The notes beneath the pieces are model-generated. The model saw only the letters and a list, made by a program, of their open reading frames with translations, did no database searches and had not been told where the DNA came from. Both the position numbers and the translations under genes were made by a program. A stretch of 64,000 nucleotides of DNA. Origin: Candidatus Omnitrophota bacterium (lineage in GTDB: Bacteria > Omnitrophota > Gorgyraeia > Zapsychrales > Fredricksoniimonadaceae). Shown here piece by piece: positions 1 to 64,000 of the stretch. Location of the stretch: NCBI GenBank assembly GCA_963828495.1, contig CAWHFJ010000017.1, forward strand, positions 148,342 to 212,341, written 5' to 3'. Numbering within the stretch: position 1 is the stretch's first letter; the number at the start of each line of letters is the position of its first letter.

Positions 1-56
1 TCCTGGCGCTTAAAAGAGCCTCGGGTCAAGATAAATAATTTATCATTAATAGCCAT
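1..56 (-). CDS. 5-prime end of a leftward gene running off the window (function unknown)
   Basis: Minus-strand ATG at 56 opens MAINDKLFILTRGSFKRQ... to the window edge. It is divergent from the gene at 105, and only ~18 codons are visible. Confidence 0.25.
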   Translation of the reverse strand, partial: MAINDKLFILTRGSFKRQ

Positions 57-104
57 TTAATTCATAGACATCACAAGCAAAGTGGCGGATAATATATCCG
101 TTCT

Positions 105-1058
105 ATGAGACGGATATTAAACAAAAAAAACCTTCTGCTCCTTTCCTTATTCTTCTGTTTTAATTCATCGCTCACATCTTTTGCTTTAGAACCCGTCATT
201 GTGGTTGTCCTTTCAAAGGACATCAAGCCTTACCATGACGCCCTTTCCGGTTTTGAAGGAGAAATCCAAAAAAACGGGTATAAAGTCTCATGGGCCTATA
301 CCCTGGACGAAAATAATGACAACAACGCGCAGCTCGTTGATACAATTAAAAGTAAAAATCCGAGTTTGGTATTTACCATAGGCACTCCGGCCGTTTTATT
401 CGCCAAGCAAAATTTGAATGCGGCACCGATTATTTTTTCGATGGTGCTTAATCCGGTCGAAAACGGGGTAGCGCAGTCTATCGCCAACCCGGGTAATAAT
501 TTGACAGGAGTTTCTCTGGATATCCCGCCGGCATTGCAATTTCAAAAATTAATAGAAATCCTGCCGAAGGCCACACGCATAGGTGTTGTCTATAATGCCA
601 AACAACAAGAATGGATCCAAGAGGTCCAGGAAGCGGCCAAAAAGAACGGATTGTCACTCATTGCTAAACCGGTCAATGCCGAATCCGATGTGCCTGCCAG
701 TATCGATGAGATCGCTAAAGAAGCCGATTGCCTGTGGGCGCAAGTGGATCCTATGATTTTTAATGCCCAATCATCGCAGTATATCCTACTGACTTTATTG
801 AGGAAAAAAATTCCCATGATGGCTTTTTCCGCGCAATACGTCAAAGCAGGCGCGCTGTTGGCATTGGAATGCGATTATGCGGATATCGGCAGGCAATCCG
901 CCAACATAGCCGTCAAAATATTAAAGCAAGGAGTTTTCAGCGGTATGGCCATTGCTTTTCCTGAGAAAGTGCGGTTGGTGATCAACAAGAAGATCGCCGC
1001 AATCCTCGGGATTGATATTCCTCAACATGTATTGAATGAAGCAGCGGAGACCTATTAA
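105..1058 (+). CDS. periplasmic ABC-type substrate-binding-like protein (ABC_sub_bind / COG2984-like), likely partner of the adjacent kinase
   Basis: 317-aa ORF with a signal-like N-terminus (LLLLSLFFCFNSSLTSFA). It broadly resembles the ABC_sub_bind family. A 3-nt gap to the histidine kinase gene suggests co-transcription. Confidence 0.6.
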   Translation: MRRILNKKNLLLLSLFFCFNSSLTSFALEPVIVVVLSKDIKPYHDALSGFEGEIQKNGYKVSWAYTLDENNDNNAQLVDTIKSKNPSLVFTIGTPAVLFAKQNLNAAPIIFSMVLNPVENGVAQSIANPGNNLTGVSLDIPPALQFQKLIEILPKATRIGVVYNAKQQEWIQEVQEAAKKNGLSLIAKPVNAESDVPASIDEIAKEADCLWAQVDPMIFNAQSSQYILLTLLRKKIPMMAFSAQYVKAGALLALECDYADIGRQSANIAVKILKQGVFSGMAIAFPEKVRLVINKKIAAILGIDIPQHVLNEAAETY

Positions 1059-1061
1059 ACC

Positions 1062-2744
1062 ATGGAAAGAAGCCGGATAAGAAAGTTTGGCTTGCTGACG
1101 AAATTGATCGTTACGACAACGATCTTGATGATATGTTCAATTTCGGTCTTAAATTTTTTCATTATCAATCATGAAAAGATGGTTATTCGTACGGATTTGC
1201 AGGAACGAGGATTAGCCCTGGCCAATAACCTGGCTTATAACAGCGAATATGGGGTATTGACTGCCAACGTGACCGAATTATCCCGACTTATTGTAGGATT
1301 GCTGAAGCAGCCTGATGTGGGTTATTGCATTATCAGAGGCCAGAATGGCAATATATTGGCCTCATCGGGAGGCTTACCTAAGGGCATTGAAAAGGGAAGA
1401 GGAATTAAGCAACTCAATACGGCGATCCGGTTTTTACATGTTTCCCAGCGGGGCAGTCAACGGGATTATTATGATATCAAAGTCCCGGTCATGAGCAAGG
1501 TGAAAAACACCAACGTCAATGAAGATGTTTTCTTCCAAGACCAGTCTGCGGGTCATGAAATAAAGATTGGTCTCATCCAGGTCGGGATCTCCTGTGACCG
1601 TATAGATATCCTCATCAATAAAGTCAAGCAGACCATCCTGACAATAGTCCTGGTCATGCTTGCCATCACAGTCATGATCATCATTTTTTTAGGGCGTATG
1701 CTGTTGAATCCTCTAAAGGATTTGATGGCAGCCACCCAGAAGGTCGCCTCAGGGGATTTGAATTTCAAGGTCTCGGTAAAAACGCAAGACGAACTTGAAG
1801 ACCTGGCAAAATCTTTTAATCAAATGATCCTGGAATTAAAGCAGACAACCACGTCCGTAGATAATCTTAACAAGGAAATTATCGAACGCAATAAGACGCA
1901 AGCACAATTAAAGAAAGCCTATGATGAGCTGACAGCCATGCATAGCCAGCTGGTACAGTCGGAAAAAATGGCGTCCATCGGACAGCTGGCCGCCGGGGTG
2001 GCCCATGAAATTAATAACCCCTTGGGTTTTATCATCAACAATATGGAAGTATTGCAGCAATACATAGATTATTACACCAAAATCACGCATATGATGGAAG
2101 ATTTGCAAAAAAAAGTTGAAGAAGAAAATATAGAAAAAACGAGGTCCATTGTTAAAGAATTTGCCCAATTTGGGCAAGAGATTGATTTGAACTATATTAT
2201 CAATGATACGCGCACTTTATTGGAACATACTCAACGAGGGCTAGAACGTGTGCATAAAATTGTTATTGATTTGCGTACATTTGCCCGTGAAGGTTCTGAT
2301 GCGATGGAAGCGACAAAAGTGGAAACGATTATCGACAGCATTTTAGATATTGTACAAAATGAGCTTAAATATAAGGCGGAATTGAGAAAAAATTATGGAG
2401 ACACTCCCTTGATACAATGCAGCCCACAAAAATTAGGCCAGGTGTTTATTAATTTGCTGGTCAATGCGGCTCAAGCCATTGAAGAAAAAGGCGTCATTGA
2501 AATTAAGACCTATACCCAAAATGGCCATGTGTGTGTGGATGTCCGTGATACCGGCCGTGGCATCAACGCAGATGATTTAAAAAAGGTGTTCGACCCTTTC
2601 TTTACGACCAAACCCATAGGCCAAGGAACGGGACTGGGTTTAAGCGTGAGTTATGAAATTATTATGAAACACAACGGTGAAATTAGGGTTCAATCTCAAG
2701 TGGGTCAAGGGACAACCTTTACTGTTATGTTGCCTATAGCGTAA
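1062..2744 (+). CDS. sensor histidine kinase (TM / extracytoplasmic region, HAMP, HisKA, HATPase_c)
   Basis: Two hydrophobic segments and a HAMP-like stretch (PLKDLMAATQKVASGDLNFKV). H-box AAGVAHEINNPLGFI, N-box FINLLVNAAQA, G-boxes DTGRGI and GQGTGLGLS. Confidence 0.85.
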   Translation: MERSRIRKFGLLTKLIVTTTILMICSISVLNFFIINHEKMVIRTDLQERGLALANNLAYNSEYGVLTANVTELSRLIVGLLKQPDVGYCIIRGQNGNILASSGGLPKGIEKGRGIKQLNTAIRFLHVSQRGSQRDYYDIKVPVMSKVKNTNVNEDVFFQDQSAGHEIKIGLIQVGISCDRIDILINKVKQTILTIVLVMLAITVMIIIFLGRMLLNPLKDLMAATQKVASGDLNFKVSVKTQDELEDLAKSFNQMILELKQTTTSVDNLNKEIIERNKTQAQLKKAYDELTAMHSQLVQSEKMASIGQLAAGVAHEINNPLGFIINNMEVLQQYIDYYTKITHMMEDLQKKVEEENIEKTRSIVKEFAQFGQEIDLNYIINDTRTLLEHTQRGLERVHKIVIDLRTFAREGSDAMEATKVETIIDSILDIVQNELKYKAELRKNYGDTPLIQCSPQKLGQVFINLLVNAAQAIEEKGVIEIKTYTQNGHVCVDVRDTGRGINADDLKKVFDPFFTTKPIGQGTGLGLSVSYEIIMKHNGEIRVQSQVGQGTTFTVMLPIA

Positions 2745-2781
2745 GCCATAGATAGTTGAATACAAAAAAAGAAAGACACAC

Positions 2782-5097
2782 ATGGAAAAATTAATCAGGA
2801 CAATGGTATTGAATTTCTTTTGGCTCCTCGCGTTTTTGGTGACCTTGTCCACGCCCGGTTTGGCACAAGCGCCGTCTGCGGCCCCAACGCCGCCTGCCAA
2901 CCAGGCAGCGACGGCCAACCAGTCGCCGGAAGAAAGTCTATTCATGGATATTCCCCAGGTTGTGACTTCAGCTTCTTTCTTTAAGCAGAGCACCAAGGAA
3001 GCTCCCGGGACAACCTATATTGTCACGGCTGCCCAAATAGACATGGGGGCTGTTGACAACATATCAGACGTTCTGCAGGATTTTGTACCCGGCATATATA
3101 CGACGAACCATGGATTCCTGGGGGCTTTGATCGGCAGCCGTGGTGTGACAACTGATACTTCTTCCAAAACCGAGTTCATGATTGACGGCATGAACGTTAA
3201 TTCCCACTGGAATAGCGGAGCGGCCGCAGAGGCCGTCATGCCGTTTATGGGTGATATCGACAAGCTTGAGGTCATCATGGGGCCGGGGGCGATCGTGCAC
3301 GGCAGTGGCGCCATCAACGGGTTTATCAACATGATCCCCAAGAACGGGACCGATTATCAAGGTTGGACGCTGGACACCAAATATGGGTTTGAAGAGCACT
3401 TAAGCCAGACCGAGATGGGATACGGAAAAAGTTGGGGACAAGGACGTGATCTTTATCTGTTTGCGGGTATAGCGGATAGTTCCGGCTATGATAATTATCA
3501 TAACATGTCTCAAACAGGTGCCAGCTATGTGACTGTCCGCCCCGGGAGTGATCCCTTTTTCAAGGTTGACGATATCTTTTACCCGGCATTGAAGGTGGCC
3601 GAGTATTTTCGGTGGGATAATTTCAAGCTGAATACTGTTTTTGAGCGTAACTTTTATACACCGGTTGAAGTCTGGTGGCTGGGTCAAGGGGTCTATCACG
3701 CCATGCTGGCCATTAATCCGGAGTATAAATGGGACTTGTCACCGACAGATAGCCTGACGAATGATGCTTCGCTCATGCTGCAGGATAATGATCAGATATG
3801 GTTGCAGAATGGTTACCTCAATAGCGGCCTGCAAACACCCCTCACTAACAACTCATCGGCATTTTGGGGGCAATATTATAATGTGAAGAAAGGGGATATC
3901 GTCACTAATCTTGATAACGGCAATAATTCCTCTGAAAGTTATATCGGAGACAAGCTCGTCTACAGGACCGACAGGATCCAAAATAATCAGATCGCGGTCG
4001 GCGCTGAAGTGGGCCGCCGGGCATTTTATGGTAACGGGTTTGCCTTTTTTTGGGATGATTTTGCCTCCACGAATGGTGTTGCCATGCCGCATGATATTTA
4101 CGCCTGGCTTGAATATAGCGCCTTTGTGGAAGATGTGGTCAATTTGACCGATAAGCTGACTATGACGGTGGGCGGCCGTGAAGACGGGGTGTCTTATCCG
4201 GACACGTATACATCGTATTATAATAATATCGAGGCTTCACTGAAGAACCGCAGTATTGCTCATTTTTCCCCGGCCATCGACTTTGCCTATCAAGTTAGTC
4301 CGGTCACAACGGCTAAGATTTCCTATAATGAAGGATTCCGTTTCCCTAATGCGGCAGATATTGTTCGGAATTTGTCTCCACGGGCAAACCCGACTAATCC
4401 TGCGCTTCTAGAGACTTTTTCCGCACCCGGCCCCGAGACCATGGATAGTTTTGAATTTGACTTGCACCACGATATCAAAGATTGGAAAATGGGGTGGGAT
4501 TGGAACATTTACTATAATATGTTACATAAAACACTTGGCTGGGCACAGCCTTCAAGCGCTGAGCTTGGTGCGGAATATAATAGCCCAGATTTTGACTCCA
4601 TAGGTTTTGAATTTGTAGATAGATGGCAGGTGCTGCCTAATACGACACTGGATGCCAGTTATAGTTTTTCACGTCCAATAAATTATGATAAAGCCCTGGT
4701 TGATGGGCCGTATGCATCCATTGACCCCACTAATCCCGAGGGTACGCAGTGGGCGCGTTATCCGGACCAGATGATCAAATTAGGGACCACCTCAAGTTTT
4801 TTCAACAAATGGACAGTGCACTGGGATATGGAATACCGTGCTGGAGTCAAATATGATCCGTATGGCACGGACAGTGCGGACTATGGCAATTATTACGCAT
4901 GGCTTGATCATCCATCGATAGTGTTCAATGTGGCTGTCAAATACGACATTACGCGTAATTGGTGGGCTAAGTTTAGCGTTAAAAATCTGACCCATGACCG
5001 CAATACGCAGCCCGTGTGGGGGCTTTCGAACCAGTTTTATGCAACGGGTTACAGCGCTGATACTTTAACGTATATTGAGATAGGGTGTAAGTTCTAA
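2782..5097 (+). CDS. TonB-dependent receptor family outer-membrane protein
   Basis: Signal peptide (...LVTLSTPGLAQA). The N-terminus is plug-like: KLEVIMGPGAIVHGSGAINGFINMIPK matches the IEV.RGP.S..YG..A.GGVINI.TK type motif. The rest is long, Tyr/Asn/Asp-rich and beta-barrel-like, with a C-terminal aromatic residue (..GCKF). Confidence 0.75.
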   Translation: MEKLIRTMVLNFFWLLAFLVTLSTPGLAQAPSAAPTPPANQAATANQSPEESLFMDIPQVVTSASFFKQSTKEAPGTTYIVTAAQIDMGAVDNISDVLQDFVPGIYTTNHGFLGALIGSRGVTTDTSSKTEFMIDGMNVNSHWNSGAAAEAVMPFMGDIDKLEVIMGPGAIVHGSGAINGFINMIPKNGTDYQGWTLDTKYGFEEHLSQTEMGYGKSWGQGRDLYLFAGIADSSGYDNYHNMSQTGASYVTVRPGSDPFFKVDDIFYPALKVAEYFRWDNFKLNTVFERNFYTPVEVWWLGQGVYHAMLAINPEYKWDLSPTDSLTNDASLMLQDNDQIWLQNGYLNSGLQTPLTNNSSAFWGQYYNVKKGDIVTNLDNGNNSSESYIGDKLVYRTDRIQNNQIAVGAEVGRRAFYGNGFAFFWDDFASTNGVAMPHDIYAWLEYSAFVEDVVNLTDKLTMTVGGREDGVSYPDTYTSYYNNIEASLKNRSIAHFSPAIDFAYQVSPVTTAKISYNEGFRFPNAADIVRNLSPRANPTNPALLETFSAPGPETMDSFEFDLHHDIKDWKMGWDWNIYYNMLHKTLGWAQPSSAELGAEYNSPDFDSIGFEFVDRWQVLPNTTLDASYSFSRPINYDKALVDGPYASIDPTNPEGTQWARYPDQMIKLGTTSSFFNKWTVHWDMEYRAGVKYDPYGTDSADYGNYYAWLDHPSIVFNVAVKYDITRNWWAKFSVKNLTHDRNTQPVWGLSNQFYATGYSADTLTYIEIGCKF

Positions 5098-5120
5098 CCG
5101 GCGAAGTGTCAAAAGGCCCA

Positions 5121-5173
5121 ATTGCTTCGACTTCGTAAGGTTGTGTCATTGCGAGCGAAGCGAAGCAATCTCT
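5121..5173. repeat. REP-like intergenic element (hairpin plus gtcattgcgagcgaagcgaagcaatctc core)
   Basis: Imperfect inverted repeat attgcttcgacttcg / cgaagcgaagcaat. The core recurs at 53761-53790, as a partial copy at 53738-53750, and degenerate and inverted at 54668-54686. Confidence 0.6.
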
Positions 5174-5188
5174 TTAAAGGAGGACAAC

Positions 5189-5383
5189 ATGAAAGACACA
5201 GCTTTAAAGGTCGCAGGAGCCATCTTTTTCATCGTTGCCATGGTGCATCTTTTAAGAATAATCCTGAAGTCGGAAGTAGTGATCGCCGGTTCTGTTGTCC
5301 CTGTTTGGACTAGTATATTTGGTTTTATAATTCCATTATTGTTATCAGTATGGATGTTTAAGTCTATCAAAGCTTCAAAATAG
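5189..5383 (+). CDS. small two-TM membrane protein (unknown function)
   Basis: ATG at 5189 follows a strong aaggagg RBS (5176-5182). The upstream part of the track ORF (5141 start, MCHCERSEAI..) is encoded by the REP-like element. Two hydrophobic helices. Confidence 0.45.
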
Positions 5384-5385
5384 AT

Positions 5386-6021
5386 ATGGAACAAAATTTT
5401 ACTTGGCAGCGGGAGAAGATGGTCGCAGACCAGATTGCGGCCCGCGGCATTCGAGATGAGCGGGTGATGAGTGCCATGCGTAAGGTCGAACGCCATCGGT
5501 TTGTACCGGAGCCGCTGTCTTCAATGGCTTACGACGACGGGCCCCTGGGGATTGGCGAAGGCCAGACGATTTCCCAGCCGTATATCGTCGCGCTGATGAC
5601 AGAGCTCTTGGCGCTACAGGGCCAAGAGAAGGTCCTGGAAATCGGCACCGGCAGCGGCTATCAGACCGCGATTTTGGCCAATCTGGCCAATGAAGTCTAT
5701 TCGATCGAAATTTTAGAGCCTCTGGCCCGGCGGGCTGGAAAGCTGCTGGATAGCCTTGGGCTTGCCAACATTCATATCCGCTGCGCTGATGGGTACGAAG
5801 GCTTGAAAGAAGAAGCGCCGTTTGACGCCATCATGGTGACGGCAGCGCCTCAAGAGGTCCCGCCACAATTGATTGAACAGCTCAAGACAGGCGGACGCCT
5901 GGTTATTCCGGTCGGCAATTTTTCTCAGAAATTAACCCTGCTCGTCAAGACAGAGCAGGGGATACGCAAGCAATCAATCATAGGGGTCATCTTTGTGCCC
6001 ATGGTCCATGGCAATAACTAA
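5386..6021 (+). CDS. pcm: protein-L-isoaspartate O-methyltransferase
   Basis: [16 protein letters not shown] and the SAM motif [15 protein letters not shown]. Length (211 aa) is typical of the PCMT family. Confidence 0.9.
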
Positions 6022-6041
6022 ACAATCCTGGTAGGAGGGAT

Positions 6042-6407
6042 ATGCCTAAAAAAATCTTATTAGTTGATGATGATTCAAACGTGCATTTGCTTGTCGTTCC
6101 GATTTTAAGCAGAGCCGGGTATACCGCGGTTTCTGCAAAAAGCGGAGAGCAGGCTTTAATGTTGGCACTCAAAGAGCGCCCTGATTTGATTATTTTGGAC
6201 GTTATTATGCCGGGCATCAAGGGCAGAGATTTATGCAAAAAGATGAAAACCTATGATGTGCTTAAAGATATTCCGATTATTTTCTTGACGGTCAAGGATT
6301 CTGAAGATGATATCAAGGCCGAGTTGGAATCCGGGGCCGTTGCCCATCTGACTAAGCCGGTCAATCCGTCTGATTTATTAAAAACCATCGGCAGCATTAT
6401 CGGGTAA
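6042..6407 (+). CDS. single-domain response regulator (CheY-like receiver)
   Basis: LLVDDDSNV acidic pocket, phospho-acceptor context LIILDVIMPG, conserved T (FLTVK) and K (LTKPV). Confidence 0.85.
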   Translation: MPKKILLVDDDSNVHLLVVPILSRAGYTAVSAKSGEQALMLALKERPDLIILDVIMPGIKGRDLCKKMKTYDVLKDIPIIFLTVKDSEDDIKAELESGAVAHLTKPVNPSDLLKTIGSIIG

Positions 6408-6419
6408 TAAGGAGGGTCT

Positions 6420-6809
6420 ATGGAAACTTCGATACTTCTTGCCAAAATTCTAGGGCCCTATTGTGCGATCGTCGCATTCAGCGGACTTCTCAATTTAAAA
6501 ACCTACCAGCGTGTTATTGATGAATTGACTGTCAATACCGCCATGATTTATATTAGCGGGGTTCTGGCTCTTCTTTTCGGGCTTTTGATCCTTCAATATC
6601 ATTCTATTTGGGTCTTCAATTGGCGGGTGATCATTACCATAATTGGCTGGATGGGTCTCATTAAAGGGATATATTTAATCTTTTTCCCCGGTTCATTACC
6701 CCAAGTGGCAAAATTTTACAAAAAATCCCCAATATTTTTAGTATCCAATTTGGTCTTGGTCCTTGTATTGGGCGTTATATTAACGGCATTTGGTTATTTT
6801 GGCAATTAA
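6420..6809 (+). CDS. integral membrane protein, unknown function
   Basis: 129-aa ORF with about four hydrophobic helices. No recognisable motif. Confidence 0.4.
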   Translation: METSILLAKILGPYCAIVAFSGLLNLKTYQRVIDELTVNTAMIYISGVLALLFGLLILQYHSIWVFNWRVIITIIGWMGLIKGIYLIFFPGSLPQVAKFYKKSPIFLVSNLVLVLVLGVILTAFGYFGN

Positions 6810-6822
6810 AGGAGACTGTGTC

Positions 6823-7362
6823 ATGAAAAGAATCCTGTTGTTCATATTTTTAGCGGCGAGCCCGTGTTTCGCGGCAGAATTTAGCGTTCAGAGCACCTCA
6901 TGGCAAGATGGCCAAACCATGAAAGATGCTTATGTGTTCAACAGTTTTGGTTGTACAGGCAATAATATTTCTCCCCAAATAAGCTGGAGCGGCGCGCCGG
7001 ACGGGACTAAAAGTTTTGCGGTCACCATCTATGATCCCGATGCTCCCACAGGAAGCGGCTGGTGGCATTGGACGGTCTTTAATATCCCGGCTGATGTTGT
7101 CCAACTACAAGAAGGGGCGAGTTCAAATCAGTCAGCATTACCCGCCGGTGCTATTCAGGGTCTAACGGATTTCGGTAAACCGGGATACGGGGGTGCCTGT
7201 CCGCCTGTGGGGAACAAACCTCATCGATATATCCTTACCGTCTACGCCTTAAAAACAGATAAGATGGATCTGAATGCAAATGCTTCAGGGGCCATGGTCG
7301 GCTATTATTTAAACCAAAACGCTTTAGCCAAGGCCTCACTCACAGTAAAATATGGACGCTGA
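6823..7362 (+). CDS. YbhB/YbcL (PEBP / Raf-kinase-inhibitor-like) family protein, exported
   Basis: ATG at 6823 after an aaggag RBS, then a signal peptide. PEBP motifs are YDPDAPTGSGWWHW and GACPPVGNKPHRYILTVYAL. Confidence 0.85.
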   Translation: MKRILLFIFLAASPCFAAEFSVQSTSWQDGQTMKDAYVFNSFGCTGNNISPQISWSGAPDGTKSFAVTIYDPDAPTGSGWWHWTVFNIPADVVQLQEGASSNQSALPAGAIQGLTDFGKPGYGGACPPVGNKPHRYILTVYALKTDKMDLNANASGAMVGYYLNQNALAKASLTVKYGR

Positions 7363-8422
7363 TATGCCAAGTCTTTTTGATCCAATCCAGATCGGAGATT
7401 GTCAATTACCTAATCGCATCTTTATGGCGCCGTTAACACGTTGCCGTGCTATTGACCGGCGCATTCCCAATCCACTGATGACCGAATATTATACCCAGCG
7501 CGCCTCTGCGGGTTTGATCTTTAGCGAGGCAACCGCTGTAAGCCCCATGGGTGTCGGTTATCCCAATACACCGGGGATCTGGTCTAAAGAACAAGTGGAT
7601 GGATGGAAGGCCATCACATCGGCGGTGCACAATAAAGGCGGCAAGATGCTTTTACAACTATGGCATGTGGGACGGATCTCCGATCCTGTCTATTTAAATG
7701 GGGAACTCCCGGTTGCCCCAAGCGCTGTGAGGCCGGCCGGTCATGTTAGTTTGATCCGTCCTAAAAAAGAATTTGTCACTCCCCGTAGCCTTAATATCGA
7801 TGAAATCCCGGGGATCATCGAAGAATACGCACAAGGGGCCCGAAACGCCAAAGCAGCAGGATTTGATGCTGTTGAAATACACACTGCCAACGGCTATTTA
7901 CTGGATCAATTCTTACAAGACAGCACTAATAAGCGCACCGATGGTTATGGTGGCAGTGTTGAAAACCGTGCGCGTTTAATGTTGGAAGTGCTGGACGCTG
8001 TTGTCTCCATTTGGGGCAAAGGTAAGGTAGGGGTGCATTTAGCGCCCCGAGGAGATTCCAATGACATGGGGGATTCCAATCCAAGGATCACATTTGGGTA
8101 TGTCGCCCAACAGCTGGGGAGGCGTAAAATTGCCTTTATTTGCGCGCGGGAGTCCCTAGGGCCCAATCGCCTAGGCCCTGAACTTAAAAAAATATTCGGC
8201 GGTATCTATATCGCCAATGAAGGTTTTACAAAAGAAACCGCTCAAGCAGCCTTGGATGCAGGGGAGGCTGATGCTATCAGTTTTGGCAAATTATTTCTTG
8301 CCAATCCGGACCTTCCCCAACGTTTCGCCGAGAATGCCCCCCTTAACACCCCTGATCCAAACACATTTTACGGATCGGGGAAAGAAGGCTATACGGATTA
8401 TCCGATGAGGAGACTTGCATGA
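7352..8422 (+). CDS. nemA: Old Yellow Enzyme family NADH:flavin oxidoreductase (N-ethylmaleimide reductase-like)
   Basis: FMAPLTRCRA, QLWHVGR, HTANGYLLDQFL and GGSVENRARL are typical OYE motifs. The gene symbol is by family resemblance only. Confidence 0.85.
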   Translation: MDADMPSLFDPIQIGDCQLPNRIFMAPLTRCRAIDRRIPNPLMTEYYTQRASAGLIFSEATAVSPMGVGYPNTPGIWSKEQVDGWKAITSAVHNKGGKMLLQLWHVGRISDPVYLNGELPVAPSAVRPAGHVSLIRPKKEFVTPRSLNIDEIPGIIEEYAQGARNAKAAGFDAVEIHTANGYLLDQFLQDSTNKRTDGYGGSVENRARLMLEVLDAVVSIWGKGKVGVHLAPRGDSNDMGDSNPRITFGYVAQQLGRRKIAFICARESLGPNRLGPELKKIFGGIYIANEGFTKETAQAALDAGEADAISFGKLFLANPDLPQRFAENAPLNTPDPNTFYGSGKEGYTDYPMRRLA

Positions 8423-8772
8423 AACAATCTTTGAAGAATGAAATAGATGTGGTTAGTTTAATCAATAAAATAGAAGCGCAGCTGATTGTGCTCGACAAAA
8501 AGCTGGACACTTTACTGGCTTCAAAGCCGTCTGTTAATAAAGAAAGAATGACACACACGGCGATTTGCGCTGATTGCAAAAAAGAATGCACCCTTCCTTT
8601 TAAGCCCAGCGGAGATAGGCCGGTCTATTGCCAAGACTGCTTTTCTCGTCGTAAAGTTATCCGCTTATCCGGATTAAAAATTGAGGCTAAGCCCAAAGAG
8701 CTTGGAGCCGCCCAAGCGCCTATCATTAAAAAAACTAAAGCAAAAAAGAAGTCCCTCCCTAAAAAAAAGTAG
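8419..8772 (+). CDS. CxxC-x17-CxxC zinc-ribbon domain protein with Lys-rich tail
   Basis: CADC-(17 residues)-CQDC, counted directly. C-terminal KKTKAKKKSLPKKK. The start overlaps the nemA-like stop (ATGA). Confidence 0.6.
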   Translation: MKQSLKNEIDVVSLINKIEAQLIVLDKKLDTLLASKPSVNKERMTHTAICADCKKECTLPFKPSGDRPVYCQDCFSRRKVIRLSGLKIEAKPKELGAAQAPIIKKTKAKKKSLPKKK

Positions 8773-8795
8773 GCGGACAAAGAAAGGGATCATCC

Positions 8796-9272
8796 ATGGA
8801 ATATTCTTTTGCATCCTATCAAATAGCAGAAATGGCGAGTGAAATGGAGAAGGAAGGTGGTCATTTTTATCAGCAATTGGCTGATTTTTCGAAAGATGAA
8901 GCCGTCAAAGAATTGTTTTCATATTTAGCTAAAAGTGAAAAGAAGCATGAAAAAGACTTCCTGAGTATTGCCCAAGATACCAAGGCTTCGGAAGAAGTTT
9001 ATGCATATCACGTTAATATCGCCGGGATGATGAAATCTGGAATTAAAAGACTCAAGAGGGCAATGATCTATAATCAACAGATTGATATGCCACAAGCCTT
9101 AGAAATTGCCATCAATGGTGAAGAATTGGCCGTAGAGGTTTACAGCGAGATCCTCGGGGCTTATTCAGAACAGTTTAGTAAAGTTTTAGAGAAAATTATT
9201 GCTCAAGAAAAATCACATTTAAAAAGGATTAAAAATTTAAAACAAATACTCCAACCTGACCAAAGAAATTAG
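8796..9272 (+). CDS. ferritin-like / rubrerythrin-like diiron four-helix-bundle protein (paralogue 1)
   Basis: Two ExxH motifs (EKKH, EKSH) plus paired Glu residues. About 80-85% nt identity by eye to 46645-47139, including the shared RBS region caaagaaaggga.catccATG. 1-nt gap to the next gene. Confidence 0.55.
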   Translation: MEYSFASYQIAEMASEMEKEGGHFYQQLADFSKDEAVKELFSYLAKSEKKHEKDFLSIAQDTKASEEVYAYHVNIAGMMKSGIKRLKRAMIYNQQIDMPQALEIAINGEELAVEVYSEILGAYSEQFSKVLEKIIAQEKSHLKRIKNLKQILQPDQRN

Positions 9273-9273
9273 G

Positions 9274-10644
9274 ATGCTTTCCAAAACATTTATCTTCTTT
9301 TTGTTTCCGGCCATTTTTTGCCCTACTTACGCTTACGCTTACATCGATCCCGGATCAGGCGGGTATCTGATCAGCTCCATCCTCGCTACTATAGGCGCTT
9401 TCTGCGCATTGGCCTCAGCATTCGTGATACATTTTTTCCGTAACATCGTCGGGAAAACGATCCGTACTCTGTGGCGCAAGCATCGTTTGTTATTTCTGGC
9501 AGGGGTGTTGGGTTTGATAGCCGCAACAGGGGCCGTTATTTTTTATATATTGTATGAACCGGCCATTGCGCCTTTCGACGCTTCCCTTTCCGGGGCCCAT
9601 ATTCATGATGCCATGCGCATATATGATGGGTATAGTTTGTATGAAGGCAAACTGATAGACATGCAGGGGCATGTGGTTAAAAAATGGAAAAATATTTTTT
9701 TAGGTGTGATCGACCCGCAAACAGGGGATTATTACGCGCAAAAATCTTTTGAAGCGCCTCTCTGGGGCAGATATACGTGGGATGATAAAGTTATTTGGGA
9801 GAAAAATTTTCCCATCCATCATGACCTTGTCCTGACCCCCAAGGGAACAATTATCACATTTACCAAGGAGGTCCATCAATACCAGGGCCGCGATGTTGAA
9901 TTTGACGTGATTCTTGAATTTGACAAAGAGGGAGCTCTGCTCACGCGTTTTTCTTTATGGGACCATCTTAAAGAGTTTCAGCGCTTCCATAAACCCCTGG
10001 AGTTGGATATGCCCCATACGTTTATTATTCCTGAAGAACACCGTGAGAAAAAAAGTATTTGGGGCGGCAGTTACGATTATTACCATTTAAATGCGTTAAG
10101 CATTATCCCGCCTAATGCCAGGCAAGGGCTCCATCCGGCTTTTCGTCCGGGCAATTGGTTGATCAGCTTCCGGCACGGCAGCATGGTTTTTATTTTAGAC
10201 CAGGACACCCGGCAAATTCTCTGGCGGGCAGTTTATGACCAGGTCCCGGACCGTCTGGAGGGCCCGCATGCGCCGCAGATGCTGGAAAACGGTAATATTA
10301 TGATTTTCGACAATGGCCGTTACCGCAAATGGTCGCGGATCATTGAACTTGATCCTGTGACCCTCAAACCTGTCTGGGAATACCGGGACAAAAATTTTTA
10401 TACACTGTCTCAAGGCTATGTGCAGAAACTGCTCAATGGGAACATGTTGATCACCGAAGCGGAAAAAGGGTATGTGTTTGAGATGACCCCCGACAAAAAA
10501 ACCGTTTGGGAATATTATCATCCTGACAAGCAGAACAAGACGAATTCGACAGACGAAAAGAAATGGGGATTAAGGCAGGAAATTTATCGCATGATCCGTT
10601 ATCCTAAAGCCCAGATAGATCGTTGGCTTAAACCCGCCTCATGA
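9274..10644 (+). CDS. arylsulfotransferase (ASST) family protein, N-terminally membrane-anchored
   Basis: Signal-like segment plus two TM helices, then a beta-propeller-like body. Motifs typical of the Arylsulfotran families: PIHHD, YDYYHLN, GNWLISFRHGSMVFILDQDTRQILW, NGNIMIFDNG. Paralogous to 11405-12517. Confidence 0.6.
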   Translation: MLSKTFIFFLFPAIFCPTYAYAYIDPGSGGYLISSILATIGAFCALASAFVIHFFRNIVGKTIRTLWRKHRLLFLAGVLGLIAATGAVIFYILYEPAIAPFDASLSGAHIHDAMRIYDGYSLYEGKLIDMQGHVVKKWKNIFLGVIDPQTGDYYAQKSFEAPLWGRYTWDDKVIWEKNFPIHHDLVLTPKGTIITFTKEVHQYQGRDVEFDVILEFDKEGALLTRFSLWDHLKEFQRFHKPLELDMPHTFIIPEEHREKKSIWGGSYDYYHLNALSIIPPNARQGLHPAFRPGNWLISFRHGSMVFILDQDTRQILWRAVYDQVPDRLEGPHAPQMLENGNIMIFDNGRYRKWSRIIELDPVTLKPVWEYRDKNFYTLSQGYVQKLLNGNMLITEAEKGYVFEMTPDKKTVWEYYHPDKQNKTNSTDEKKWGLRQEIYRMIRYPKAQIDRWLKPAS

Positions 10645-10658
10645 GGAACTAAAAATAC

Positions 10659-11402
10659 ATGCTGATATTGTTCATTGCTTTTATTTGTGGCTATTTGGAT
10701 TCAGGTTTGGGCGGCGGCTATGGCACGGCACTGGCGCCTATCCTGATTTTGATGGGGTATAAACCCTTGGTTGTTATCCCGGTGGTATTAGCCTCGCAAT
10801 TTTTGACAGACATGGTGGCCTGTTGTGTTCATCATCAGGTTAAAAATGTGGATTTACATTTTAAATCCGATCATTTTAAAATAGCCGGGATTATAGGGCT
10901 TTTCAGTTTAATAGGGGTTGTCATTTCCGTTTTTGTGGCCATAGCGGTCCCGCAATGGATACTGACCTTGTATATAGGGGGCCTTGTCATTGCGATGGGC
11001 GTACTCATGCTTTTGACCGTCGATAAAGTATTCAAGTTTTCTTGGAAGAAGATTTTGGCGCTGGGGACTATAGCCTCATTTAACAAAGGCATATCAGGCG
11101 GCGGATTTGGCCCGTTGTTGACAGGCGGGCAAGTGTTGTCAGGGATCGACGCTAAGAATGTTATAGGTATGACGGCATTGGCAAAGGCCATGACATGTTT
11201 TGTCGGGTTTATGCTCTATTTTATCATGGGCAAGCCTATCAACTGGCATTTGATATTTATGCTTTGGCTGGGGGCGATTCCTGCAGTCATTGGAGCGGGC
11301 TTGACGGTAAAATATATCCCTACACATAAATTAAAAAAGACTATCGCTGTTTTTATTATAATCTTAGGTGTCCTGACACTTTTGAAGATCGGCGGGAAAT
11401 AG
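10659..11402 (+). CDS. TauE/SafE (TSUP) family anion permease
   Basis: 247 aa and polytopic. The two halves are internally duplicated, each with a Gly-rich loop (GLGGGYG; GISGGGFG), as in the sulfite-exporter TauE/SafE family. Confidence 0.75.
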   Translation: MLILFIAFICGYLDSGLGGGYGTALAPILILMGYKPLVVIPVVLASQFLTDMVACCVHHQVKNVDLHFKSDHFKIAGIIGLFSLIGVVISVFVAIAVPQWILTLYIGGLVIAMGVLMLLTVDKVFKFSWKKILALGTIASFNKGISGGGFGPLLTGGQVLSGIDAKNVIGMTALAKAMTCFVGFMLYFIMGKPINWHLIFMLWLGAIPAVIGAGLTVKYIPTHKLKKTIAVFIIILGVLTLLKIGGK

Positions 11403-11404
11403 GC

Positions 11405-12517
11405 ATGAGTTTTATTGACCTTGTTAAGCAGAATCTTCGTGAATTAGAAGAACCCCGGTTTAACGCATCATTATCCGGGGCGCATACCTATGTCCCGGAG
11501 AAGGTCTCACCCGGGTTTAATTTATTCGATGGGCGTTTGATAGACACCAACGGAGGGGTATTAAAAACCTGGAAAGCCTGTTACCTGGGCCGTATTTTGC
11601 CCCAGGGGCTGTATGTGGCGCAACGCCATTATGAGTCGATAATTTGGGGCTTGTATGATTGGCAGGACAAGGTTATTTGGGAAAAAGACATGCCGATCCA
11701 CCATGATATTTTTTTTACGGCGCGTGGCACGATCATCACGTTAACCAAAGACATGCACCTTTTTCATGGCAGGAAAGTGGATTTTTGTGTTGTGGTTGAG
11801 TTTGCTCTTGACGGTCATGAAATAATGAGATGGTCCACCTATGAGCATTTGTCCCAACTCAAACAATACCATCGTGCTCTTGAACTTGACCGGCCCAAGA
11901 TATTTTTCCTCCCGGAGCCTCCGGGCCGCAAATCAGCAACCCCGTGGGGAGGCAACTATGATTATTACCGCATGAATTCGTTCCAACTTCTCCCGGAAAC
12001 ATTGCTGGGAAGCAAGGATCCGCGGTTTCGCGCCGGCAACTGGTTGATCAGTTTCCGTCATGGCAGCATGGTCCTGATTTTAGACCAGGATACGCATAAG
12101 GTCGTCTGGACATGCATTGCCCAAGAGATTCCCGATGGCCTGCAGGGCCAGCATGCCCCAACCATGCTGGCGGACGGGAGGATCATTATTTTTGATAATG
12201 GCCGGTACCGAGGTTGGAGCCGTATCATTGAACTTGACCCGGTCACGAAAAAAGTGATGTGGCAATACCGCGCGGACGGGTTTTTTACATTGTCTCAGGG
12301 ATATGTGCAGAGGCTTGCTAACGGCAATACGCTGATAACCGAGAGCGAGCGGGGGCGTGTTTTTGAGATCACGCGTGAAGGCCGGGTGGTGTGGGAGTAT
12401 TACCATCCTGATGGGCAAAATGCGTCCAATTCCCAGCATCCGGAAAATTTTGGTCGTAGGCAATGGATTTACCGCATGGTCCGTTATGAACCCGCATTCA
12501 TAGAACCCTTTTTGTAA
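11405..12517 (+). CDS. arylsulfotransferase (ASST) family protein, no signal peptide
   Basis: Collinear with residues ~100-456 of the 9274 protein. Shared blocks: SLSGAH, VIWEK..PIHHD, GNWLISFRHGSMV.ILDQDT, IIFDNGRYR.WSRIIELDPVT, WEYYHPD. It lacks the hydrophobic N-terminus. Confidence 0.6.
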   Translation: MSFIDLVKQNLRELEEPRFNASLSGAHTYVPEKVSPGFNLFDGRLIDTNGGVLKTWKACYLGRILPQGLYVAQRHYESIIWGLYDWQDKVIWEKDMPIHHDIFFTARGTIITLTKDMHLFHGRKVDFCVVVEFALDGHEIMRWSTYEHLSQLKQYHRALELDRPKIFFLPEPPGRKSATPWGGNYDYYRMNSFQLLPETLLGSKDPRFRAGNWLISFRHGSMVLILDQDTHKVVWTCIAQEIPDGLQGQHAPTMLADGRIIIFDNGRYRGWSRIIELDPVTKKVMWQYRADGFFTLSQGYVQRLANGNTLITESERGRVFEITREGRVVWEYYHPDGQNASNSQHPENFGRRQWIYRMVRYEPAFIEPFL

Positions 12518-12577
12518 TTCCCGCCTAAAATACCCATATAAAATAGTTCACTTTATACTTCATAGCAAAGAAATGTA

Positions 12578-12607
12578 TTGTATACTTTAATTTGGGGTAT
12601 ATATAAA
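12578..12607 (+). promoter_or_regulatory. candidate sigma70-type promoter of tpsA
   Basis: TTGTAT (12578-12583), 18-nt spacer, TATAAA (12602-12607). gcgagg RBS-like sequence precedes the GTG start at 12625. Pattern match by eye only. Confidence 0.25.
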
Positions 12608-12624
12608 AATATGCGAGGCTTTTT

Positions 12625-15600
12625 GTGAAAAAAATTATTCATTGCATCACAGCCATTGCATTCTTTTTCCTCTCCATTGTCCCCAGCCCCGGATTTGCTT
12701 TTAATGTCAATGTGGTCCAAGGCAATGCCACTGTCAGCACTAATGGCAATACCGTTACCATTACCGCCACCGGCCGTGCCATTCTTCAAGGTAATACCAG
12801 CATACCCTCCGGTGTAACCGTCGATGTGATCCAGGGAGTCAATGACATCATGCTGCGTGATATCACCGGCAGCCGCACGGATATTTTGGGCTCTCTGCTA
12901 TCCAACGGGAACATTATTTTGATCAACGCGATGGGCATTTTTATCGGCCAATCCGCCAATGTCAATGTGGGAGGGCTGATTGCCTCTACCCTGGATATGA
13001 AGAACAATTTATTCATGAGCGGCAACTATCAGTTTGAAAAAATTCCAGGTCTTAACCCTGCGGAGATCCTCAATGAGGCCAATATTAATATTGCCAATGG
13101 GGGATATATCATTTTATTGGCAGACCGAGTGGTGAACAAGGGAACGATTACGGCGTATATGGGAACAGTGGCGTTAGGCTCAGGCCAGCAAGCCACGGTT
13201 AGTTTTGATCAAGGGGGATTGGTCAATCTGGTGATAGATCAGGGCTTGGCGCAACAGCTGACCAACAGCAGTGGTAAAAGCAAAGCGCAGATTGTCAATA
13301 GCGGCAAGATATATGCCAACGGCGGACGGATCCAGATGACAGCGGAATTGCTGGAGACAACCCTTGAACAGATTGTGAATAACACCGGAGTTCTACAAGC
13401 CAATAATGTCGCTGAACAGGGAGGCATAGTTGAACTGACTGCCAGTGGCGCCATTAACAACAGCGGGACGATCCAAGCAGCCAGTATGATAGAGCAAGCC
13501 GAGACTTTTCATTCCACAGGGGTGCTGGATGTTGGTCATGGGTATTTTAACAATCTTGATGGGGCGATCAATATTTCTGGGTCTATTAGTGGGACAATTG
13601 CGGATGTAGGCGATATCGATTTGACCGGTGCCGTGAGCCTGACCGGAGACACCACCTTGCAGGCAGATTCCGGAGGCGCTCAATCCGGTGAAATTGTGAT
13701 GAACACCAACCCCTTGACAGGCAACAATTTCAATCTGACCATGTACACAGGAGAGAATGACACGTTAGACGGTTCTATCACAGGCGTTAATCTGCTGACG
13801 CTCAACTCTTCAACTGTCAACGACAAGATTTTTACCTCAACAGGCGCTTCTTTTAGTGTGAACACCCTGCAAACCAATAACTACGCGCTTTTTTCGCGTT
13901 ACCAGGGCAATGGCACTTCAAGTGATCCGTATATGATTTACTCGGATTCGCCTGTGTGGGGTGGATTGGAGTATATCGTCAATACCCCTAATGCTTATTA
14001 TGAATTGGCCAACAACATCAATGCTGCTGACACATCAAGCTGGAATTCCGGGGCAGGATTTACTCCCATTGGCAATAGCTCTACACCATTTAAAGGGACC
14101 TTCAACGGCAACAATTACACGATATCTAATTTATTCATTAACCTTTCTTCAACCAATGATGTTGGTCTTTTCGGCTATACATCAGGAGCTACCATTAAAA
14201 ATGTCGGATTGGTTAATGCCCATATCACGGGACAAAATTATGTCGGTAGCCTTGTCGGCTTTAATTATAATGCAAGCACCATCGACAACAGCTATGCCAC
14301 GGGCAGTGTCAGCGGGAGTGGTAATATCGTTGGCGGCCTGGTGGGTGAAAATGATTATTTAAGCAGCATCGTCAACAGCTATGCCACCGGTAATGTGAGC
14401 GGAAATAATGAAGTCGGCGGCCTGGTGGGTAGAAATTATTATACAAGCAGCATTACCGACAGCTATGCCACCGGTAATGTGAGCGGGAATAATACTGTCG
14501 GCGGCCTGGTGGGTTATAATATTAGATCAGGTCTCATCGACAATAGCTATGCTGTGGGTAATGTCAGCGGGAGTGGTAATCAGGTCGGCGGCCTGGTGGG
14601 ATATAATAATAATTTAGGCAGCATTACTAACAGCTATGCTACCGGCAGTGTCAGCGGGAATAATGACGTCGGCGGCCTTGTTGGTCGAAATTATTATTCA
14701 AACATCGACAACAGTTATGCCACCGGCAGTGTCAGCGCCGGTAGTAATGTCGGCGGGCTGGTTGGTTCCAACTCTTATTCAAGCATTGATAACAGTTTTG
14801 CCACTGCCGGCGTAAACGGTAGTAGTAACGTCGGCGGTCTTGTTGGTTCTAATTATTTGAGCAGTATCAATAACTCCTACTACACAGACTCCAATAATCA
14901 AAATGGCCTGGGTACTTTTGAATCTGGCGGCCCCAGCGCTTTCTATAATTCAAGCCATGCTGTCTACAATGGCGATACGCCCTGGGACTTTAACGGTTTA
15001 TGGAAGGATGGCGCAGGACTTGCGTATCCTACCTTAGTATGGCAGGGCATGAACAATGGCTCCTTTATCGGCGGCACTCCTGCTATTCCTTTTCTCATTT
15101 ATAATGTCAATCAACTGCAGTTTATGGACTATGAGCTTAGCGCATCTTTCCAATTAGCTTCGGACATTGACGCCAGTGCCGCCTCCGTCTGGAATGCTGA
15201 TAGCGGGTTTACTCCCGTTGGCAATAGCTCTACACCATTTACCGGTACTTTCAACGGCAACATTTACACGATTTCTAATTTATTCATCAATCTGCCATCA
15301 ACAGATAATGTCGGTCTTTTTGGGTATACATCAGGTGCCGGCATTGAGAATACAGGACTTATAAATGCCAATATCACGGGACAAAATAATGTCGGCGCCC
15401 TTGTGGGTTTAAGTACTAATTCAAGCAGCATCATTGGAAGTTATGCTGCCGGCAGTGTTAGCGGAAGTGGTGATCAAGTCGGCGGTCTTGTTGGATATAA
15501 TCTGAATTCAAGCAGTGTCGCCAATAGCTATGCCACCGACAGTGTCAGCGGGGGAGCTAATGTCGGCAGCCTTGTGGGTAGAAATTATAATTCAAGCATC

Positions 15601-18600
15601 GACAACAGCTATGCCACCGGCAGTGCCGGCGGGAGTGCTAATAATGTCGGCGGCCTTGTGGGGGGTAATGTTGATTCGAGCAGCATTACCAACAGTTTTG
15701 CCACGGGCAGTGTAAGCGGTAGTAGTGCTGTCGGCGGGCTTGTGGGTTACAATGATAATTCAAGCAGCATCGTTAACTCCTATTACACCGACTCCAATCA
15801 TGAAAATGGTCTTGGCATATTTGAATCCGGCGGTGCTGCGGCTTTTTATTCTCCTGCAAACCCGGTTTATGCGATAGGTACGGCAGGTGGGTGGGATATC
15901 TTTACGCCTCTATGGGATACCTATATAGATGAATTGCCTCGTCTACACTGGGAACATCATTCAGGCAACTTTGTGCCTTACTGGCTAGGGACAAGTTCCA
16001 ACGATTTTGATACCGCATCTAACTGGTCTGATAATTCTGTGCCGGGGAGTAGTTCAACGGTCATCATCGCCAACGCAAGCAATGAACCCACCCTTAATGA
16101 AATCACCACATTAGCTAATTTTTTTATAGGTTCCGGCACCTTCACTCAAAATAATGCTCTGACGTTAACTGGTAACTATGCCCAGGCTGGCGGGACATTC
16201 AATCAAAACGCCACCCTTTCTGTTGAAGGCAACTTTTTTCAAAGTGGTGGTATTTTTACCTCACCGCCCGCCAATACTTTTACAGTAGGCAACAATTTTT
16301 CTTTAACCGGAGGCACATTCAGCCGTTTTACTGGTTTGGGTACAGGGCAAAATCCGTATCTTATTTATGATGTCTACGGCCTTGAAGGGATGGGAGGCTT
16401 TCTCTCAAGCGCCTTTGAACTTGGCCATGACATTGATGCATCAACCACAAGCAACTGGAACACAGGGGCAGGATTTACTCCTATTGGAAACAACTCTATA
16501 CAATTTAATAGCACCTTTAACGGTAACAACTACACGATTTCTAATTTATTCATCAATCTGCCATCAACGAATGATGTGGGTTTGTTCGGGTATACGTGGG
16601 GAGCTATCCTTGAGAATGTCGGGCTTCTTCATGCCAACATCACGGGACAAAATAATGTCGGCGGGCTTGTTGGTAGCAATTATTATTCAAGCCTCGCCAA
16701 CAGCTATGTCACCGGCAGCGTCAGCGGAAATGGTAATGATGTCGGCGGACTTGTTGGGTTAAATCAAAATTCAAGCATCGTCAACAGCTATGCCACTGAC
16801 AGTGTAAGTGTAAGCGGCCCGCCTGGGAATTCATATGCAGGAGGCCTTGTTGGTTATAATGTTAATTCAAGCAGTATCAACAATAGCTATGCCACCGGCA
16901 ATGTAAGCGGATTTTTTTATGTCGGCGGGCTTATTGGTGGCAATTTTTATTCAAGCAGCATCGACAACAGCTATGCCGCAGGCAGCGTAAGCGGCACTGC
17001 TAATTGTGTCGGCGGCCTTGTGGGTGATAATTCTTCAAGCAGCATTGCCAACAGCTATGCCATTGGCAATGTCAGCGGTGCTGGTTATGTCGGCGGCCTT
17101 ATTGGTGAAAATTATTCAAGCAGCATTGCCAACAGCTATGCCACTGGCCATGTCAGCGCTGGTAGTTATGTTGGAGGCCTCGTTGGTTATAATGCTAATT
17201 CAAGTAGCATTGACAACAGCTATGCCGCCGGCAGTGTCAGCGGGAGTGCTAATAATGTCGGCGGGCTTGTTGGTGATAATTCTTCAAGCAGCATTGCCAA
17301 TAGTTATGCTACTGGATTGATATCCGGATCAACAAACGTTGGAGGATTGGTAGGGTATGATAGCGGCGGCACGTATACCGCTAACTTTTTTAACAATACT
17401 GTCAATTCATTATTGACAGGCACGGGCAATAATAGCAATGTCTCAGGCATCAGTGGCGAATCTACGGCTAATATGCAAACCACATCTGCTTTTACGGGGG
17501 CCGGTTGGGACTTTAATGGTCTTTGGGCGATCAATACTAATGAATATCCGCATCTCTTGTGGCAGGACATGGGAGACGGCAGTGCTTTTATCGGAGGGAC
17601 CAGTGCGCATCCGTTCCAGATTTCTAATGTGAATCAACTGCAGTTTATGGGCTATGCCACAAGCGATTATTTCCAATTAGCTTCTGCTATTGACGCCAAT
17701 GCCACCTCCGGCTGGAATGCCGGGGCAGGGTTTACTCCCATTGAAGGATTCACCGGCACCTTCAACGGTAATAATTACACGATATCTAATTTATTCATCA
17801 ATCTTCCGACAATGAATGGTGTAGGACTGTTTGGGCAAACTTCAGAAGCTACCATTGAGAATGTCGGATTAGTCGATGCCAATATTACGGGACAAAATGG
17901 AGTCGGTAGCCTTGTGGGTTATAATTTTAATTCAAGCAACATCGACAATAGCTATGCCACTGGCAGTGTAAGCGGGAGCAATCAAGTCGGCGGCCTTGTT
18001 GGTTTAGCTCGTTGGGATTCAACCATCGCCAACAGCTATGCCACCGGCAATGTAAGCGGTAGTAGTGATGTTGGCGGCCTTGTGGGTAGTAATTATTTAG
18101 GCAGCATCGACAACAGCTATGCCACCGGCAGTGTCAGCGGGAGTGGTAGTATCGGCGGCCTTGTGGGTGAAAATGATTATTCAGGCAGTATCGCCAACAG
18201 CTATGCCACCGGTAATGTGAGCGGGAGTAATCAAGTCGGCGGCCTTGTTGGTGATAATAATACTAATTCTAGCAGCATCGTCAACAGCTTTGCCACTGGC
18301 AGTGTTAGCGCCAGTAGTAATGTCGGCGGCCTTGTTGGGTATAATCAGTCCGGCAGTATCAACAATGCCTATTACACCGACTCCAATCATCAAAATGGCC
18401 TTGGCACCTTTGAACCCGGCGGTGCCGCGGCCTTTTATTCTCCCGGGCATCCGGTTTATGCTATAGGTACGCCAGGCGAGTGGGATATCTTTACTCCCCT
18501 ATGGGACACCTATACGGACCAACTGCCTCATTTACATTGGGAACATCATTCAGGCAATTTCACTCCTTACTGGTTGGGGACAAATTCCGGTGATTTTGAT

Positions 18601-21600
18601 ACGGCATCCAACTGGTCTAATGATGCTGTGCCGGGCATTGGCTCAACGGTGATCATTTATAGCGGCGCCAATGACCCCACCCTCAGTACCACTACCACAT
18701 TAGCCAATTTACTTATAGACTCCGGGACCTTTACTCAAAATGGTGATCTGACCTTGTCTGGTCAATATGGCCAAGCTGGGGGAACATATGATCAAAACGC
18801 CAATCTTGCTATTGGCGGCAACTTCTCGCAAAGTAGCGGTACCTTTGTTTCCGACACCACCAAGACTTTCACAGTGGGCAATAGTTTTTCTTTAACGGGG
18901 GGAACATTCAGCCGTTTTACTGGTTTGGGAACAGGCATTGACCCGTATCTTATTTATGACGTTTATGGGCTTGAAGGGATGAGAGGATTTCTTTCGAGTA
19001 CGTTTGGGCTTGCCAACAATATTGATGCATCAGCTACGAGCAACTGGAATTTAGGAGCAGGATTTACTCCTATTGGCAACAGTTCTGCAGGATTTATCGG
19101 CACCTTCAATGGTAACAATTACACTATTTCTAATTTATTCATTAATCTTCCTACAGCAAGTAATGTCGGCCTTTTTGGGTATACATGGAGAGCTACTATT
19201 GAGAATGTCGGATTAATCAATGCCAATATCACGGGACAAAATAATGTCGGTGCCCTTGTTGGCGTAAATCAGTATTTAAGCAACATTGATAACAGTTATG
19301 CCACCGGCAGTGTAAGCGGAAATAATGGTAATAATATCGGCGGCCTTGTTGGTTACAATGTTAATTCAAGCAGCATCGACAACAGCTATGCCACCGGTAG
19401 TGTAAATGGGAATACTAGTGTCGGCGGCCTTGTGGGTATGAATAATTATAGAATCAGCATCAACAACAGCTATGCTACAGGCAGTGTAAACGGGAATTAT
19501 AATGTCGGCGGCCTTGTTGGGTATAATTATAATTCAAACACCATTGCCAATAGCTATGCCACCGGCAATGTCAGCGGGAGTAATCAAGTCGGCGGCCTTG
19601 TTGGGTATAATTATAATGCAAACAGCATTACCAACAGCTATGCCACCGGCAATGTCAGCGGGAGTAATCAAGTCGGCGGCCTTGTTGGTCAAAATAATTA
19701 TAGAATCAGCATCGACAACAGCTATGCCACCGGCAATGTCAGCGGGAGTAGCAGTATCGGCGGCCTTGTTGGTGGAAGTTATAATTCATGCAGCATTGAT
19801 AACAGTTATGCCAGCGGTAGTGTAACTGGGAATAATCAAGTCGGTGGCCTTGTAGGTTATAATTCTTATTCAAACATCACCAACAGCTTTGCCGCTGGCA
19901 GTGTAAGCGGAAGTAGTAGTGTCGGCGGCCTTGTGGGTTATAATTATTATTCTAACATCACCAACAGCTTTGCTGCTGGCAGTGTTAGCGGAAGTAGTGA
20001 TGTCGGCGGCCTTGTTGGATATAATCAGTCAGGCAGTATCAACAATGCCTATTACACGGACTCCAATTATCAAAATGGCCTTGGCACCTTTGAACCCGGC
20101 GGTGCCGCGGCCTTTTATTCTCCCGGGCATCCGGTTTATGCTATAGGTACGCCAGGCGAGTGGGATATCTTTACTCCCCTATGGGATACCTATACGGACC
20201 AACTGCCTCATTTACATTGGGAACATCATTCAGGCAACTTCACTCCTTACTGGTTGGGGACAAATTCCGGTGATTTTGATACGGCATCCAACTGGTCTAA
20301 TGATGCTGTGCCGGGCATTGGCTCAACGGTGATCATTTATAGCGGCGCCAATGACCCCACCCTCAGTACCACTACCACATTAGCCAATTTACTTATAGAC
20401 TCCGGGACCTTTACTCAAAATGGTGATCTGACCTTGTCTGGTCAATATGGCCAAGCTGGGGGAACATATGATCAAAACGCCAATCTTGCTATTGGCGGCA
20501 ACTTCTCGCAAAGTAGCGGTACCTTTGTTTCCGACACCACCAAGACTTTCACAGTGGGCAATAGTTTTTCTTTAACGGGGGGAACATTCAGCCGTTTTAC
20601 TGGTTCGGGAACAGGCATTGACCCGTATCTTATTTATGACGTCTATGGACTCCAAGCGATGGAAGATTATCTGTCGAGCACAACGTTTGGACTTGCCAAT
20701 AACATTGATGCAACAGGAACAAGCAACTGGAATTCTGGTACAGGATTTTCCCCCGTTGGCAACAGCACGACCCCTTTCACCGGCACCTTTGACGGCAACA
20801 GTTACACGATATCTGATTTATTCATCAATCTCCCCTCAACGAGTAACGTAGGATTATTTGGATATACATCAGGAGCCACTTTAGAAAATGTCGGGCTTTT
20901 AAATATTAATATAACGGGAGGGAATTCAGTCGGCGCCCTTGCTGGTTTTATTGCTTATTCAAGCAATATCGACAATAGTTATGCCACAGGTAGTGTAAGC
21001 GGGAGCGGTAATGGAGTCGGCGGTCTTATCGGTTACAGTGATCTTTCAAACAGCATCACTAACAGTTATGCTACTGATAGTGTAAGCGGTAGTAGTTCTG
21101 TTGGCGGTCTTGTTGGGGATAATGTCAATGGAAGTAGTATTACCAACAGCTATGCCACCGGTAATGTAAGACTTACGGATAGTGGTGGGGCTAATGTTGG
21201 TGTCGGCGGTTTGGTCGGCTTTAATGGCTGGGGAAGTAGTATCAGCAATAGCTATGCCATTGGTAGTGTTAGCGGTGGTTATAGTGCAATCGGTGGTCTT
21301 GTTGGTTCTAATGCTTGGGGGGCTAGCATTGCCAACAGCTATGCCACCGGCAGTGTCAGCGGTGGCTATAATGATTTCGGTGGCCTAGTTGGTAGTAATA
21401 CTTATGGAGGAAGCATCACCAACAGCTATGCCACCGGTAGTGTAAGTGGATATGAAGATGTTGGAGGACTTGTTGGGTACAACAGTAATTCAAGTAGTAT
21501 AGCCAACAGCTATGCCGTTGGCAGTGTAAGCGGTGGCAGTAATGTCGGCGGGCTTATAGGATCTTACGACGGCAATAGCACTCTGACGAATAACTGGTGG

Positions 21601-22992
21601 TACAATTCCCTGAGCAATGGTATTGGTAATACTGGTCCCAATACAAGCGTTGGGCATTGGCAGGAGGCTGCCAGCGCTAGCGCTTTCTTTAATACCTCTA
21701 ATCCTGTCTATACGGGAGGGGCTCCCTGGGATTTCACTAATACCTGGCTGGCCACAGGTGTTATGTATCCCGATCTCCTCTTCTTGTATAATATTTGGTC
21801 CGGCTCCGGCAACTGGTCTGATGCCGCCAACTGGAGCAAGAATATTGTGCCGACTGCAATGAGCAAGGTTTTGTTTAATGCCACAAGCCTGGATGATTCA
21901 ACCATTGATGCTTTTGGAGGCAACATCGGCAGTCTTGTGATCACATCCGGCTATACCGGCAACATTGCTCAAAGCAATGACCTGACTTTATCTAGTAACT
22001 ACATTCAAAATGGCAGCACATTCAATCAAAATGCCAATCTTTCTATTAATGGCAACTTCTTTCAGACTGGCGGTGCTTTTATTTCCGACACCACTAAAAC
22101 TTTTACAGTGGGCAATAGTTTTTCTTTAAGTGGAGGGACATTCAACCGATTTACTGGTTTGGGTACAGGATTAGACCCGTATCTTATTTATGACGTTTAT
22201 GGACTCCAAGCGATGGAAGATTATGTGTCGAGCACCACTTTTGAACTTGCCAATAACATTGATGCAACAGGGACAACGAACTGGAACTCAGGCGCAGGAT
22301 TTACTCCCGTTGGCAACAGCACGACACCTTTCACCGGTACTTTCAACGGCAACAATTACACGATATCAAATTTATTCATCGATCTTCCAACAACGAATGG
22401 TGTAGGTCTTTTGGGGTATACATCAGGGGCTACTATAGAGAACGTCGGACTGGTAAATGCTAATATCACGGGACAAAATAATGTTGGTGCGCTTGTTGGT
22501 TATAGTAATACTTCAAGCAGCATCGATAATAGTTATGCCACCGGTATTATAAGTGGTAATACTAATGTAGGCGGCCTTGTTGGCACTAATTATAGTTCAA
22601 GCAGCATCGCCAACAGCTATGCCACCAGCAGTGTAAGCGGCAGTAGTTACGTCGGTGGCCTTGTTGGTTATAATCATTCAAGCAGCATCGACAATAGCTA
22701 TGCCACCGGCAATGTAAATGGAAGCGGGAGTGGTAATCAGGTCGGTGGCCTTGTTGGTTATAATAATCATTCAAGCAGCATCGACAACAGCTATGCCACA
22801 GGCAATGTCAGCGGGAGTGGTGGTAATGTCGGCGGCCTTGTTGGTAACAATGATATTCAAACAGCATCGTCAACAGCTATGCCACCGGCAGTGTCAGCGG
22901 TAGTTATAATGTCGGCGGCCTTGTTGGCACTAATTATGGTTCAAGCAGCATCGCCAACAGCTATGCCACTGGCAGTGTCAGTGGGAGTGTGA
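12625..22992 (+). CDS. longest uninterrupted part of the TpsA-like gene (signal peptide, TPS domain, arrays 1-7); the last ~46 codons are out of frame
   Basis: 3455-aa ORF. The GLUG frame is lost at ~22855 (gatattcaa versus the usual gattattcaa), after which the ORF reads ...QTASSTAMPPAVSAV... Confidence 0.85.
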   Translation: MKKIIHCITAIAFFFLSIVPSPGFAFNVNVVQGNATVSTNGNTVTITATGRAILQGNTSIPSGVTVDVIQGVNDIMLRDITGSRTDILGSLLSNGNIILINAMGIFIGQSANVNVGGLIASTLDMKNNLFMSGNYQFEKIPGLNPAEILNEANINIANGGYIILLADRVVNKGTITAYMGTVALGSGQQATVSFDQGGLVNLVIDQGLAQQLTNSSGKSKAQIVNSGKIYANGGRIQMTAELLETTLEQIVNNTGVLQANNVAEQGGIVELTASGAINNSGTIQAASMIEQAETFHSTGVLDVGHGYFNNLDGAINISGSISGTIADVGDIDLTGAVSLTGDTTLQADSGGAQSGEIVMNTNPLTGNNFNLTMYTGENDTLDGSITGVNLLTLNSSTVNDKIFTSTGASFSVNTLQTNNYALFSRYQGNGTSSDPYMIYSDSPVWGGLEYIVNTPNAYYELANNINAADTSSWNSGAGFTPIGNSSTPFKGTFNGNNYTISNLFINLSSTNDVGLFGYTSGATIKNVGLVNAHITGQNYVGSLVGFNYNASTIDNSYATGSVSGSGNIVGGLVGENDYLSSIVNSYATGNVSGNNEVGGLVGRNYYTSSITDSYATGNVSGNNTVGGLVGYNIRSGLIDNSYAVGNVSGSGNQVGGLVGYNNNLGSITNSYATGSVSGNNDVGGLVGRNYYSNIDNSYATGSVSAGSNVGGLVGSNSYSSIDNSFATAGVNGSSNVGGLVGSNYLSSINNSYYTDSNNQNGLGTFESGGPSAFYNSSHAVYNGDTPWDFNGLWKDGAGLAYPTLVWQGMNNGSFIGGTPAIPFLIYNVNQLQFMDYELSASFQLASDIDASAASVWNADSGFTPVGNSSTPFTGTFNGNIYTISNLFINLPSTDNVGLFGYTSGAGIENTGLINANITGQNNVGALVGLSTNSSSIIGSYAAGSVSGSGDQVGGLVGYNLNSSSVANSYATDSVSGGANVGSLVGRNYNSSIDNSYATGSAGGSANNVGGLVGGNVDSSSITNSFATGSVSGSSAVGGLVGYNDNSSSIVNSYYTDSNHENGLGIFESGGAAAFYSPANPVYAIGTAGGWDIFTPLWDTYIDELPRLHWEHHSGNFVPYWLGTSSNDFDTASNWSDNSVPGSSSTVIIANASNEPTLNEITTLANFFIGSGTFTQNNALTLTGNYAQAGGTFNQNATLSVEGNFFQSGGIFTSPPANTFTVGNNFSLTGGTFSRFTGLGTGQNPYLIYDVYGLEGMGGFLSSAFELGHDIDASTTSNWNTGAGFTPIGNNSIQFNSTFNGNNYTISNLFINLPSTNDVGLFGYTWGAILENVGLLHANITGQNNVGGLVGSNYYSSLANSYVTGSVSGNGNDVGGLVGLNQNSSIVNSYATDSVSVSGPPGNSYAGGLVGYNVNSSSINNSYATGNVSGFFYVGGLIGGNFYSSSIDNSYAAGSVSGTANCVGGLVGDNSSSSIANSYAIGNVSGAGYVGGLIGENYSSSIANSYATGHVSAGSYVGGLVGYNANSSSIDNSYAAGSVSGSANNVGGLVGDNSSSSIANSYATGLISGSTNVGGLVGYDSGGTYTANFFNNTVNSLLTGTGNNSNVSGISGESTANMQTTSAFTGAGWDFNGLWAINTNEYPHLLWQDMGDGSAFIGGTSAHPFQISNVNQLQFMGYATSDYFQLASAIDANATSGWNAGAGFTPIEGFTGTFNGNNYTISNLFINLPTMNGVGLFGQTSEATIENVGLVDANITGQNGVGSLVGYNFNSSNIDNSYATGSVSGSNQVGGLVGLARWDSTIANSYATGNVSGSSDVGGLVGSNYLGSIDNSYATGSVSGSGSIGGLVGENDYSGSIANSYATGNVSGSNQVGGLVGDNNTNSSSIVNSFATGSVSASSNVGGLVGYNQSGSINNAYYTDSNHQNGLGTFEPGGAAAFYSPGHPVYAIGTPGEWDIFTPLWDTYTDQLPHLHWEHHSGNFTPYWLGTNSGDFDTASNWSNDAVPGIGSTVIIYSGANDPTLSTTTTLANLLIDSGTFTQNGDLTLSGQYGQAGGTYDQNANLAIGGNFSQSSGTFVSDTTKTFTVGNSFSLTGGTFSRFTGLGTGIDPYLIYDVYGLEGMRGFLSSTFGLANNIDASATSNWNLGAGFTPIGNSSAGFIGTFNGNNYTISNLFINLPTASNVGLFGYTWRATIENVGLINANITGQNNVGALVGVNQYLSNIDNSYATGSVSGNNGNNIGGLVGYNVNSSSIDNSYATGSVNGNTSVGGLVGMNNYRISINNSYATGSVNGNYNVGGLVGYNYNSNTIANSYATGNVSGSNQVGGLVGYNYNANSITNSYATGNVSGSNQVGGLVGQNNYRISIDNSYATGNVSGSSSIGGLVGGSYNSCSIDNSYASGSVTGNNQVGGLVGYNSYSNITNSFAAGSVSGSSSVGGLVGYNYYSNITNSFAAGSVSGSSDVGGLVGYNQSGSINNAYYTDSNYQNGLGTFEPGGAAAFYSPGHPVYAIGTPGEWDIFTPLWDTYTDQLPHLHWEHHSGNFTPYWLGTNSGDFDTASNWSNDAVPGIGSTVIIYSGANDPTLSTTTTLANLLIDSGTFTQNGDLTLSGQYGQAGGTYDQNANLAIGGNFSQSSGTFVSDTTKTFTVGNSFSLTGGTFSRFTGSGTGIDPYLIYDVYGLQAMEDYLSSTTFGLANNIDATGTSNWNSGTGFSPVGNSTTPFTGTFDGNSYTISDLFINLPSTSNVGLFGYTSGATLENVGLLNINITGGNSVGALAGFIAYSSNIDNSYATGSVSGSGNGVGGLIGYSDLSNSITNSYATDSVSGSSSVGGLVGDNVNGSSITNSYATGNVRLTDSGGANVGVGGLVGFNGWGSSISNSYAIGSVSGGYSAIGGLVGSNAWGASIANSYATGSVSGGYNDFGGLVGSNTYGGSITNSYATGSVSGYEDVGGLVGYNSNSSSIANSYAVGSVSGGSNVGGLIGSYDGNSTLTNNWWYNSLSNGIGNTGPNTSVGHWQEAASASAFFNTSNPVYTGGAPWDFTNTWLATGVMYPDLLFLYNIWSGSGNWSDAANWSKNIVPTAMSKVLFNATSLDDSTIDAFGGNIGSLVITSGYTGNIAQSNDLTLSSNYIQNGSTFNQNANLSINGNFFQTGGAFISDTTKTFTVGNSFSLSGGTFNRFTGLGTGLDPYLIYDVYGLQAMEDYVSSTTFELANNIDATGTTNWNSGAGFTPVGNSTTPFTGTFNGNNYTISNLFIDLPTTNGVGLLGYTSGATIENVGLVNANITGQNNVGALVGYSNTSSSIDNSYATGIISGNTNVGGLVGTNYSSSSIANSYATSSVSGSSYVGGLVGYNHSSSIDNSYATGNVNGSGSGNQVGGLVGYNNHSSSIDNSYATGNVSGSGGNVGGLVGNNDIQTASSTAMPPAVSAVVIMSAALLALIMVQAASPTAMPLAVSVGV
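12700..13500 (+). other. TPS (haemagglutination-activity-type) secretion domain of TpsA
   Basis: It follows the signal peptide MKKIIHCITAIAFFFLSIVPSPGFA. The sequence is NVVQGNATVSTNGNTVTITATGRAILQGNTSIP...ILGSLLSNGNIILINAMGIFIGQSANVNVGGLIASTLDM, matching the NPNGI / N-x-x-G-x-x-x-N pattern of TpsA N-termini. Domain boundaries are approximate. Confidence 0.75.
18322..18962 (+). repeat. intragenic segmental repeat, copy 1 (linker class B)
   Basis: Near-identical to 20002-20642 at a 1,680-bp offset. I count about 7-8 mismatches in ~640 bp. Confidence 0.85.
20002..20642 (+). repeat. intragenic segmental repeat, copy 2 (linker class B)
   Basis: See 18322-18962. Confidence 0.85.
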
Positions 22993-24432
22993 ATGTCGGC
23001 GGCCTTGTTGGTAATAATAACTATTCAAGCAGCATCACCAACAGTTTTGCCACTGGCAATGTAACCGGCAGTGGTAGTTTCGGCGGGCTTATAGGTTATG
23101 ATGACGGCACCAACACCCTGACAAATAATTGGTGGTACAATTCCCTGAGCAATGGCATAGGCAACAATGCTTCCAATATAAATGTTGGGCATTGGCAAGA
23201 GGCGGGCAGTGCCAGTGATTTCTTTAATCCGTCCCAAGCTGTTTACAATGGCACAAGTCCTTGGGACATCTCATCAACAACCGGTCATATCTGGGCGATG
23301 TCGGGTGAGAATAATGCTTTCCCACTATTACAATTCAGATATGCCACCACTATCGAGGATGCGTATCAACTTCAGTTGATGTTTCTTGATTTAGGAGCGA
23401 CTTACACCGTAGCTAATAATATTGATGCCACCCAGACTCTAAGCTGGAATTTGGGAGCAGGATTTATTCCTATTGGAAACAGCTCCTCACCATTCACCGG
23501 CACCTTCAACGGCAACAATTATACGATATCTAATTTATTTATTAATCTTCCCTCAATGAATGATGTCGGCCTGTTCGGGCAGACATCAGGAGCTACCATT
23601 GAAAATGTCGGACTGGTTAATGCTACTATCACGGGACAAAATAATGTCGGTGGCCTTGCTGGTTCTAGTTATAATTCAAGCAGCATTGACAACAGCTATG
23701 CCACCGGCAGTGTAAACGGGAATGGTAATAGGTCGGCGGCCTTGTTGGTTTTCTTTGGGGAGGCAGTATTTACAATAGCTATGCCATAAGCAGTGTTAGC
23801 GGGATTAATAATGTCGGAGGACTAGTTGGTGGAAATCAAAATTCAAGTATCACCAACAGTTATGCCACAGGCAGTATAAGCGGAAGTGGCAATTCTGTCG
23901 GCGGCCTTGTTGGTTTTAATTATAATTCAAGCATAGACAACAGTTATAGTACTGGCAGTGTAAGCGGCGGTGGCCCTTATGTTGGCGGACTTGTTGGATA
24001 TGAAGGGCATATAAGCAGCATCGACAACAGCTATGCCACAGGCAGTGTAAATGGGAGTGCTTATGGAGTTGGGGGCCTTGTTGGTTGGATGAATACTTCA
24101 AGCAGCATCGACAACAGCTATGCCACTGGCAGTGTAAGCGGTAATAATTCTGTCGGAGGCCTTGTTGGTCAAAATACTAGTTCAAACAACATTGCCAATA
24201 GCTATGCCACCGGCAGTGTAAGCGGCAGTAGTAACGTCGGCGGGCTTATAGGGAATGACGATGGCACTAACACCCTGACGAATAACTGGTGGTACAATTC
24301 CCTGAACAATGGTATAGGAAACTATGGCCCCAATACAAGCGTTGGGCATTGGCAGGAGGCTGCCAGCGCCAGTGCTTTCTTTAACACCTCTAATCCTGTC
24401 TATACGGGAGGGACTCCCTGGGATTTCACTAA

Positions 24433-25250
24433 TACCTGGCTGGCCACAGGTGTTACGTATCCCGATCTTCTCTTCTCTTATAATATCTGGTCCGGCTCCG
24501 GCAACTGGTCTGATGCCGCCAACTGGAGCAAGGATATTGTACCGACTGCAATAAGCAAGGTTTTGTTTAATGCCACAAGCCTGGATGATTCAACCATTGA
24601 TGCTTTTGGAGGCAACATCGGCAGTCTTGTGATCACATCAGGCTATACCGGCAGCATTGCTCAAAATAATGACCTGACTTTATCAGGTAGCTACATTCAA
24701 ACCGGCGGGACATTCAATCAAAACGCCAATCTTTCCATCGGCGGCAGTTACATTAATGCCGAAGGGGCTTTCAATGCCGGGACTCAACCCGTTACTTTCA
24801 CAGGTTCAGGAACAATTACCTCCGGCAGCACTGTGTTTAACAACTTAAATGTCAATGCTACAGGGACCTATACCGTAACGGATGGGATCGCAGCCACAGG
24901 CAATTTCACCCAAACAAGCGGTATCTTTATCGCTGATCCGACACAAACAACATTCTCTGTTGGCGGGAGCTTCTCTTTGCAAGGAGGAGAATTCAACAGA
25001 TTCACAGGCTCAGGGACAGGAGGAGATCCGTATCTTATCTATGATATTTACGGCCTTCAAGGGATGGGAGGATTTCTCTCAAACACATTTGGCCTTCACA
25101 ATGACATTGATGCATCAACTGCAAGCAGCTGGAATTCTGATACAGGATTTACTCCCGTTGGCAACAGCTCTACGCCATTTACCGGCACCTTCAACGGCAA
25201 CAGTTACACGATTTCTAATTTATTCATCAATCTTCCGACAACGAATGATG
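24433..25250 (+). repeat. intragenic segmental repeat, copy 1 (linker class C)
   Basis: About 98% identical by eye (~15 mismatches in ~820 bp) to 25921-26738 at a 1,488-bp offset. A more diverged third copy starts at 21741. Confidence 0.85.
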
Positions 25251-25920
25251 TAGCTCTGTTCGGGTATACATCAGGAGTTACTATTGAAAATGTGGGACTT
25301 CTTAACGCTAACATCACAGGATCTGGTTTTGTGGGGAGTCTTGTTGGGTATAATAAAAACTCAAGTAACATCGATAACAGCTATGCCACCGGCAGTGTAA
25401 GCGGTGGCAGTTTTGTTGGAGGTCTTATTGGTTGTAATTTTAATTCAAGCAGCATCGCTAACAGTTATGCCACTGGCAGTGTAACCGGGAGTTATGGTGT
25501 CGGCGGACTTGTTGGTTATAATTCTTATTCAAACATCACCAACAGCTATGCCACCGGCAATGTAGACAGCACTGGTAATGATGTCGGCGGGCTGGTGGGT
25601 TATAATGAAGGTTCTGGTCAAATCGATGACAGCTATGCCACCGGCAGTGTCAGCGGGAGTAATTATGTCGGCGGCCTTATTGGTTATAATAATGCATATT
25701 CTTACACCTCTAACAGCTATGCTACGGGCAATGTCAGCGGTAGTAGTAATGTTGGTGGGCTTGTTGGTTATGCTTCTAATTCAAACAGCTTTGTTAACTC
25801 TTACTACACAGACTCTAATCATCAAAATGGCCTTGGCACCTATGATTCCGCCGGCCCAAGTGATTTTTTCAATCCCTCTAATCCTGTTTACACAGGATCC
25901 ACTCCCTGGAATTTTACTAC

Positions 25921-26738
25921 TACCTGGCTGGCCACAGGTGTTATGTATCCCGATCTTCTCTTCTCTTATAATATCTGGTCCGGCTCCGGCAACTGGTCTG
26001 ATGCCGCCAACTGGAGCAAGGATATTGTACCGACTGCAATAAGCAAGGTTTTGTTTAATGCCACAAGCCTGGATGATTCAACCATTGATGCTTTTGGAGG
26101 CAACATCGGCAGTCTTGTGATCACATCAGGCTATACCGGCAGCATTGCTCAAAATAATGACCTGACTTTATCCGGTAGCTACGTTCAAACCGGCGGGACA
26201 TTCAATCAAAACACCAATCTTTCCATCGGTGGCAGTTACATTAATGCCGGAGGGGCTTTCAATGCCGGGACTCAACCCGTTACTTTCACAGGTTCAGGAA
26301 CAATTACCTCTGGCAGCACTGTGTTTAACAACTTAAATGTCAATGCTACAGGGACCTATACCGTAACGGATGGGATCGCAACCACAGGCAATTTCATCCA
26401 AACAAGCGGTATCTTTATCGCTGATCCGACACAAACAACATTCTCTGTTGGCGGGAGCTTCTCTTTGCAAGGAGGAGAATTCAACAGATTCACAGGTTCA
26501 GGCACAGGAGCAGACCCGTATCTTATCTATGATATTTATGGCCTTCAAGGGATGGGAGGATTTCTCTCAAACACATTTGGCCTTCACAATGACATTGATG
26601 CATCAACTGCAAGCAGCTGGAATTCTGATACAGGATTTACTCCCATTGGCAACAGCTCTACGCCATTTACCGGCACCTTCAACGGCAACAGTTACACGAT
26701 TTCTAATTTATTCATCAATCTTCCGACAACGAATGATA
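25921..26738 (+). repeat. intragenic segmental repeat, copy 2 (linker class C)
   Basis: See 24433-25250. Confidence 0.85.
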
Positions 26739-29520
26739 TAGGCCTGTTCGGGTATACATCAGGAGCTACTATTGAAAATGTCGGGCTTCTTAACGTCAAT
26801 ATTACAGGACAAAATGGAGTCGGTGCCCTTGTGGGTTATAGTAATAATTCAAGCAGCATCGACAATACCTATGCCACAGGCAGGGTAAGCGGCGGGAGTT
26901 ATGGTGCCGGCGGCCTTGTTGGTTATAATGGAAATTCAAGCAGTATCGACAACAGCTATGCCACAAGCAATGTAAGTGGGACTTATGGTGTCGGTGGTCT
27001 TGTTGGTTATAATGAAAATTCAAGCAGCATCGATAACAGCTATGCCACTGGTAGTATAAATGGTAATGGTAATGTCGGTGGCCTTGTTGGTGGCAATGGT
27101 TCAAGCATCGCCAACAGCTATGCCACAGGCAGTGTAAGCGGAAGTAGTAATATCGGCGGCCTTGTTGGTAATAGTTCTTTGGGCAGCATCACTAACAGTT
27201 ATGCCACTGGTAGTGTTAGTGGTTATGGTCTTGATGATGTTGGCGGCCTTGTGGGTTATAATTATTCAAGTAGCATCAGCAATAGTTATGCCACTGGCAG
27301 TGTAAACGGAAATAGTCAAGTCGGCGGCCTTGTTGGGTTATAATTATTCAAGCAGTATCGACAATAGCTATGCCACGAGCAATGTAACCGGCGGTAGTGA
27401 TGTCGGCGGGCTTATAGGATATGACGATGGCTCTAGCACTCTGACAAATAACTGGTGGTACAATTCTTTGAATAATGGCATAGGAAACTATGGCCCTAAT
27501 ACAAATAGCGGGCAATGGCAGAAGGCTGGCAGCGCTGGTGATTTCTTATAGCTCTACACAGGCGGTATATTCAACTTGGGACTTTAACGGTTTATGGAAA
27601 GACGGTGCAGGACTTGCGTATCCTACCCTAATATGGCAGGACATGAACAATGGCCCCTTTATCGGCGGCACTGGGCCCATTCCTTTTCTTATTCATAATG
27701 TGAATCAACTGCAGTTTATGGACTATGAGCCCAGCGCATCCTTCCAATTAGCTTCTGATATTGACGCTAGTGCCACCTCTGGCTGGAATGCTGATGCAGG
27801 ATTTACTCCCATTGGAAACAGCTCTACACCGTTCACCGGCACTTTTAACGGCAACAGTTACACGATATCTAATTTATTCATTAATCTTCCAACAACAAAT
27901 GGTGTAGGTCTTTTTGGGTATACATCAGGAGCGACTATAGAGAATGTTGGACTTATCAATGTTAATGTCACGGGAGGAGAAAATTGGGTCGGCAGCCTTG
28001 TGGGTATAGTAAAAATTCAACCACCATCGACAATAGCTATGCCACCGGCAGTGTAAGCGGGAGTGAGAATACGTTGGTGGTCTTGTTGGCCTTAATTGGT
28101 CAGGCAGCAGTATCACTAACAGTTATGCCACAGACACTGTAAGCGGCGGTAATCTTGTCGGCGGCCTTGTTGGATATAATGTTGATCAAACATCACCAAT
28201 AGCTATGCCACTGGTAGTGTAAACGGTGGTGATAATACTGGTGGCCTTGTTGGTGGTAATGATTCTAGCAGTATCGCCAATAGTTATGCCACAGGTAGAG
28301 TAAGTGGCATTGGTGGTATTCGTGCCGGTGGCCTTGTTGGCCTTAATTGTTCAGGCAGCATCACTAACAGCTATGCAACTGGCAATGTAAGTGGTGATGG
28401 TTAAGTCGGAGGCCTTGTTGGTGACAATTTCTATTCAAGCAGCATCGATAACAGCTATGCCACCGGCAGTGTAAGCGGGAGTAATTATGTCGGCGGCCTT
28501 GTTGGTCAAAATACTAATTCAAGCAGCATCACTAATAGTTTTGCCACGGGCAGTGTAAGCGCCAGTAGTAATGTCGGCGGCCTTGTTGGTTACAATGATA
28601 CTTCAAGCAGCATCAATAACTCTTACTACACCGACTCTAATAATCAAAATGGCCTTGGTATTTTCGAACCTGGCGGTGCCGCAGCCTTTTATTCTCCCGG
28701 GAACCCGGTTTATGCTATAGGTACGGCAGGCGAGTGGGATATCTTTACTCCCCTATGGGATACCTATACGGACCAATTGCCTCATCTACATTGGGAACAT
28801 CATTCAGGTGATTCGACGGCTTATTGGCTGGGGACAAACTCTAGCGATTTTGACACGGCTTCCAACTGGTCTGATGGCTCTGTGCCGGGCATTGGCTCAA
28901 CGGTCATCATTTATAGTGGGGCCTATGAACCCATCCTTAGTGAAACAACCACATTAGCTAATTTACTCATGGACTCCGGCACCTTCACTCAAGACGGGGC
29001 CTTGACATTGTCTGGTAACTATGGCCAAGCTGGGGGGGCATATAATCAAAACGCCGATCTTTCTATTGGCGGTAATTTTTCTCAGAGTGGCGGTACTTTT
29101 GTTTCTGACACCACCAAGACTTTTACAGTGGGCAACAGTTTTTCTTTAACGGGAGGGACATTCAGCCGCTTTACTGGTTTAGGTACAGGGGGAAATCCAT
29201 ATCTTATTTATGACGTTTATGGCCTTGAAGGGATGGAAGGATTTCTCTCGAGCACGTTTGGACTTGGCGATAACATTGATGCATCAGCTACGAGTAATTG
29301 GAACGCGGGTGCAGGATTTACTCCTATTGGGAATAACTCCACACCATTCACCGGCACCTTCAATGGCAACAGTTACACGATATCTAATTTATTCATCAAT
29401 CTTCCGTTAACAAATAGTGTTGGTCTGTTTGGAGAGATCGTAGGAGCTGCCGTTGAGAATGTCGGACTGATAAGTGCTAATATCACGGGAGAAAATAACG
29501 TTGGCGCTCTTATCGGTTAT

Positions 29521-29763
29521 ACTAATTCAAGCAGCATTACCAACAGCTACGCTGCTGGCAATGTAAGCGGTAATAATGAAGTCGGCGGCCTTGTTGGTTA
29601 TACTAATTCAAGCAGCATTACCAACAGCTACGCTGCTGGCAATGTAAGCGGCAATAATGAAGTCGGCGGCCTTGTTGGTTATACTAATTCAAGCAGCATT
29701 ACCAACAGCTACGCTGCTGACAGTGTAAACGGTAATAGTCAAGTCGGCGGCCTTATTGGTGGT
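29521..29763 (+). repeat. near-perfect 81-bp tandem repeat (three GLUG units, YTNSSSITNSYAAGNVSGNNEVGGLVG)
   Basis: Units start at 29521, 29602 and 29683. The first two differ at one position (ggt versus ggc); the third diverges in its second half. Confidence 0.85.
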
Positions 29764-32700
29764 AATTATAATTCAAGCATTGCCAACAGCTATGCCGCTG
29801 GCAGTGTAAGCGGTAGTAGTGATGTCGGCGGCCTTGTGGGTTATAGTTATTATTCAAACATCGCCAACAGCTATACCGCTGGCAGTGTAAGCGGTAGTAG
29901 TCAAGTCGGCGGTCTTATTGGTGGTAATTATAATTCAAGCATTGCCAACAGCTATGCCGCTGGCAGTGTAAGCGGAAGTAGTCAAGTCGGTGGCCTTATT
30001 GGTGGTAATTATACTTCAAGCATCGACAACAGCTATGCTACAGGCAATATAAGCGGGAATAATGCTGTCGGCGGTCTTGTTGGTTTTAATCAAAGTTCAA
30101 GCCGTATCACCAACAGCTATGCCACTGGCAGTGTAAGTGGTAGTAGCCAAGTCGGCGGCCTTGTTGGTTACAATGTTAATTCAAGCAGCATCACCAATAG
30201 CTATGCTACAGGCACTGTAAGCGGAGGGATTGAAAGTGAAGGAGTGGGCGGTCTTGTTGGTTACAATGTTAATTCAAGTAATATCGACAACAGCTATGCC
30301 ACTGGCAGTGTAAGCGGTGCTAATTATATCGGTGGCCTTGTTGGTTTTAATCAAAGTTCAAGCCGTATCACCAACAGCTATGCTATTGGCACTGTCAGCG
30401 GGGGGATTGAAAGTGCGTGGATAGGCGGTCTTGTTGGTTACAATGGCAATTCAAGCAGCATCACCAATAGCTATGCTACAGGCCCTGTAAGCGGTGCTAA
30501 TTATATCGGTGGCCTTGTTGGAAAAAATTATTGGTATTCAACCATCGCCAACAGCTATGCCACTGGCAATGTAAGCGGTAATAGTGATGTTGGCGGCCTT
30601 GTTGGTGCGAATGATTATTATTCAAGCATAACCAACAACTTTACCACCGGCACTGTCAGCGGGACTGGTAATCAAGTCGGCAGCCTTGTGGGTTATAATA
30701 ATAATTCAAGCAACATTGATAATGCCTATTACACCGACTCCAATCATCAAAATGGCCTTGGCACCTTTGAAGCCGGCGGTGCCGCAGCTTTTTATTCTCT
30801 CGCAAATCCGGTCTACGCTATAGGTACGGCAGGCGGGTGGGACGTCTTTACTCCCATATGGGATACCTATACGGACCAATTGCCTCATCTGCATTGGGAA
30901 AACCATTCAGGCAACTTGAACTTTTTATGGCTGGGAACAAATTCCAGCGATTTTGATACAGCTTCCAACTGGTCTACAGGTTCAGTACCTGGCATTGGCT
31001 CAACGGTTATCATTTATAGTGGGATCAATGAACCTACTCTTAGTGACAGTACTACATTCGCTAATTTGTTCCTAGGCTCAGGGATCTTCACTCAAGATGC
31101 GGTTTTGACTTTAACCGGTAACTATGGTCAGATCGGCGGCATATTTAATCAAAATGCCAATCTTTCTGTTGGAGGCAATTTCTCTCAGAGTGGTGGGGCT
31201 TTTATTTCAGACATCACTAAGACTTTTACAGTAGGTAACAGTTTTTCTTTAACGGGAGGGACATTCAACCGATTCACTGGTTTGGGAACAGGAATGGACC
31301 CATATTTTATTTATGACGTCTACGGCCTTGAAGGGATAGGAGGATTTCTTTCGAGTACGTTTGAACTTGGCCATAACATTGATGCGTCAAGCACAAGCAA
31401 CTGGAACTCAGGCGCAGGGTTTAGTCCCATTGGAGAATTCACCGGCACCTTTAACGGCAACAATTACACGATTTCTAATTTATTCATCAATCTCCCATCA
31501 ACGAATAATATTGGACTGTTTGGGTATACATACCAAGCCAGCATTGAGAATGTCCAGCTTCTTAATGCCAACATCACGGGACAAAATAATGTCGGCGCAC
31601 TCGTGGGTTTAAGTACTAATTCAAGCAGCATTGCCAACAGCTATGCCACCGGCAGTGTCAGCGGTAATAGTACTGTCGGCGGCCTTGTTGGTTATAATGG
31701 TAATTCAAGCAGCGTCGACAACAGCTATACCACCGTCACTGTTAGCGGGAATAATAATGTCGGCGGTCTGGTTGGTTCTAATGTTAATTCAAGCAGCATC
31801 GCCAACAGTTATGCTACCGGTACTATTAGTGGCGGCAGTAATGTAGGCGGGCTTGTTGGTGCGAATGGTAATTCAAGCAGCGTCGCCAACAGCTATACCG
31901 CCGGCAGTGTCAGTGGTAGTAGTACTGTCGGCGGCCTTGTGGGTTACAATGGTAATTCAAGCAGCGTCGCCAACAGCTATAATACCGGTAGTGTAAGCGG
32001 TAATAGCGGTAGTACCAAAGTCGGCGGCCTTGTTGGCGGGAATTATAATTCAACCATCGATAACAGCTATGCCACTGGTCTCGTTTTGGGAAACGCAAAC
32101 GTCGGGGGATTTGTAGGGTATGATAGTGGCGGCACTTACATTGCTGACTTTTTTGACCATACTATCAATTATTCAATGACGGGCACGGGCAATAATGCCA
32201 ATGTCTCAGGCATCGCCGAAACCACTGCCAACCTGCAAACCAAATCTACTTTCACGAATGCCGGATGGGATTTCAATGGTCTCTGGACAATTAATGGAGG
32301 GACATATCCTTACCTTATCTGGCAAGATATGGACAATGGCGCCTTTATCGGAGGCACGCCTTCTATTCCTTTTCTCATTCATAATGTGAATCAACTGCAG
32401 TTTATGGGCTATGCCCCGAGCGATTCTTTCCAATTAGTTTCTGCTATTGACGCGAGCGCCACTTCCGGCTGGAATAATAATGCAGGATTTACTCCTATTG
32501 GCAACAGCACGACACCATTCACCGGCACCTTCAACGCTAACAGTTACACGATTTCTGATTTATCCATCGATCTCCCAACAACGAATGATGTTGGTCTTTT
32601 TGGGCAGGCTTCAGGATCTACCATTGAAAATGTCGGACTGGTCAATGCTAATATTACGGGGAAAAATAATGTCGGCGCCCTCGTGGGTTTAAATATTAAT

Positions 32701-43018: not shown

Positions 43019-44208
43019 TGGATCAACGGATGGATCTCGTTATTATTGGGCATGTGGACCACGGCAAAAGTACGGTAGTCGGCCGTCTTTTGGCTGATGC
43101 AGGGTTTTTGCCGGATGGCAAATTGCAACAGGTCAAAGAGCGTTGCGTTATGAGTCACAGGCCGTTTGAGTATGCTTTTTTGGTCGATGTGCTTAAAGAA
43201 GAGCAGGCGCGAGGCATCACCCTTGATTCAGCCAGAATTTTCTTTAAAACACAAAAAAGACATTATATGGTCATGGATGCACCGGGCCATACGGATCTGT
43301 TAAGAAACATGGTGACCGGTGCGGCATTGGCTGACGCGGCCATTGTGGTGATTGATGTTAAGGCAGGGGTACAGGAAAATACCCGTCGGCATACGCACTT
43401 GCTGCCTTTATTGGGGGTCGGGCAGGTTCTGGTCGTCGTTAACAAGATGGACCTGGTGGGATTTGCCCAGGAGCCTTTTGAGGCCATGAAAAATGAGTAT
43501 GCCCGCTTTTTGTCACAATTGAATATCCGCTCTTTCGGTTATATTCCTATCAGCGCACGCGAAGGTGATTGTCTGACACGGCATAGCTTACGGATGAGGT
43601 GGTATAACGGGCCGACATTACTTGAAGCGCTCGATCGATTGAGCCCTGCCGTTGAAGATATTAAGGCCCCTTTTCGCATGCCGGTCCAGGATGTTTATAC
43701 GTTTCCGGATTATAGGGACGGATGTCCGCTGATCGCAGGGACACCGACGAGCGGGGTTGCGGCTGTAGGGGATGAGTTGATTTTTTATCCTTCAGGAAAG
43801 ACGGGATTGATAAAGACCATTGAACGTTTCGGCACATCTGCTACCTTAGAAGCAAAAGCAAGAAATTGCGTCGCTTTGACGTTGCAAGAGCCCATTAAGA
43901 CCGCACGCGGTCAATTAGCAGTAAAAAAGACGATGGGTATGCCCCCGTGCGTTGCTTCCAGGATCAGGGTCAATCTTTTTTGGCTGGGATCTGTGCCTAT
44001 GGTCAATGGTCGTGCATACACATTGAAAATCGGTACGGATGAAGTGGGGGTGCAGGTGGAGTCCATTGATGAGGGCATTCTTAAGACAGCCAGGCCGATT
44101 GCATTTGACCTTGCCGGCAGTTTGGCGGGCGCAGGCCGTTTTGTGATTGTTGATGAGCATCGGATCTCCGGAGGTGGAGTAATCCTTGAAACGCTTGAGG
44201 ATCATTGA
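43015..44208 (+). CDS. cysN: sulfate adenylyltransferase subunit 1 (GTPase subunit)
   Basis: G1 [10 protein letters not shown]3 DAPGH, G4 NKMD. EF-Tu-like domain II follows. At 397 aa it is shorter than E. coli CysN and has no fused APS-kinase domain. Confidence 0.85.
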
Positions 44209-44218
44209 TAGGAGAAAA

Positions 44219-45703
44219 ATGAAAATTTTATTGAAAGAAAAGTATTTATTATGGGTACTGGCGGTTATTGTAGGGATGGCTAATCCCTGTCAAGCGTTCG
44301 CGGATGACACTACCACCGCGGCCATTGAAAAACGTCTCAATGATCTGGAACAGCAGGTGGCAGAACTTAAACAAGAACTACAAGAACAAAAGCAAAAAAA
44401 CGCCCAAAATGCCCCGCAAGTAACTCCAACTCCGCCGGCAGCTATTGTTACAGCCAACAGCAAGGATGGATTCTCTATTAAATCAGAGGATGGGAATTAT
44501 AGTCTTAAAATCGGCGGCTATACACAGATAGAAGCCCGTGAATTCGGGGCTAATAATAAGGAAGAATTAGATGAAAACAGCAGTATTTTAGCCCGCCGGG
44601 TCAGGCTTATTGTGCAAGGAACAGTAGCCCGTGATTTCGATTATTATTTACAGCCTGATTTTGGTTACAATAATGCTGTTAGCAACATCACCACCACCAC
44701 TCCAAGCGCGTATGCCGTGGCCCTTCAGGATGCCTGGGTAGATTATAAATATTTCCCTGAAGCTACCATCAAAGCGGGTAAGATGAAAACGCCTTTTGAT
44801 CTGGAAAACTTGCAGGATACCCGGTATACGTCCTTTACTGAATTAGGTTTAACAGGCAATCTTTCTCCTCAGCGGGATATTGGGGCGCAATTAGGCGGAA
44901 GCTTGTTCGACGACATAGTAAATTACGCAGGAGGTATTTATGACGGCGCCGCTGACAAGGAAACCGGCTATGGCGGATACAGCACAGCGGCCGGCGGTGA
45001 TACAAATAATAAAAGCGGTACAGGCCGTATTTTTATTAAACCATTTAAAGATACAGGTATCGGTCCCTTAAGAGGTTTGGGAGTGGGTTATGCGGTCAGT
45101 TATGGTAAACAGAAAGGTAGTGACCTGCCCAGTTTCATAACACCCGGACAAGCGCCGATATTTACTTATAACAGCAACGTGTCTGCAGCCGGTCCGCAGT
45201 TGCGTACAGAACCTCAGGCGTATTATTACTATAAATCATTAGGGATTTTAGCCGAAAAAGTCACTGATCAGGAATCATTGCAATATACCGGCGGCACCGC
45301 CGGCAATCCTATTGTTTATCGTGACAGACCGTATAATGAGGCTTGGGAAGTGACCGGCACCTATGTTTTAACGGGTGAAAATGCCTCTTATAATGGGGTC
45401 ATACCTAATAATGACCTTGATCCGTCTAAAGGTCATTGGGGAGCATTTGAGTTAGCCGGCCGTTACGGAGAGTTAAAGTTAGATAGTTCTATTTTTACTG
45501 AAAATTTTGCCAACTTAAACACGTCCGTATCCTCTGAGAAAGCCTGGGCCATAGGGATCAATTGGTATCTAAACCGGAACGCCAAAGTAGTTTTTGATTT
45601 TGAACAAACCAAGTTTGATCGCGGGGCAGTTAATGGAGAACAAACAGATGATCGTAAAACCGAAAATCTGTTCACCACAATGATTCAGTTGAGTTTAGGC
45701 TAA
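44219..45703 (+). CDS. OprO/OprP-type (phosphate/anion-selective) porin with N-terminal coiled coil
   Basis: ATG at 44219 after an aggag RBS, then a signal peptide (..MANPCQAFA). Coiled coil IEKRLNDLEQQVAELKQELQEQKQK. The body is beta-rich and ends ...MIQLSLG. Family resemblance to Porin_O_P. Confidence 0.7.
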   Translation: MKILLKEKYLLWVLAVIVGMANPCQAFADDTTTAAIEKRLNDLEQQVAELKQELQEQKQKNAQNAPQVTPTPPAAIVTANSKDGFSIKSEDGNYSLKIGGYTQIEAREFGANNKEELDENSSILARRVRLIVQGTVARDFDYYLQPDFGYNNAVSNITTTTPSAYAVALQDAWVDYKYFPEATIKAGKMKTPFDLENLQDTRYTSFTELGLTGNLSPQRDIGAQLGGSLFDDIVNYAGGIYDGAADKETGYGGYSTAAGGDTNNKSGTGRIFIKPFKDTGIGPLRGLGVGYAVSYGKQKGSDLPSFITPGQAPIFTYNSNVSAAGPQLRTEPQAYYYYKSLGILAEKVTDQESLQYTGGTAGNPIVYRDRPYNEAWEVTGTYVLTGENASYNGVIPNNDLDPSKGHWGAFELAGRYGELKLDSSIFTENFANLNTSVSSEKAWAIGINWYLNRNAKVVFDFEQTKFDRGAVNGEQTDDRKTENLFTTMIQLSLG

Positions 45704-45726
45704 AGCACCAAAAAGGAGAAAAAATT

Positions 45727-46608
45727 ATGAAATATAAGGCTGTTAAAGTTATAGGGTTGATTATAGTGCTGCTTTTGATTGCGGGGGCTTTTTGGAGGGT
45801 AGTTTTTTTGAAGAACGGTCAGATCACCAATCTGAATGACCAATTGACGGCAACGCAGGAAAAATTGGATAATGTCAGTAAAGAGTTAGATACTGTAAGC
45901 AACAAATTAGATAATGTGAGTAAGGAGTTGACTGATACTCAAAATAATTTAAAAACAGAACATGAAAAATTTGTTGCTGCAAAAGTTCAAATAACCGATC
46001 TGAATGAACAATTAGCGGCAACGCAAGAGAAATTGGATAGTATCAGTAAGGAGTTGACCGCCACCCAAAACAATGTGAAAACAGAACATGGGAAACTTGT
46101 TTTGGCCGATAAAGAATGGAACAATACTAAAAAAGAATTAGCCGCAACGAAGAATGATTTAAAAATGGCCATGCGCAATTTGGCGGCGGCGAACAAAAAA
46201 TTGGATGAACTTACGGAAAGACTCGTTAGCACAAATAACGGGAAAATGTTATCGGAGCCTCCCCAAGAACAGAGAATAGAGATATTGTCTCTATCGACTA
46301 TTGCCCAGCTGCCTAATAAGATGTTGATCGTGGGAACAGGGAGAGCCATTCTCAATGATGGGAACGAATTTTACCATTGGAACAGCCCCACTCCGCCGAA
46401 GATTGAAGTGGAAGTTAGATTAGACTCTCTTCCGACTTTTGTTGCTCAGGAGCTAAAGTCAGTTTTAAATAGTAAGATCCCTGAAGGGCAAGCCATCTAT
46501 TTTGTCGGCAAAGGGAATTTTCAAAGCATTAATAATAATGCGGAAGGCAAATTTGAGCTAGATCCTTTAGTAAAGTGCGACCTTGTATCGAAAGATACGA
46601 TAAAATAA
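45727..46608 (+). CDS. membrane-anchored coiled-coil protein with an internal ~52-aa duplication
   Basis: N-terminal TM helix. ITNLNDQLTATQEKLDNVSKEL..TDTQNNLKTEHEKFV is repeated as ITDLNEQLAATQEKLDSISKELTATQNNVKTEHGKLV. Confidence 0.5.
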   Translation: MKYKAVKVIGLIIVLLLIAGAFWRVVFLKNGQITNLNDQLTATQEKLDNVSKELDTVSNKLDNVSKELTDTQNNLKTEHEKFVAAKVQITDLNEQLAATQEKLDSISKELTATQNNVKTEHGKLVLADKEWNNTKKELAATKNDLKMAMRNLAAANKKLDELTERLVSTNNGKMLSEPPQEQRIEILSLSTIAQLPNKMLIVGTGRAILNDGNEFYHWNSPTPPKIEVEVRLDSLPTFVAQELKSVLNSKIPEGQAIYFVGKGNFQSINNNAEGKFELDPLVKCDLVSKDTIK

Positions 46609-46644
46609 GATAAGTGCCATTGCCGGCAAAGAAAGGGAGCATCC

Positions 46645-47139
46645 ATGGAATATTCTTTCGCATCCTATCAAATAGCAGAAATGGCGGGTGAAATGGAAAG
46701 GCAAGGTTGTACTTTTTATCAGCAATTGGCTAATTTTTCGACAAATGAAGCAGTCAAAGAGTTATTTTCTTACTTAGCTAAAAGTGAACAGAGGCATGAA
46801 AAAGACTTTCTCAATATTGCCCAAAATATGAAGTCTTCAGAAGAAGTTTATGAATACCCGGTTAATATCGCTGCGATGATGAAATCCGGAATCAATCAAT
46901 TGAAGAGAGCAAGGATCAATTCGGTCTCTACGGATCAACCAATTGACATGCCTCGAGCCTTAGAAATTGCCATCGATGCTGAAAAACTGGCCGTGCAAGT
47001 TTACAGCGAGATTGCCCAATCTTATTCAGAACGGTTTACTAAAGTTTTGGAAAAAATTATTGCTCAAGAAAACTCACATTTAAAAAGGCTCCAGAATTTA
47101 AAACAAACAATCCAACCTGACACAAAGGGAAAATTTTGA
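46645..47139 (+). CDS. ferritin-like / rubrerythrin-like diiron protein (paralogue 2)
   Basis: Collinear with 8796-9272 (MEYSFASYQIAEMA.EME...FYQQLA.FS..EAVKELFSYLAKSE..HEKDFL). 4-nt overlap with the next gene. Confidence 0.55.
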   Translation: MEYSFASYQIAEMAGEMERQGCTFYQQLANFSTNEAVKELFSYLAKSEQRHEKDFLNIAQNMKSSEEVYEYPVNIAAMMKSGINQLKRARINSVSTDQPIDMPRALEIAIDAEKLAVQVYSEIAQSYSERFTKVLEKIIAQENSHLKRLQNLKQTIQPDTKGKF

Positions 47140-48683
47140 TTACTTCTGATACAAAGCTTCTTCAGAAGATGTTCCTGGTAGGATTGCAGCTCGCCTTCCT
47201 TATAAACGCCTTCCCGGCCCATGCCGGCACTCTCATACTTAAACCTATGGGGCAGCCACGGGCTTTGCATGGCCCCATTTTCGGGGCTTCTACAACAGCG
47301 TTCTATGAACATCTGCTGGACGATCCAATCAAAATATCCGTGCTGAAAACGATGGCTATAGGGCTTGACCGTTTTTGCGGAGGGTCTGATGCCAATTTTT
47401 ATAATTGGCGTACAGGGCATATTGAAATTCAGGCATACCCTAATAGTTCTCCTTATGTACGCTTCTGGGTCAAAGCAGCCAGAAATATCAACCGCGGCAA
47501 GCCCGACGGTGTCATGATGGAGCAGTATGCATCTTTTTCCCAACAGATTGGGGCACAGGTGATTCTTGTGCCTAATCTGGAATCCTCAAGCGTCGATGAG
47601 CAGGTAGAATGGGTCAAGCGCTTAAGTTCTGAGGGTATTGTTCCGCAGCGGATCGAATTAGGCAATGAATTTTGGGTTGCAATGGGCAATGACCCCCAAA
47701 GCCTGGAGCGTTGGCCTGATGAGCCAACCAGCATGCGGATCATGAAGCAATATGTGGATGCGTTTAGGCCCTATTTACCGAAAAATGCCAAGGTCGCTGT
47801 GCAAGCCGCTGCAGGCGCCCTTGATGCAAGAAGGGGCAGGTTTGGCCAACGGCTTCGGCAGTGGGACGAAGATTTGCATCCTGAGCCATGGTTTGATGCT
47901 GTTACAGTACATCTTTATCCCCGTTTACGCGATGTCATGGGTGACCGGGATGCGGGCTCGACACCCCCGACAGCGGAAAATGCAATGGTCCGCCTGGGGG
48001 CCATGATGGCCCGTGTGGATGAAGGCGTAGACAAAATCCTTCAAGATATCGAAAGTCGCGTCCCGGGCAAGGAGATTTGGGTCACAGAATGGAATTCGCG
48101 CGGGTCCAATCCAACGGCCCAACGCAGTGAAACGGATGCCGAGCCCCTGTCTCCGGTAATGGAGATGCTGACCGCAAGTCGCATGGCGCTTGTTTATCTT
48201 CGGCATCCTTCAGTGACCGCTTCGCTCTTTTTCATGTATAGCTTTAGGCCAAGAGATCCCCACAAAATGTTTGTTCCGGATGGCCAGGGGAGTTATGCCC
48301 CGGTGCCTGCGGCTGCCGCGCTGCGCTGGTTAAGCCAGGCCGCCAATAGCGGTAGTTCTTTCCAGCGCTTGGTCCAAGCAGACGAAATGCCGGTTGCCGG
48401 CGGGGGAACAAACAACGAATCCTATCTTCCGGTAGAAGGTGGGCTCTTTGAATCGCCCGAAAGCAAGACCCTTCTCTTAGAGAACGCTTCTGCCGCAAGT
48501 TTTTCTTTTGATCCTACGACGTTGGTGGGAGGGCGCGCCCCAAGCCGGGTTGAAACTCTTGTGACAGATGATTTGCTTGACCTTGAAGTGTCCGCTGCCC
48601 GGATTCAAACTCAAGACGTTAGCGCACCCATTAAAATCCCGCCATTTTCCCTAACCCGGATCGTTTGGGAACTGTCATCCTGA
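47136..48683 (+). CDS. exported clan GH-A-like (beta/alpha)8 glycoside-hydrolase-like protein
   Basis: Signal-like N-terminus (..LINAFPAHAG). Candidate acid/base site IELGNEFW and nucleophile site EIWVTEWN, about 140 residues apart as in GH-A enzymes. The GH family is not assignable by eye. GC is visibly higher than in the neighbouring genes. Confidence 0.4.
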   Translation: MITSDTKLLQKMFLVGLQLAFLINAFPAHAGTLILKPMGQPRALHGPIFGASTTAFYEHLLDDPIKISVLKTMAIGLDRFCGGSDANFYNWRTGHIEIQAYPNSSPYVRFWVKAARNINRGKPDGVMMEQYASFSQQIGAQVILVPNLESSSVDEQVEWVKRLSSEGIVPQRIELGNEFWVAMGNDPQSLERWPDEPTSMRIMKQYVDAFRPYLPKNAKVAVQAAAGALDARRGRFGQRLRQWDEDLHPEPWFDAVTVHLYPRLRDVMGDRDAGSTPPTAENAMVRLGAMMARVDEGVDKILQDIESRVPGKEIWVTEWNSRGSNPTAQRSETDAEPLSPVMEMLTASRMALVYLRHPSVTASLFFMYSFRPRDPHKMFVPDGQGSYAPVPAAAALRWLSQAANSGSSFQRLVQADEMPVAGGGTNNESYLPVEGGLFESPESKTLLLENASAASFSFDPTTLVGGRAPSRVETLVTDDLLDLEVSAARIQTQDVSAPIKIPPFSLTRIVWELSS

Positions 48684-48693
48684 TCCTATATTA

Positions 48694-48727
48694 CTGTCAT
48701 TCTGAGCGCAGCGAAGAATCCTTAGGC
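48694..48727. repeat. REP-like element, variant 2 (ctgtcattctgagcgcagcgaagaatc.ttaagg)
   Basis: Near-identical copy at 53845-53877. Confidence 0.7.
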
Positions 48728-48729
48728 AC

Positions 48730-48748
48730 ATATCACAATTTGTGATAT
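48730..48748. promoter_or_regulatory. perfect palindrome ATATCACA-att-TGTGATAT, candidate operator
   Basis: 8-bp arms with a 3-nt spacer. A further TTGTGATA half-site at 48833-48840 lies 33 nt before the 48873 ATG. Confidence 0.3.
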
Positions 48749-48790
48749 CCTAATAACAATCCTTCCCCCAAGGATTTTACATAAATTCCC
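48748..48790 (+). repeat. ~40-bp intergenic direct repeat, copy 1 (tcctaataacaatccttcccccaaggattttacataaatt)
   Basis: Matches 52362-52404 (ttcctaataacaaatccttccctcaaggaacttatataaatt). Contains a short hairpin tcctt-ccc.c-aagga. Confidence 0.65.
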
Positions 48791-48872
48791 CCAGTAAGCG
48801 TATTAATAATATTATCTTGCCAATACCCATATTTGTGATACATTTGTATATACAAGTGGGTGAAAGAGGATT

Positions 48873-49133
48873 ATGGATAAGGCCCGCTGGAATCCATTAA
48901 AGAATCTGTATTTAAAACAAACAAGGGGAATAACTTTTGATGAAATTATCCATGCAAAGCTGCTCGGTATCACAGAACATCCAACACATACGCACCAAAG
49001 TATTCTCATTTATGAGCACAAACAATATGTGTGGGCTGTTCCATGCGTAATCAATGAGAAAGGTACGTTCTTAAAAACTATATATAAAAGCCGTAAATTA
49101 ATGAAGAAATATACCAAGGAGGAACATCAATGA
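48873..49133 (+). CDS. BrnT-like (DUF497-like) toxin candidate
   Basis: 86 aa. WNPLKNLYLKQTRGITFDEI resembles the W/F-D-x-x-K-x-x-x-N-x-x-K-H-G-V-S-F-x-E start of BrnT toxins. 4-nt overlap with a downstream RHH-type partner. Confidence 0.45.
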   Translation: MDKARWNPLKNLYLKQTRGITFDEIIHAKLLGITEHPTHTHQSILIYEHKQYVWAVPCVINEKGTFLKTIYKSRKLMKKYTKEEHQ

Positions 49134-49402
49134 AAAAGATAAAACTGACCAAATATGAACAATATATCGAAGATCATATAGATGAATACGTTCCGGTATC
49201 AAAAGAAAAATTCAATACTATTGTTAAATCCATTGAAGCCAGAAAGAAGGATGCTGTTTTAAATATCCGCATCAACCAAGGGGACCTAAACAACCTCAAA
49301 GATAAGGCTAAGCACTTAGGGGTCAAATATCAAACATTTATAGCTGAAATCTTACATAACTTTGCTCAGGATGAGAGTGTAAGTTTAAAAGGTAGGCACT
49401 AA
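49130..49402 (+). CDS. BrnA/CopG-like antitoxin candidate
   Basis: 90 aa. The C-terminal block LNIRINQGDLNNLKDKAKHLGVKYQTFIAEILH is typical of BrnA-type ribbon-helix-helix antitoxins. Confidence 0.5.
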   Translation: MKKIKLTKYEQYIEDHIDEYVPVSKEKFNTIVKSIEARKKDAVLNIRINQGDLNNLKDKAKHLGVKYQTFIAEILHNFAQDESVSLKGRH

Positions 49403-49405
49403 AAT

Positions 49406-49432
49406 AAAAATAGGGGACAGCGCCCTATTTTT
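49406..49432. terminator. bidirectional rho-independent terminator between convergent genes
   Basis: aaaaataggg-gacagcg-ccctattttt. 10-bp stem with A/T runs on both sides, sitting between the brnA-like stop (49402) and the symporter stop (49451). Confidence 0.6.
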
Positions 49433-49450
49433 ATCTTATTTGCGCATTTT

Positions 49451-50674
49451 TTAGCACTTTGCCATCTTCTGCACAACACAGGCACCGATACAATCACCTT
49501 CGACATTAACGACCGTACGAATGGTATCTAAAGGCCGGTCAATGGCAATGAGAATGGCCACGGCTTGCGCGGGCAGTCCAACGGCTTGTAACACCATGAT
49601 CATGGTCACCATGCCGGCACTGGGTATTCCGGGTGCCCCTATGGATGCCATCATGGCTGTCAGGACCACGATAGCCTGTGATAGCAGGGTCAGGTGAGCC
49701 CCGCATAAATTAGCCACGAATAGGGCAGCCATGGCCTCGTACATGGCAGTTCCATCCATATTCAGAATGGCCCCAACCGGCAGCACAAAACGGGCGATAT
49801 GTTTATCCACCTTTAGGTTCTCTGTGATACAGCGCAGGCTTACAGGCAGGGTGGCGGTCGAAGAACTGGTCGAAAATGCCGTGATAAACGCTTCTTTCAT
49901 GGCCAAAAAGAATCTAAGGGGGAAACCCTTGTGATCAGCCATAAAATAATTGGCAGTGTGATCAGTCCGTGAAAAAGTGTGGTCCCGACAACCACGATAA
50001 TATATTTACTTAAAACGTACAGCAATTGCACATTTTGTTGGGCGATGAGTTTGGTTAAAAGTCCCATGATGCCAAGAGGCGCCAGGCGCATGATCCAACG
50101 CACGATGGTCATGGTGATTTCAAACAGTTCATTGATCACTTTTAAGATAGTTTGGCCTTTTCACCTAAAACAACGATGGCAATCCCTAAAAATACGGCAA
50201 ATAGCACAACGGTAATAATATAGTTTTGGCTCATGGCAGCCAATGGGTTCATGAATACAGTATGGTGATGACGTGAAAGGCATTCATGCTTTCTTTGAAT
50301 AAATGGATATCAAGCCCAACACCGGGTTTGATAAAATTCATGGCTGTCAGGCCGGTCATGGCGGCCAAAGCCGTGGTGGTTAAAGAATAGAATATCAGGG
50401 TAGGCCATATGCGCCTTAATTGAGGGGAGTTTTTCAAATTGGCAATACCGGCACCAATAGAAGTAAAAACAAGGGGGATCATGATCATTTTAAGCAAATT
50501 GATAAAAATTTTGCCTAAAATATCAAAACCAAAAAGAAAATGTGAGCAAGTCTGGGCAGGCAAAGCCGTATGGCCAAAAATAATGCCAAAAATCACCCCC
50601 AGAATGGCTCCTAAGAAAATTTGTGTGTTCAGTGATATTTTTACTTGTGATTTAACCATAGAAATATGATACAC
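49451..50674 (-). pseudogene. dicarboxylate/amino-acid:cation symporter (DAACS/SDF family), three frameshifts
   Basis: N-terminal (50249-50674), middle (49897-50139 plus MNPLAAMSQNYIITVVLFAVFLGIAIVVLGEKAK in a third frame) and C-terminal (49451-49942; ..AFSTSSS..LPVGA..NMDGTA..IDRPLDTIRTVVNVEGD) fragments are collinear with the family. Shifts at ~50250, ~50150 and ~49925, the last in a C5 run. Confidence 0.8.
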
Positions 50675-50682
50675 TAATTTTT

Positions 50683-51942
50683 ATGTTTATGACGCCCTAT
50701 AATTATTATTTACCGGTAGTTTTGCTTATCCTTATCGGCGGATACATCGTCAACTTCATCATCGAGCAGTTGGATATCGCCTATGCGCCGCCGGTCTTGC
50801 CTCGTGAATTGGAGGGATATTACGACGCTGAAAAATACCAAAAGTCGCAAAGTTACCTCAAAAAGAAGGTCCGCTTCAGCCTTATCGAAAACGCCTTCTT
50901 TACTTGCGGTGTCATTATTTTTATTCTGGCCGGCTGGTTTAATCTGATAGACGGCTGCGCGCGTTCTCTTCATCAGCCGCCGCTCGTTACAGGGCTTATT
51001 TTTCTCGGGATACTTTATCTGACCTATTATATCTTTTCGATCCCGTTTTCCGCTTACCAAACATTCGTTATAGAAGAAAAGTATGGTTTCAACAGGACCA
51101 CGCCGAAAACATTCGTTGTCGATATTTTTAAAAATATGATATTAACAATACTCCTTGGCGGGATAATAGTAGCGCTTATTTTGTGGTTTTTTAACATTTT
51201 AGGCAGATGGGCCTGGGTTTATTCATGGATAGCCGTGACGGTTTATCAGTTATTTCTTGTATTTATAGCGCCTGTGACTATCCTGCCGCTCTTTAATAAA
51301 TTTACGCCCCTGGAAGAAGGCCAGTTAAAAGCCGCCATCACCGATTACGCATGTGCGCAGGATTTTAAGATAAAGGGCATATACAAGATGGATGCTTCGC
51401 GCCGCAGCGCCAAATCGAACGCTTTTTTTACAGGACTCGGAGCTTACAAGCGGATCGTGCTCTTCGATACCCTGGTCACTAATATGAAGACGGATGAACT
51501 GGTGGCGGTCCTTGCCCATGAGATAGGGCACTATAAGCACAAAGATATCTTTAAGAGCCTCGCCGTATCAACCGCAAGCATAGGACTTATGTTTTTCGGG
51601 CTGTCGTTTTTTATCTATAACAAAGATTTTTTTGCGGCATTTAAGATGGCCAACATCTCTGTTTATGCAGGACTCTTCTTATTTACATTCCTCTACCAGC
51701 CGGTCAATGATCTGTTCTCGGTCGGGACCAATTATATCTCGCGGCGTTTTGAAATTCTGGCCGATAGGTTCTCGGTCGATACCTATAAACATCCGCAAGC
51801 CATGATTAATGCGCTTAAGCGTCTGAGTGTCGATAACCTGTCAAATCTTACCCCTCATCCCTTGAAAGTATTCTTATCTTACAGTCATCCGCCTGTGCTT
51901 ACGAGGATAGAGGCGATAAGGAAAGTCGAAAAGGCCAAATAG
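50683..51942 (+). CDS. M48 family (Ste24/HtpX-like) membrane zinc metalloprotease
   Basis: Polytopic N-terminal half. HEIGHYKH zinc motif. C-terminal ...SHPPVLTRIEAI, as in Ste24-type CAAX proteases. Confidence 0.85.
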   Translation: MFMTPYNYYLPVVLLILIGGYIVNFIIEQLDIAYAPPVLPRELEGYYDAEKYQKSQSYLKKKVRFSLIENAFFTCGVIIFILAGWFNLIDGCARSLHQPPLVTGLIFLGILYLTYYIFSIPFSAYQTFVIEEKYGFNRTTPKTFVVDIFKNMILTILLGGIIVALILWFFNILGRWAWVYSWIAVTVYQLFLVFIAPVTILPLFNKFTPLEEGQLKAAITDYACAQDFKIKGIYKMDASRRSAKSNAFFTGLGAYKRIVLFDTLVTNMKTDELVAVLAHEIGHYKHKDIFKSLAVSTASIGLMFFGLSFFIYNKDFFAAFKMANISVYAGLFLFTFLYQPVNDLFSVGTNYISRRFEILADRFSVDTYKHPQAMINALKRLSVDNLSNLTPHPLKVFLSYSHPPVLTRIEAIRKVEKAK

Positions 51943-51953
51943 GAGGAGTTAAA

Positions 51954-52361
51954 TTGAAAAAGATTAAGAATTTTTTAGTTTTATTATTGTGCTTGGGGTT
52001 ATGCGGCTGTGCGTCTACTGAATATGCACTCATTTATAAAAATGCTTTAAAAACCGGAACTGGTTTTACCGTTACAAAAGAAAAAAATTATCAAAAATTA
52101 AAAGAAAGAGTGGCTGAATACTTTGTGTCTCGGGGTTATAAAAGTATTGTATTTGCAGATCAGAAAAACGGATTCTTTGTTTTTGCCAAAGAAGGGGATT
52201 TCCAAGTGCCTTGCAAAATCATCTTAAAATATACTGAAAAAGCAGGGGCAGATAAGATTCGTATTGATATAGTGAAGGGCGACGATGAAGACGAATTAGT
52301 AACCGATAGTGAGGTCTCTGCCGATATCCAGGCAATCGGCGATCAAATAAAGAAAAATTAA
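51954..52361 (+). CDS. probable lipoprotein, unknown function
   Basis: TTG start after a ggagg RBS. MKKIKNFLVLLLCLGLCGC is lipobox-like. Confidence 0.45.
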   Translation: MKKIKNFLVLLLCLGLCGCASTEYALIYKNALKTGTGFTVTKEKNYQKLKERVAEYFVSRGYKSIVFADQKNGFFVFAKEGDFQVPCKIILKYTEKAGADKIRIDIVKGDDEDELVTDSEVSADIQAIGDQIKKN

Positions 52362-52404
52362 TTCCTAATAACAAATCCTTCCCTCAAGGAACTTATATAA
52401 ATTA
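52362..52404 (+). repeat. ~40-bp intergenic direct repeat, copy 2
   Basis: See 48748-48790. Confidence 0.65.
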
Positions 52405-52503
52405 TTTGACTTTATAACGTAAAAGCGCAAAATAAGTAAAGAAGCATATCGACCGTATCATCCATGCCGCTTCTATTTAATAATCTCTTTAAAGGAGGCG
52501 GCC

Positions 52504-53346
52504 ATGAATCCACAAAGTATGTCCCATCAAGGTGCATTAACCAAAATAGCTGTTTTCAAAGGTAAACAAATCAGAAAGGTCATTCATAATAACGAATGGT
52601 GGTTTTCTGTTGTTGATGTATGTGGTGTATTAACTGATAGTGTAGATGCGAACGCATACTGGAGAAAACTTAAACAACGATTAGTTGAAGAAGGAAGTGA
52701 AGTCGTGACAAATTGTCACGGGTTGAAATTACCTGCCCCCGATGGAAAAATGCGGGAAACCGATTGCGCCAATACAGAAAACATCTTCCGTATCATCCAA
52801 TCAATACCTTCTCCAAAAGCCGAACCATTCAAACGCTGGCTGGCCAAGGTAGGCTTTGAACGTGTCCAAGAGATAGAAAACCCTGAATTAGCCGCCCAAC
52901 GCATGCGCACTATCTATAAGCTTAAAGGCTATAGCGCTGACTGGATCGAAAAGCGCATGCGCGGCATTGTTATTCGTGAAGAGTTAACAGACGAATGGAA
53001 AAACAGAGGCGCCCAAGAAGACAAAGACTATGAAGCGCTGACCGCCGAAATATCTAAAGCCACCTTTGGCGTCACCCCAAGCGAATATAAGAAATTAAAA
53101 GGCCTAAAACGTGAAAATCTTCGCGACCATATGAACGATTTTGAGCTCATTTTTACCATGTTAGGTGAACGCTCCACCACTGAGATCCACCGCAACGAAG
53201 ACTCCCAAGGTGTTAAAAAGCTTAAAGATGATGCACAAGCCGGGGGAGACATAGCCGGTGGCGCCCGCAAGCAGCTGGAGAAGAAGCTTGGCCGCTCAAT
53301 CGTTTCAAACAAGAACTACTTACCTAAATCCCAGAAAATAAGGTGA
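52504..53346 (+). CDS. Bro-N domain / DinD-like (DNA-damage-inducible protein D-like) protein
   Basis: N-terminal FKGKQIRKV..NEWWFSVVDVCGVL (Bro-N-like). The C-terminal part (PSPKAEPFKRWLAKVGFERVQEIENPELA...RGIVIREELTDEW) resembles the DinD / phage anti-repressor family. Confidence 0.6.
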   Translation: MNPQSMSHQGALTKIAVFKGKQIRKVIHNNEWWFSVVDVCGVLTDSVDANAYWRKLKQRLVEEGSEVVTNCHGLKLPAPDGKMRETDCANTENIFRIIQSIPSPKAEPFKRWLAKVGFERVQEIENPELAAQRMRTIYKLKGYSADWIEKRMRGIVIREELTDEWKNRGAQEDKDYEALTAEISKATFGVTPSEYKKLKGLKRENLRDHMNDFELIFTMLGERSTTEIHRNEDSQGVKKLKDDAQAGGDIAGGARKQLEKKLGRSIVSNKNYLPKSQKIR

Positions 53347-53384
53347 TTAAAATGAATTTCAAACAATTCGGAAAGGCAATGTCC

Positions 53385-53409
53385 CCTATGTAGTTAACAA
53401 CTACATAGG
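53385..53409 (+). promoter_or_regulatory. perfect 11-bp-stem hairpin overlapping the RBS of the next ORF
   Basis: cctatgtagtt-aac-aactacatagg. The 3-prime arm runs into aggagg (53407-53412), with the ATG at 53417. Confidence 0.5.
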
Positions 53410-53416
53410 AGGACAT

Positions 53417-53680
53417 ATGAGCAGATCAAGGAAGCATACACCAATCTGGGGGTTCGCACACAGCGAGAAAGATGACAAAAGGATTTTGCACGGTAAGCTT
53501 AGAACAAAATCGAGAATCGCCGTTAGGAAAATGCTGTTAGAACATTCTTCGGAAGAGTATATTGCGCCTAAATATGATGAGGTCCACAATAAGTGGGTTA
53601 TGGCGAAGGATGGCAAGATGTATTGGATTCCAAAGAAGGACGAATACTGGTTTTGTTTTGAAAAAATGATGAGAAAATAA
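53417..53680 (+). CDS. small hypothetical protein
   Basis: 87-aa ORF with a strong RBS. No recognisable motif. Confidence 0.35.
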   Translation: MSRSRKHTPIWGFAHSEKDDKRILHGKLRTKSRIAVRKMLLEHSSEEYIAPKYDEVHNKWVMAKDGKMYWIPKKDEYWFCFEKMMRK

Positions 53681-53737
53681 TTCTTCAATGTCCCAAATTG
53701 GCACCTTGAACACAACGTCAACAAAACGATCATTCAG

Positions 53738-53877
53738 TGTCATTGCGAGCCATTTTCTTATGTCATTGCGAGCGTAGCGAAGCAATCTCTTTCCAATTAT
53801 TCCTCCCCCTTGATGGGGGAGGTTAGGTGGGGGTGAGAGTCCCACTGTCATTCTGAGCGCAGCGAAGAATCTTAAGG
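53738..53877. repeat. cluster of short dispersed repeat elements
   Basis: Four pieces: gtgtcattgcgagc (53738-53750), tgtcattgcgagcgtagcgaagcaatctct (53761-53790), cctcccccttgatgggggaggttaggtgggggtgag (53802-53836; related to 54562-54595), and ctgtcattctgagcgcagcgaagaatcttaagg (53845-53877). Confidence 0.7.
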
Positions 53878-53912
53878 TATATTTTAGAATTTTATGATAT
53901 AAATATACCAAT

Positions 53913-53996
53913 CGGTTTCCCCCAAACCGCGTATTGTTAAATCAATCTCGCACTTCCCCCTGTGCAGTAGCACCAACTAAACAAGGGGGAACCATG
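53913..53996 (+). promoter_or_regulatory. conserved structured 5-prime leader, copy 1 (upstream of the ORF6N gene)
   Basis: cggtttcccccaaaccg hairpin (53913-53929). ttccccct (53954-53961) is complementary to the RBS agggggaa (53984-53991). ATG at 53994. Confidence 0.5.
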
Positions 53997-54560
53997 CCTA
54001 CAAAACAATTAATCAAAAAATCAGAAATAGCTGTTCCAGTTGAGATCATTCAAAACAAGATTTATCTAATTCGTGGCCATAAAGTCATGTTCGATAGAGA
54101 TTTAGCAGAATTATATGACGTCATGACAAAAAATTTAAATAAAGCCGTGCAACGTAATATTGAACGATTTCCAGATGACTTTATGTTTCAGTTAACTAAG
54201 CAGGAAGCTGAAAGTTCAAGGTTCCAAATTGGAACCTTGAAACAAGGGCAGAATATCAAATACTTACCTTACGTTTTTACCGAACAAGGCGTTGCGATGC
54301 TTTCCAGCGTTCTTAAATCCAAAAGAGCTGTTCAGGTTAATATCCAAATAATGAGAGTTTTTACAAAACTACGTGAAATGATGATCTCTCACAAAGACCT
54401 GGCCCGTAAAATCGATGACTTGGAGATAAAATTCCAAACTCATGACCAAAAGATCATCCAAATTTTCGATACTATAAGGCGTATGACGACAATCCCAGAA
54501 CAAACGGGGCCAGAACCATATAAAAGACATAGAGTTGGGTTTATAGCAGATAAACCTTAA
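53994..54560 (+). CDS. ORF6N (KilA-N-related) domain protein
   Basis: IQNKIYLIRGHKVMFDRDLAELYDV.TKNLNKAVQRNIERFPDDFMFQLT...YLPYVFTEQGVAMLSSVL is the canonical ORF6N pattern. The ATG at 53994 follows the leader RBS. Confidence 0.7.
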   Translation: MPTKQLIKKSEIAVPVEIIQNKIYLIRGHKVMFDRDLAELYDVMTKNLNKAVQRNIERFPDDFMFQLTKQEAESSRFQIGTLKQGQNIKYLPYVFTEQGVAMLSSVLKSKRAVQVNIQIMRVFTKLREMMISHKDLARKIDDLEIKFQTHDQKIIQIFDTIRRMTTIPEQTGPEPYKRHRVGFIADKP

Positions 54561-54716
54561 TGTGTCATCCGGGGGAAGTCAGGTGGGTAGGGGAGAAATA
54601 AGTTAAGTGTTTTCTTCTACCAGCCCTTTCAGATGAATTCAACGGTGGTTTTTCTCTGGTGCGGCGGGGGTTTCGCTTCGCAATGGCTTTTAAAATTTCT
54701 ACTATTAAATAACCTG

Positions 54717-54811
54717 CGGTTTCCCCCAAACCGTTTAATATATAAAATATCGCAACTATCCCCCTAGACGCGATAAGTTTACCTCACCAATTTCAAAGGG
54801 GGAAAATCATG
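54717..54811 (+). promoter_or_regulatory. conserved structured 5-prime leader, copy 2 (upstream of tcmP)
   Basis: Identical cggtttcccccaaaccg hairpin (54717-54733). tccccct (54759-54765) is complementary to the RBS aggggga (54797-54803). ATG at 54809. Confidence 0.5.
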
Positions 54812-55513
54812 TCACAAAATCCAGTCTCAAATATCGATGGATTACCTGTCCGTCCAAGTGGTATTTGGATCAAAAGAAAGCATTATTATTTAACAGAATA
54901 CGCTAAGATTTTTACGATTGGTATGGGCAAGAAATGGAAAGGGCTAACCTTTCTTGATCTTTTTGCCGGCCCAGGCCTTTGCATCATTGAACAAACACAA
55001 GAGGTGCTCGGATCTCCGCTGTTAGCTTTGCAGTATGACTTTAGTCATTATATCTTTGTTGAAGAAACGGCCAATTTAATGAATGCCTTGCAAGCAAGAT
55101 GCGCCAATTCCCCCAAAGCGGCGTTAATCAAATTTATTCAAGAGGATTGCAATAGTGGCATTGACCATATCATTAAACAGATGCCATTGAATCATCTCAA
55201 CCTTGCCTTTATTGATCCAACAGATATTGATATTAACTTTGATACGATCAAGGCTTTGTCCAAGGTTGCCAATGGCGTCGATCTATTGATCAACATTCAA
55301 TAAGGAAAGGATGCGAAAGACGTTATAGAAATTTATAAATCACGTATCCGTGAACTTGGATATGGAACGGTTGAGCATCGGGATATAACAGTCACTAATA
55401 CAAAGAATGCCCCAATGTATTTCTTATTATTTGCTTCCAAGGATCCCAGAGGTCTTGACTACTGGAAGAAAATATCAAAGAAAGATGAACAAGGACAAGG
55501 GGAATTGTTTTAA
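54809..55513 (+). pseudogene. tcmP: three-Cys-motif partner protein TcmP, with an in-frame TAA at 55301
   Basis: RPSGIWIKRKHYYLTEY..., FLDLFAGPG. After the TAA the same frame continues for 70 codons to a family-like C-terminus (...PMYFLLFASKDPRGLDYWKKI...GQGELF). About 60 residues of the usual middle region appear to be missing. Confidence 0.65.
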
Positions 55514-55522
55514 AATAAGCGT

Positions 55523-55696
55523 ATGGCTATTAATTAATCCATAGAATGGACCGAATCAACGTGGAACCCGGTAACGGGATGCACAAAGACGAGCCGGGGA
55601 TGTCTGCATTGTTACGCTCAGCGGATGGCGCAGCGGTTGGCTCCGGGACGAGAGGGTTTTCATCCCAAAACGAAGCGGATTTTCCAGCGCTCTTGA
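55523..55696 (+). pseudogene. 5-prime fragment of a DUF5131 (phage Gp37/Gp68-like, three-Cys) gene
   Basis: [44 protein letters not shown]... carries the IEWT..TWNPV.GC...S.GC..CYA three-Cys signature. In-frame TAA at 55535. Family similarity is lost after ~55640, and the AT-rich to GC-rich switch falls at ~55546. Confidence 0.55.
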
Positions 55697-56467
55697 GCGC
55701 GTTGGTCTTCGCCCCTTCTTGCAAGTAGGCGCGGCTCAGGCGCCAAAACCCTTCGCGTCTGGCGCGATTGAAAACCTCGTTCAGGCAGACGCGGGCCTCC
55801 TGTGGTTGATGAATTTTCAGTAACGCACGTGCAAGTTCGTTTGGTGGAACCGTCGGTGCAGAGCCAGCGTCTTTTCCCGCTGGCTGGCGCTGAGGGCTAA
55901 GGCGCGAAAACTCAAGCGCAGCGTCCGGGTCATCGCGAGCCAGCTCGATGGCTCCCAGCAGCGTCTCGGCCCGACCTTCCCAGCCGCGACATTCGGCCAG
56001 GCGGTGCCCGGTCTCGGCGGCTTTCGCAAACTCTTCACGGTTGAAATACGCGCGAGTCAATTCGAACAGTGTCTCGGCGTGGTTCGGCTGGGCGGAGCGG
56101 GCTTGCTCCCAGACTTCGATTCCGCGAGGGTTCCCGCTGCGCGTCAAGGCAATCCCTAGCAGACAAAGGTCATCCGGGGTGATCGCGGCCGCCCCGAGCC
56201 GGCCATATAAGCGCGAGGGCCGACGATTATTTCCCAGGCGAACTGATGCATTTGCGAGCAGCCGAAGTGCGGCCACGTCGTTGCCACCGCTTTCAAACGC
56301 TGCCTTGCGCGTTCGGCTGCGACTTGCCATTGCCCGCGAGCGTATGCAGCCGAGCCTTCCCTGACCGGATCAAACGAAACGGCTCTTCGCGCGAGCAGCA
56401 GCACCGCGAGGATGCTTGCCGCGATGAGAATTCGCAGCCATCGGCTCCGCGAACGGTAACGCGACAT
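55530..56467 (-). pseudogene. membrane-anchored TPR-like protein (GC-rich block), frameshifted
   Basis: MSRYRSRSRWLRILIAASILAVLLLA (start at 56467) joins the 55530-56330 ORF (..AALRLLANASVRLG.., ..AETLFELTRAYFNREEFAKAAE..) only through a frameshift near 56290-56330. The 3-prime limit is uncertain, because the ORF runs antisense through the DUF5131 fragment. Confidence 0.4.
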
Positions 56468-56554
56468 CGTGTGGTCTTGTTCCACCGGCGAGCTGCACGA
56501 AGGCTCCAGAGCGGGGTCGGACATATGCGATTCTCGCCAGGACTCCTCGCACAG

Positions 56555-57756
56555 TCAATCGGGGATCGTGGGCGGTCCGGCGCAGCGTCGAGCTTGGAAA
56601 TCGTGTTTTTCAGTCCTGCGTCGGTTGGCGCGAGACGGAACGCCAGTCGAAACCAGGCACGGGCCTGGTCTCGGCGCCGAGAGCCTCGCAGGCTTCAGCG
56701 ATGACTCGCAACGTTGCGAGATCGTGCCGACGGTTGGTGCGCACGCGGTCTGGACGAGCCATTCAACGCGGTCGTGGGCGCGGGCAGCCTCGGCGTGCGG
56801 GCGCGGCCTCGACCTGGCCCGTGAGCCGCAGTGCCTGACTGAGCCCGAAGTGTGCGTCACGGTCGTCCGGGGCGGCCTCGAGCCGCAGCGCGAAAGTGAT
56901 TGACGGCGGCGGCGGCATCGCCCCGGCCGAGCGCCAGCCGCCCGCGAAGCTCCGCTCGCGCCGCGTGGCTGTCATCTCCTGCATCGGAACCGAGGAGCGC
57001 CTCCGCGGCCGCGGTGTCGCCGCGGTCGAGCGCGATCCGCGCCGGGAGACGCGAGCGTCGCGCTCGTCGGACAAGCGCGGCGAGTGTTGCGTCGGCCTGG
57101 TCCAGCCGGCCCAGCCGCCGCAGGGATTCGGCGAGCGCGAGCCGCGACAGACGGTCGTCGGGATCCTCCGCGAGCACCCGTACCAGGGCGTCGGCCAGGT
57201 CTGCCAGATCGATGGCGCGTGCCGGTCGAGCGTCCAGACCACCAGATCCAGAAACTCGAAATTCGAGCCCGAGACCAGCGCCCGCGATTCTGCGGCCAGC
57301 AGATCCGACCGGCCCTGCTGCGGCGTACAACCAGATGAGGCGGCGACGGGCATCGATCGACTTCGGATTCAGGACCAGGCCGCGCTTCAGCTCGGCCTCC
57401 GCGGCACGAAAATGATGGCGCTCCATCTCCAGCTCCCCTCGACGCGCGGCGATCGCGGCCGCCTCAGGACCGCGTGTCGGCACATTGGCGCCATCGAGCG
57501 CGGCAGCGCCTCGGCGATCTTGCCGCGATTGCTCGCGGCTTGCGAGCGAAGCAGTCGCTCGGAAACCGTCAGCCGCCTGATTCGGGCCAGCCGCGGCCAG
57601 CGCCGCCTCGGCCTCGGCCGGCCGGCCGGCGGCAGCCTCGGCCTGTGCGCGATACGCCAGGTCCTGAGGATCGTCCCGCACGCATGCCGAGCATGCCGCG
57701 GCGAAAAGGCCAAGGGCCGAGAATCCCGACAGAAGAGGTCGTTCGCTGGGCCTCAT
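56555..57756 (-). pseudogene. exported TPR-repeat protein (GC-rich block), several frameshifts
   Basis: MRPSERPLLSGFSALGLFAAACSAC (ATG at 57756), then Ala/Arg-rich TPR-like helices. The reading frame has to switch at ~56860 and ~56760 to follow the helical repeats. Confidence 0.35.
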
Positions 57757-59065
57757 GGCTTTTTCCCGGTCTCGACGACTTGGGCGTGCGCTCAGCGCCG
57801 GGTGTTCGAGCGTGGTGATCTCGCCCGAGGGCCAACGCACCAGCACGCGCTCTACGGACTCGGCTGTTCCCACCCCCACGAGGATTCTCGGATCGTGCGA
57901 AGACATGAGGCTGTGCCCGCTTTTCGAGAGGCGGTGGATCACTCGTCCACCGGCGTGCACCTCGACTTGCGCTCCAATCCCATCGCGTGAGCTTCGAGTC
58001 CCACGGCATGCCAGGCGGATCCAGTGATTCCGGGTTTGCGTGTCGTTGCGGAGGATGGAGGGGGGGCCGTCCTTGTGGCTGAACACCAGGTCAAGATCCC
58101 CGTCGTCGTCCAGGTCACCGAGGGCCAGGCCGTGTCCCAGGTGCCGGCTCTCGAAGTACGTGCCCGCACCCCGATTCGCCAGCCGGAACCGCCGGCCGGC
58201 GAGATTAAGGTGCAACAGCGGCGGCTGCCGATCGCTTACCGGCTGGCCGCGGAATTCGACGTTGTCGTCGACGTCGGCGTTGGCCACGACGCAATCGGGC
58301 CAACCGTCGTTGTCGAGATCCGCGAGAGCGCAACCCCAGCCGATCCAGGGAAGACTGTCAACCGCCAGGCCGAAGTTGGCTGTCGCGTCGAGGAACGTGT
58401 CCCTTCCGAGGTTGCGGTAGAGGGTGTTGTAATCGTTCGCAAAGTGGGTGACGAATAACTCCGGCAGACCATCGCCGTCAACATCCTCGGCATCGACGCC
58501 CATGCCGGCCTGGGTCCGGCCGGCGACGTCGTAGCCTGCGCCGCTCTCTTCGGAGACGTCTCGAAAGGTGCCGTCGCCGTTGTTCAGATAAAGGAAATGC
58601 GGGTCCCGGTCGTTCGCGACGTAGAGGTCCGTCTTGCCGTCGCCGTTCAAATCCGCTGCGACGACTGCGAACCCGTGACCGTCGGAGCGACCCATGCCTG
58701 CCTTGTCAGTCACGTCGGTGAAAGTCCGGTCGCCGTTGTTCAGGTAGAAGGCATGCTTGACCGGCCTGAGCGCTGCGGGCGGGCAGTAGCGACGGATCTT
58801 TCGCTTGGTATCGCCACAGAACTGGTCGTCGCGAGGATAGCTCCAATCACCGTAGCGGGTCACGTACAGATCAAGGTCGCCGTCGCCGTCATGGTCAATG
58901 AACGCCGCGCTGCTCGACCATGTTCCGGCCTGGAAGATCCCGGCGGCGCGTCGCCACCTCGGTGAAAGAGCCTTTGCCGTTATTCACGTAAAGGGCATCG
59001 CCGCCAAAGTTGCTCAGGAAGACATCGGCGTCGCCGTCGTTGTCGATATCACCGACCGTGATGCC
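57757..59065 (-). pseudogene. CRTAC1-like FG-GAP/VCBS-repeat plus ASPIC/UnbV-domain protein, 5-prime truncated and frameshifted
   Basis: Repeated D.DGDG.LDL / NNGDGTF blocks (VGDIDNDGDADV, DLNGDGKTDLYVAN, DVDGDGLPELFV, DLDNDGWPD, DLDDDGDLDLVF). ASPIC-like end (NHWIRL...RDGIGAQVEV...RVLVRWPSGE). Frameshift at ~58880. No stop separates it from the next gene. Confidence 0.65.
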
Positions 59066-59294
59066 ATGCACGATCAACGCCCGCAGGATATTCTCCGACG
59101 TGAAGTCCCCCTTGCGCCTTCGCGACCGCCTTGGGAGAGTTTCTGCAGATCGCGGTCGACCAAATCCAGGATCTGGGGATTTTGTCCAGCACTTGACTAA
59201 TCGAGCGGTATCGGGCACGATAGTCACGGATGACCTTCGGCAACCCCTGATCATTGGACTCAAAACTCAACACGGCTTCCTTCTTCCGACGCAT
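59066..59294 (-). mobile_element. N-terminal fragment of a transposase (ISNCY / ISKra4-like N-terminus), two frameshifts, abruptly joined to the FG-GAP gene
   Basis: MRRKKEAVLSFES...RDYRARYRSISQVLDK / NPQILDLVDRDLQKLSQGG / DFTSENILRALIVH, read across three frames. This resembles the conserved N-termini of that transposase group. Nothing resembling a catalytic domain follows. Confidence 0.4.
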
Positions 59295-59350
59295 CCTTGT
59301 TCTCCTTGTGGTACTTGTGAACGAATAACCACTAGGATAAGGATGCGTCG
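59287..59350 (-). promoter_or_regulatory. 12-bp inverted repeat sequestering the RBS and ATG of the transposase fragment
   Basis: cgacgcatcctt (59287-59298) and aaggatgcgtcg (59339-59350). On the minus strand the downstream arm contains aagg-ATG-cgtcg, which is the start codon. Confidence 0.45.
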
Positions 59351-59379
59351 TTTTTTGTCAATTTCTTGTTTTCCAAAAA

Positions 59380-60437
59380 TCAGCCTCCAACCTTTCCGCA
59401 ACAGAAACTCATTAGCACGACCAGTTCAGAATCATCCCACCGGTGGAGTACCACGGATTCGCCAGTAGACGAGTCCGTTGCAGCCTTGATGAACTTTGCC
59501 TCCACCTTTGTCGCTGACTCATTCTCTGAGATACTCCAGGTGCGCCAGCGGGTCTTGTCCGAATCTTTTACATAGGCCCGGTCTGGCTCAGATAGGTCAT
59601 CTAAGTTGACTTTCAGCTTCCCTCCATCGCGAGTAACGATCGTAACAACAGCGTTGATTTTGCCACCATACCTCGCCTCGACTTCCTTATCCGCAAAGGT
59701 CCAGGTTCGCCACTTCGCAGCTTCAACTAGTGCCGCAGACTCCTTTTCAGCATTAACGCGCTCGGCGGCAGCCTGTTGCTCTGCCTCTACCTTGGTCTTT
59801 AGTTTTTTGTCGATCTCTCTTAGCTTGGCGTTGTTGCATTCAAGAACCAGAACGGTCTTTCGGCCACCAGAAACAGCCTCATAACTATAGGTTCCCGAAA
59901 TCTCGACGGGGTGTAGGAGAAGAAACTCGGTCCCGTCCGTCACCTTGGTCATGCCTAGGCCGCGCAGGAGCATGACTTCTGAGCGAACACTTCTCTTGAA
60001 ATGATAGTATCCATCAGCGCTCTGCTTGAGGGGGGTCGAGTTTTTCGTCGTATTCAATCGTCACCAAGCATTCGTTATCGCGGACCTTGTTGACTGCCTG
60101 GAAGCGACGGGGCCATCGCACCCAGCCCCAATCGCCGATCTGGAAATCAGGGGGTGCTTTGTTGGCAATGGAACCCCCCAAATCCTGTTCCTGTGGGCTA
60201 CCCCACCACACGTTTTGCCGAATAGATTACGGCCGGCGTCCATGTCCTTTTGACGCCTAGCTTCGTCCCGGCCGCTCTCTTTTGGGTTTCTTGTGGTCGG
60301 ACAAAGCCTCGCCGATAATCCTGCCCCGCCTGTTTTCCCTGTGGGGAGTTTGGGTCTATCGTGGTGCGGGCCAATGCCGAAGTTGATTTGCCACTGACCG
60401 TTAAGACCACTGCAAGTAAAATCGCACACCGGTTCAT
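59380..60437 (-). pseudogene. exported SHD1-domain (SLA1-homology-1-like) repeat protein, frameshifted
   Basis: Signal peptide MNRCAILLAVVLTVSG (ATG at 60437). SHD1-like blocks: KWRTWTFADKEVEARYGGKINAVVTIVTRDGGKLKVNLDDLSEPDRAYV and RWRTWSISENESATKVEAKF. The ORFs 60198-60473, 60014-60211 and 59380-60057 join only via frameshifts. Confidence 0.45.
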
Positions 60438-60518
60438 GACAACCTCCCATGTGTAAGAAATGTCACCCAACAAAAACGGAGCGTCGATCGCCTAAAAATC
60501 GCCGCGTCTCCGGGCGAG

Positions 60519-64000: not shown

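Follow-up and report, generated by a model that had tools for sequence, protein, structure and literature searches.

According to the passages of PMC4257720 that cite Tang et al. 2013, the antibiotic caprazamycin is sulfated in Streptomyces in two steps by Cpz8 and Cpz4, where Cpz4 is PAPS-independent and acts as the second enzyme after a PAPS-dependent step. A second reference point is the arylsulfate sulfotransferase (ASST) of E. coli CFT073 (EcAST/AssT, PDB 3ELQ), a soluble periplasmic enzyme with a six-bladed propeller core, an N-terminal beta-sandwich domain and the partner genes DsbL/DsbI. The in vitro substrates of ASSTs include sugars as well as tyrosine-containing peptides and proteins (PMC13426309). 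Local PAPS synthesis beside a secreted product is found in the Xanthomonas RaxST/RaxPQ system, where the PAPS-dependent TPST-type enzyme RaxST sulfates a tyrosine of RaxX, a small peptide with type I export. Finally, the two-partner secretion (TPS) operons HMW1ABC and EtpBAC carry a third gene, a GT41 glycosyltransferase, that modifies the cargo.

The locus described here lies in a 64,000-nt stretch of DNA from an uncultured Omnitrophota bacterium, the whole of which we call the window. It is a cluster of two Cpz4-like sulfotransferases, activated-sulfate enzymes and a secreted giant repeat protein. As in RaxST/RaxPQ, PAPS synthesis is encoded next to a secreted product, here presumed to be sulfated, and as in HMW1ABC/EtpBAC, the tpsA/tpsB operon includes conserved genes for accessory enzymes; here, however, the accessories are ASST homologues and APS kinase, and the cargo modification is presumed.

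Gene content of the locus

The following features were assigned, mostly by Pfam domain searches:

8796-9272, + strand: rubrerythrin/ferritin-like four-helix-bundle protein with two ExxH motifs (PF02915, E 7e-12)
9274-10644, + strand: ASST-L, membrane-anchored Cpz4-like arylsulfate sulfotransferase homologue (PF05935, E 5e-17; PF14269, E 8e-17)
10659-11402, + strand: TauE/SafE (TSUP) anion permease, between both ASST paralogues (PF01925, E 3e-24)
11405-12517, + strand: ASST-S, Cpz4-like beta-propeller (PF05935, E 1e-10; PF14269, E 1e-23)
12625-39824, + strand: tpsA, giant GLUG-repeat exoprotein of ~9,100 codons (PDB phmmer, Pfam Glug, frame map)
39834-41606, + strand: tpsB, Omp85-type two-partner secretion transporter (ShlB, 2e-24; POTRA_2, 6e-21)
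41616-42170, + strand: cysC, APS kinase, which makes PAPS (PF01583, E 7e-54)
42136-43018, + strand: cysD, sulfate adenylyltransferase subunit 2 (PAPS_reduct on the first 121 residues)
43015-44208, + strand: cysN, GTPase subunit of sulfate adenylyltransferase, without an APS kinase fusion (GTP_EFTU, 4e-43)
44186-45703, + strand: OprO/P-type anion-selective outer-membrane porin (PF07396, Porin_O_P, E 9e-29)
46645-47139, + strand: second rubrerythrin-like paralogue (Pfam 4e-15; 73% amino acid identity to 8796-9272 by tblastn)

The original prediction had described this order from the first rubrerythrin to the porin, all on the + strand, with a 107-nt spacer before tpsA and a 9-nt gap between tpsB and cysC; order, spacings and all domain assignments hold, but tpsA and cysD are not the intact genes that it took them to be. 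The annotated ORFs of the window contain no cysH, no sulfite reductase, as had been predicted, and no Sulfotransfer domain, such as the TPST-type domain of RaxST.

Two Cpz4-like propellers with conserved active sites

Foldseek searches with the AF2 models (pLDDT 88.5 for ASST-L and 90.2 for ASST-S) identified both paralogues as beta-propellers with Cpz4 as the top structural match (9kf6/9kf4, E 4e-16, and E 7e-17, respectively), about eight orders of magnitude in E-value ahead of the next matches. Identity to Cpz4 is just 16-20%, and Cpz4 shares the motifs YDYxHxN, R-x-H and QH. The six-bladed core is shared with EcAST, as is the catalytic His (H250 in ASST-S); residues of ASST-S were mapped by an hhalign alignment to EcAST with a probability of just 21%. 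With these kept residues, the fold and the Pfam matches, the proposed assignment of both proteins to the arylsulfotransferases is upheld.

An active-site census of 111 homologues (34 long and 77 short) found residues corresponding to EcAST H252, N358, R374 and to its nucleophile H436 in at least 32/34 long and in 77/77 short forms, and the nucleophile His and the sulfuryl-binding residues also predominate in 124 diverse representatives of the wider family. ASST-L has the canonical signature H-H-N-R-H, including the equivalent of EcAST H356. In ASST-S, this sulfuryl-binding His is replaced by Arg189; the position is Arg in 75/77 short and His in 32/34 long forms, and the Arg variant is uncommon in the wider family (2/124). 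The short-form active site has two additional Arg, R189 and R207, and short forms contain conserved Cys residues that are absent from long forms.

The two proteins also differ at their N-termini, in agreement with what had been claimed for each. ASST-L has three hydrophobic segments in its N-terminal part. A signal-like segment comes first, followed by an AYIDPGSGGYL motif and a helical hairpin whose loop is basic, all ahead of the propeller; in the long homologues, too, a signal-like segment is combined with a TM hairpin of this basic-loop type. The propeller of ASST-L is predicted to lie outside the cytoplasm, facing the periplasm like EcAST, but on a membrane anchor. ASST-S has no N-terminal hydrophobic segment and no signal peptide, the short homologues likewise lack the extension, and because of the missing signal peptide the protein is predicted to be cytoplasmic. 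Such a predicted cytoplasmic Arg variant alongside the long form, together with the linkage to PAPS synthesis genes, sets the locus apart from EcAST, as do the missing beta-sandwich domain and the absence of DsbL/DsbI partner genes.

Linkage of ASST, cys and GLUG genes in relatives

We compared the locus with about 20 independent relatives from Omnitrophota and Woesearchaeota carrying homologues of the ASST-like genes. APS kinase or CysDN adjoins ASST homologues in 10 loci (cysC in the window, L001, L003, L012, L015, L017, L025, L038 and L041; cysD and cysN in L025 and L036), and TpsB or TpsA does so in nine (including L001, L003, L007, L025, L027, L040, L041 and L059). The commonest immediate neighbours are GLUG-repeat proteins, which adjoin ASST homologues in eight loci (including L001, L003, L007, L036, L041, L059 and the archaeal contig L006/L060). 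Since the archaeal contig lacks TPS genes, ASST appears tied to the GLUG protein itself. ASST-S usually abuts cysC (5 loci) and ASST-L usually abuts tpsB (3 loci), ASST-S and tpsA are 71-107 nt apart in three loci, and in L001 and L003 cysC shares one base with the stop codon of tpsB. In L058, a canonical Sulfotransfer_1/3 gene shares one operon with the ASST pair. This conserved linkage in many relatives, which the original prediction had proposed as a check, indicates that the association of ASST, cys and tps/GLUG genes is not due to chance.

Several findings count against the module reading given below. TauE occurs in just ~4 of the ~20 independent loci (near ASST genes in L001, L021, L036 and L063), and L007, L025 and L053 have a single paralogue. 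Elsewhere, the ASST pair stands beside a radical-SAM cluster (L058) or a histidine kinase (L018), and the ASST genes of L055 and L053 lie next to large non-GLUG proteins.

A proposed sulfuryl relay

The recurrence of the cluster in many relatives suggests a previously undescribed route of cell-surface sulfation. We put the probability that the locus represents a conserved envelope-sulfation module joined to the two-partner-secreted giant GLUG protein at about 0.5. Our best reading of the observed gene content, domains and folds, active sites and linkage is a sulfuryl relay from PAPS to an acceptor outside the cytoplasm, in which the chemical steps, the carrier and the acceptor are all inferred. 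Sulfate would enter, perhaps through the OprO/P porin as a possible route, and CysDN and CysC would convert it to PAPS in the cytoplasm. There, ASST-S with its Arg189 variant site may transfer the sulfuryl group from PAPS or a PAPS-derived donor to a small carrier, which would leave the cytoplasm through TauE, the candidate exporter of the sulfated carrier. The canonical, periplasm-facing catalytic domain of ASST-L would then pass the group to the acceptor by the ping-pong sulfo-histidine mechanism that is known for ASSTs. The acceptor is most likely the GLUG TpsA encoded alongside, or some group that it carries, which would be modified while crossing the periplasm toward TpsB.

We know of no enzyme of ASST fold that uses PAPS, which counts against the relay, and the annotated ORFs of the window contain neither a Cpz8-like PAPS-dependent sulfotransferase nor a gene for carrier synthesis such as the type III PKS of the caprazamycin system. 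The earlier concern that classical ASSTs are PAPS-independent, so that the adjacency might be coincidental, is answered by Cpz4, whose reaction follows a PAPS-dependent step in the account of PMC4257720. In that account, the sulfuryl group ultimately comes from PAPS and the last transfer falls to an ASST-type enzyme, which is the logic proposed here; the differences are the presence of two ASST paralogues, predicted to occupy different compartments with a permease encoded between them, and a presumed acceptor that is a surface protein instead of an antibiotic.

The GLUG protein and the state of tpsA

The signal peptide and TPS domain of TpsA are encoded at 12625-13650, and the domain is nearest to EtpA (8cpk, E 3e-23) and HMW1 (2odl, E 8.5e-16) among solved structures (PDB phmmer). 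GLUG repeats in tandem units of 84 nt follow; Pfam Glug was found in all tested fragments except 27484-28053, with a weakest E of 1.6e-15. We counted ~122 GGLVG and ~96 xS[YF]A[TSI] motifs; of 87 units scored, 76 have Tyr and 6 have Phe at the aromatic position. The original prediction saw in the NSYATG tyrosine well over a hundred phenolic acceptors; the motif tyrosines number roughly 90. In ASST-linked relatives, Phe often takes its place (L059: Y 16, F 5, H 2), and the tyrosine also occurs in the TpsA of an Aliarcobacter plasmid that has neither ASST nor cysC within 6 kb of it. More generally, GLUG TpsA/TpsB pairs of Proteobacteria and Campylobacterota (Aliarcobacter, Comamonas plasmids) share the TPS domain, the GLUG/NSYATG cargo and the ShlB-type partner, but lack ASST, cysC and TauE genes within 6 kb. 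As a generic feature of GLUG repeats, the conserved tyrosine is no evidence for sulfation, and of the earlier interpretation it is synteny and ASST identity that stand, not the tyrosine argument.

The frame map shows 12 frameshifts and one in-frame TAA in tpsA, which break it into at least 10 open stretches, and three-frame reading showed two frameshifts in cysD (42136 to ~42500, ~42444-42914 and ~42908-43018). Either this copy has decayed or the assembly contains errors. If both are true pseudogenes, the locus is a non-functional remnant and no sulfation takes place in this genome, whatever the module does in relatives. We regard this as a serious possibility, though not the one that we favour: ~17 kb of coding sequence nearby is undamaged and the tpsA nonsense codon is a substitution rather than an indel, but tpsA is called as one uninterrupted stretch of 5,191 codons in L063, a 96%-identical relative, and an abrupt GC step on the contig suggests assembly problems. 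In long-read assemblies, indel errors persist in repeats, and the contig names of the relatives ('contig_NNNNN') appear typical of long-read assemblers.

Other functions of the ASST pair

The pair might instead sulfate a surface glycan, a lipid or a small phenolic metabolite, in which case ASST and TPS/GLUG genes would be neighbours as parts of one cell-surface or host-contact island. Cpz4, the nearest solved relative, sulfates the sugar hydroxyl of a small molecule (PMC13426309), the L058 pair ends a cluster of radical-SAM, sulfotransferase and glycosyltransferase genes, ASST genes occur without a GLUG protein in L009, L053 and L055, and the generic GLUG tyrosine fits as well. Nevertheless, we consider this explanation rather unlikely, given the GLUG proteins as commonest neighbours, one of them on the TPS-less archaeal contig, and the short distance between ASST-S and tpsA in three loci.

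Classical ASST activity, in which the periplasmic long form detoxifies or scavenges by swapping sulfate between phenols and aryl sulfates from the environment and cysCDN serves ordinary sulfur metabolism, would suit the canonical EcAST/Cpz4 signature and the predicted outward orientation of the long form, as in EcAST (PMC13426309), and the sample names suggest that many contigs come from bog, soil or groundwater metagenomes. It seems very unlikely to us, as it leaves unexplained the conserved, predicted cytoplasmic paralogue and the position of cysC in an operon after tpsB or straight after ASST-S, and cysH and sulfite reductase are missing from the annotated ORFs of the window. Similarly improbable is that the propellers lack sulfotransferase activity and serve large surface proteins by binding, as chaperones or as scaffolds, under a misleading Pfam name, for despite the low identity to characterised ASSTs, the low hhalign probability and the missing beta-sandwich domain, the nucleophile and the sulfuryl-binding H, N and R are kept across long forms, short forms and diverse representatives, and without sulfur chemistry the repeated linkage to APS/PAPS synthesis genes would be difficult to account for.

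Genes at the borders of the locus

The ferritin-like gene and the porin had been counted as members of the cluster, but neither is conserved in relatives. In tblastn searches of the relatives' loci, the porin had no match and was seen only in the window, and the rubrerythrin at 8796-9272 was found only in the window and L063, not beside ASST in more distant relatives. The two rubrerythrin copies of the window flank the module as a direct repeat, and L063 carries a mosaic copy of the rubrerythrin-like gene.

Gene content of the locus

The original prediction had described a two-partner secretion (TPS) pair, tpsA and tpsB, within a run of sulfate-activation and arylsulfate sulfotransferase (ASST) genes, and this observation was largely borne out. 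The genes were found in the order claimed and on the + strand, every assignment was backed by Pfam, and the spacer ahead of tpsA (107 nt) and the gap between tpsB and cysC (9 nt) agreed as well; what did not stand is the intactness of tpsA and cysD, both of which are disrupted in the window. The features are as follows:

8796-9272, +, rubrerythrin-like protein (Pfam)
9274-10644, +, ASST-L, membrane-anchored long form, 456 aa (PF05935 and PF14269)
10659-11402, +, TauE/SafE permease between the two ASST genes (Pfam)
11405-12517, +, ASST-S, short form, 370 aa (PF05935 and PF14269)
12625-39824, +, tpsA, giant GLUG-repeat exoprotein gene
39834-41606, +, tpsB, transporter with POTRA and ShlB/Omp85 barrel (Pfam ShlB, POTRA_2)
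41616-42170, +, cysC, APS kinase, frame intact and motifs present (Pfam)
from 42136, +, cysD, CysD-type PAPS_reduct domain (Pfam)
43015-44208, +, cysN, CysN-type GTPase, frame intact and motifs present (Pfam)
44186-45703, +, OprO/P porin (Pfam)

As had been claimed, neither cysH nor a sulfite reductase gene was present among the annotated ORFs of the window. The same annotated set, which takes in part of the small ORFs, held no PKS-like ORF that could stand for a type III PKS in phenolic carrier synthesis. No Sulfotransfer-domain protein occurred among the Pfam-annotated ORFs, and a tblastn search of the window with the sulfotransferase of L058, a related locus from another genome, gave no match. 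The window contains no Dsb genes and no tRNA gene, and scans for promoters and terminators revealed nothing over background inside the cluster.

Both paralogues belong to the ASST family

ASST enzymes are characterised by PAPS-independent transfer of sulfuryl groups from phenolic donors to acceptors. For the bacterial members, the natural acceptors and the physiological role are mostly unknown (PMC13426309). Judged by HMM, predicted fold and aligned catalytic residues, ASST-L and ASST-S are members of this family. The HMM check of the proposed assignment was positive for both, with PF05935 and PF14269 scores of 62.4 and 62.0 bits for ASST-L and 41.4 and 84.2 bits for ASST-S (curated Pfam cut-offs 24.2 and 27). 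AlphaFold (AF2) models gave confident beta-propellers with a pLDDT of 90.2 for ASST-S and 88.5 for ASST-L. In Foldseek searches against the PDB, the top match of both was Cpz4 (9kf6/9kf4), an ASST-type enzyme of caprazamycin biosynthesis in Streptomyces (E 7e-17 for ASST-S, 4e-16 for ASST-L); the next matches were generic, unrelated propellers (~1e-9 to 3e-8), and EcAST, the arylsulfate sulfotransferase of E. coli CFT073 (PDB 3ELQ), was absent from the top 50. Cpz4 was also reached by a sequence profile (E 1e-5). A single-sequence phmmer search of ASST-S against the PDB was uninformative, and profile and fold searches were required.

The active site was compared using the EcAST sequence from the E. 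coli CFT073 genome, the published residue numbers (PMC13426309) being precursor numbering minus 27. Based on an hhalign alignment of 21% probability together with motifs in register, EcAST H252, N358, R374 and the nucleophile H436 would correspond to H100, N191, R218 and H250 in this family, and H356 to position 189. H100, N191, R218 and H250 are present in 77/77 short forms and 33-34/34 long forms, and both enzymes look catalytically competent. Position 189 separates the two forms, being His in 32/34 long forms and Arg in 75/77 short forms; Cpz4 reads YDYVHINS there and carries His, as does EcAST. Across the wider family (11,709 clusters at E <= 1e-3) the canonical signature is dominant, and the Arg variant was found in 2/124 diverse representatives. 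The short form further differs in a second extra Arg, R207, and in two Cys residues that are conserved in it but absent from the long form.

The giant exoprotein and its secretion partner

The tpsA product carries a signal peptide and an N-terminal TPS domain, and its gene lies beside tpsB. The locus belongs to type Vb secretion. For the full 3,455-aa tpsA fragment, the TPS family was not among the Pfam matches; the domain was shown instead by phmmer against the PDB, with EtpA (8cpk) as the best match at E 3e-23 and HMW1 (2odl) and HxuA also matched, at E values up to 9e-14. The TPS motif, usually NPNG, reads NAMG in the window, and a Pfam TPS match is on record for the TpsA orthologue of the related locus L003. 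The TPS domain is followed by GLUG repeats in tandem units of 81-87 nt, comprising ~122 GGLVG and ~96 xS[YF]A[TSI] motifs; the aromatic position of the latter is Tyr in 76/87 and Phe in 6/87 scored units.

The window and L063, a 96%-identical relative, share 95.7% identity over the flanks and over the first 2.2 kb of tpsA. Beyond this, the repeat region (window 14834-39824 versus L063 10900-18575) shows only scattered repeat matches of 75-82% identity, and the array is therefore hypervariable between close relatives. Pairs of GLUG-repeat TpsA and TpsB also occur on plasmids of Aliarcobacter (L061 4615-9049) and Comamonas (L062 4375-12600), the tpsB of the Aliarcobacter locus being interrupted by an IS21 element.

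Conservation of the neighbourhood

The ASST-S family comprises hundreds of close homologues, and the few with a named source are labelled Omnitrophota, some others archaeal. A survey for synteny, on which the prediction had been made to depend, revealed ASST genes beside PAPS, TPS or GLUG genes in many relatives: across ~20 non-redundant loci, APS/PAPS genes accompany ASST in 10, TPS genes in 9 and GLUG proteins in 8. Genes of these types normally occur once or a few times per genome, and because each partner is so scarce the linkage is far beyond chance.

Gene content of related loci from other genomes
L003: ASST-L, ASST-S, TpsA (TPS + GLUG, 1,544 aa), TpsB, APS kinase; tpsB stop overlaps cysC start
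L001: ASST-L, ASST-S, TpsB, APS kinase; GLUG TpsA 8 kb downstream, TauE 2 kb upstream
L059: ASST-L, ASST-S, GLUG TpsA of at least 3,643 aa
L041: ASST-S, CysC, GLUG TpsA
L007: GLUG TpsA, TpsB, ASST-L
L025: TpsB, two intervening genes, ASST-L, CysC, CysD, CysN
L036: two GLUG proteins, ASST-L, CysD; on the opposite strand CysN, TauE, second CysD
L012, L015, L017, L038: CysC immediately adjoining ASST-S
L027, L040: ASST-L immediately adjoining TpsB

As accessory genes of the secretion pair, ASST-L/ASST-S and cysC are conserved with tpsA/tpsB in the window, L001, L003, L041 and L059. The link between ASST and GLUG proteins is independent of TPS: on an archaeal contig (L006/L060), which also encodes the ribosomal proteins L24e, S28e and L7Ae, an ASST-L/ASST-S pair lies divergently beside a 1,173-aa GLUG protein. 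In L009, the complete Woesearchaeota genome CP060218, the two ASST genes stand among surface proteins with Laminin_G_3 and Big_13 domains. The Woesearchaeota pairs (L006/L060, L009) share 45-58% identity with the Omnitrophota proteins, which suggests transfer of the ASST pair between ultra-small bacteria and archaea.

Other settings were found as well. The L058 operon (1-11113) encodes four radical-SAM/SPASM proteins, Sulfotransfer_1/3, DUF2334, Asn synthase and a glycosyltransferase and ends with an ASST-L (514 aa)/ASST-S pair; it is possibly a biosynthetic cluster using both kinds of sulfotransferase. Large signal-peptide proteins of 1,894 and 1,151 aa adjoin ASST genes in L055 (2874-8558) and L053 (11411-14866). 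They have no Pfam match, have a common N-terminal domain (DEFRLPxPG...LKGIKxHPDNPFRF) and appear to be secreted proteins of a family not yet described. The idea that all large neighbours of ASST genes are surface proteins was ruled out by L018, where the 956-aa neighbour is a hybrid histidine kinase. Similarly, the ferritin-like gene and the porin were discarded as core parts of the module, neither being conserved in other loci.

Predicted compartments and a possible sulfuryl relay

All long forms begin with a signal-like hydrophobic segment, followed by A-x-A-YIDPG(S/T)GGYL, a hydrophobic helix, a strongly basic loop and a third helix. Applying the positive-inside rule to these N-terminal segments, we predict that the long-form propeller lies outside the cytoplasm. 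Short forms lack a signal peptide and open with a short amphipathic helix. The choice of neighbours agrees with a cytoplasmic short form and an outward long form: cysC adjoins the short form in L012, L015, L017, L038 and L041, and tpsB adjoins the long form in L007, L027 and L040. The A-x-A-Y-I-D-P-G-S/T-G-G-Y-L motif, which directly follows the signal-like segment, hardly varies among the long forms of bacteria and archaea (for example, window 9274-9560).

PAPS is made in the cytoplasm, and because of this, sulfation outside it faces an unsolved supply problem. ASSTs act by a ping-pong mechanism, which proceeds via a sulfo-histidine and requires an activated donor (PMC13426309). Given the site of PAPS synthesis and a canonical long enzyme predicted to lie on the periplasmic side, the genes suggest a relay, of which all chemical steps are inferred. 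CysDN and CysC would produce PAPS, and a small carrier would be loaded either by the cytoplasmic short enzyme or by a PAPS-dependent sulfotransferase encoded elsewhere. TauE would export this carrier, from which the long enzyme would then sulfate an acceptor outside the cytoplasm.

Among candidate acceptors, the neighbouring GLUG protein recurs most often. In vitro, ASSTs accept tyrosine-containing peptides and proteins, aliphatic alcohols and sugar hydroxyls (PMC13426309). The near-invariant Tyr of the GLUG unit (NSYATG), which had been put forward as an argument for sulfation, lost its force, as this Tyr is a generic feature of GLUG units. The TpsA/TpsB pair of the Aliarcobacter plasmid has the same NSYATG motif, and neither ASST nor cysC nor TauE lies within 6 kb of it; the GLUG TpsA of the Comamonas plasmid is likewise without such neighbours. 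In the ASST-linked TpsA of L059, the motif position is Tyr in 16, Phe in 5 and His in 2 units. Being generic to GLUG, kept without ASST neighbours and variable in L059, the Tyr is uninformative on sulfation either way, and Ser, Thr or attached glycans could serve as acceptors just as well. The proposal that the locus sulfates the adhesin or a surface glycan is partly supported: the linkage is real and conserved and the enzymes look competent; the acceptor and the donor route are putative.

A bolder reading is that the Arg189 short propeller is the first ASST-fold enzyme to draw sulfuryl groups directly from PAPS and that, together with TauE and the outward ASST-L, it forms a transmembrane relay that O-sulfates the giant GLUG adhesin; we consider this combination unlikely, perhaps one chance in seven. 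If true, it would represent a new modification of bacterial and archaeal surface proteins, common to ultra-small Omnitrophota and DPANN archaea by horizontal transfer.

Comparison with known systems

A precedent for the relay is the two-step sulfation by Cpz8 and Cpz4 via a sulfated phenolic carrier: according to PMC4257720, citing Tang et al. 2013, a PAPS-dependent enzyme sulfates the carrier, which then serves as the donor for Cpz4. The window differs in having, among its annotated ORFs, neither a Cpz8-like Sulfotransfer_1/3 protein nor a type III PKS, whereas L058 shows a parallel logic with Sulfotransfer_1/3 and the ASST pair in one operon. In contrast to EcAST, the window ASSTs are propeller-only (370 aa; 456 aa with the transmembrane region), without the N-terminal beta-sandwich domain, and the DsbL/DsbI partner operon is not in the window; both traits mark the enterobacterial subgroup and not the whole ASST family. 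No TPST-like PAPS-dependent sulfotransferase of the RaxST kind is present among the annotated ORFs of the window. The likeness to HMW1C and EtpC lies in accessory genes conserved in a TPS operon, with putative modification of the cargo. As the defining enzymes of both systems are missing, the locus is neither RaxST-type nor HMW1C-type. It can be read as a hybrid of two known designs, the TPS operon whose accessory gene modifies the cargo (HMW1C, EtpC) and the two-step sulfation of the Cpz type.

Giant surface proteins of Omnitrophota and DPANN are thought to mediate contact with host or prey. No paper in the searched literature ties ASSTs to Omnitrophota, DPANN, TPS systems or giant proteins; two preprints about the giant proteins of Omnitrophota leave sulfate, ASST and two-partner secretion unmentioned, and one of them instead describes type II/IV secretion and glycoside-hydrolase flanks. 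The module brings together paired ASSTs, predicted inside and outside, a permease, genes dedicated to PAPS synthesis and a protein that readily suggests itself as the acceptor, and it provides a concrete genetic setting for the questions of ASST acceptor and role and of external sulfuryl supply. Sulfation of the GLUG protein, if it takes place, would add a new kind of cargo modification to type Vb secretion and would be a surface chemistry new to Omnitrophota and DPANN cells.

Disrupted frames and assembly quality

A frame map of tpsA revealed 12 frameshifts and one in-frame TAA between 22.9 and 36.4 kb, and cysD, in which the PP-loop domain is present, has two frameshifts; ~17 kb of coding sequence around them is free of such interruptions. 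These disruptions may be assembly errors, as the 96%-identical L063 has an uninterrupted tpsA call of 5,191 codons and an abrupt GC step at ~55.6 kb suggests assembly trouble. They may also reflect genuine decay, for which the nonsense codon in tpsA argues, being a substitution without an indel.

The GC content jumps from ~0.40 to >0.60 within 200 bp (window 55400-56000) and stays at 0.58-0.77 up to the window end (64000), where the genes are of high-GC FG-GAP/ASPIC types; a foreign island or a chimeric join made in assembly is the probable cause. Two adjacent minus-strand ORFs (49451-49942 and 50249-50674) resemble the halves of one frameshift-split membrane transporter, which would be a third disrupted gene of the window.

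The rubrerythrin-like paralogues at 8796-9272 and 46645-47139 (73% amino acid identity) form direct repeats flanking the 38-kb module. In L063, the gene in the first position (4890-5330) is mostly copy-2-like and copy-1-like at its 3' end, which points to gene conversion or recombination between the two flanking genes. The second rubrerythrin gene is translationally coupled to the gene of a 515-aa protein (47136-48683) with a signal-like N-terminus and no Pfam match, whose GNEFW and TEWN motifs presumably recall glycosidases of clan GH-A.

Follow-up and report, generated by a model that had tools for sequence, protein, structure and literature searches.

The abrupt change of composition near 55.5 kb of the window (the whole stretch of 64,000 nucleotides that was analysed) is best explained as an artefact: with a probability of about 80%, a multi-fragment chimeric long read or a misjoin extended the contig, and the junction is not biological. 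The first-pass annotation had offered a chimeric join of two unrelated organisms inside the DUF5131 gene as one explanation, and this is the best reading. A well-supported contig of an AT-rich bacterium would reach ~55.5 kb, where the assembler would add essentially one chimeric long read, or make an equivalent misjoin. Three pieces would follow one another in such a read: the final ~100 nt of the native DUF5131 5′ end, then a 3.43 kb Planctomycete fragment, then at least one further GC-rich fragment. The apparent single step would be the native GC bump of DUF5131 running straight into foreign DNA at 55,639/55,640. Strain variability of the adjoining downstream region could explain why the contig broke at this point, natural strain variation starting 152 nt beyond the DUF5131 stop codon, at short repeats. 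We infer this cause from the breakpoint, the intact native allele, the two-ended foreign fragment, the raw-read error level of the tail and the lack of the native continuation on the contig, all of which are observed. Chimeric contigs have been reported for all metagenome assemblers, and they rose with falling coverage in most of the approaches tested (PMC11261854).

The window faithfully reproduces part of a single deposited 232,791-bp contig, present as the same record in ENA and NCBI. Concatenation of two records after deposition was considered and refuted, as the proteins of both sides and a junction-spanning ORF of 266 aa lie on this single public contig; the public protein collection lists that ORF for a single contig. 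None of ten native genes that follow the locus in its intact form has a ≥90%-identical member on the contig (0/10), and the upstream genes are present. The GC-rich part may be a contig 'tail' or one of two large joined pieces.

A single-change-point model placed the change at 55,559 (local 2-log-likelihood support 55,543-55,592), with 45.4% GC to the left versus 61.4% to the right and a log-likelihood gain of ~376 units over no change. The GC step claimed in the first-pass annotation is thus found where it was said to lie, far beyond chance. To its right, GC stays at 60-70%, except for 52-55% at 59-61 kb, and AT-rich DNA is not regained by 64,000. Tetranucleotide correlations were 0.69-0.77 between left segments and L086, a native AT-rich locus, and 0.62-0.79 between the GC-rich tail and L001, a Planctomycete reference contig, versus cross values of 0.18-0.49. 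The step has two parts, a native GC-richer 5′ end of DUF5131 and then foreign DNA from 55,639/55,640. Gene content had been thought to switch together with the GC rise, but the rise begins at ~55,546, and gene content and ancestry change 94 nt later, at the join. The rise itself is a native bump in the 5′ end of the gene, because the intact DUF5131 gene of L086 has equal local GC there (0.50-0.58 over the same bases, then 0.26-0.5). This case illustrates that a gene's own local composition can shift a GC change-point off the true breakpoint.

Table 1. Features on both sides of the junction, in window coordinates.
Feature	Position	Strand	Basis
TcmP (three-Cys-motif partner protein), putative pseudogene, AT-rich organism	54809..55513	+	TIGR04474, E=1.3e-31
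DUF5131 (Gp37/Gp68 family) 5′ stub, codons 1-39 of 248-codon gene	55523..55639	+	PF07505, blastn
Two window-private substitutions	55536..55619	+	multi-locus alignment
Join	55638..55640	.	base-level three-way comparison and blastn end points
TPR gene, ortholog of L001 320-aa P0001, without last 39 codons	55635..56467	-	BLASTP, tblastn
Block F2, discrete 3.43 kb fragment, non-native join at each end	55638..59068	-	blastn L001, L090
Second TPR lipoprotein gene, ortholog of L001 402-aa protein	56560..57756	-	tblastn
CRTAC1-like FG-GAP/UnbV_ASPIC fragment, residues 155-580 of 593	57793..59071	-	Pfam, tblastn
ISNCY-family transposase N-terminal fragment, ~61 of 444 residues, internal frameshift	59069..59294	-	NF033593
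F3, remaining GC-rich tail	59295..64000	-	Pfam, NCBIfam

Seven native loci from six other samples (L002/L003, L084, L085, L086, L087 and L088) match the left side at 89.5-99.9% identity. The blastn matches of L002, L003, L086, L087 and L088 (99.1-99.9%) and those of L084 and L085 (89.5%) all stop at window position 55,639; beyond it, 7/7 carry an intact DUF5131 onward, full length at 248 aa, and L086 continues past that gene with 10.6 kb more of AT-rich genes. The window stub matches PF07505 at positions 2-39 of 243 (E=7e-16) and leaves the remainder of the ~243-position profile unmatched. Its whole length, including the GC-rich stretch 55,546-55,639 with the conserved peptide, which had been taken as foreign, can be assigned to the AT-rich organism from 99.6-99.8% identity to four close native loci. 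An origin of the stub in the GC-rich organism was rejected on this nucleotide identity, which decides where codon usage is ambiguous (its log-likelihood falls on the 5th percentile among left-side genes and on the 98th among those of L001). The closest relative of the left side is an Omnitrophota MAG, with no synteny to the nearest Omnitrophota MAG past an M48 gene; the AT-rich bacterium is probably Omnitrophota-like, a phylum assignment made from one marker at 75% identity.

The TcmP gene that adjoins DUF5131 scores 110.5 bits against TIGR04474 (cut-off 53). In alignment with the full-length proteins P0026, P0033 and P0034, TAA stands at 55,301-55,303 in place of a conserved Tyr codon and ~34 codons beyond it are deleted, so that the window copy appears to descend from the family but to be a pseudogene. 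The lesion is unrelated to the join, because it is common to all native strains, an identical 164-aa ORF being called in L002, L003, L086, L087 and L088. The in-frame stop at codon 5 of DUF5131 is no old lesion: it is one of two substitutions private to the window, both within the last 104 nt before the join. On the one hand, C>A at 55,536 converts TCA to TAA; on the other hand, G>C at 55,619 replaces Glu with Gln, and the multi-locus alignment has C and G at these positions in the four close strains and both outgroups. These are the only differences between the window and L086 from 53,500 to 55,639, with none in the ~2 kb before them, and their density (2 in 104 nt, 1.9%) matches the error level of the tail. 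Native reads would be expected to have polished the final 100 nt of the stub, and their failure to do so counts against the explanation by a chimeric read or misjoin.

At base level, native AT-rich sequence runs up to 55,639 and homology to the Planctomycete contigs starts at 55,638 with no inserted bases, and DUF5131 codon 39 abuts, antisense, codon ~281 of 320 of a Planctomycete TPR gene. Uninterrupted parents are known for both sides, the seven left loci ending their match at 55,639 and two right-hand contigs (L001 and L090) starting theirs at 55,638. In the three-way comparison the parents overlap by the dinucleotide TG only, and by our calculation ≥2 nt would be shared by chance in ~16% of random joins, so there is no meaningful microhomology at the join. 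The first-pass annotation had proposed that an assembler jumped through a k-mer in the conserved peptide IEWT..TWNPV.GC, or that homologous or microhomology-mediated recombination occurred there. The start of the GC rise at this peptide and the intermediate codon usage of the stub would agree with such a switch; nevertheless, it is extremely unlikely, given that the stub is near-identical to native AT-rich loci right up to 55,639, that the partner on the right is an opposite-strand TPR gene and not DUF5131, and that 2 nt are all the two sides have in common. With so short an overlap, a molecule or read that was itself chimeric is a better explanation than a jump in the assembly graph. No tRNA or tmRNA was found in the 64 kb, no Rfam match at the junction, no repeat pair bracketing it and no integrase at the join. 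A scan with ONT, PacBio and Illumina adapter sequences likewise found no remnant; this rules out 'in silico' chimeras of reads placed back to back with their adapters kept, and leaves ligation chimeras as candidates.

The first 3.43 kb of foreign DNA (block F2) form a discrete fragment, because both Planctomycete references match exactly 55,638-59,068 in blastn (L090 at 96.5%, L001 at 85.9%) and run on natively past both ends. The TPR gene at the join is 70% identical to P0001 in BLASTP, up to residue 281 of 320 and with 'DENPLVPEP' exact; tblastn follows it in frames -1 and -3, with a single net frameshift near 56,290. The second TPR gene carries 11 indels not divisible by three, private to the window; its tblastn identity of 56% in a single frame becomes 82% once the frame is restored (dN/dS 0.25). 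The CRTAC1-like fragment has FG-GAP_3 and UnbV_ASPIC domains (Pfam) and is 92% identical in tblastn to a 593-aa protein of L001 (dN/dS 0.12), with its N-terminal 154 codons missing and its frame broken. The contigs closest to the right side carry PSCyt2, PSD1, DUF1501 and PF07638 ECF sigma domains, which makes the right side Planctomycete-like and sustains the Planctomycetota affinity suspected in the first-pass annotation. As for the gene content then listed, TPR, FG-GAP_3 with UnbV_ASPIC and GYF_2 were recovered by Pfam, but SHD1 fell below threshold (17 bits versus a cut-off of 23.7).

Three-way alignment of F2 revealed 18 window-private indels with lengths not divisible by three (14 deletions and 4 insertions; 5.2 frame-breaking indels per kb), together with a 6-nt deletion and 59 substitutions that are likewise private; over the 3.43 kb the private differences come to 2.3%. 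These changes are probably sequencing error at raw-read quality and not decay, because the genes are under purifying selection (dN/dS 0.12-0.32) and show no nonsense substitution in ~1,100 codons despite the private indels and substitutions. Evolutionary pseudogene decay was rejected on the same grounds, nearly all of the indels being confined to one assembly. Reference-free frame tests (longest stop-free stretch and GC3 frame switches) were non-discriminating, because long stretches without a stop arise by chance in GC-rich DNA.

A second non-native join lies at 59,068/59,069, where an ISNCY transposase fragment is fused mid-gene to the CRTAC1-like fragment; beyond 59,068 both Planctomycete references have the N-terminus of CRTAC1 instead of a transposase. 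The transposase match is weak (NF033593 positions 5-61 of 444, E=0.008). The remaining tail, F3, encodes weakly SHD1-like, coiled-coil and GYF_2 proteins and one protein with an excisionase-type HTH; this last protein and the ISNCY fragment are the only recombination-related remnants, 3.4-7.5 kb from the join. F3 is Planctomycete-like in composition, with tetranucleotide correlations of 0.62-0.69 against L001 versus 0.20-0.49 against the left side, and two scans of JGI metagenomes and one of a viral collection, whose single hit was irrelevant, returned no relatives of F3 with genomic context.

The left side contains an intact 10,368-nt ORF (10.4 kb) and differs from L086 by only 5 indels over 8.7 kb, a rate of no more than 0.6 per kb. 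Set against the error-rich right side, this implies very different read support for the two sides, and the consensus quality suggests that the support of the tail is low. A contrast of this kind would also fit separate contigs of unequal depth, two or three of which could have been set end to end without a gap, and without any spanning molecule, by scaffolding, gap-closing, circularisation or the depositor. The join is clean and has no overlap, and the errors cluster at the end of the stub, whose last 100 nt would on this view be an unpolished contig tip. Such abutment is very unlikely all the same: N spacers are absent, a 3.43 kb piece of raw-read quality would hardly be scaffolded as a stand-alone contig between two others, and the entire junction lies within one deposited record of 232,791 bp in both ENA and NCBI.

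Real illegitimate recombination is also unlikely. On this reading a double-strand break inside DUF5131, which belongs to a strain-variable defence-gene region, would have been repaired in one strain or a rare variant of the AT-rich bacterium by end joining, with capture of Planctomycete fragments and truncation of both genes. A clean mid-gene join with 2-nt microhomology fits end joining, mutagenesis associated with the break could account for both private substitutions, which lie within 104 nt of it, and a rare real variant would also yield a low-coverage, error-rich tail. The neighbourhood of the locus is strain-variable, with Bro-N, ORF6N, TcmP/DUF5131, methyltransferase or Mrr-like genes and short repeats, which also speaks for recombination. 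The junction ORF is confined to one contig, however, and the six other samples keep the intact allele; at least two independent mid-gene joins would be needed within 3.4 kb, and the native downstream genes are missing from the contig. The 2.3% private differences of the tail, mostly 1-nt deletions in genes on which purifying selection still acts, are likewise unlike a stable, well-covered genome.

In L002, a contig of a sibling assembly (ERZ25039466 contig_44483), the same AT-rich locus also turns GC-rich, ~1.5 kb further along and at around 2,620 of that contig, which would support recombination at this site. Neither blastn nor tblastx, however, relates the GC-rich tail of L002 to the window tail, L001 or L090, so that the two show no common island. 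One large GC-rich island with a deletion, shared by the window and L002, was rejected for this reason. The switch in L002 may be another artefact at a site that is hard to assemble, or it may hint at real biology. Omnitrophota are suspected to include host-dependent or predatory nanobacteria, and it is quite unlikely that the junctions are real, an Omnitrophota-like bacterium having captured raw Planctomycete fragments by end joining within a strain-variable defence-gene region, and L002 recording another such event, independent of the first, at this hotspot.

Compared with known systems, the window resembles inter-genome chimeric contigs of metagenomes in its abrupt change of composition, tetranucleotides and taxonomy at one point, in the truncation of genes on both sides, and in a private join whose parents are intact in other assemblies. 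The partners are also found in sibling assemblies of the same series: L001 and L090 come from the ENA accession series of L086 and L002, and we take these neighbouring accession numbers to suggest that the two organisms co-occur. The window's contig probably goes with the series of ERZ25039454, ERZ25039466, ERZ25039473 and ERZ25039562. Graph-based chimeras usually form at a shared repeat or conserved k-mer, whereas the parents here share 2 nt. Concatemer long reads from ligation libraries come close, with unrelated fragments of a few kb head to tail, clean homology-free junctions and a deletion-biased raw-read error of ~2%; the window differs in having no adapter remnant, and the source platform is one that we infer. 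Site-specific genomic islands likewise show a sharp step in GC and codon usage and mobile remnants (here the ISNCY fragment and the excisionase-type HTH), but the window boundary has no integrase, tRNA target or direct repeat, genes are cut mid-ORF on both sides, the acquired genes are fragmentary, host DNA never resumes in the window, and the native downstream genes are not on the contig. End-joining capture at double-strand breaks shares the 0-4 nt microhomology, the arbitrary mid-gene breaks and possibly the clustered mutations, but alone it cannot account for the ten-fold jump in indels or for two joins 3.4 kb apart. The TcmP-DUF5131 (Gp37/Gp68) module is represented by its usual adjacent pair, with the N-terminal Cys-rich motif of DUF5131 kept, but TcmP appears to be a pseudogene lineage-wide and DUF5131 is a 39-codon stub in the window; the function of this module is irrelevant to the junction.

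The biological significance of the junction is most likely none, and its value is practical. The deposited 232.8 kb contig presumably belongs to a MAG. It most likely misjoins at least 8.4 kb of Planctomycete DNA to the genome of an unrelated AT-rich organism, and a fused contig of this kind can seed false horizontal-transfer calls, wrong taxonomic signals and spurious fusion proteins; the 266-aa junction ORF is already in a public protein collection. Private frame-breaking indels on genes under purifying selection offer a read-free flag for poorly supported contig segments. If true, a real capture would be a rare case in which DNA uptake across phyla is seen directly, and the genome would preserve a direct trace of physical contact between the two lineages.

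The composition of the window changes from 45.4% GC left of ~55.56 kb to 61.4% right of it, and the switch falls at 55,559 under a single-change-point model (local support 55,543-55,592, log-likelihood gain ~376), bearing out the step described in the first-pass annotation. Its description of the sequence present also agreed with the DUF5131 frame and with the Pfam content of the right side, comprising TPR, CRTAC1-like FG-GAP/UnbV_ASPIC and GYF_2 proteins, with an SHD1-like one only sub-threshold. Other assemblies encode a 99%-identical counterpart of the TcmP fragment upstream of DUF5131, truncated to the same length, and tracing TcmP and the neighbouring DUF5131 cluster led to seven loci in six samples (L002/L003, L084, L085, L086, L087 and L088, hereafter the native loci). 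By blastn, the match of all seven to the window stops precisely at 55,639 (99.1-99.9% identity for five close loci, 89.5% for two distant ones), and all continue past this position with an intact 248-aa DUF5131. L086 matches window 46,933-55,639 with identical gene order and then carries 10.6 kb of 32-48% GC genes (methyltransferases, TetR, CLC channel, P-type ATPase).

The GC step lies 94 nt left of the true break. The GC content of native DUF5131 itself rises over the conserved Cys-rich N-terminus (0.50, 0.58 and 0.55 in successive 100-nt windows of L086, then 0.36-0.5 within the gene and ~0.3 beyond it), and because this bump directly abuts foreign GC-rich DNA, the step is displaced leftwards and looks single. 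Codon usage of the DUF5131 stub left of the break is intermediate and assigns it to neither side; by nucleotide identity, it belongs to the native AT-rich loci. The mechanism proposed earlier, namely an assembler jump or recombination through a k-mer common to the conserved DUF5131 peptide, is therefore not supported, and we regard a shared-k-mer jump as having a negligible chance of being correct.

Features of the window and related contigs (window positions unless another contig is named)
Feature	Position	Description
GLUG-repeat cluster	12625-41606	Same strand; 3,455, 1,084, 1,775 and 1,145 aa among others; ends with ShlB/FhaC-type two-partner-secretion transporter
CysD-like gene	42136-43018	Flanked by the APS kinase and CysN genes, which are not split; ≥2 frameshifts spread it over three frames
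SDF-family transporter gene	49451-50659	Three indels (-1, -1, +2); intact 402 aa in L086
IS3-family element	L086 2100-3503	1.4 kb (HTH_Tnp_1 + rve); absent at window ~49030
Intergenic motifs	53537-53911	Between 87-aa ORF and ORF6N gene; translates to motifs like 'LRMT...RYARNDI'
17-nt piece	53913-53929; 54717-54733	Found at both positions
~69-nt repeat and strain-variable flank	54602-54670; L002 2000-2066; L088 1905-1965; L086 10900-14998	Repeat flanks TcmP-DUF5131 pair; strains differ downstream (L086: 4.1 kb segment)
TcmP	54,809-55,513	Upstream of DUF5131, its usual partner; TIGR04474, E=1e-31
DUF5131 stub	55523..55639 (+)	Frame from 55,523 matches PF07505 profile positions 2-39/243 only (Pfam)
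ISNCY/CRTAC1 ORF	58895-59263	Spurious, chimeric, 122 aa
ISNCY N-terminal fragment	59069-59294	Fused in-frame to CRTAC1 fragment
Conserved CRTAC1-cytochrome order	L001 6927-11865; L090 ~7000-11569	CRTAC1-like, TPR lipoprotein, TPR membrane protein, multiheme cytochrome
L002 switch	L002 2600-4910	ENA ERZ25039466 contig_44483; after Mrr-like gene; frameshifted SDR gene and FG-GAP-like ORF

By gene content, the left 55 kb is an ordinary Gram-negative chromosome, encoding an ABC substrate-binding protein, a histidine kinase, a TonB receptor, arylsulfotransferases, CysNC, a porin, an M48 protease and the giant GLUG-repeat proteins of a two-partner-secretion system, one of them an intact 3,455-aa ORF. 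The best match of the M48 protease, at 75% identity, comes from a Candidatus Omnitrophota MAG (next best matches ≤60%); because no synteny with that MAG was found beyond this gene, the left side can only tentatively be called Omnitrophota-like. Within ~29 kb, the outlay on giant secreted or surface proteins is unusually high. Either the CysD-like gene is a pseudogene or it marks one more local patch of errors. The SDF-family transporter region, with 18 substitutions within 500 nt, reflects either locally poor sequence quality or recombination of this tract, in an otherwise clean left side. The IS3-family element is an insertion polymorphism between ~99% identical strains. The intergenic motifs are of a kind seen in spurious ORFs that cover short dispersed repeats of other uncultured bacteria.

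At base level, the window tracks native sequence through ...GCGCAGCGGTTG and, beyond the native end, the reverse strand of a TPR gene from ...TGGCTCCGGGACG. TG is the only sequence common to both parents at 55,639/55,640, with zero inserted bases; DUF5131 is cut after codon 39, and the final 39 codons of the TPR gene are missing. This TPR ORF has a 70%-identical homolog (P0001) on L001, a 996 kb Planctomycete contig of 65% GC, which shares with the right side the order CRTAC1-like, TPR-402, TPR-320, multiheme cytochrome, PF07638-type ECF sigma and kinase. A closer relative, L090, has PSCyt2, PSD1 and DUF1501 domains, which are typical of Planctomycetota. Exactly the interval 55,638-59,068 aligns to both contigs by blastn (85.9% to L001, 96.5% to L090). 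It ends at a second mid-gene join, 59,068/59,069, where CRTAC1 residue 155 is directly preceded by ~61 residues of an ISNCY-type transposase N-terminus; in L001 and L090, the CRTAC1 gene continues into its own N-terminus. The resulting fusion ORF may be reported as a protein by gene callers. Neither join contained a remnant of the ONT, PacBio or Illumina adapter sequences searched for. L001 and L090 are ~85% identical, and their conserved gene order suggests a functional operon tying an FG-GAP/ASPIC protein to extracytoplasmic cytochromes.

Sequence quality differs sharply across the join. Read in one frame, TPR-402 reaches only 56% identity to L001 and includes meaningless stretches that translate perfectly in a different frame. 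After frame restoration, amino acid identity to L001 and dN/dS were 92% and 0.12 for CRTAC1-like, 82% and 0.25 for TPR-402, and 75% and 0.32 for TPR-320, and no nonsense substitutions were found in ~1,100 codons of the block. Three-way alignment assigned 18 private non-3n indels (14 deletions, 4 insertions), one 6-nt deletion and 59 private substitutions to the window, 15 such indels and 36 substitutions to L090, and 2 indels and 419 substitutions to L001, the last being sites at which window and L090 agree against L001. The window copy thus carries ~2.3% private differences, mostly 1-nt deletions, and because these sit on genes otherwise under purifying selection, they are sequencing error at roughly single-read level rather than evolutionary decay. 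The left side has an intact 10,368-nt ORF and only 5 indels in 8.7 kb against L086, several in homopolymers; this contrast indicates very different read support for the two sides. The window is identical to L086 over 53,500 to 55,535, and the last 104 nt before the join hold two window-private substitutions, one of which produces the 'stop' at DUF5131 codon 5. Since this 1.9% equals the error level of the tail, poorly supported sequence seems to start ~100 nt before the join.

The most economical account, to which we assign a probability of about 0.8, is extension of a well-covered contig by a chimeric long read made up of several fragments, or by a misjoin of like effect. The contig of the AT-rich organism would have reached a trouble spot near DUF5131 and been extended by a read in which the Omnitrophota-like end was followed by 3.43 kb of Planctomycete DNA and one or more further GC-rich fragments. 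Native reads would ordinarily have corrected the final 100 nt of the stub, which counts against this account. All metagenome assemblers are on record as producing chimeric contigs, which became commoner as coverage fell in most approaches tested (PMC11261854). The same junction anatomy, possibly with equally poor coverage, would result if a rare variant had genuinely captured foreign DNA by end joining. However, two mid-gene joins 3.4 kb apart would have had to form independently, and the junction occurs in one contig only; we consider this reading unlikely. One observation keeps this biological reading alive: in L002, a 4.9 kb contig of a sibling assembly, the same locus passes into ~65% GC DNA ~1.5 kb past the window breakpoint. 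No relationship was found between this tail and the window tail, L001 or L090, and the L002 switch probably represents one more artefact at this trouble spot, in another chimeric contig. Natural strain variation starts 152 nt past the DUF5131 stop, at short repeats, and the 4.1 kb methyltransferase segment of L086 is missing from L002 and L088, a plausible reason for an assembly break near this point.

An exhaustive protein search recovered a tail ORF itself, and proteins of both sides and a 266-aa junction-spanning ORF each lie on one 232,791 bp contig (NCBI, ENA; protein cluster look-up). The join therefore belongs to the deposited record, and concatenation of separate records is ruled out; that separate contigs were abutted end to end is very improbable. 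None of ten native downstream genes of L086 has a ≥90%-identical member on this contig, while upstream genes do, so the AT-rich genome does not resume.

TcmP is a pseudogene in every strain found (window, L002, L086, L087, L088), with a conserved Tyr codon changed to TAA and a ~34-codon deletion, while every native copy of DUF5131 retains the full 248 aa; the pair seems half decayed across the lineage. Bro-N and ORF6N genes lie upstream, and downstream are Dam-like and N6/N4 methyltransferases in the 4.1 kb segment of L086 and an Mrr-like gene in L002. The surroundings of TcmP-DUF5131 look like a strain-variable defence/mobile-gene region recombining at short repeats.
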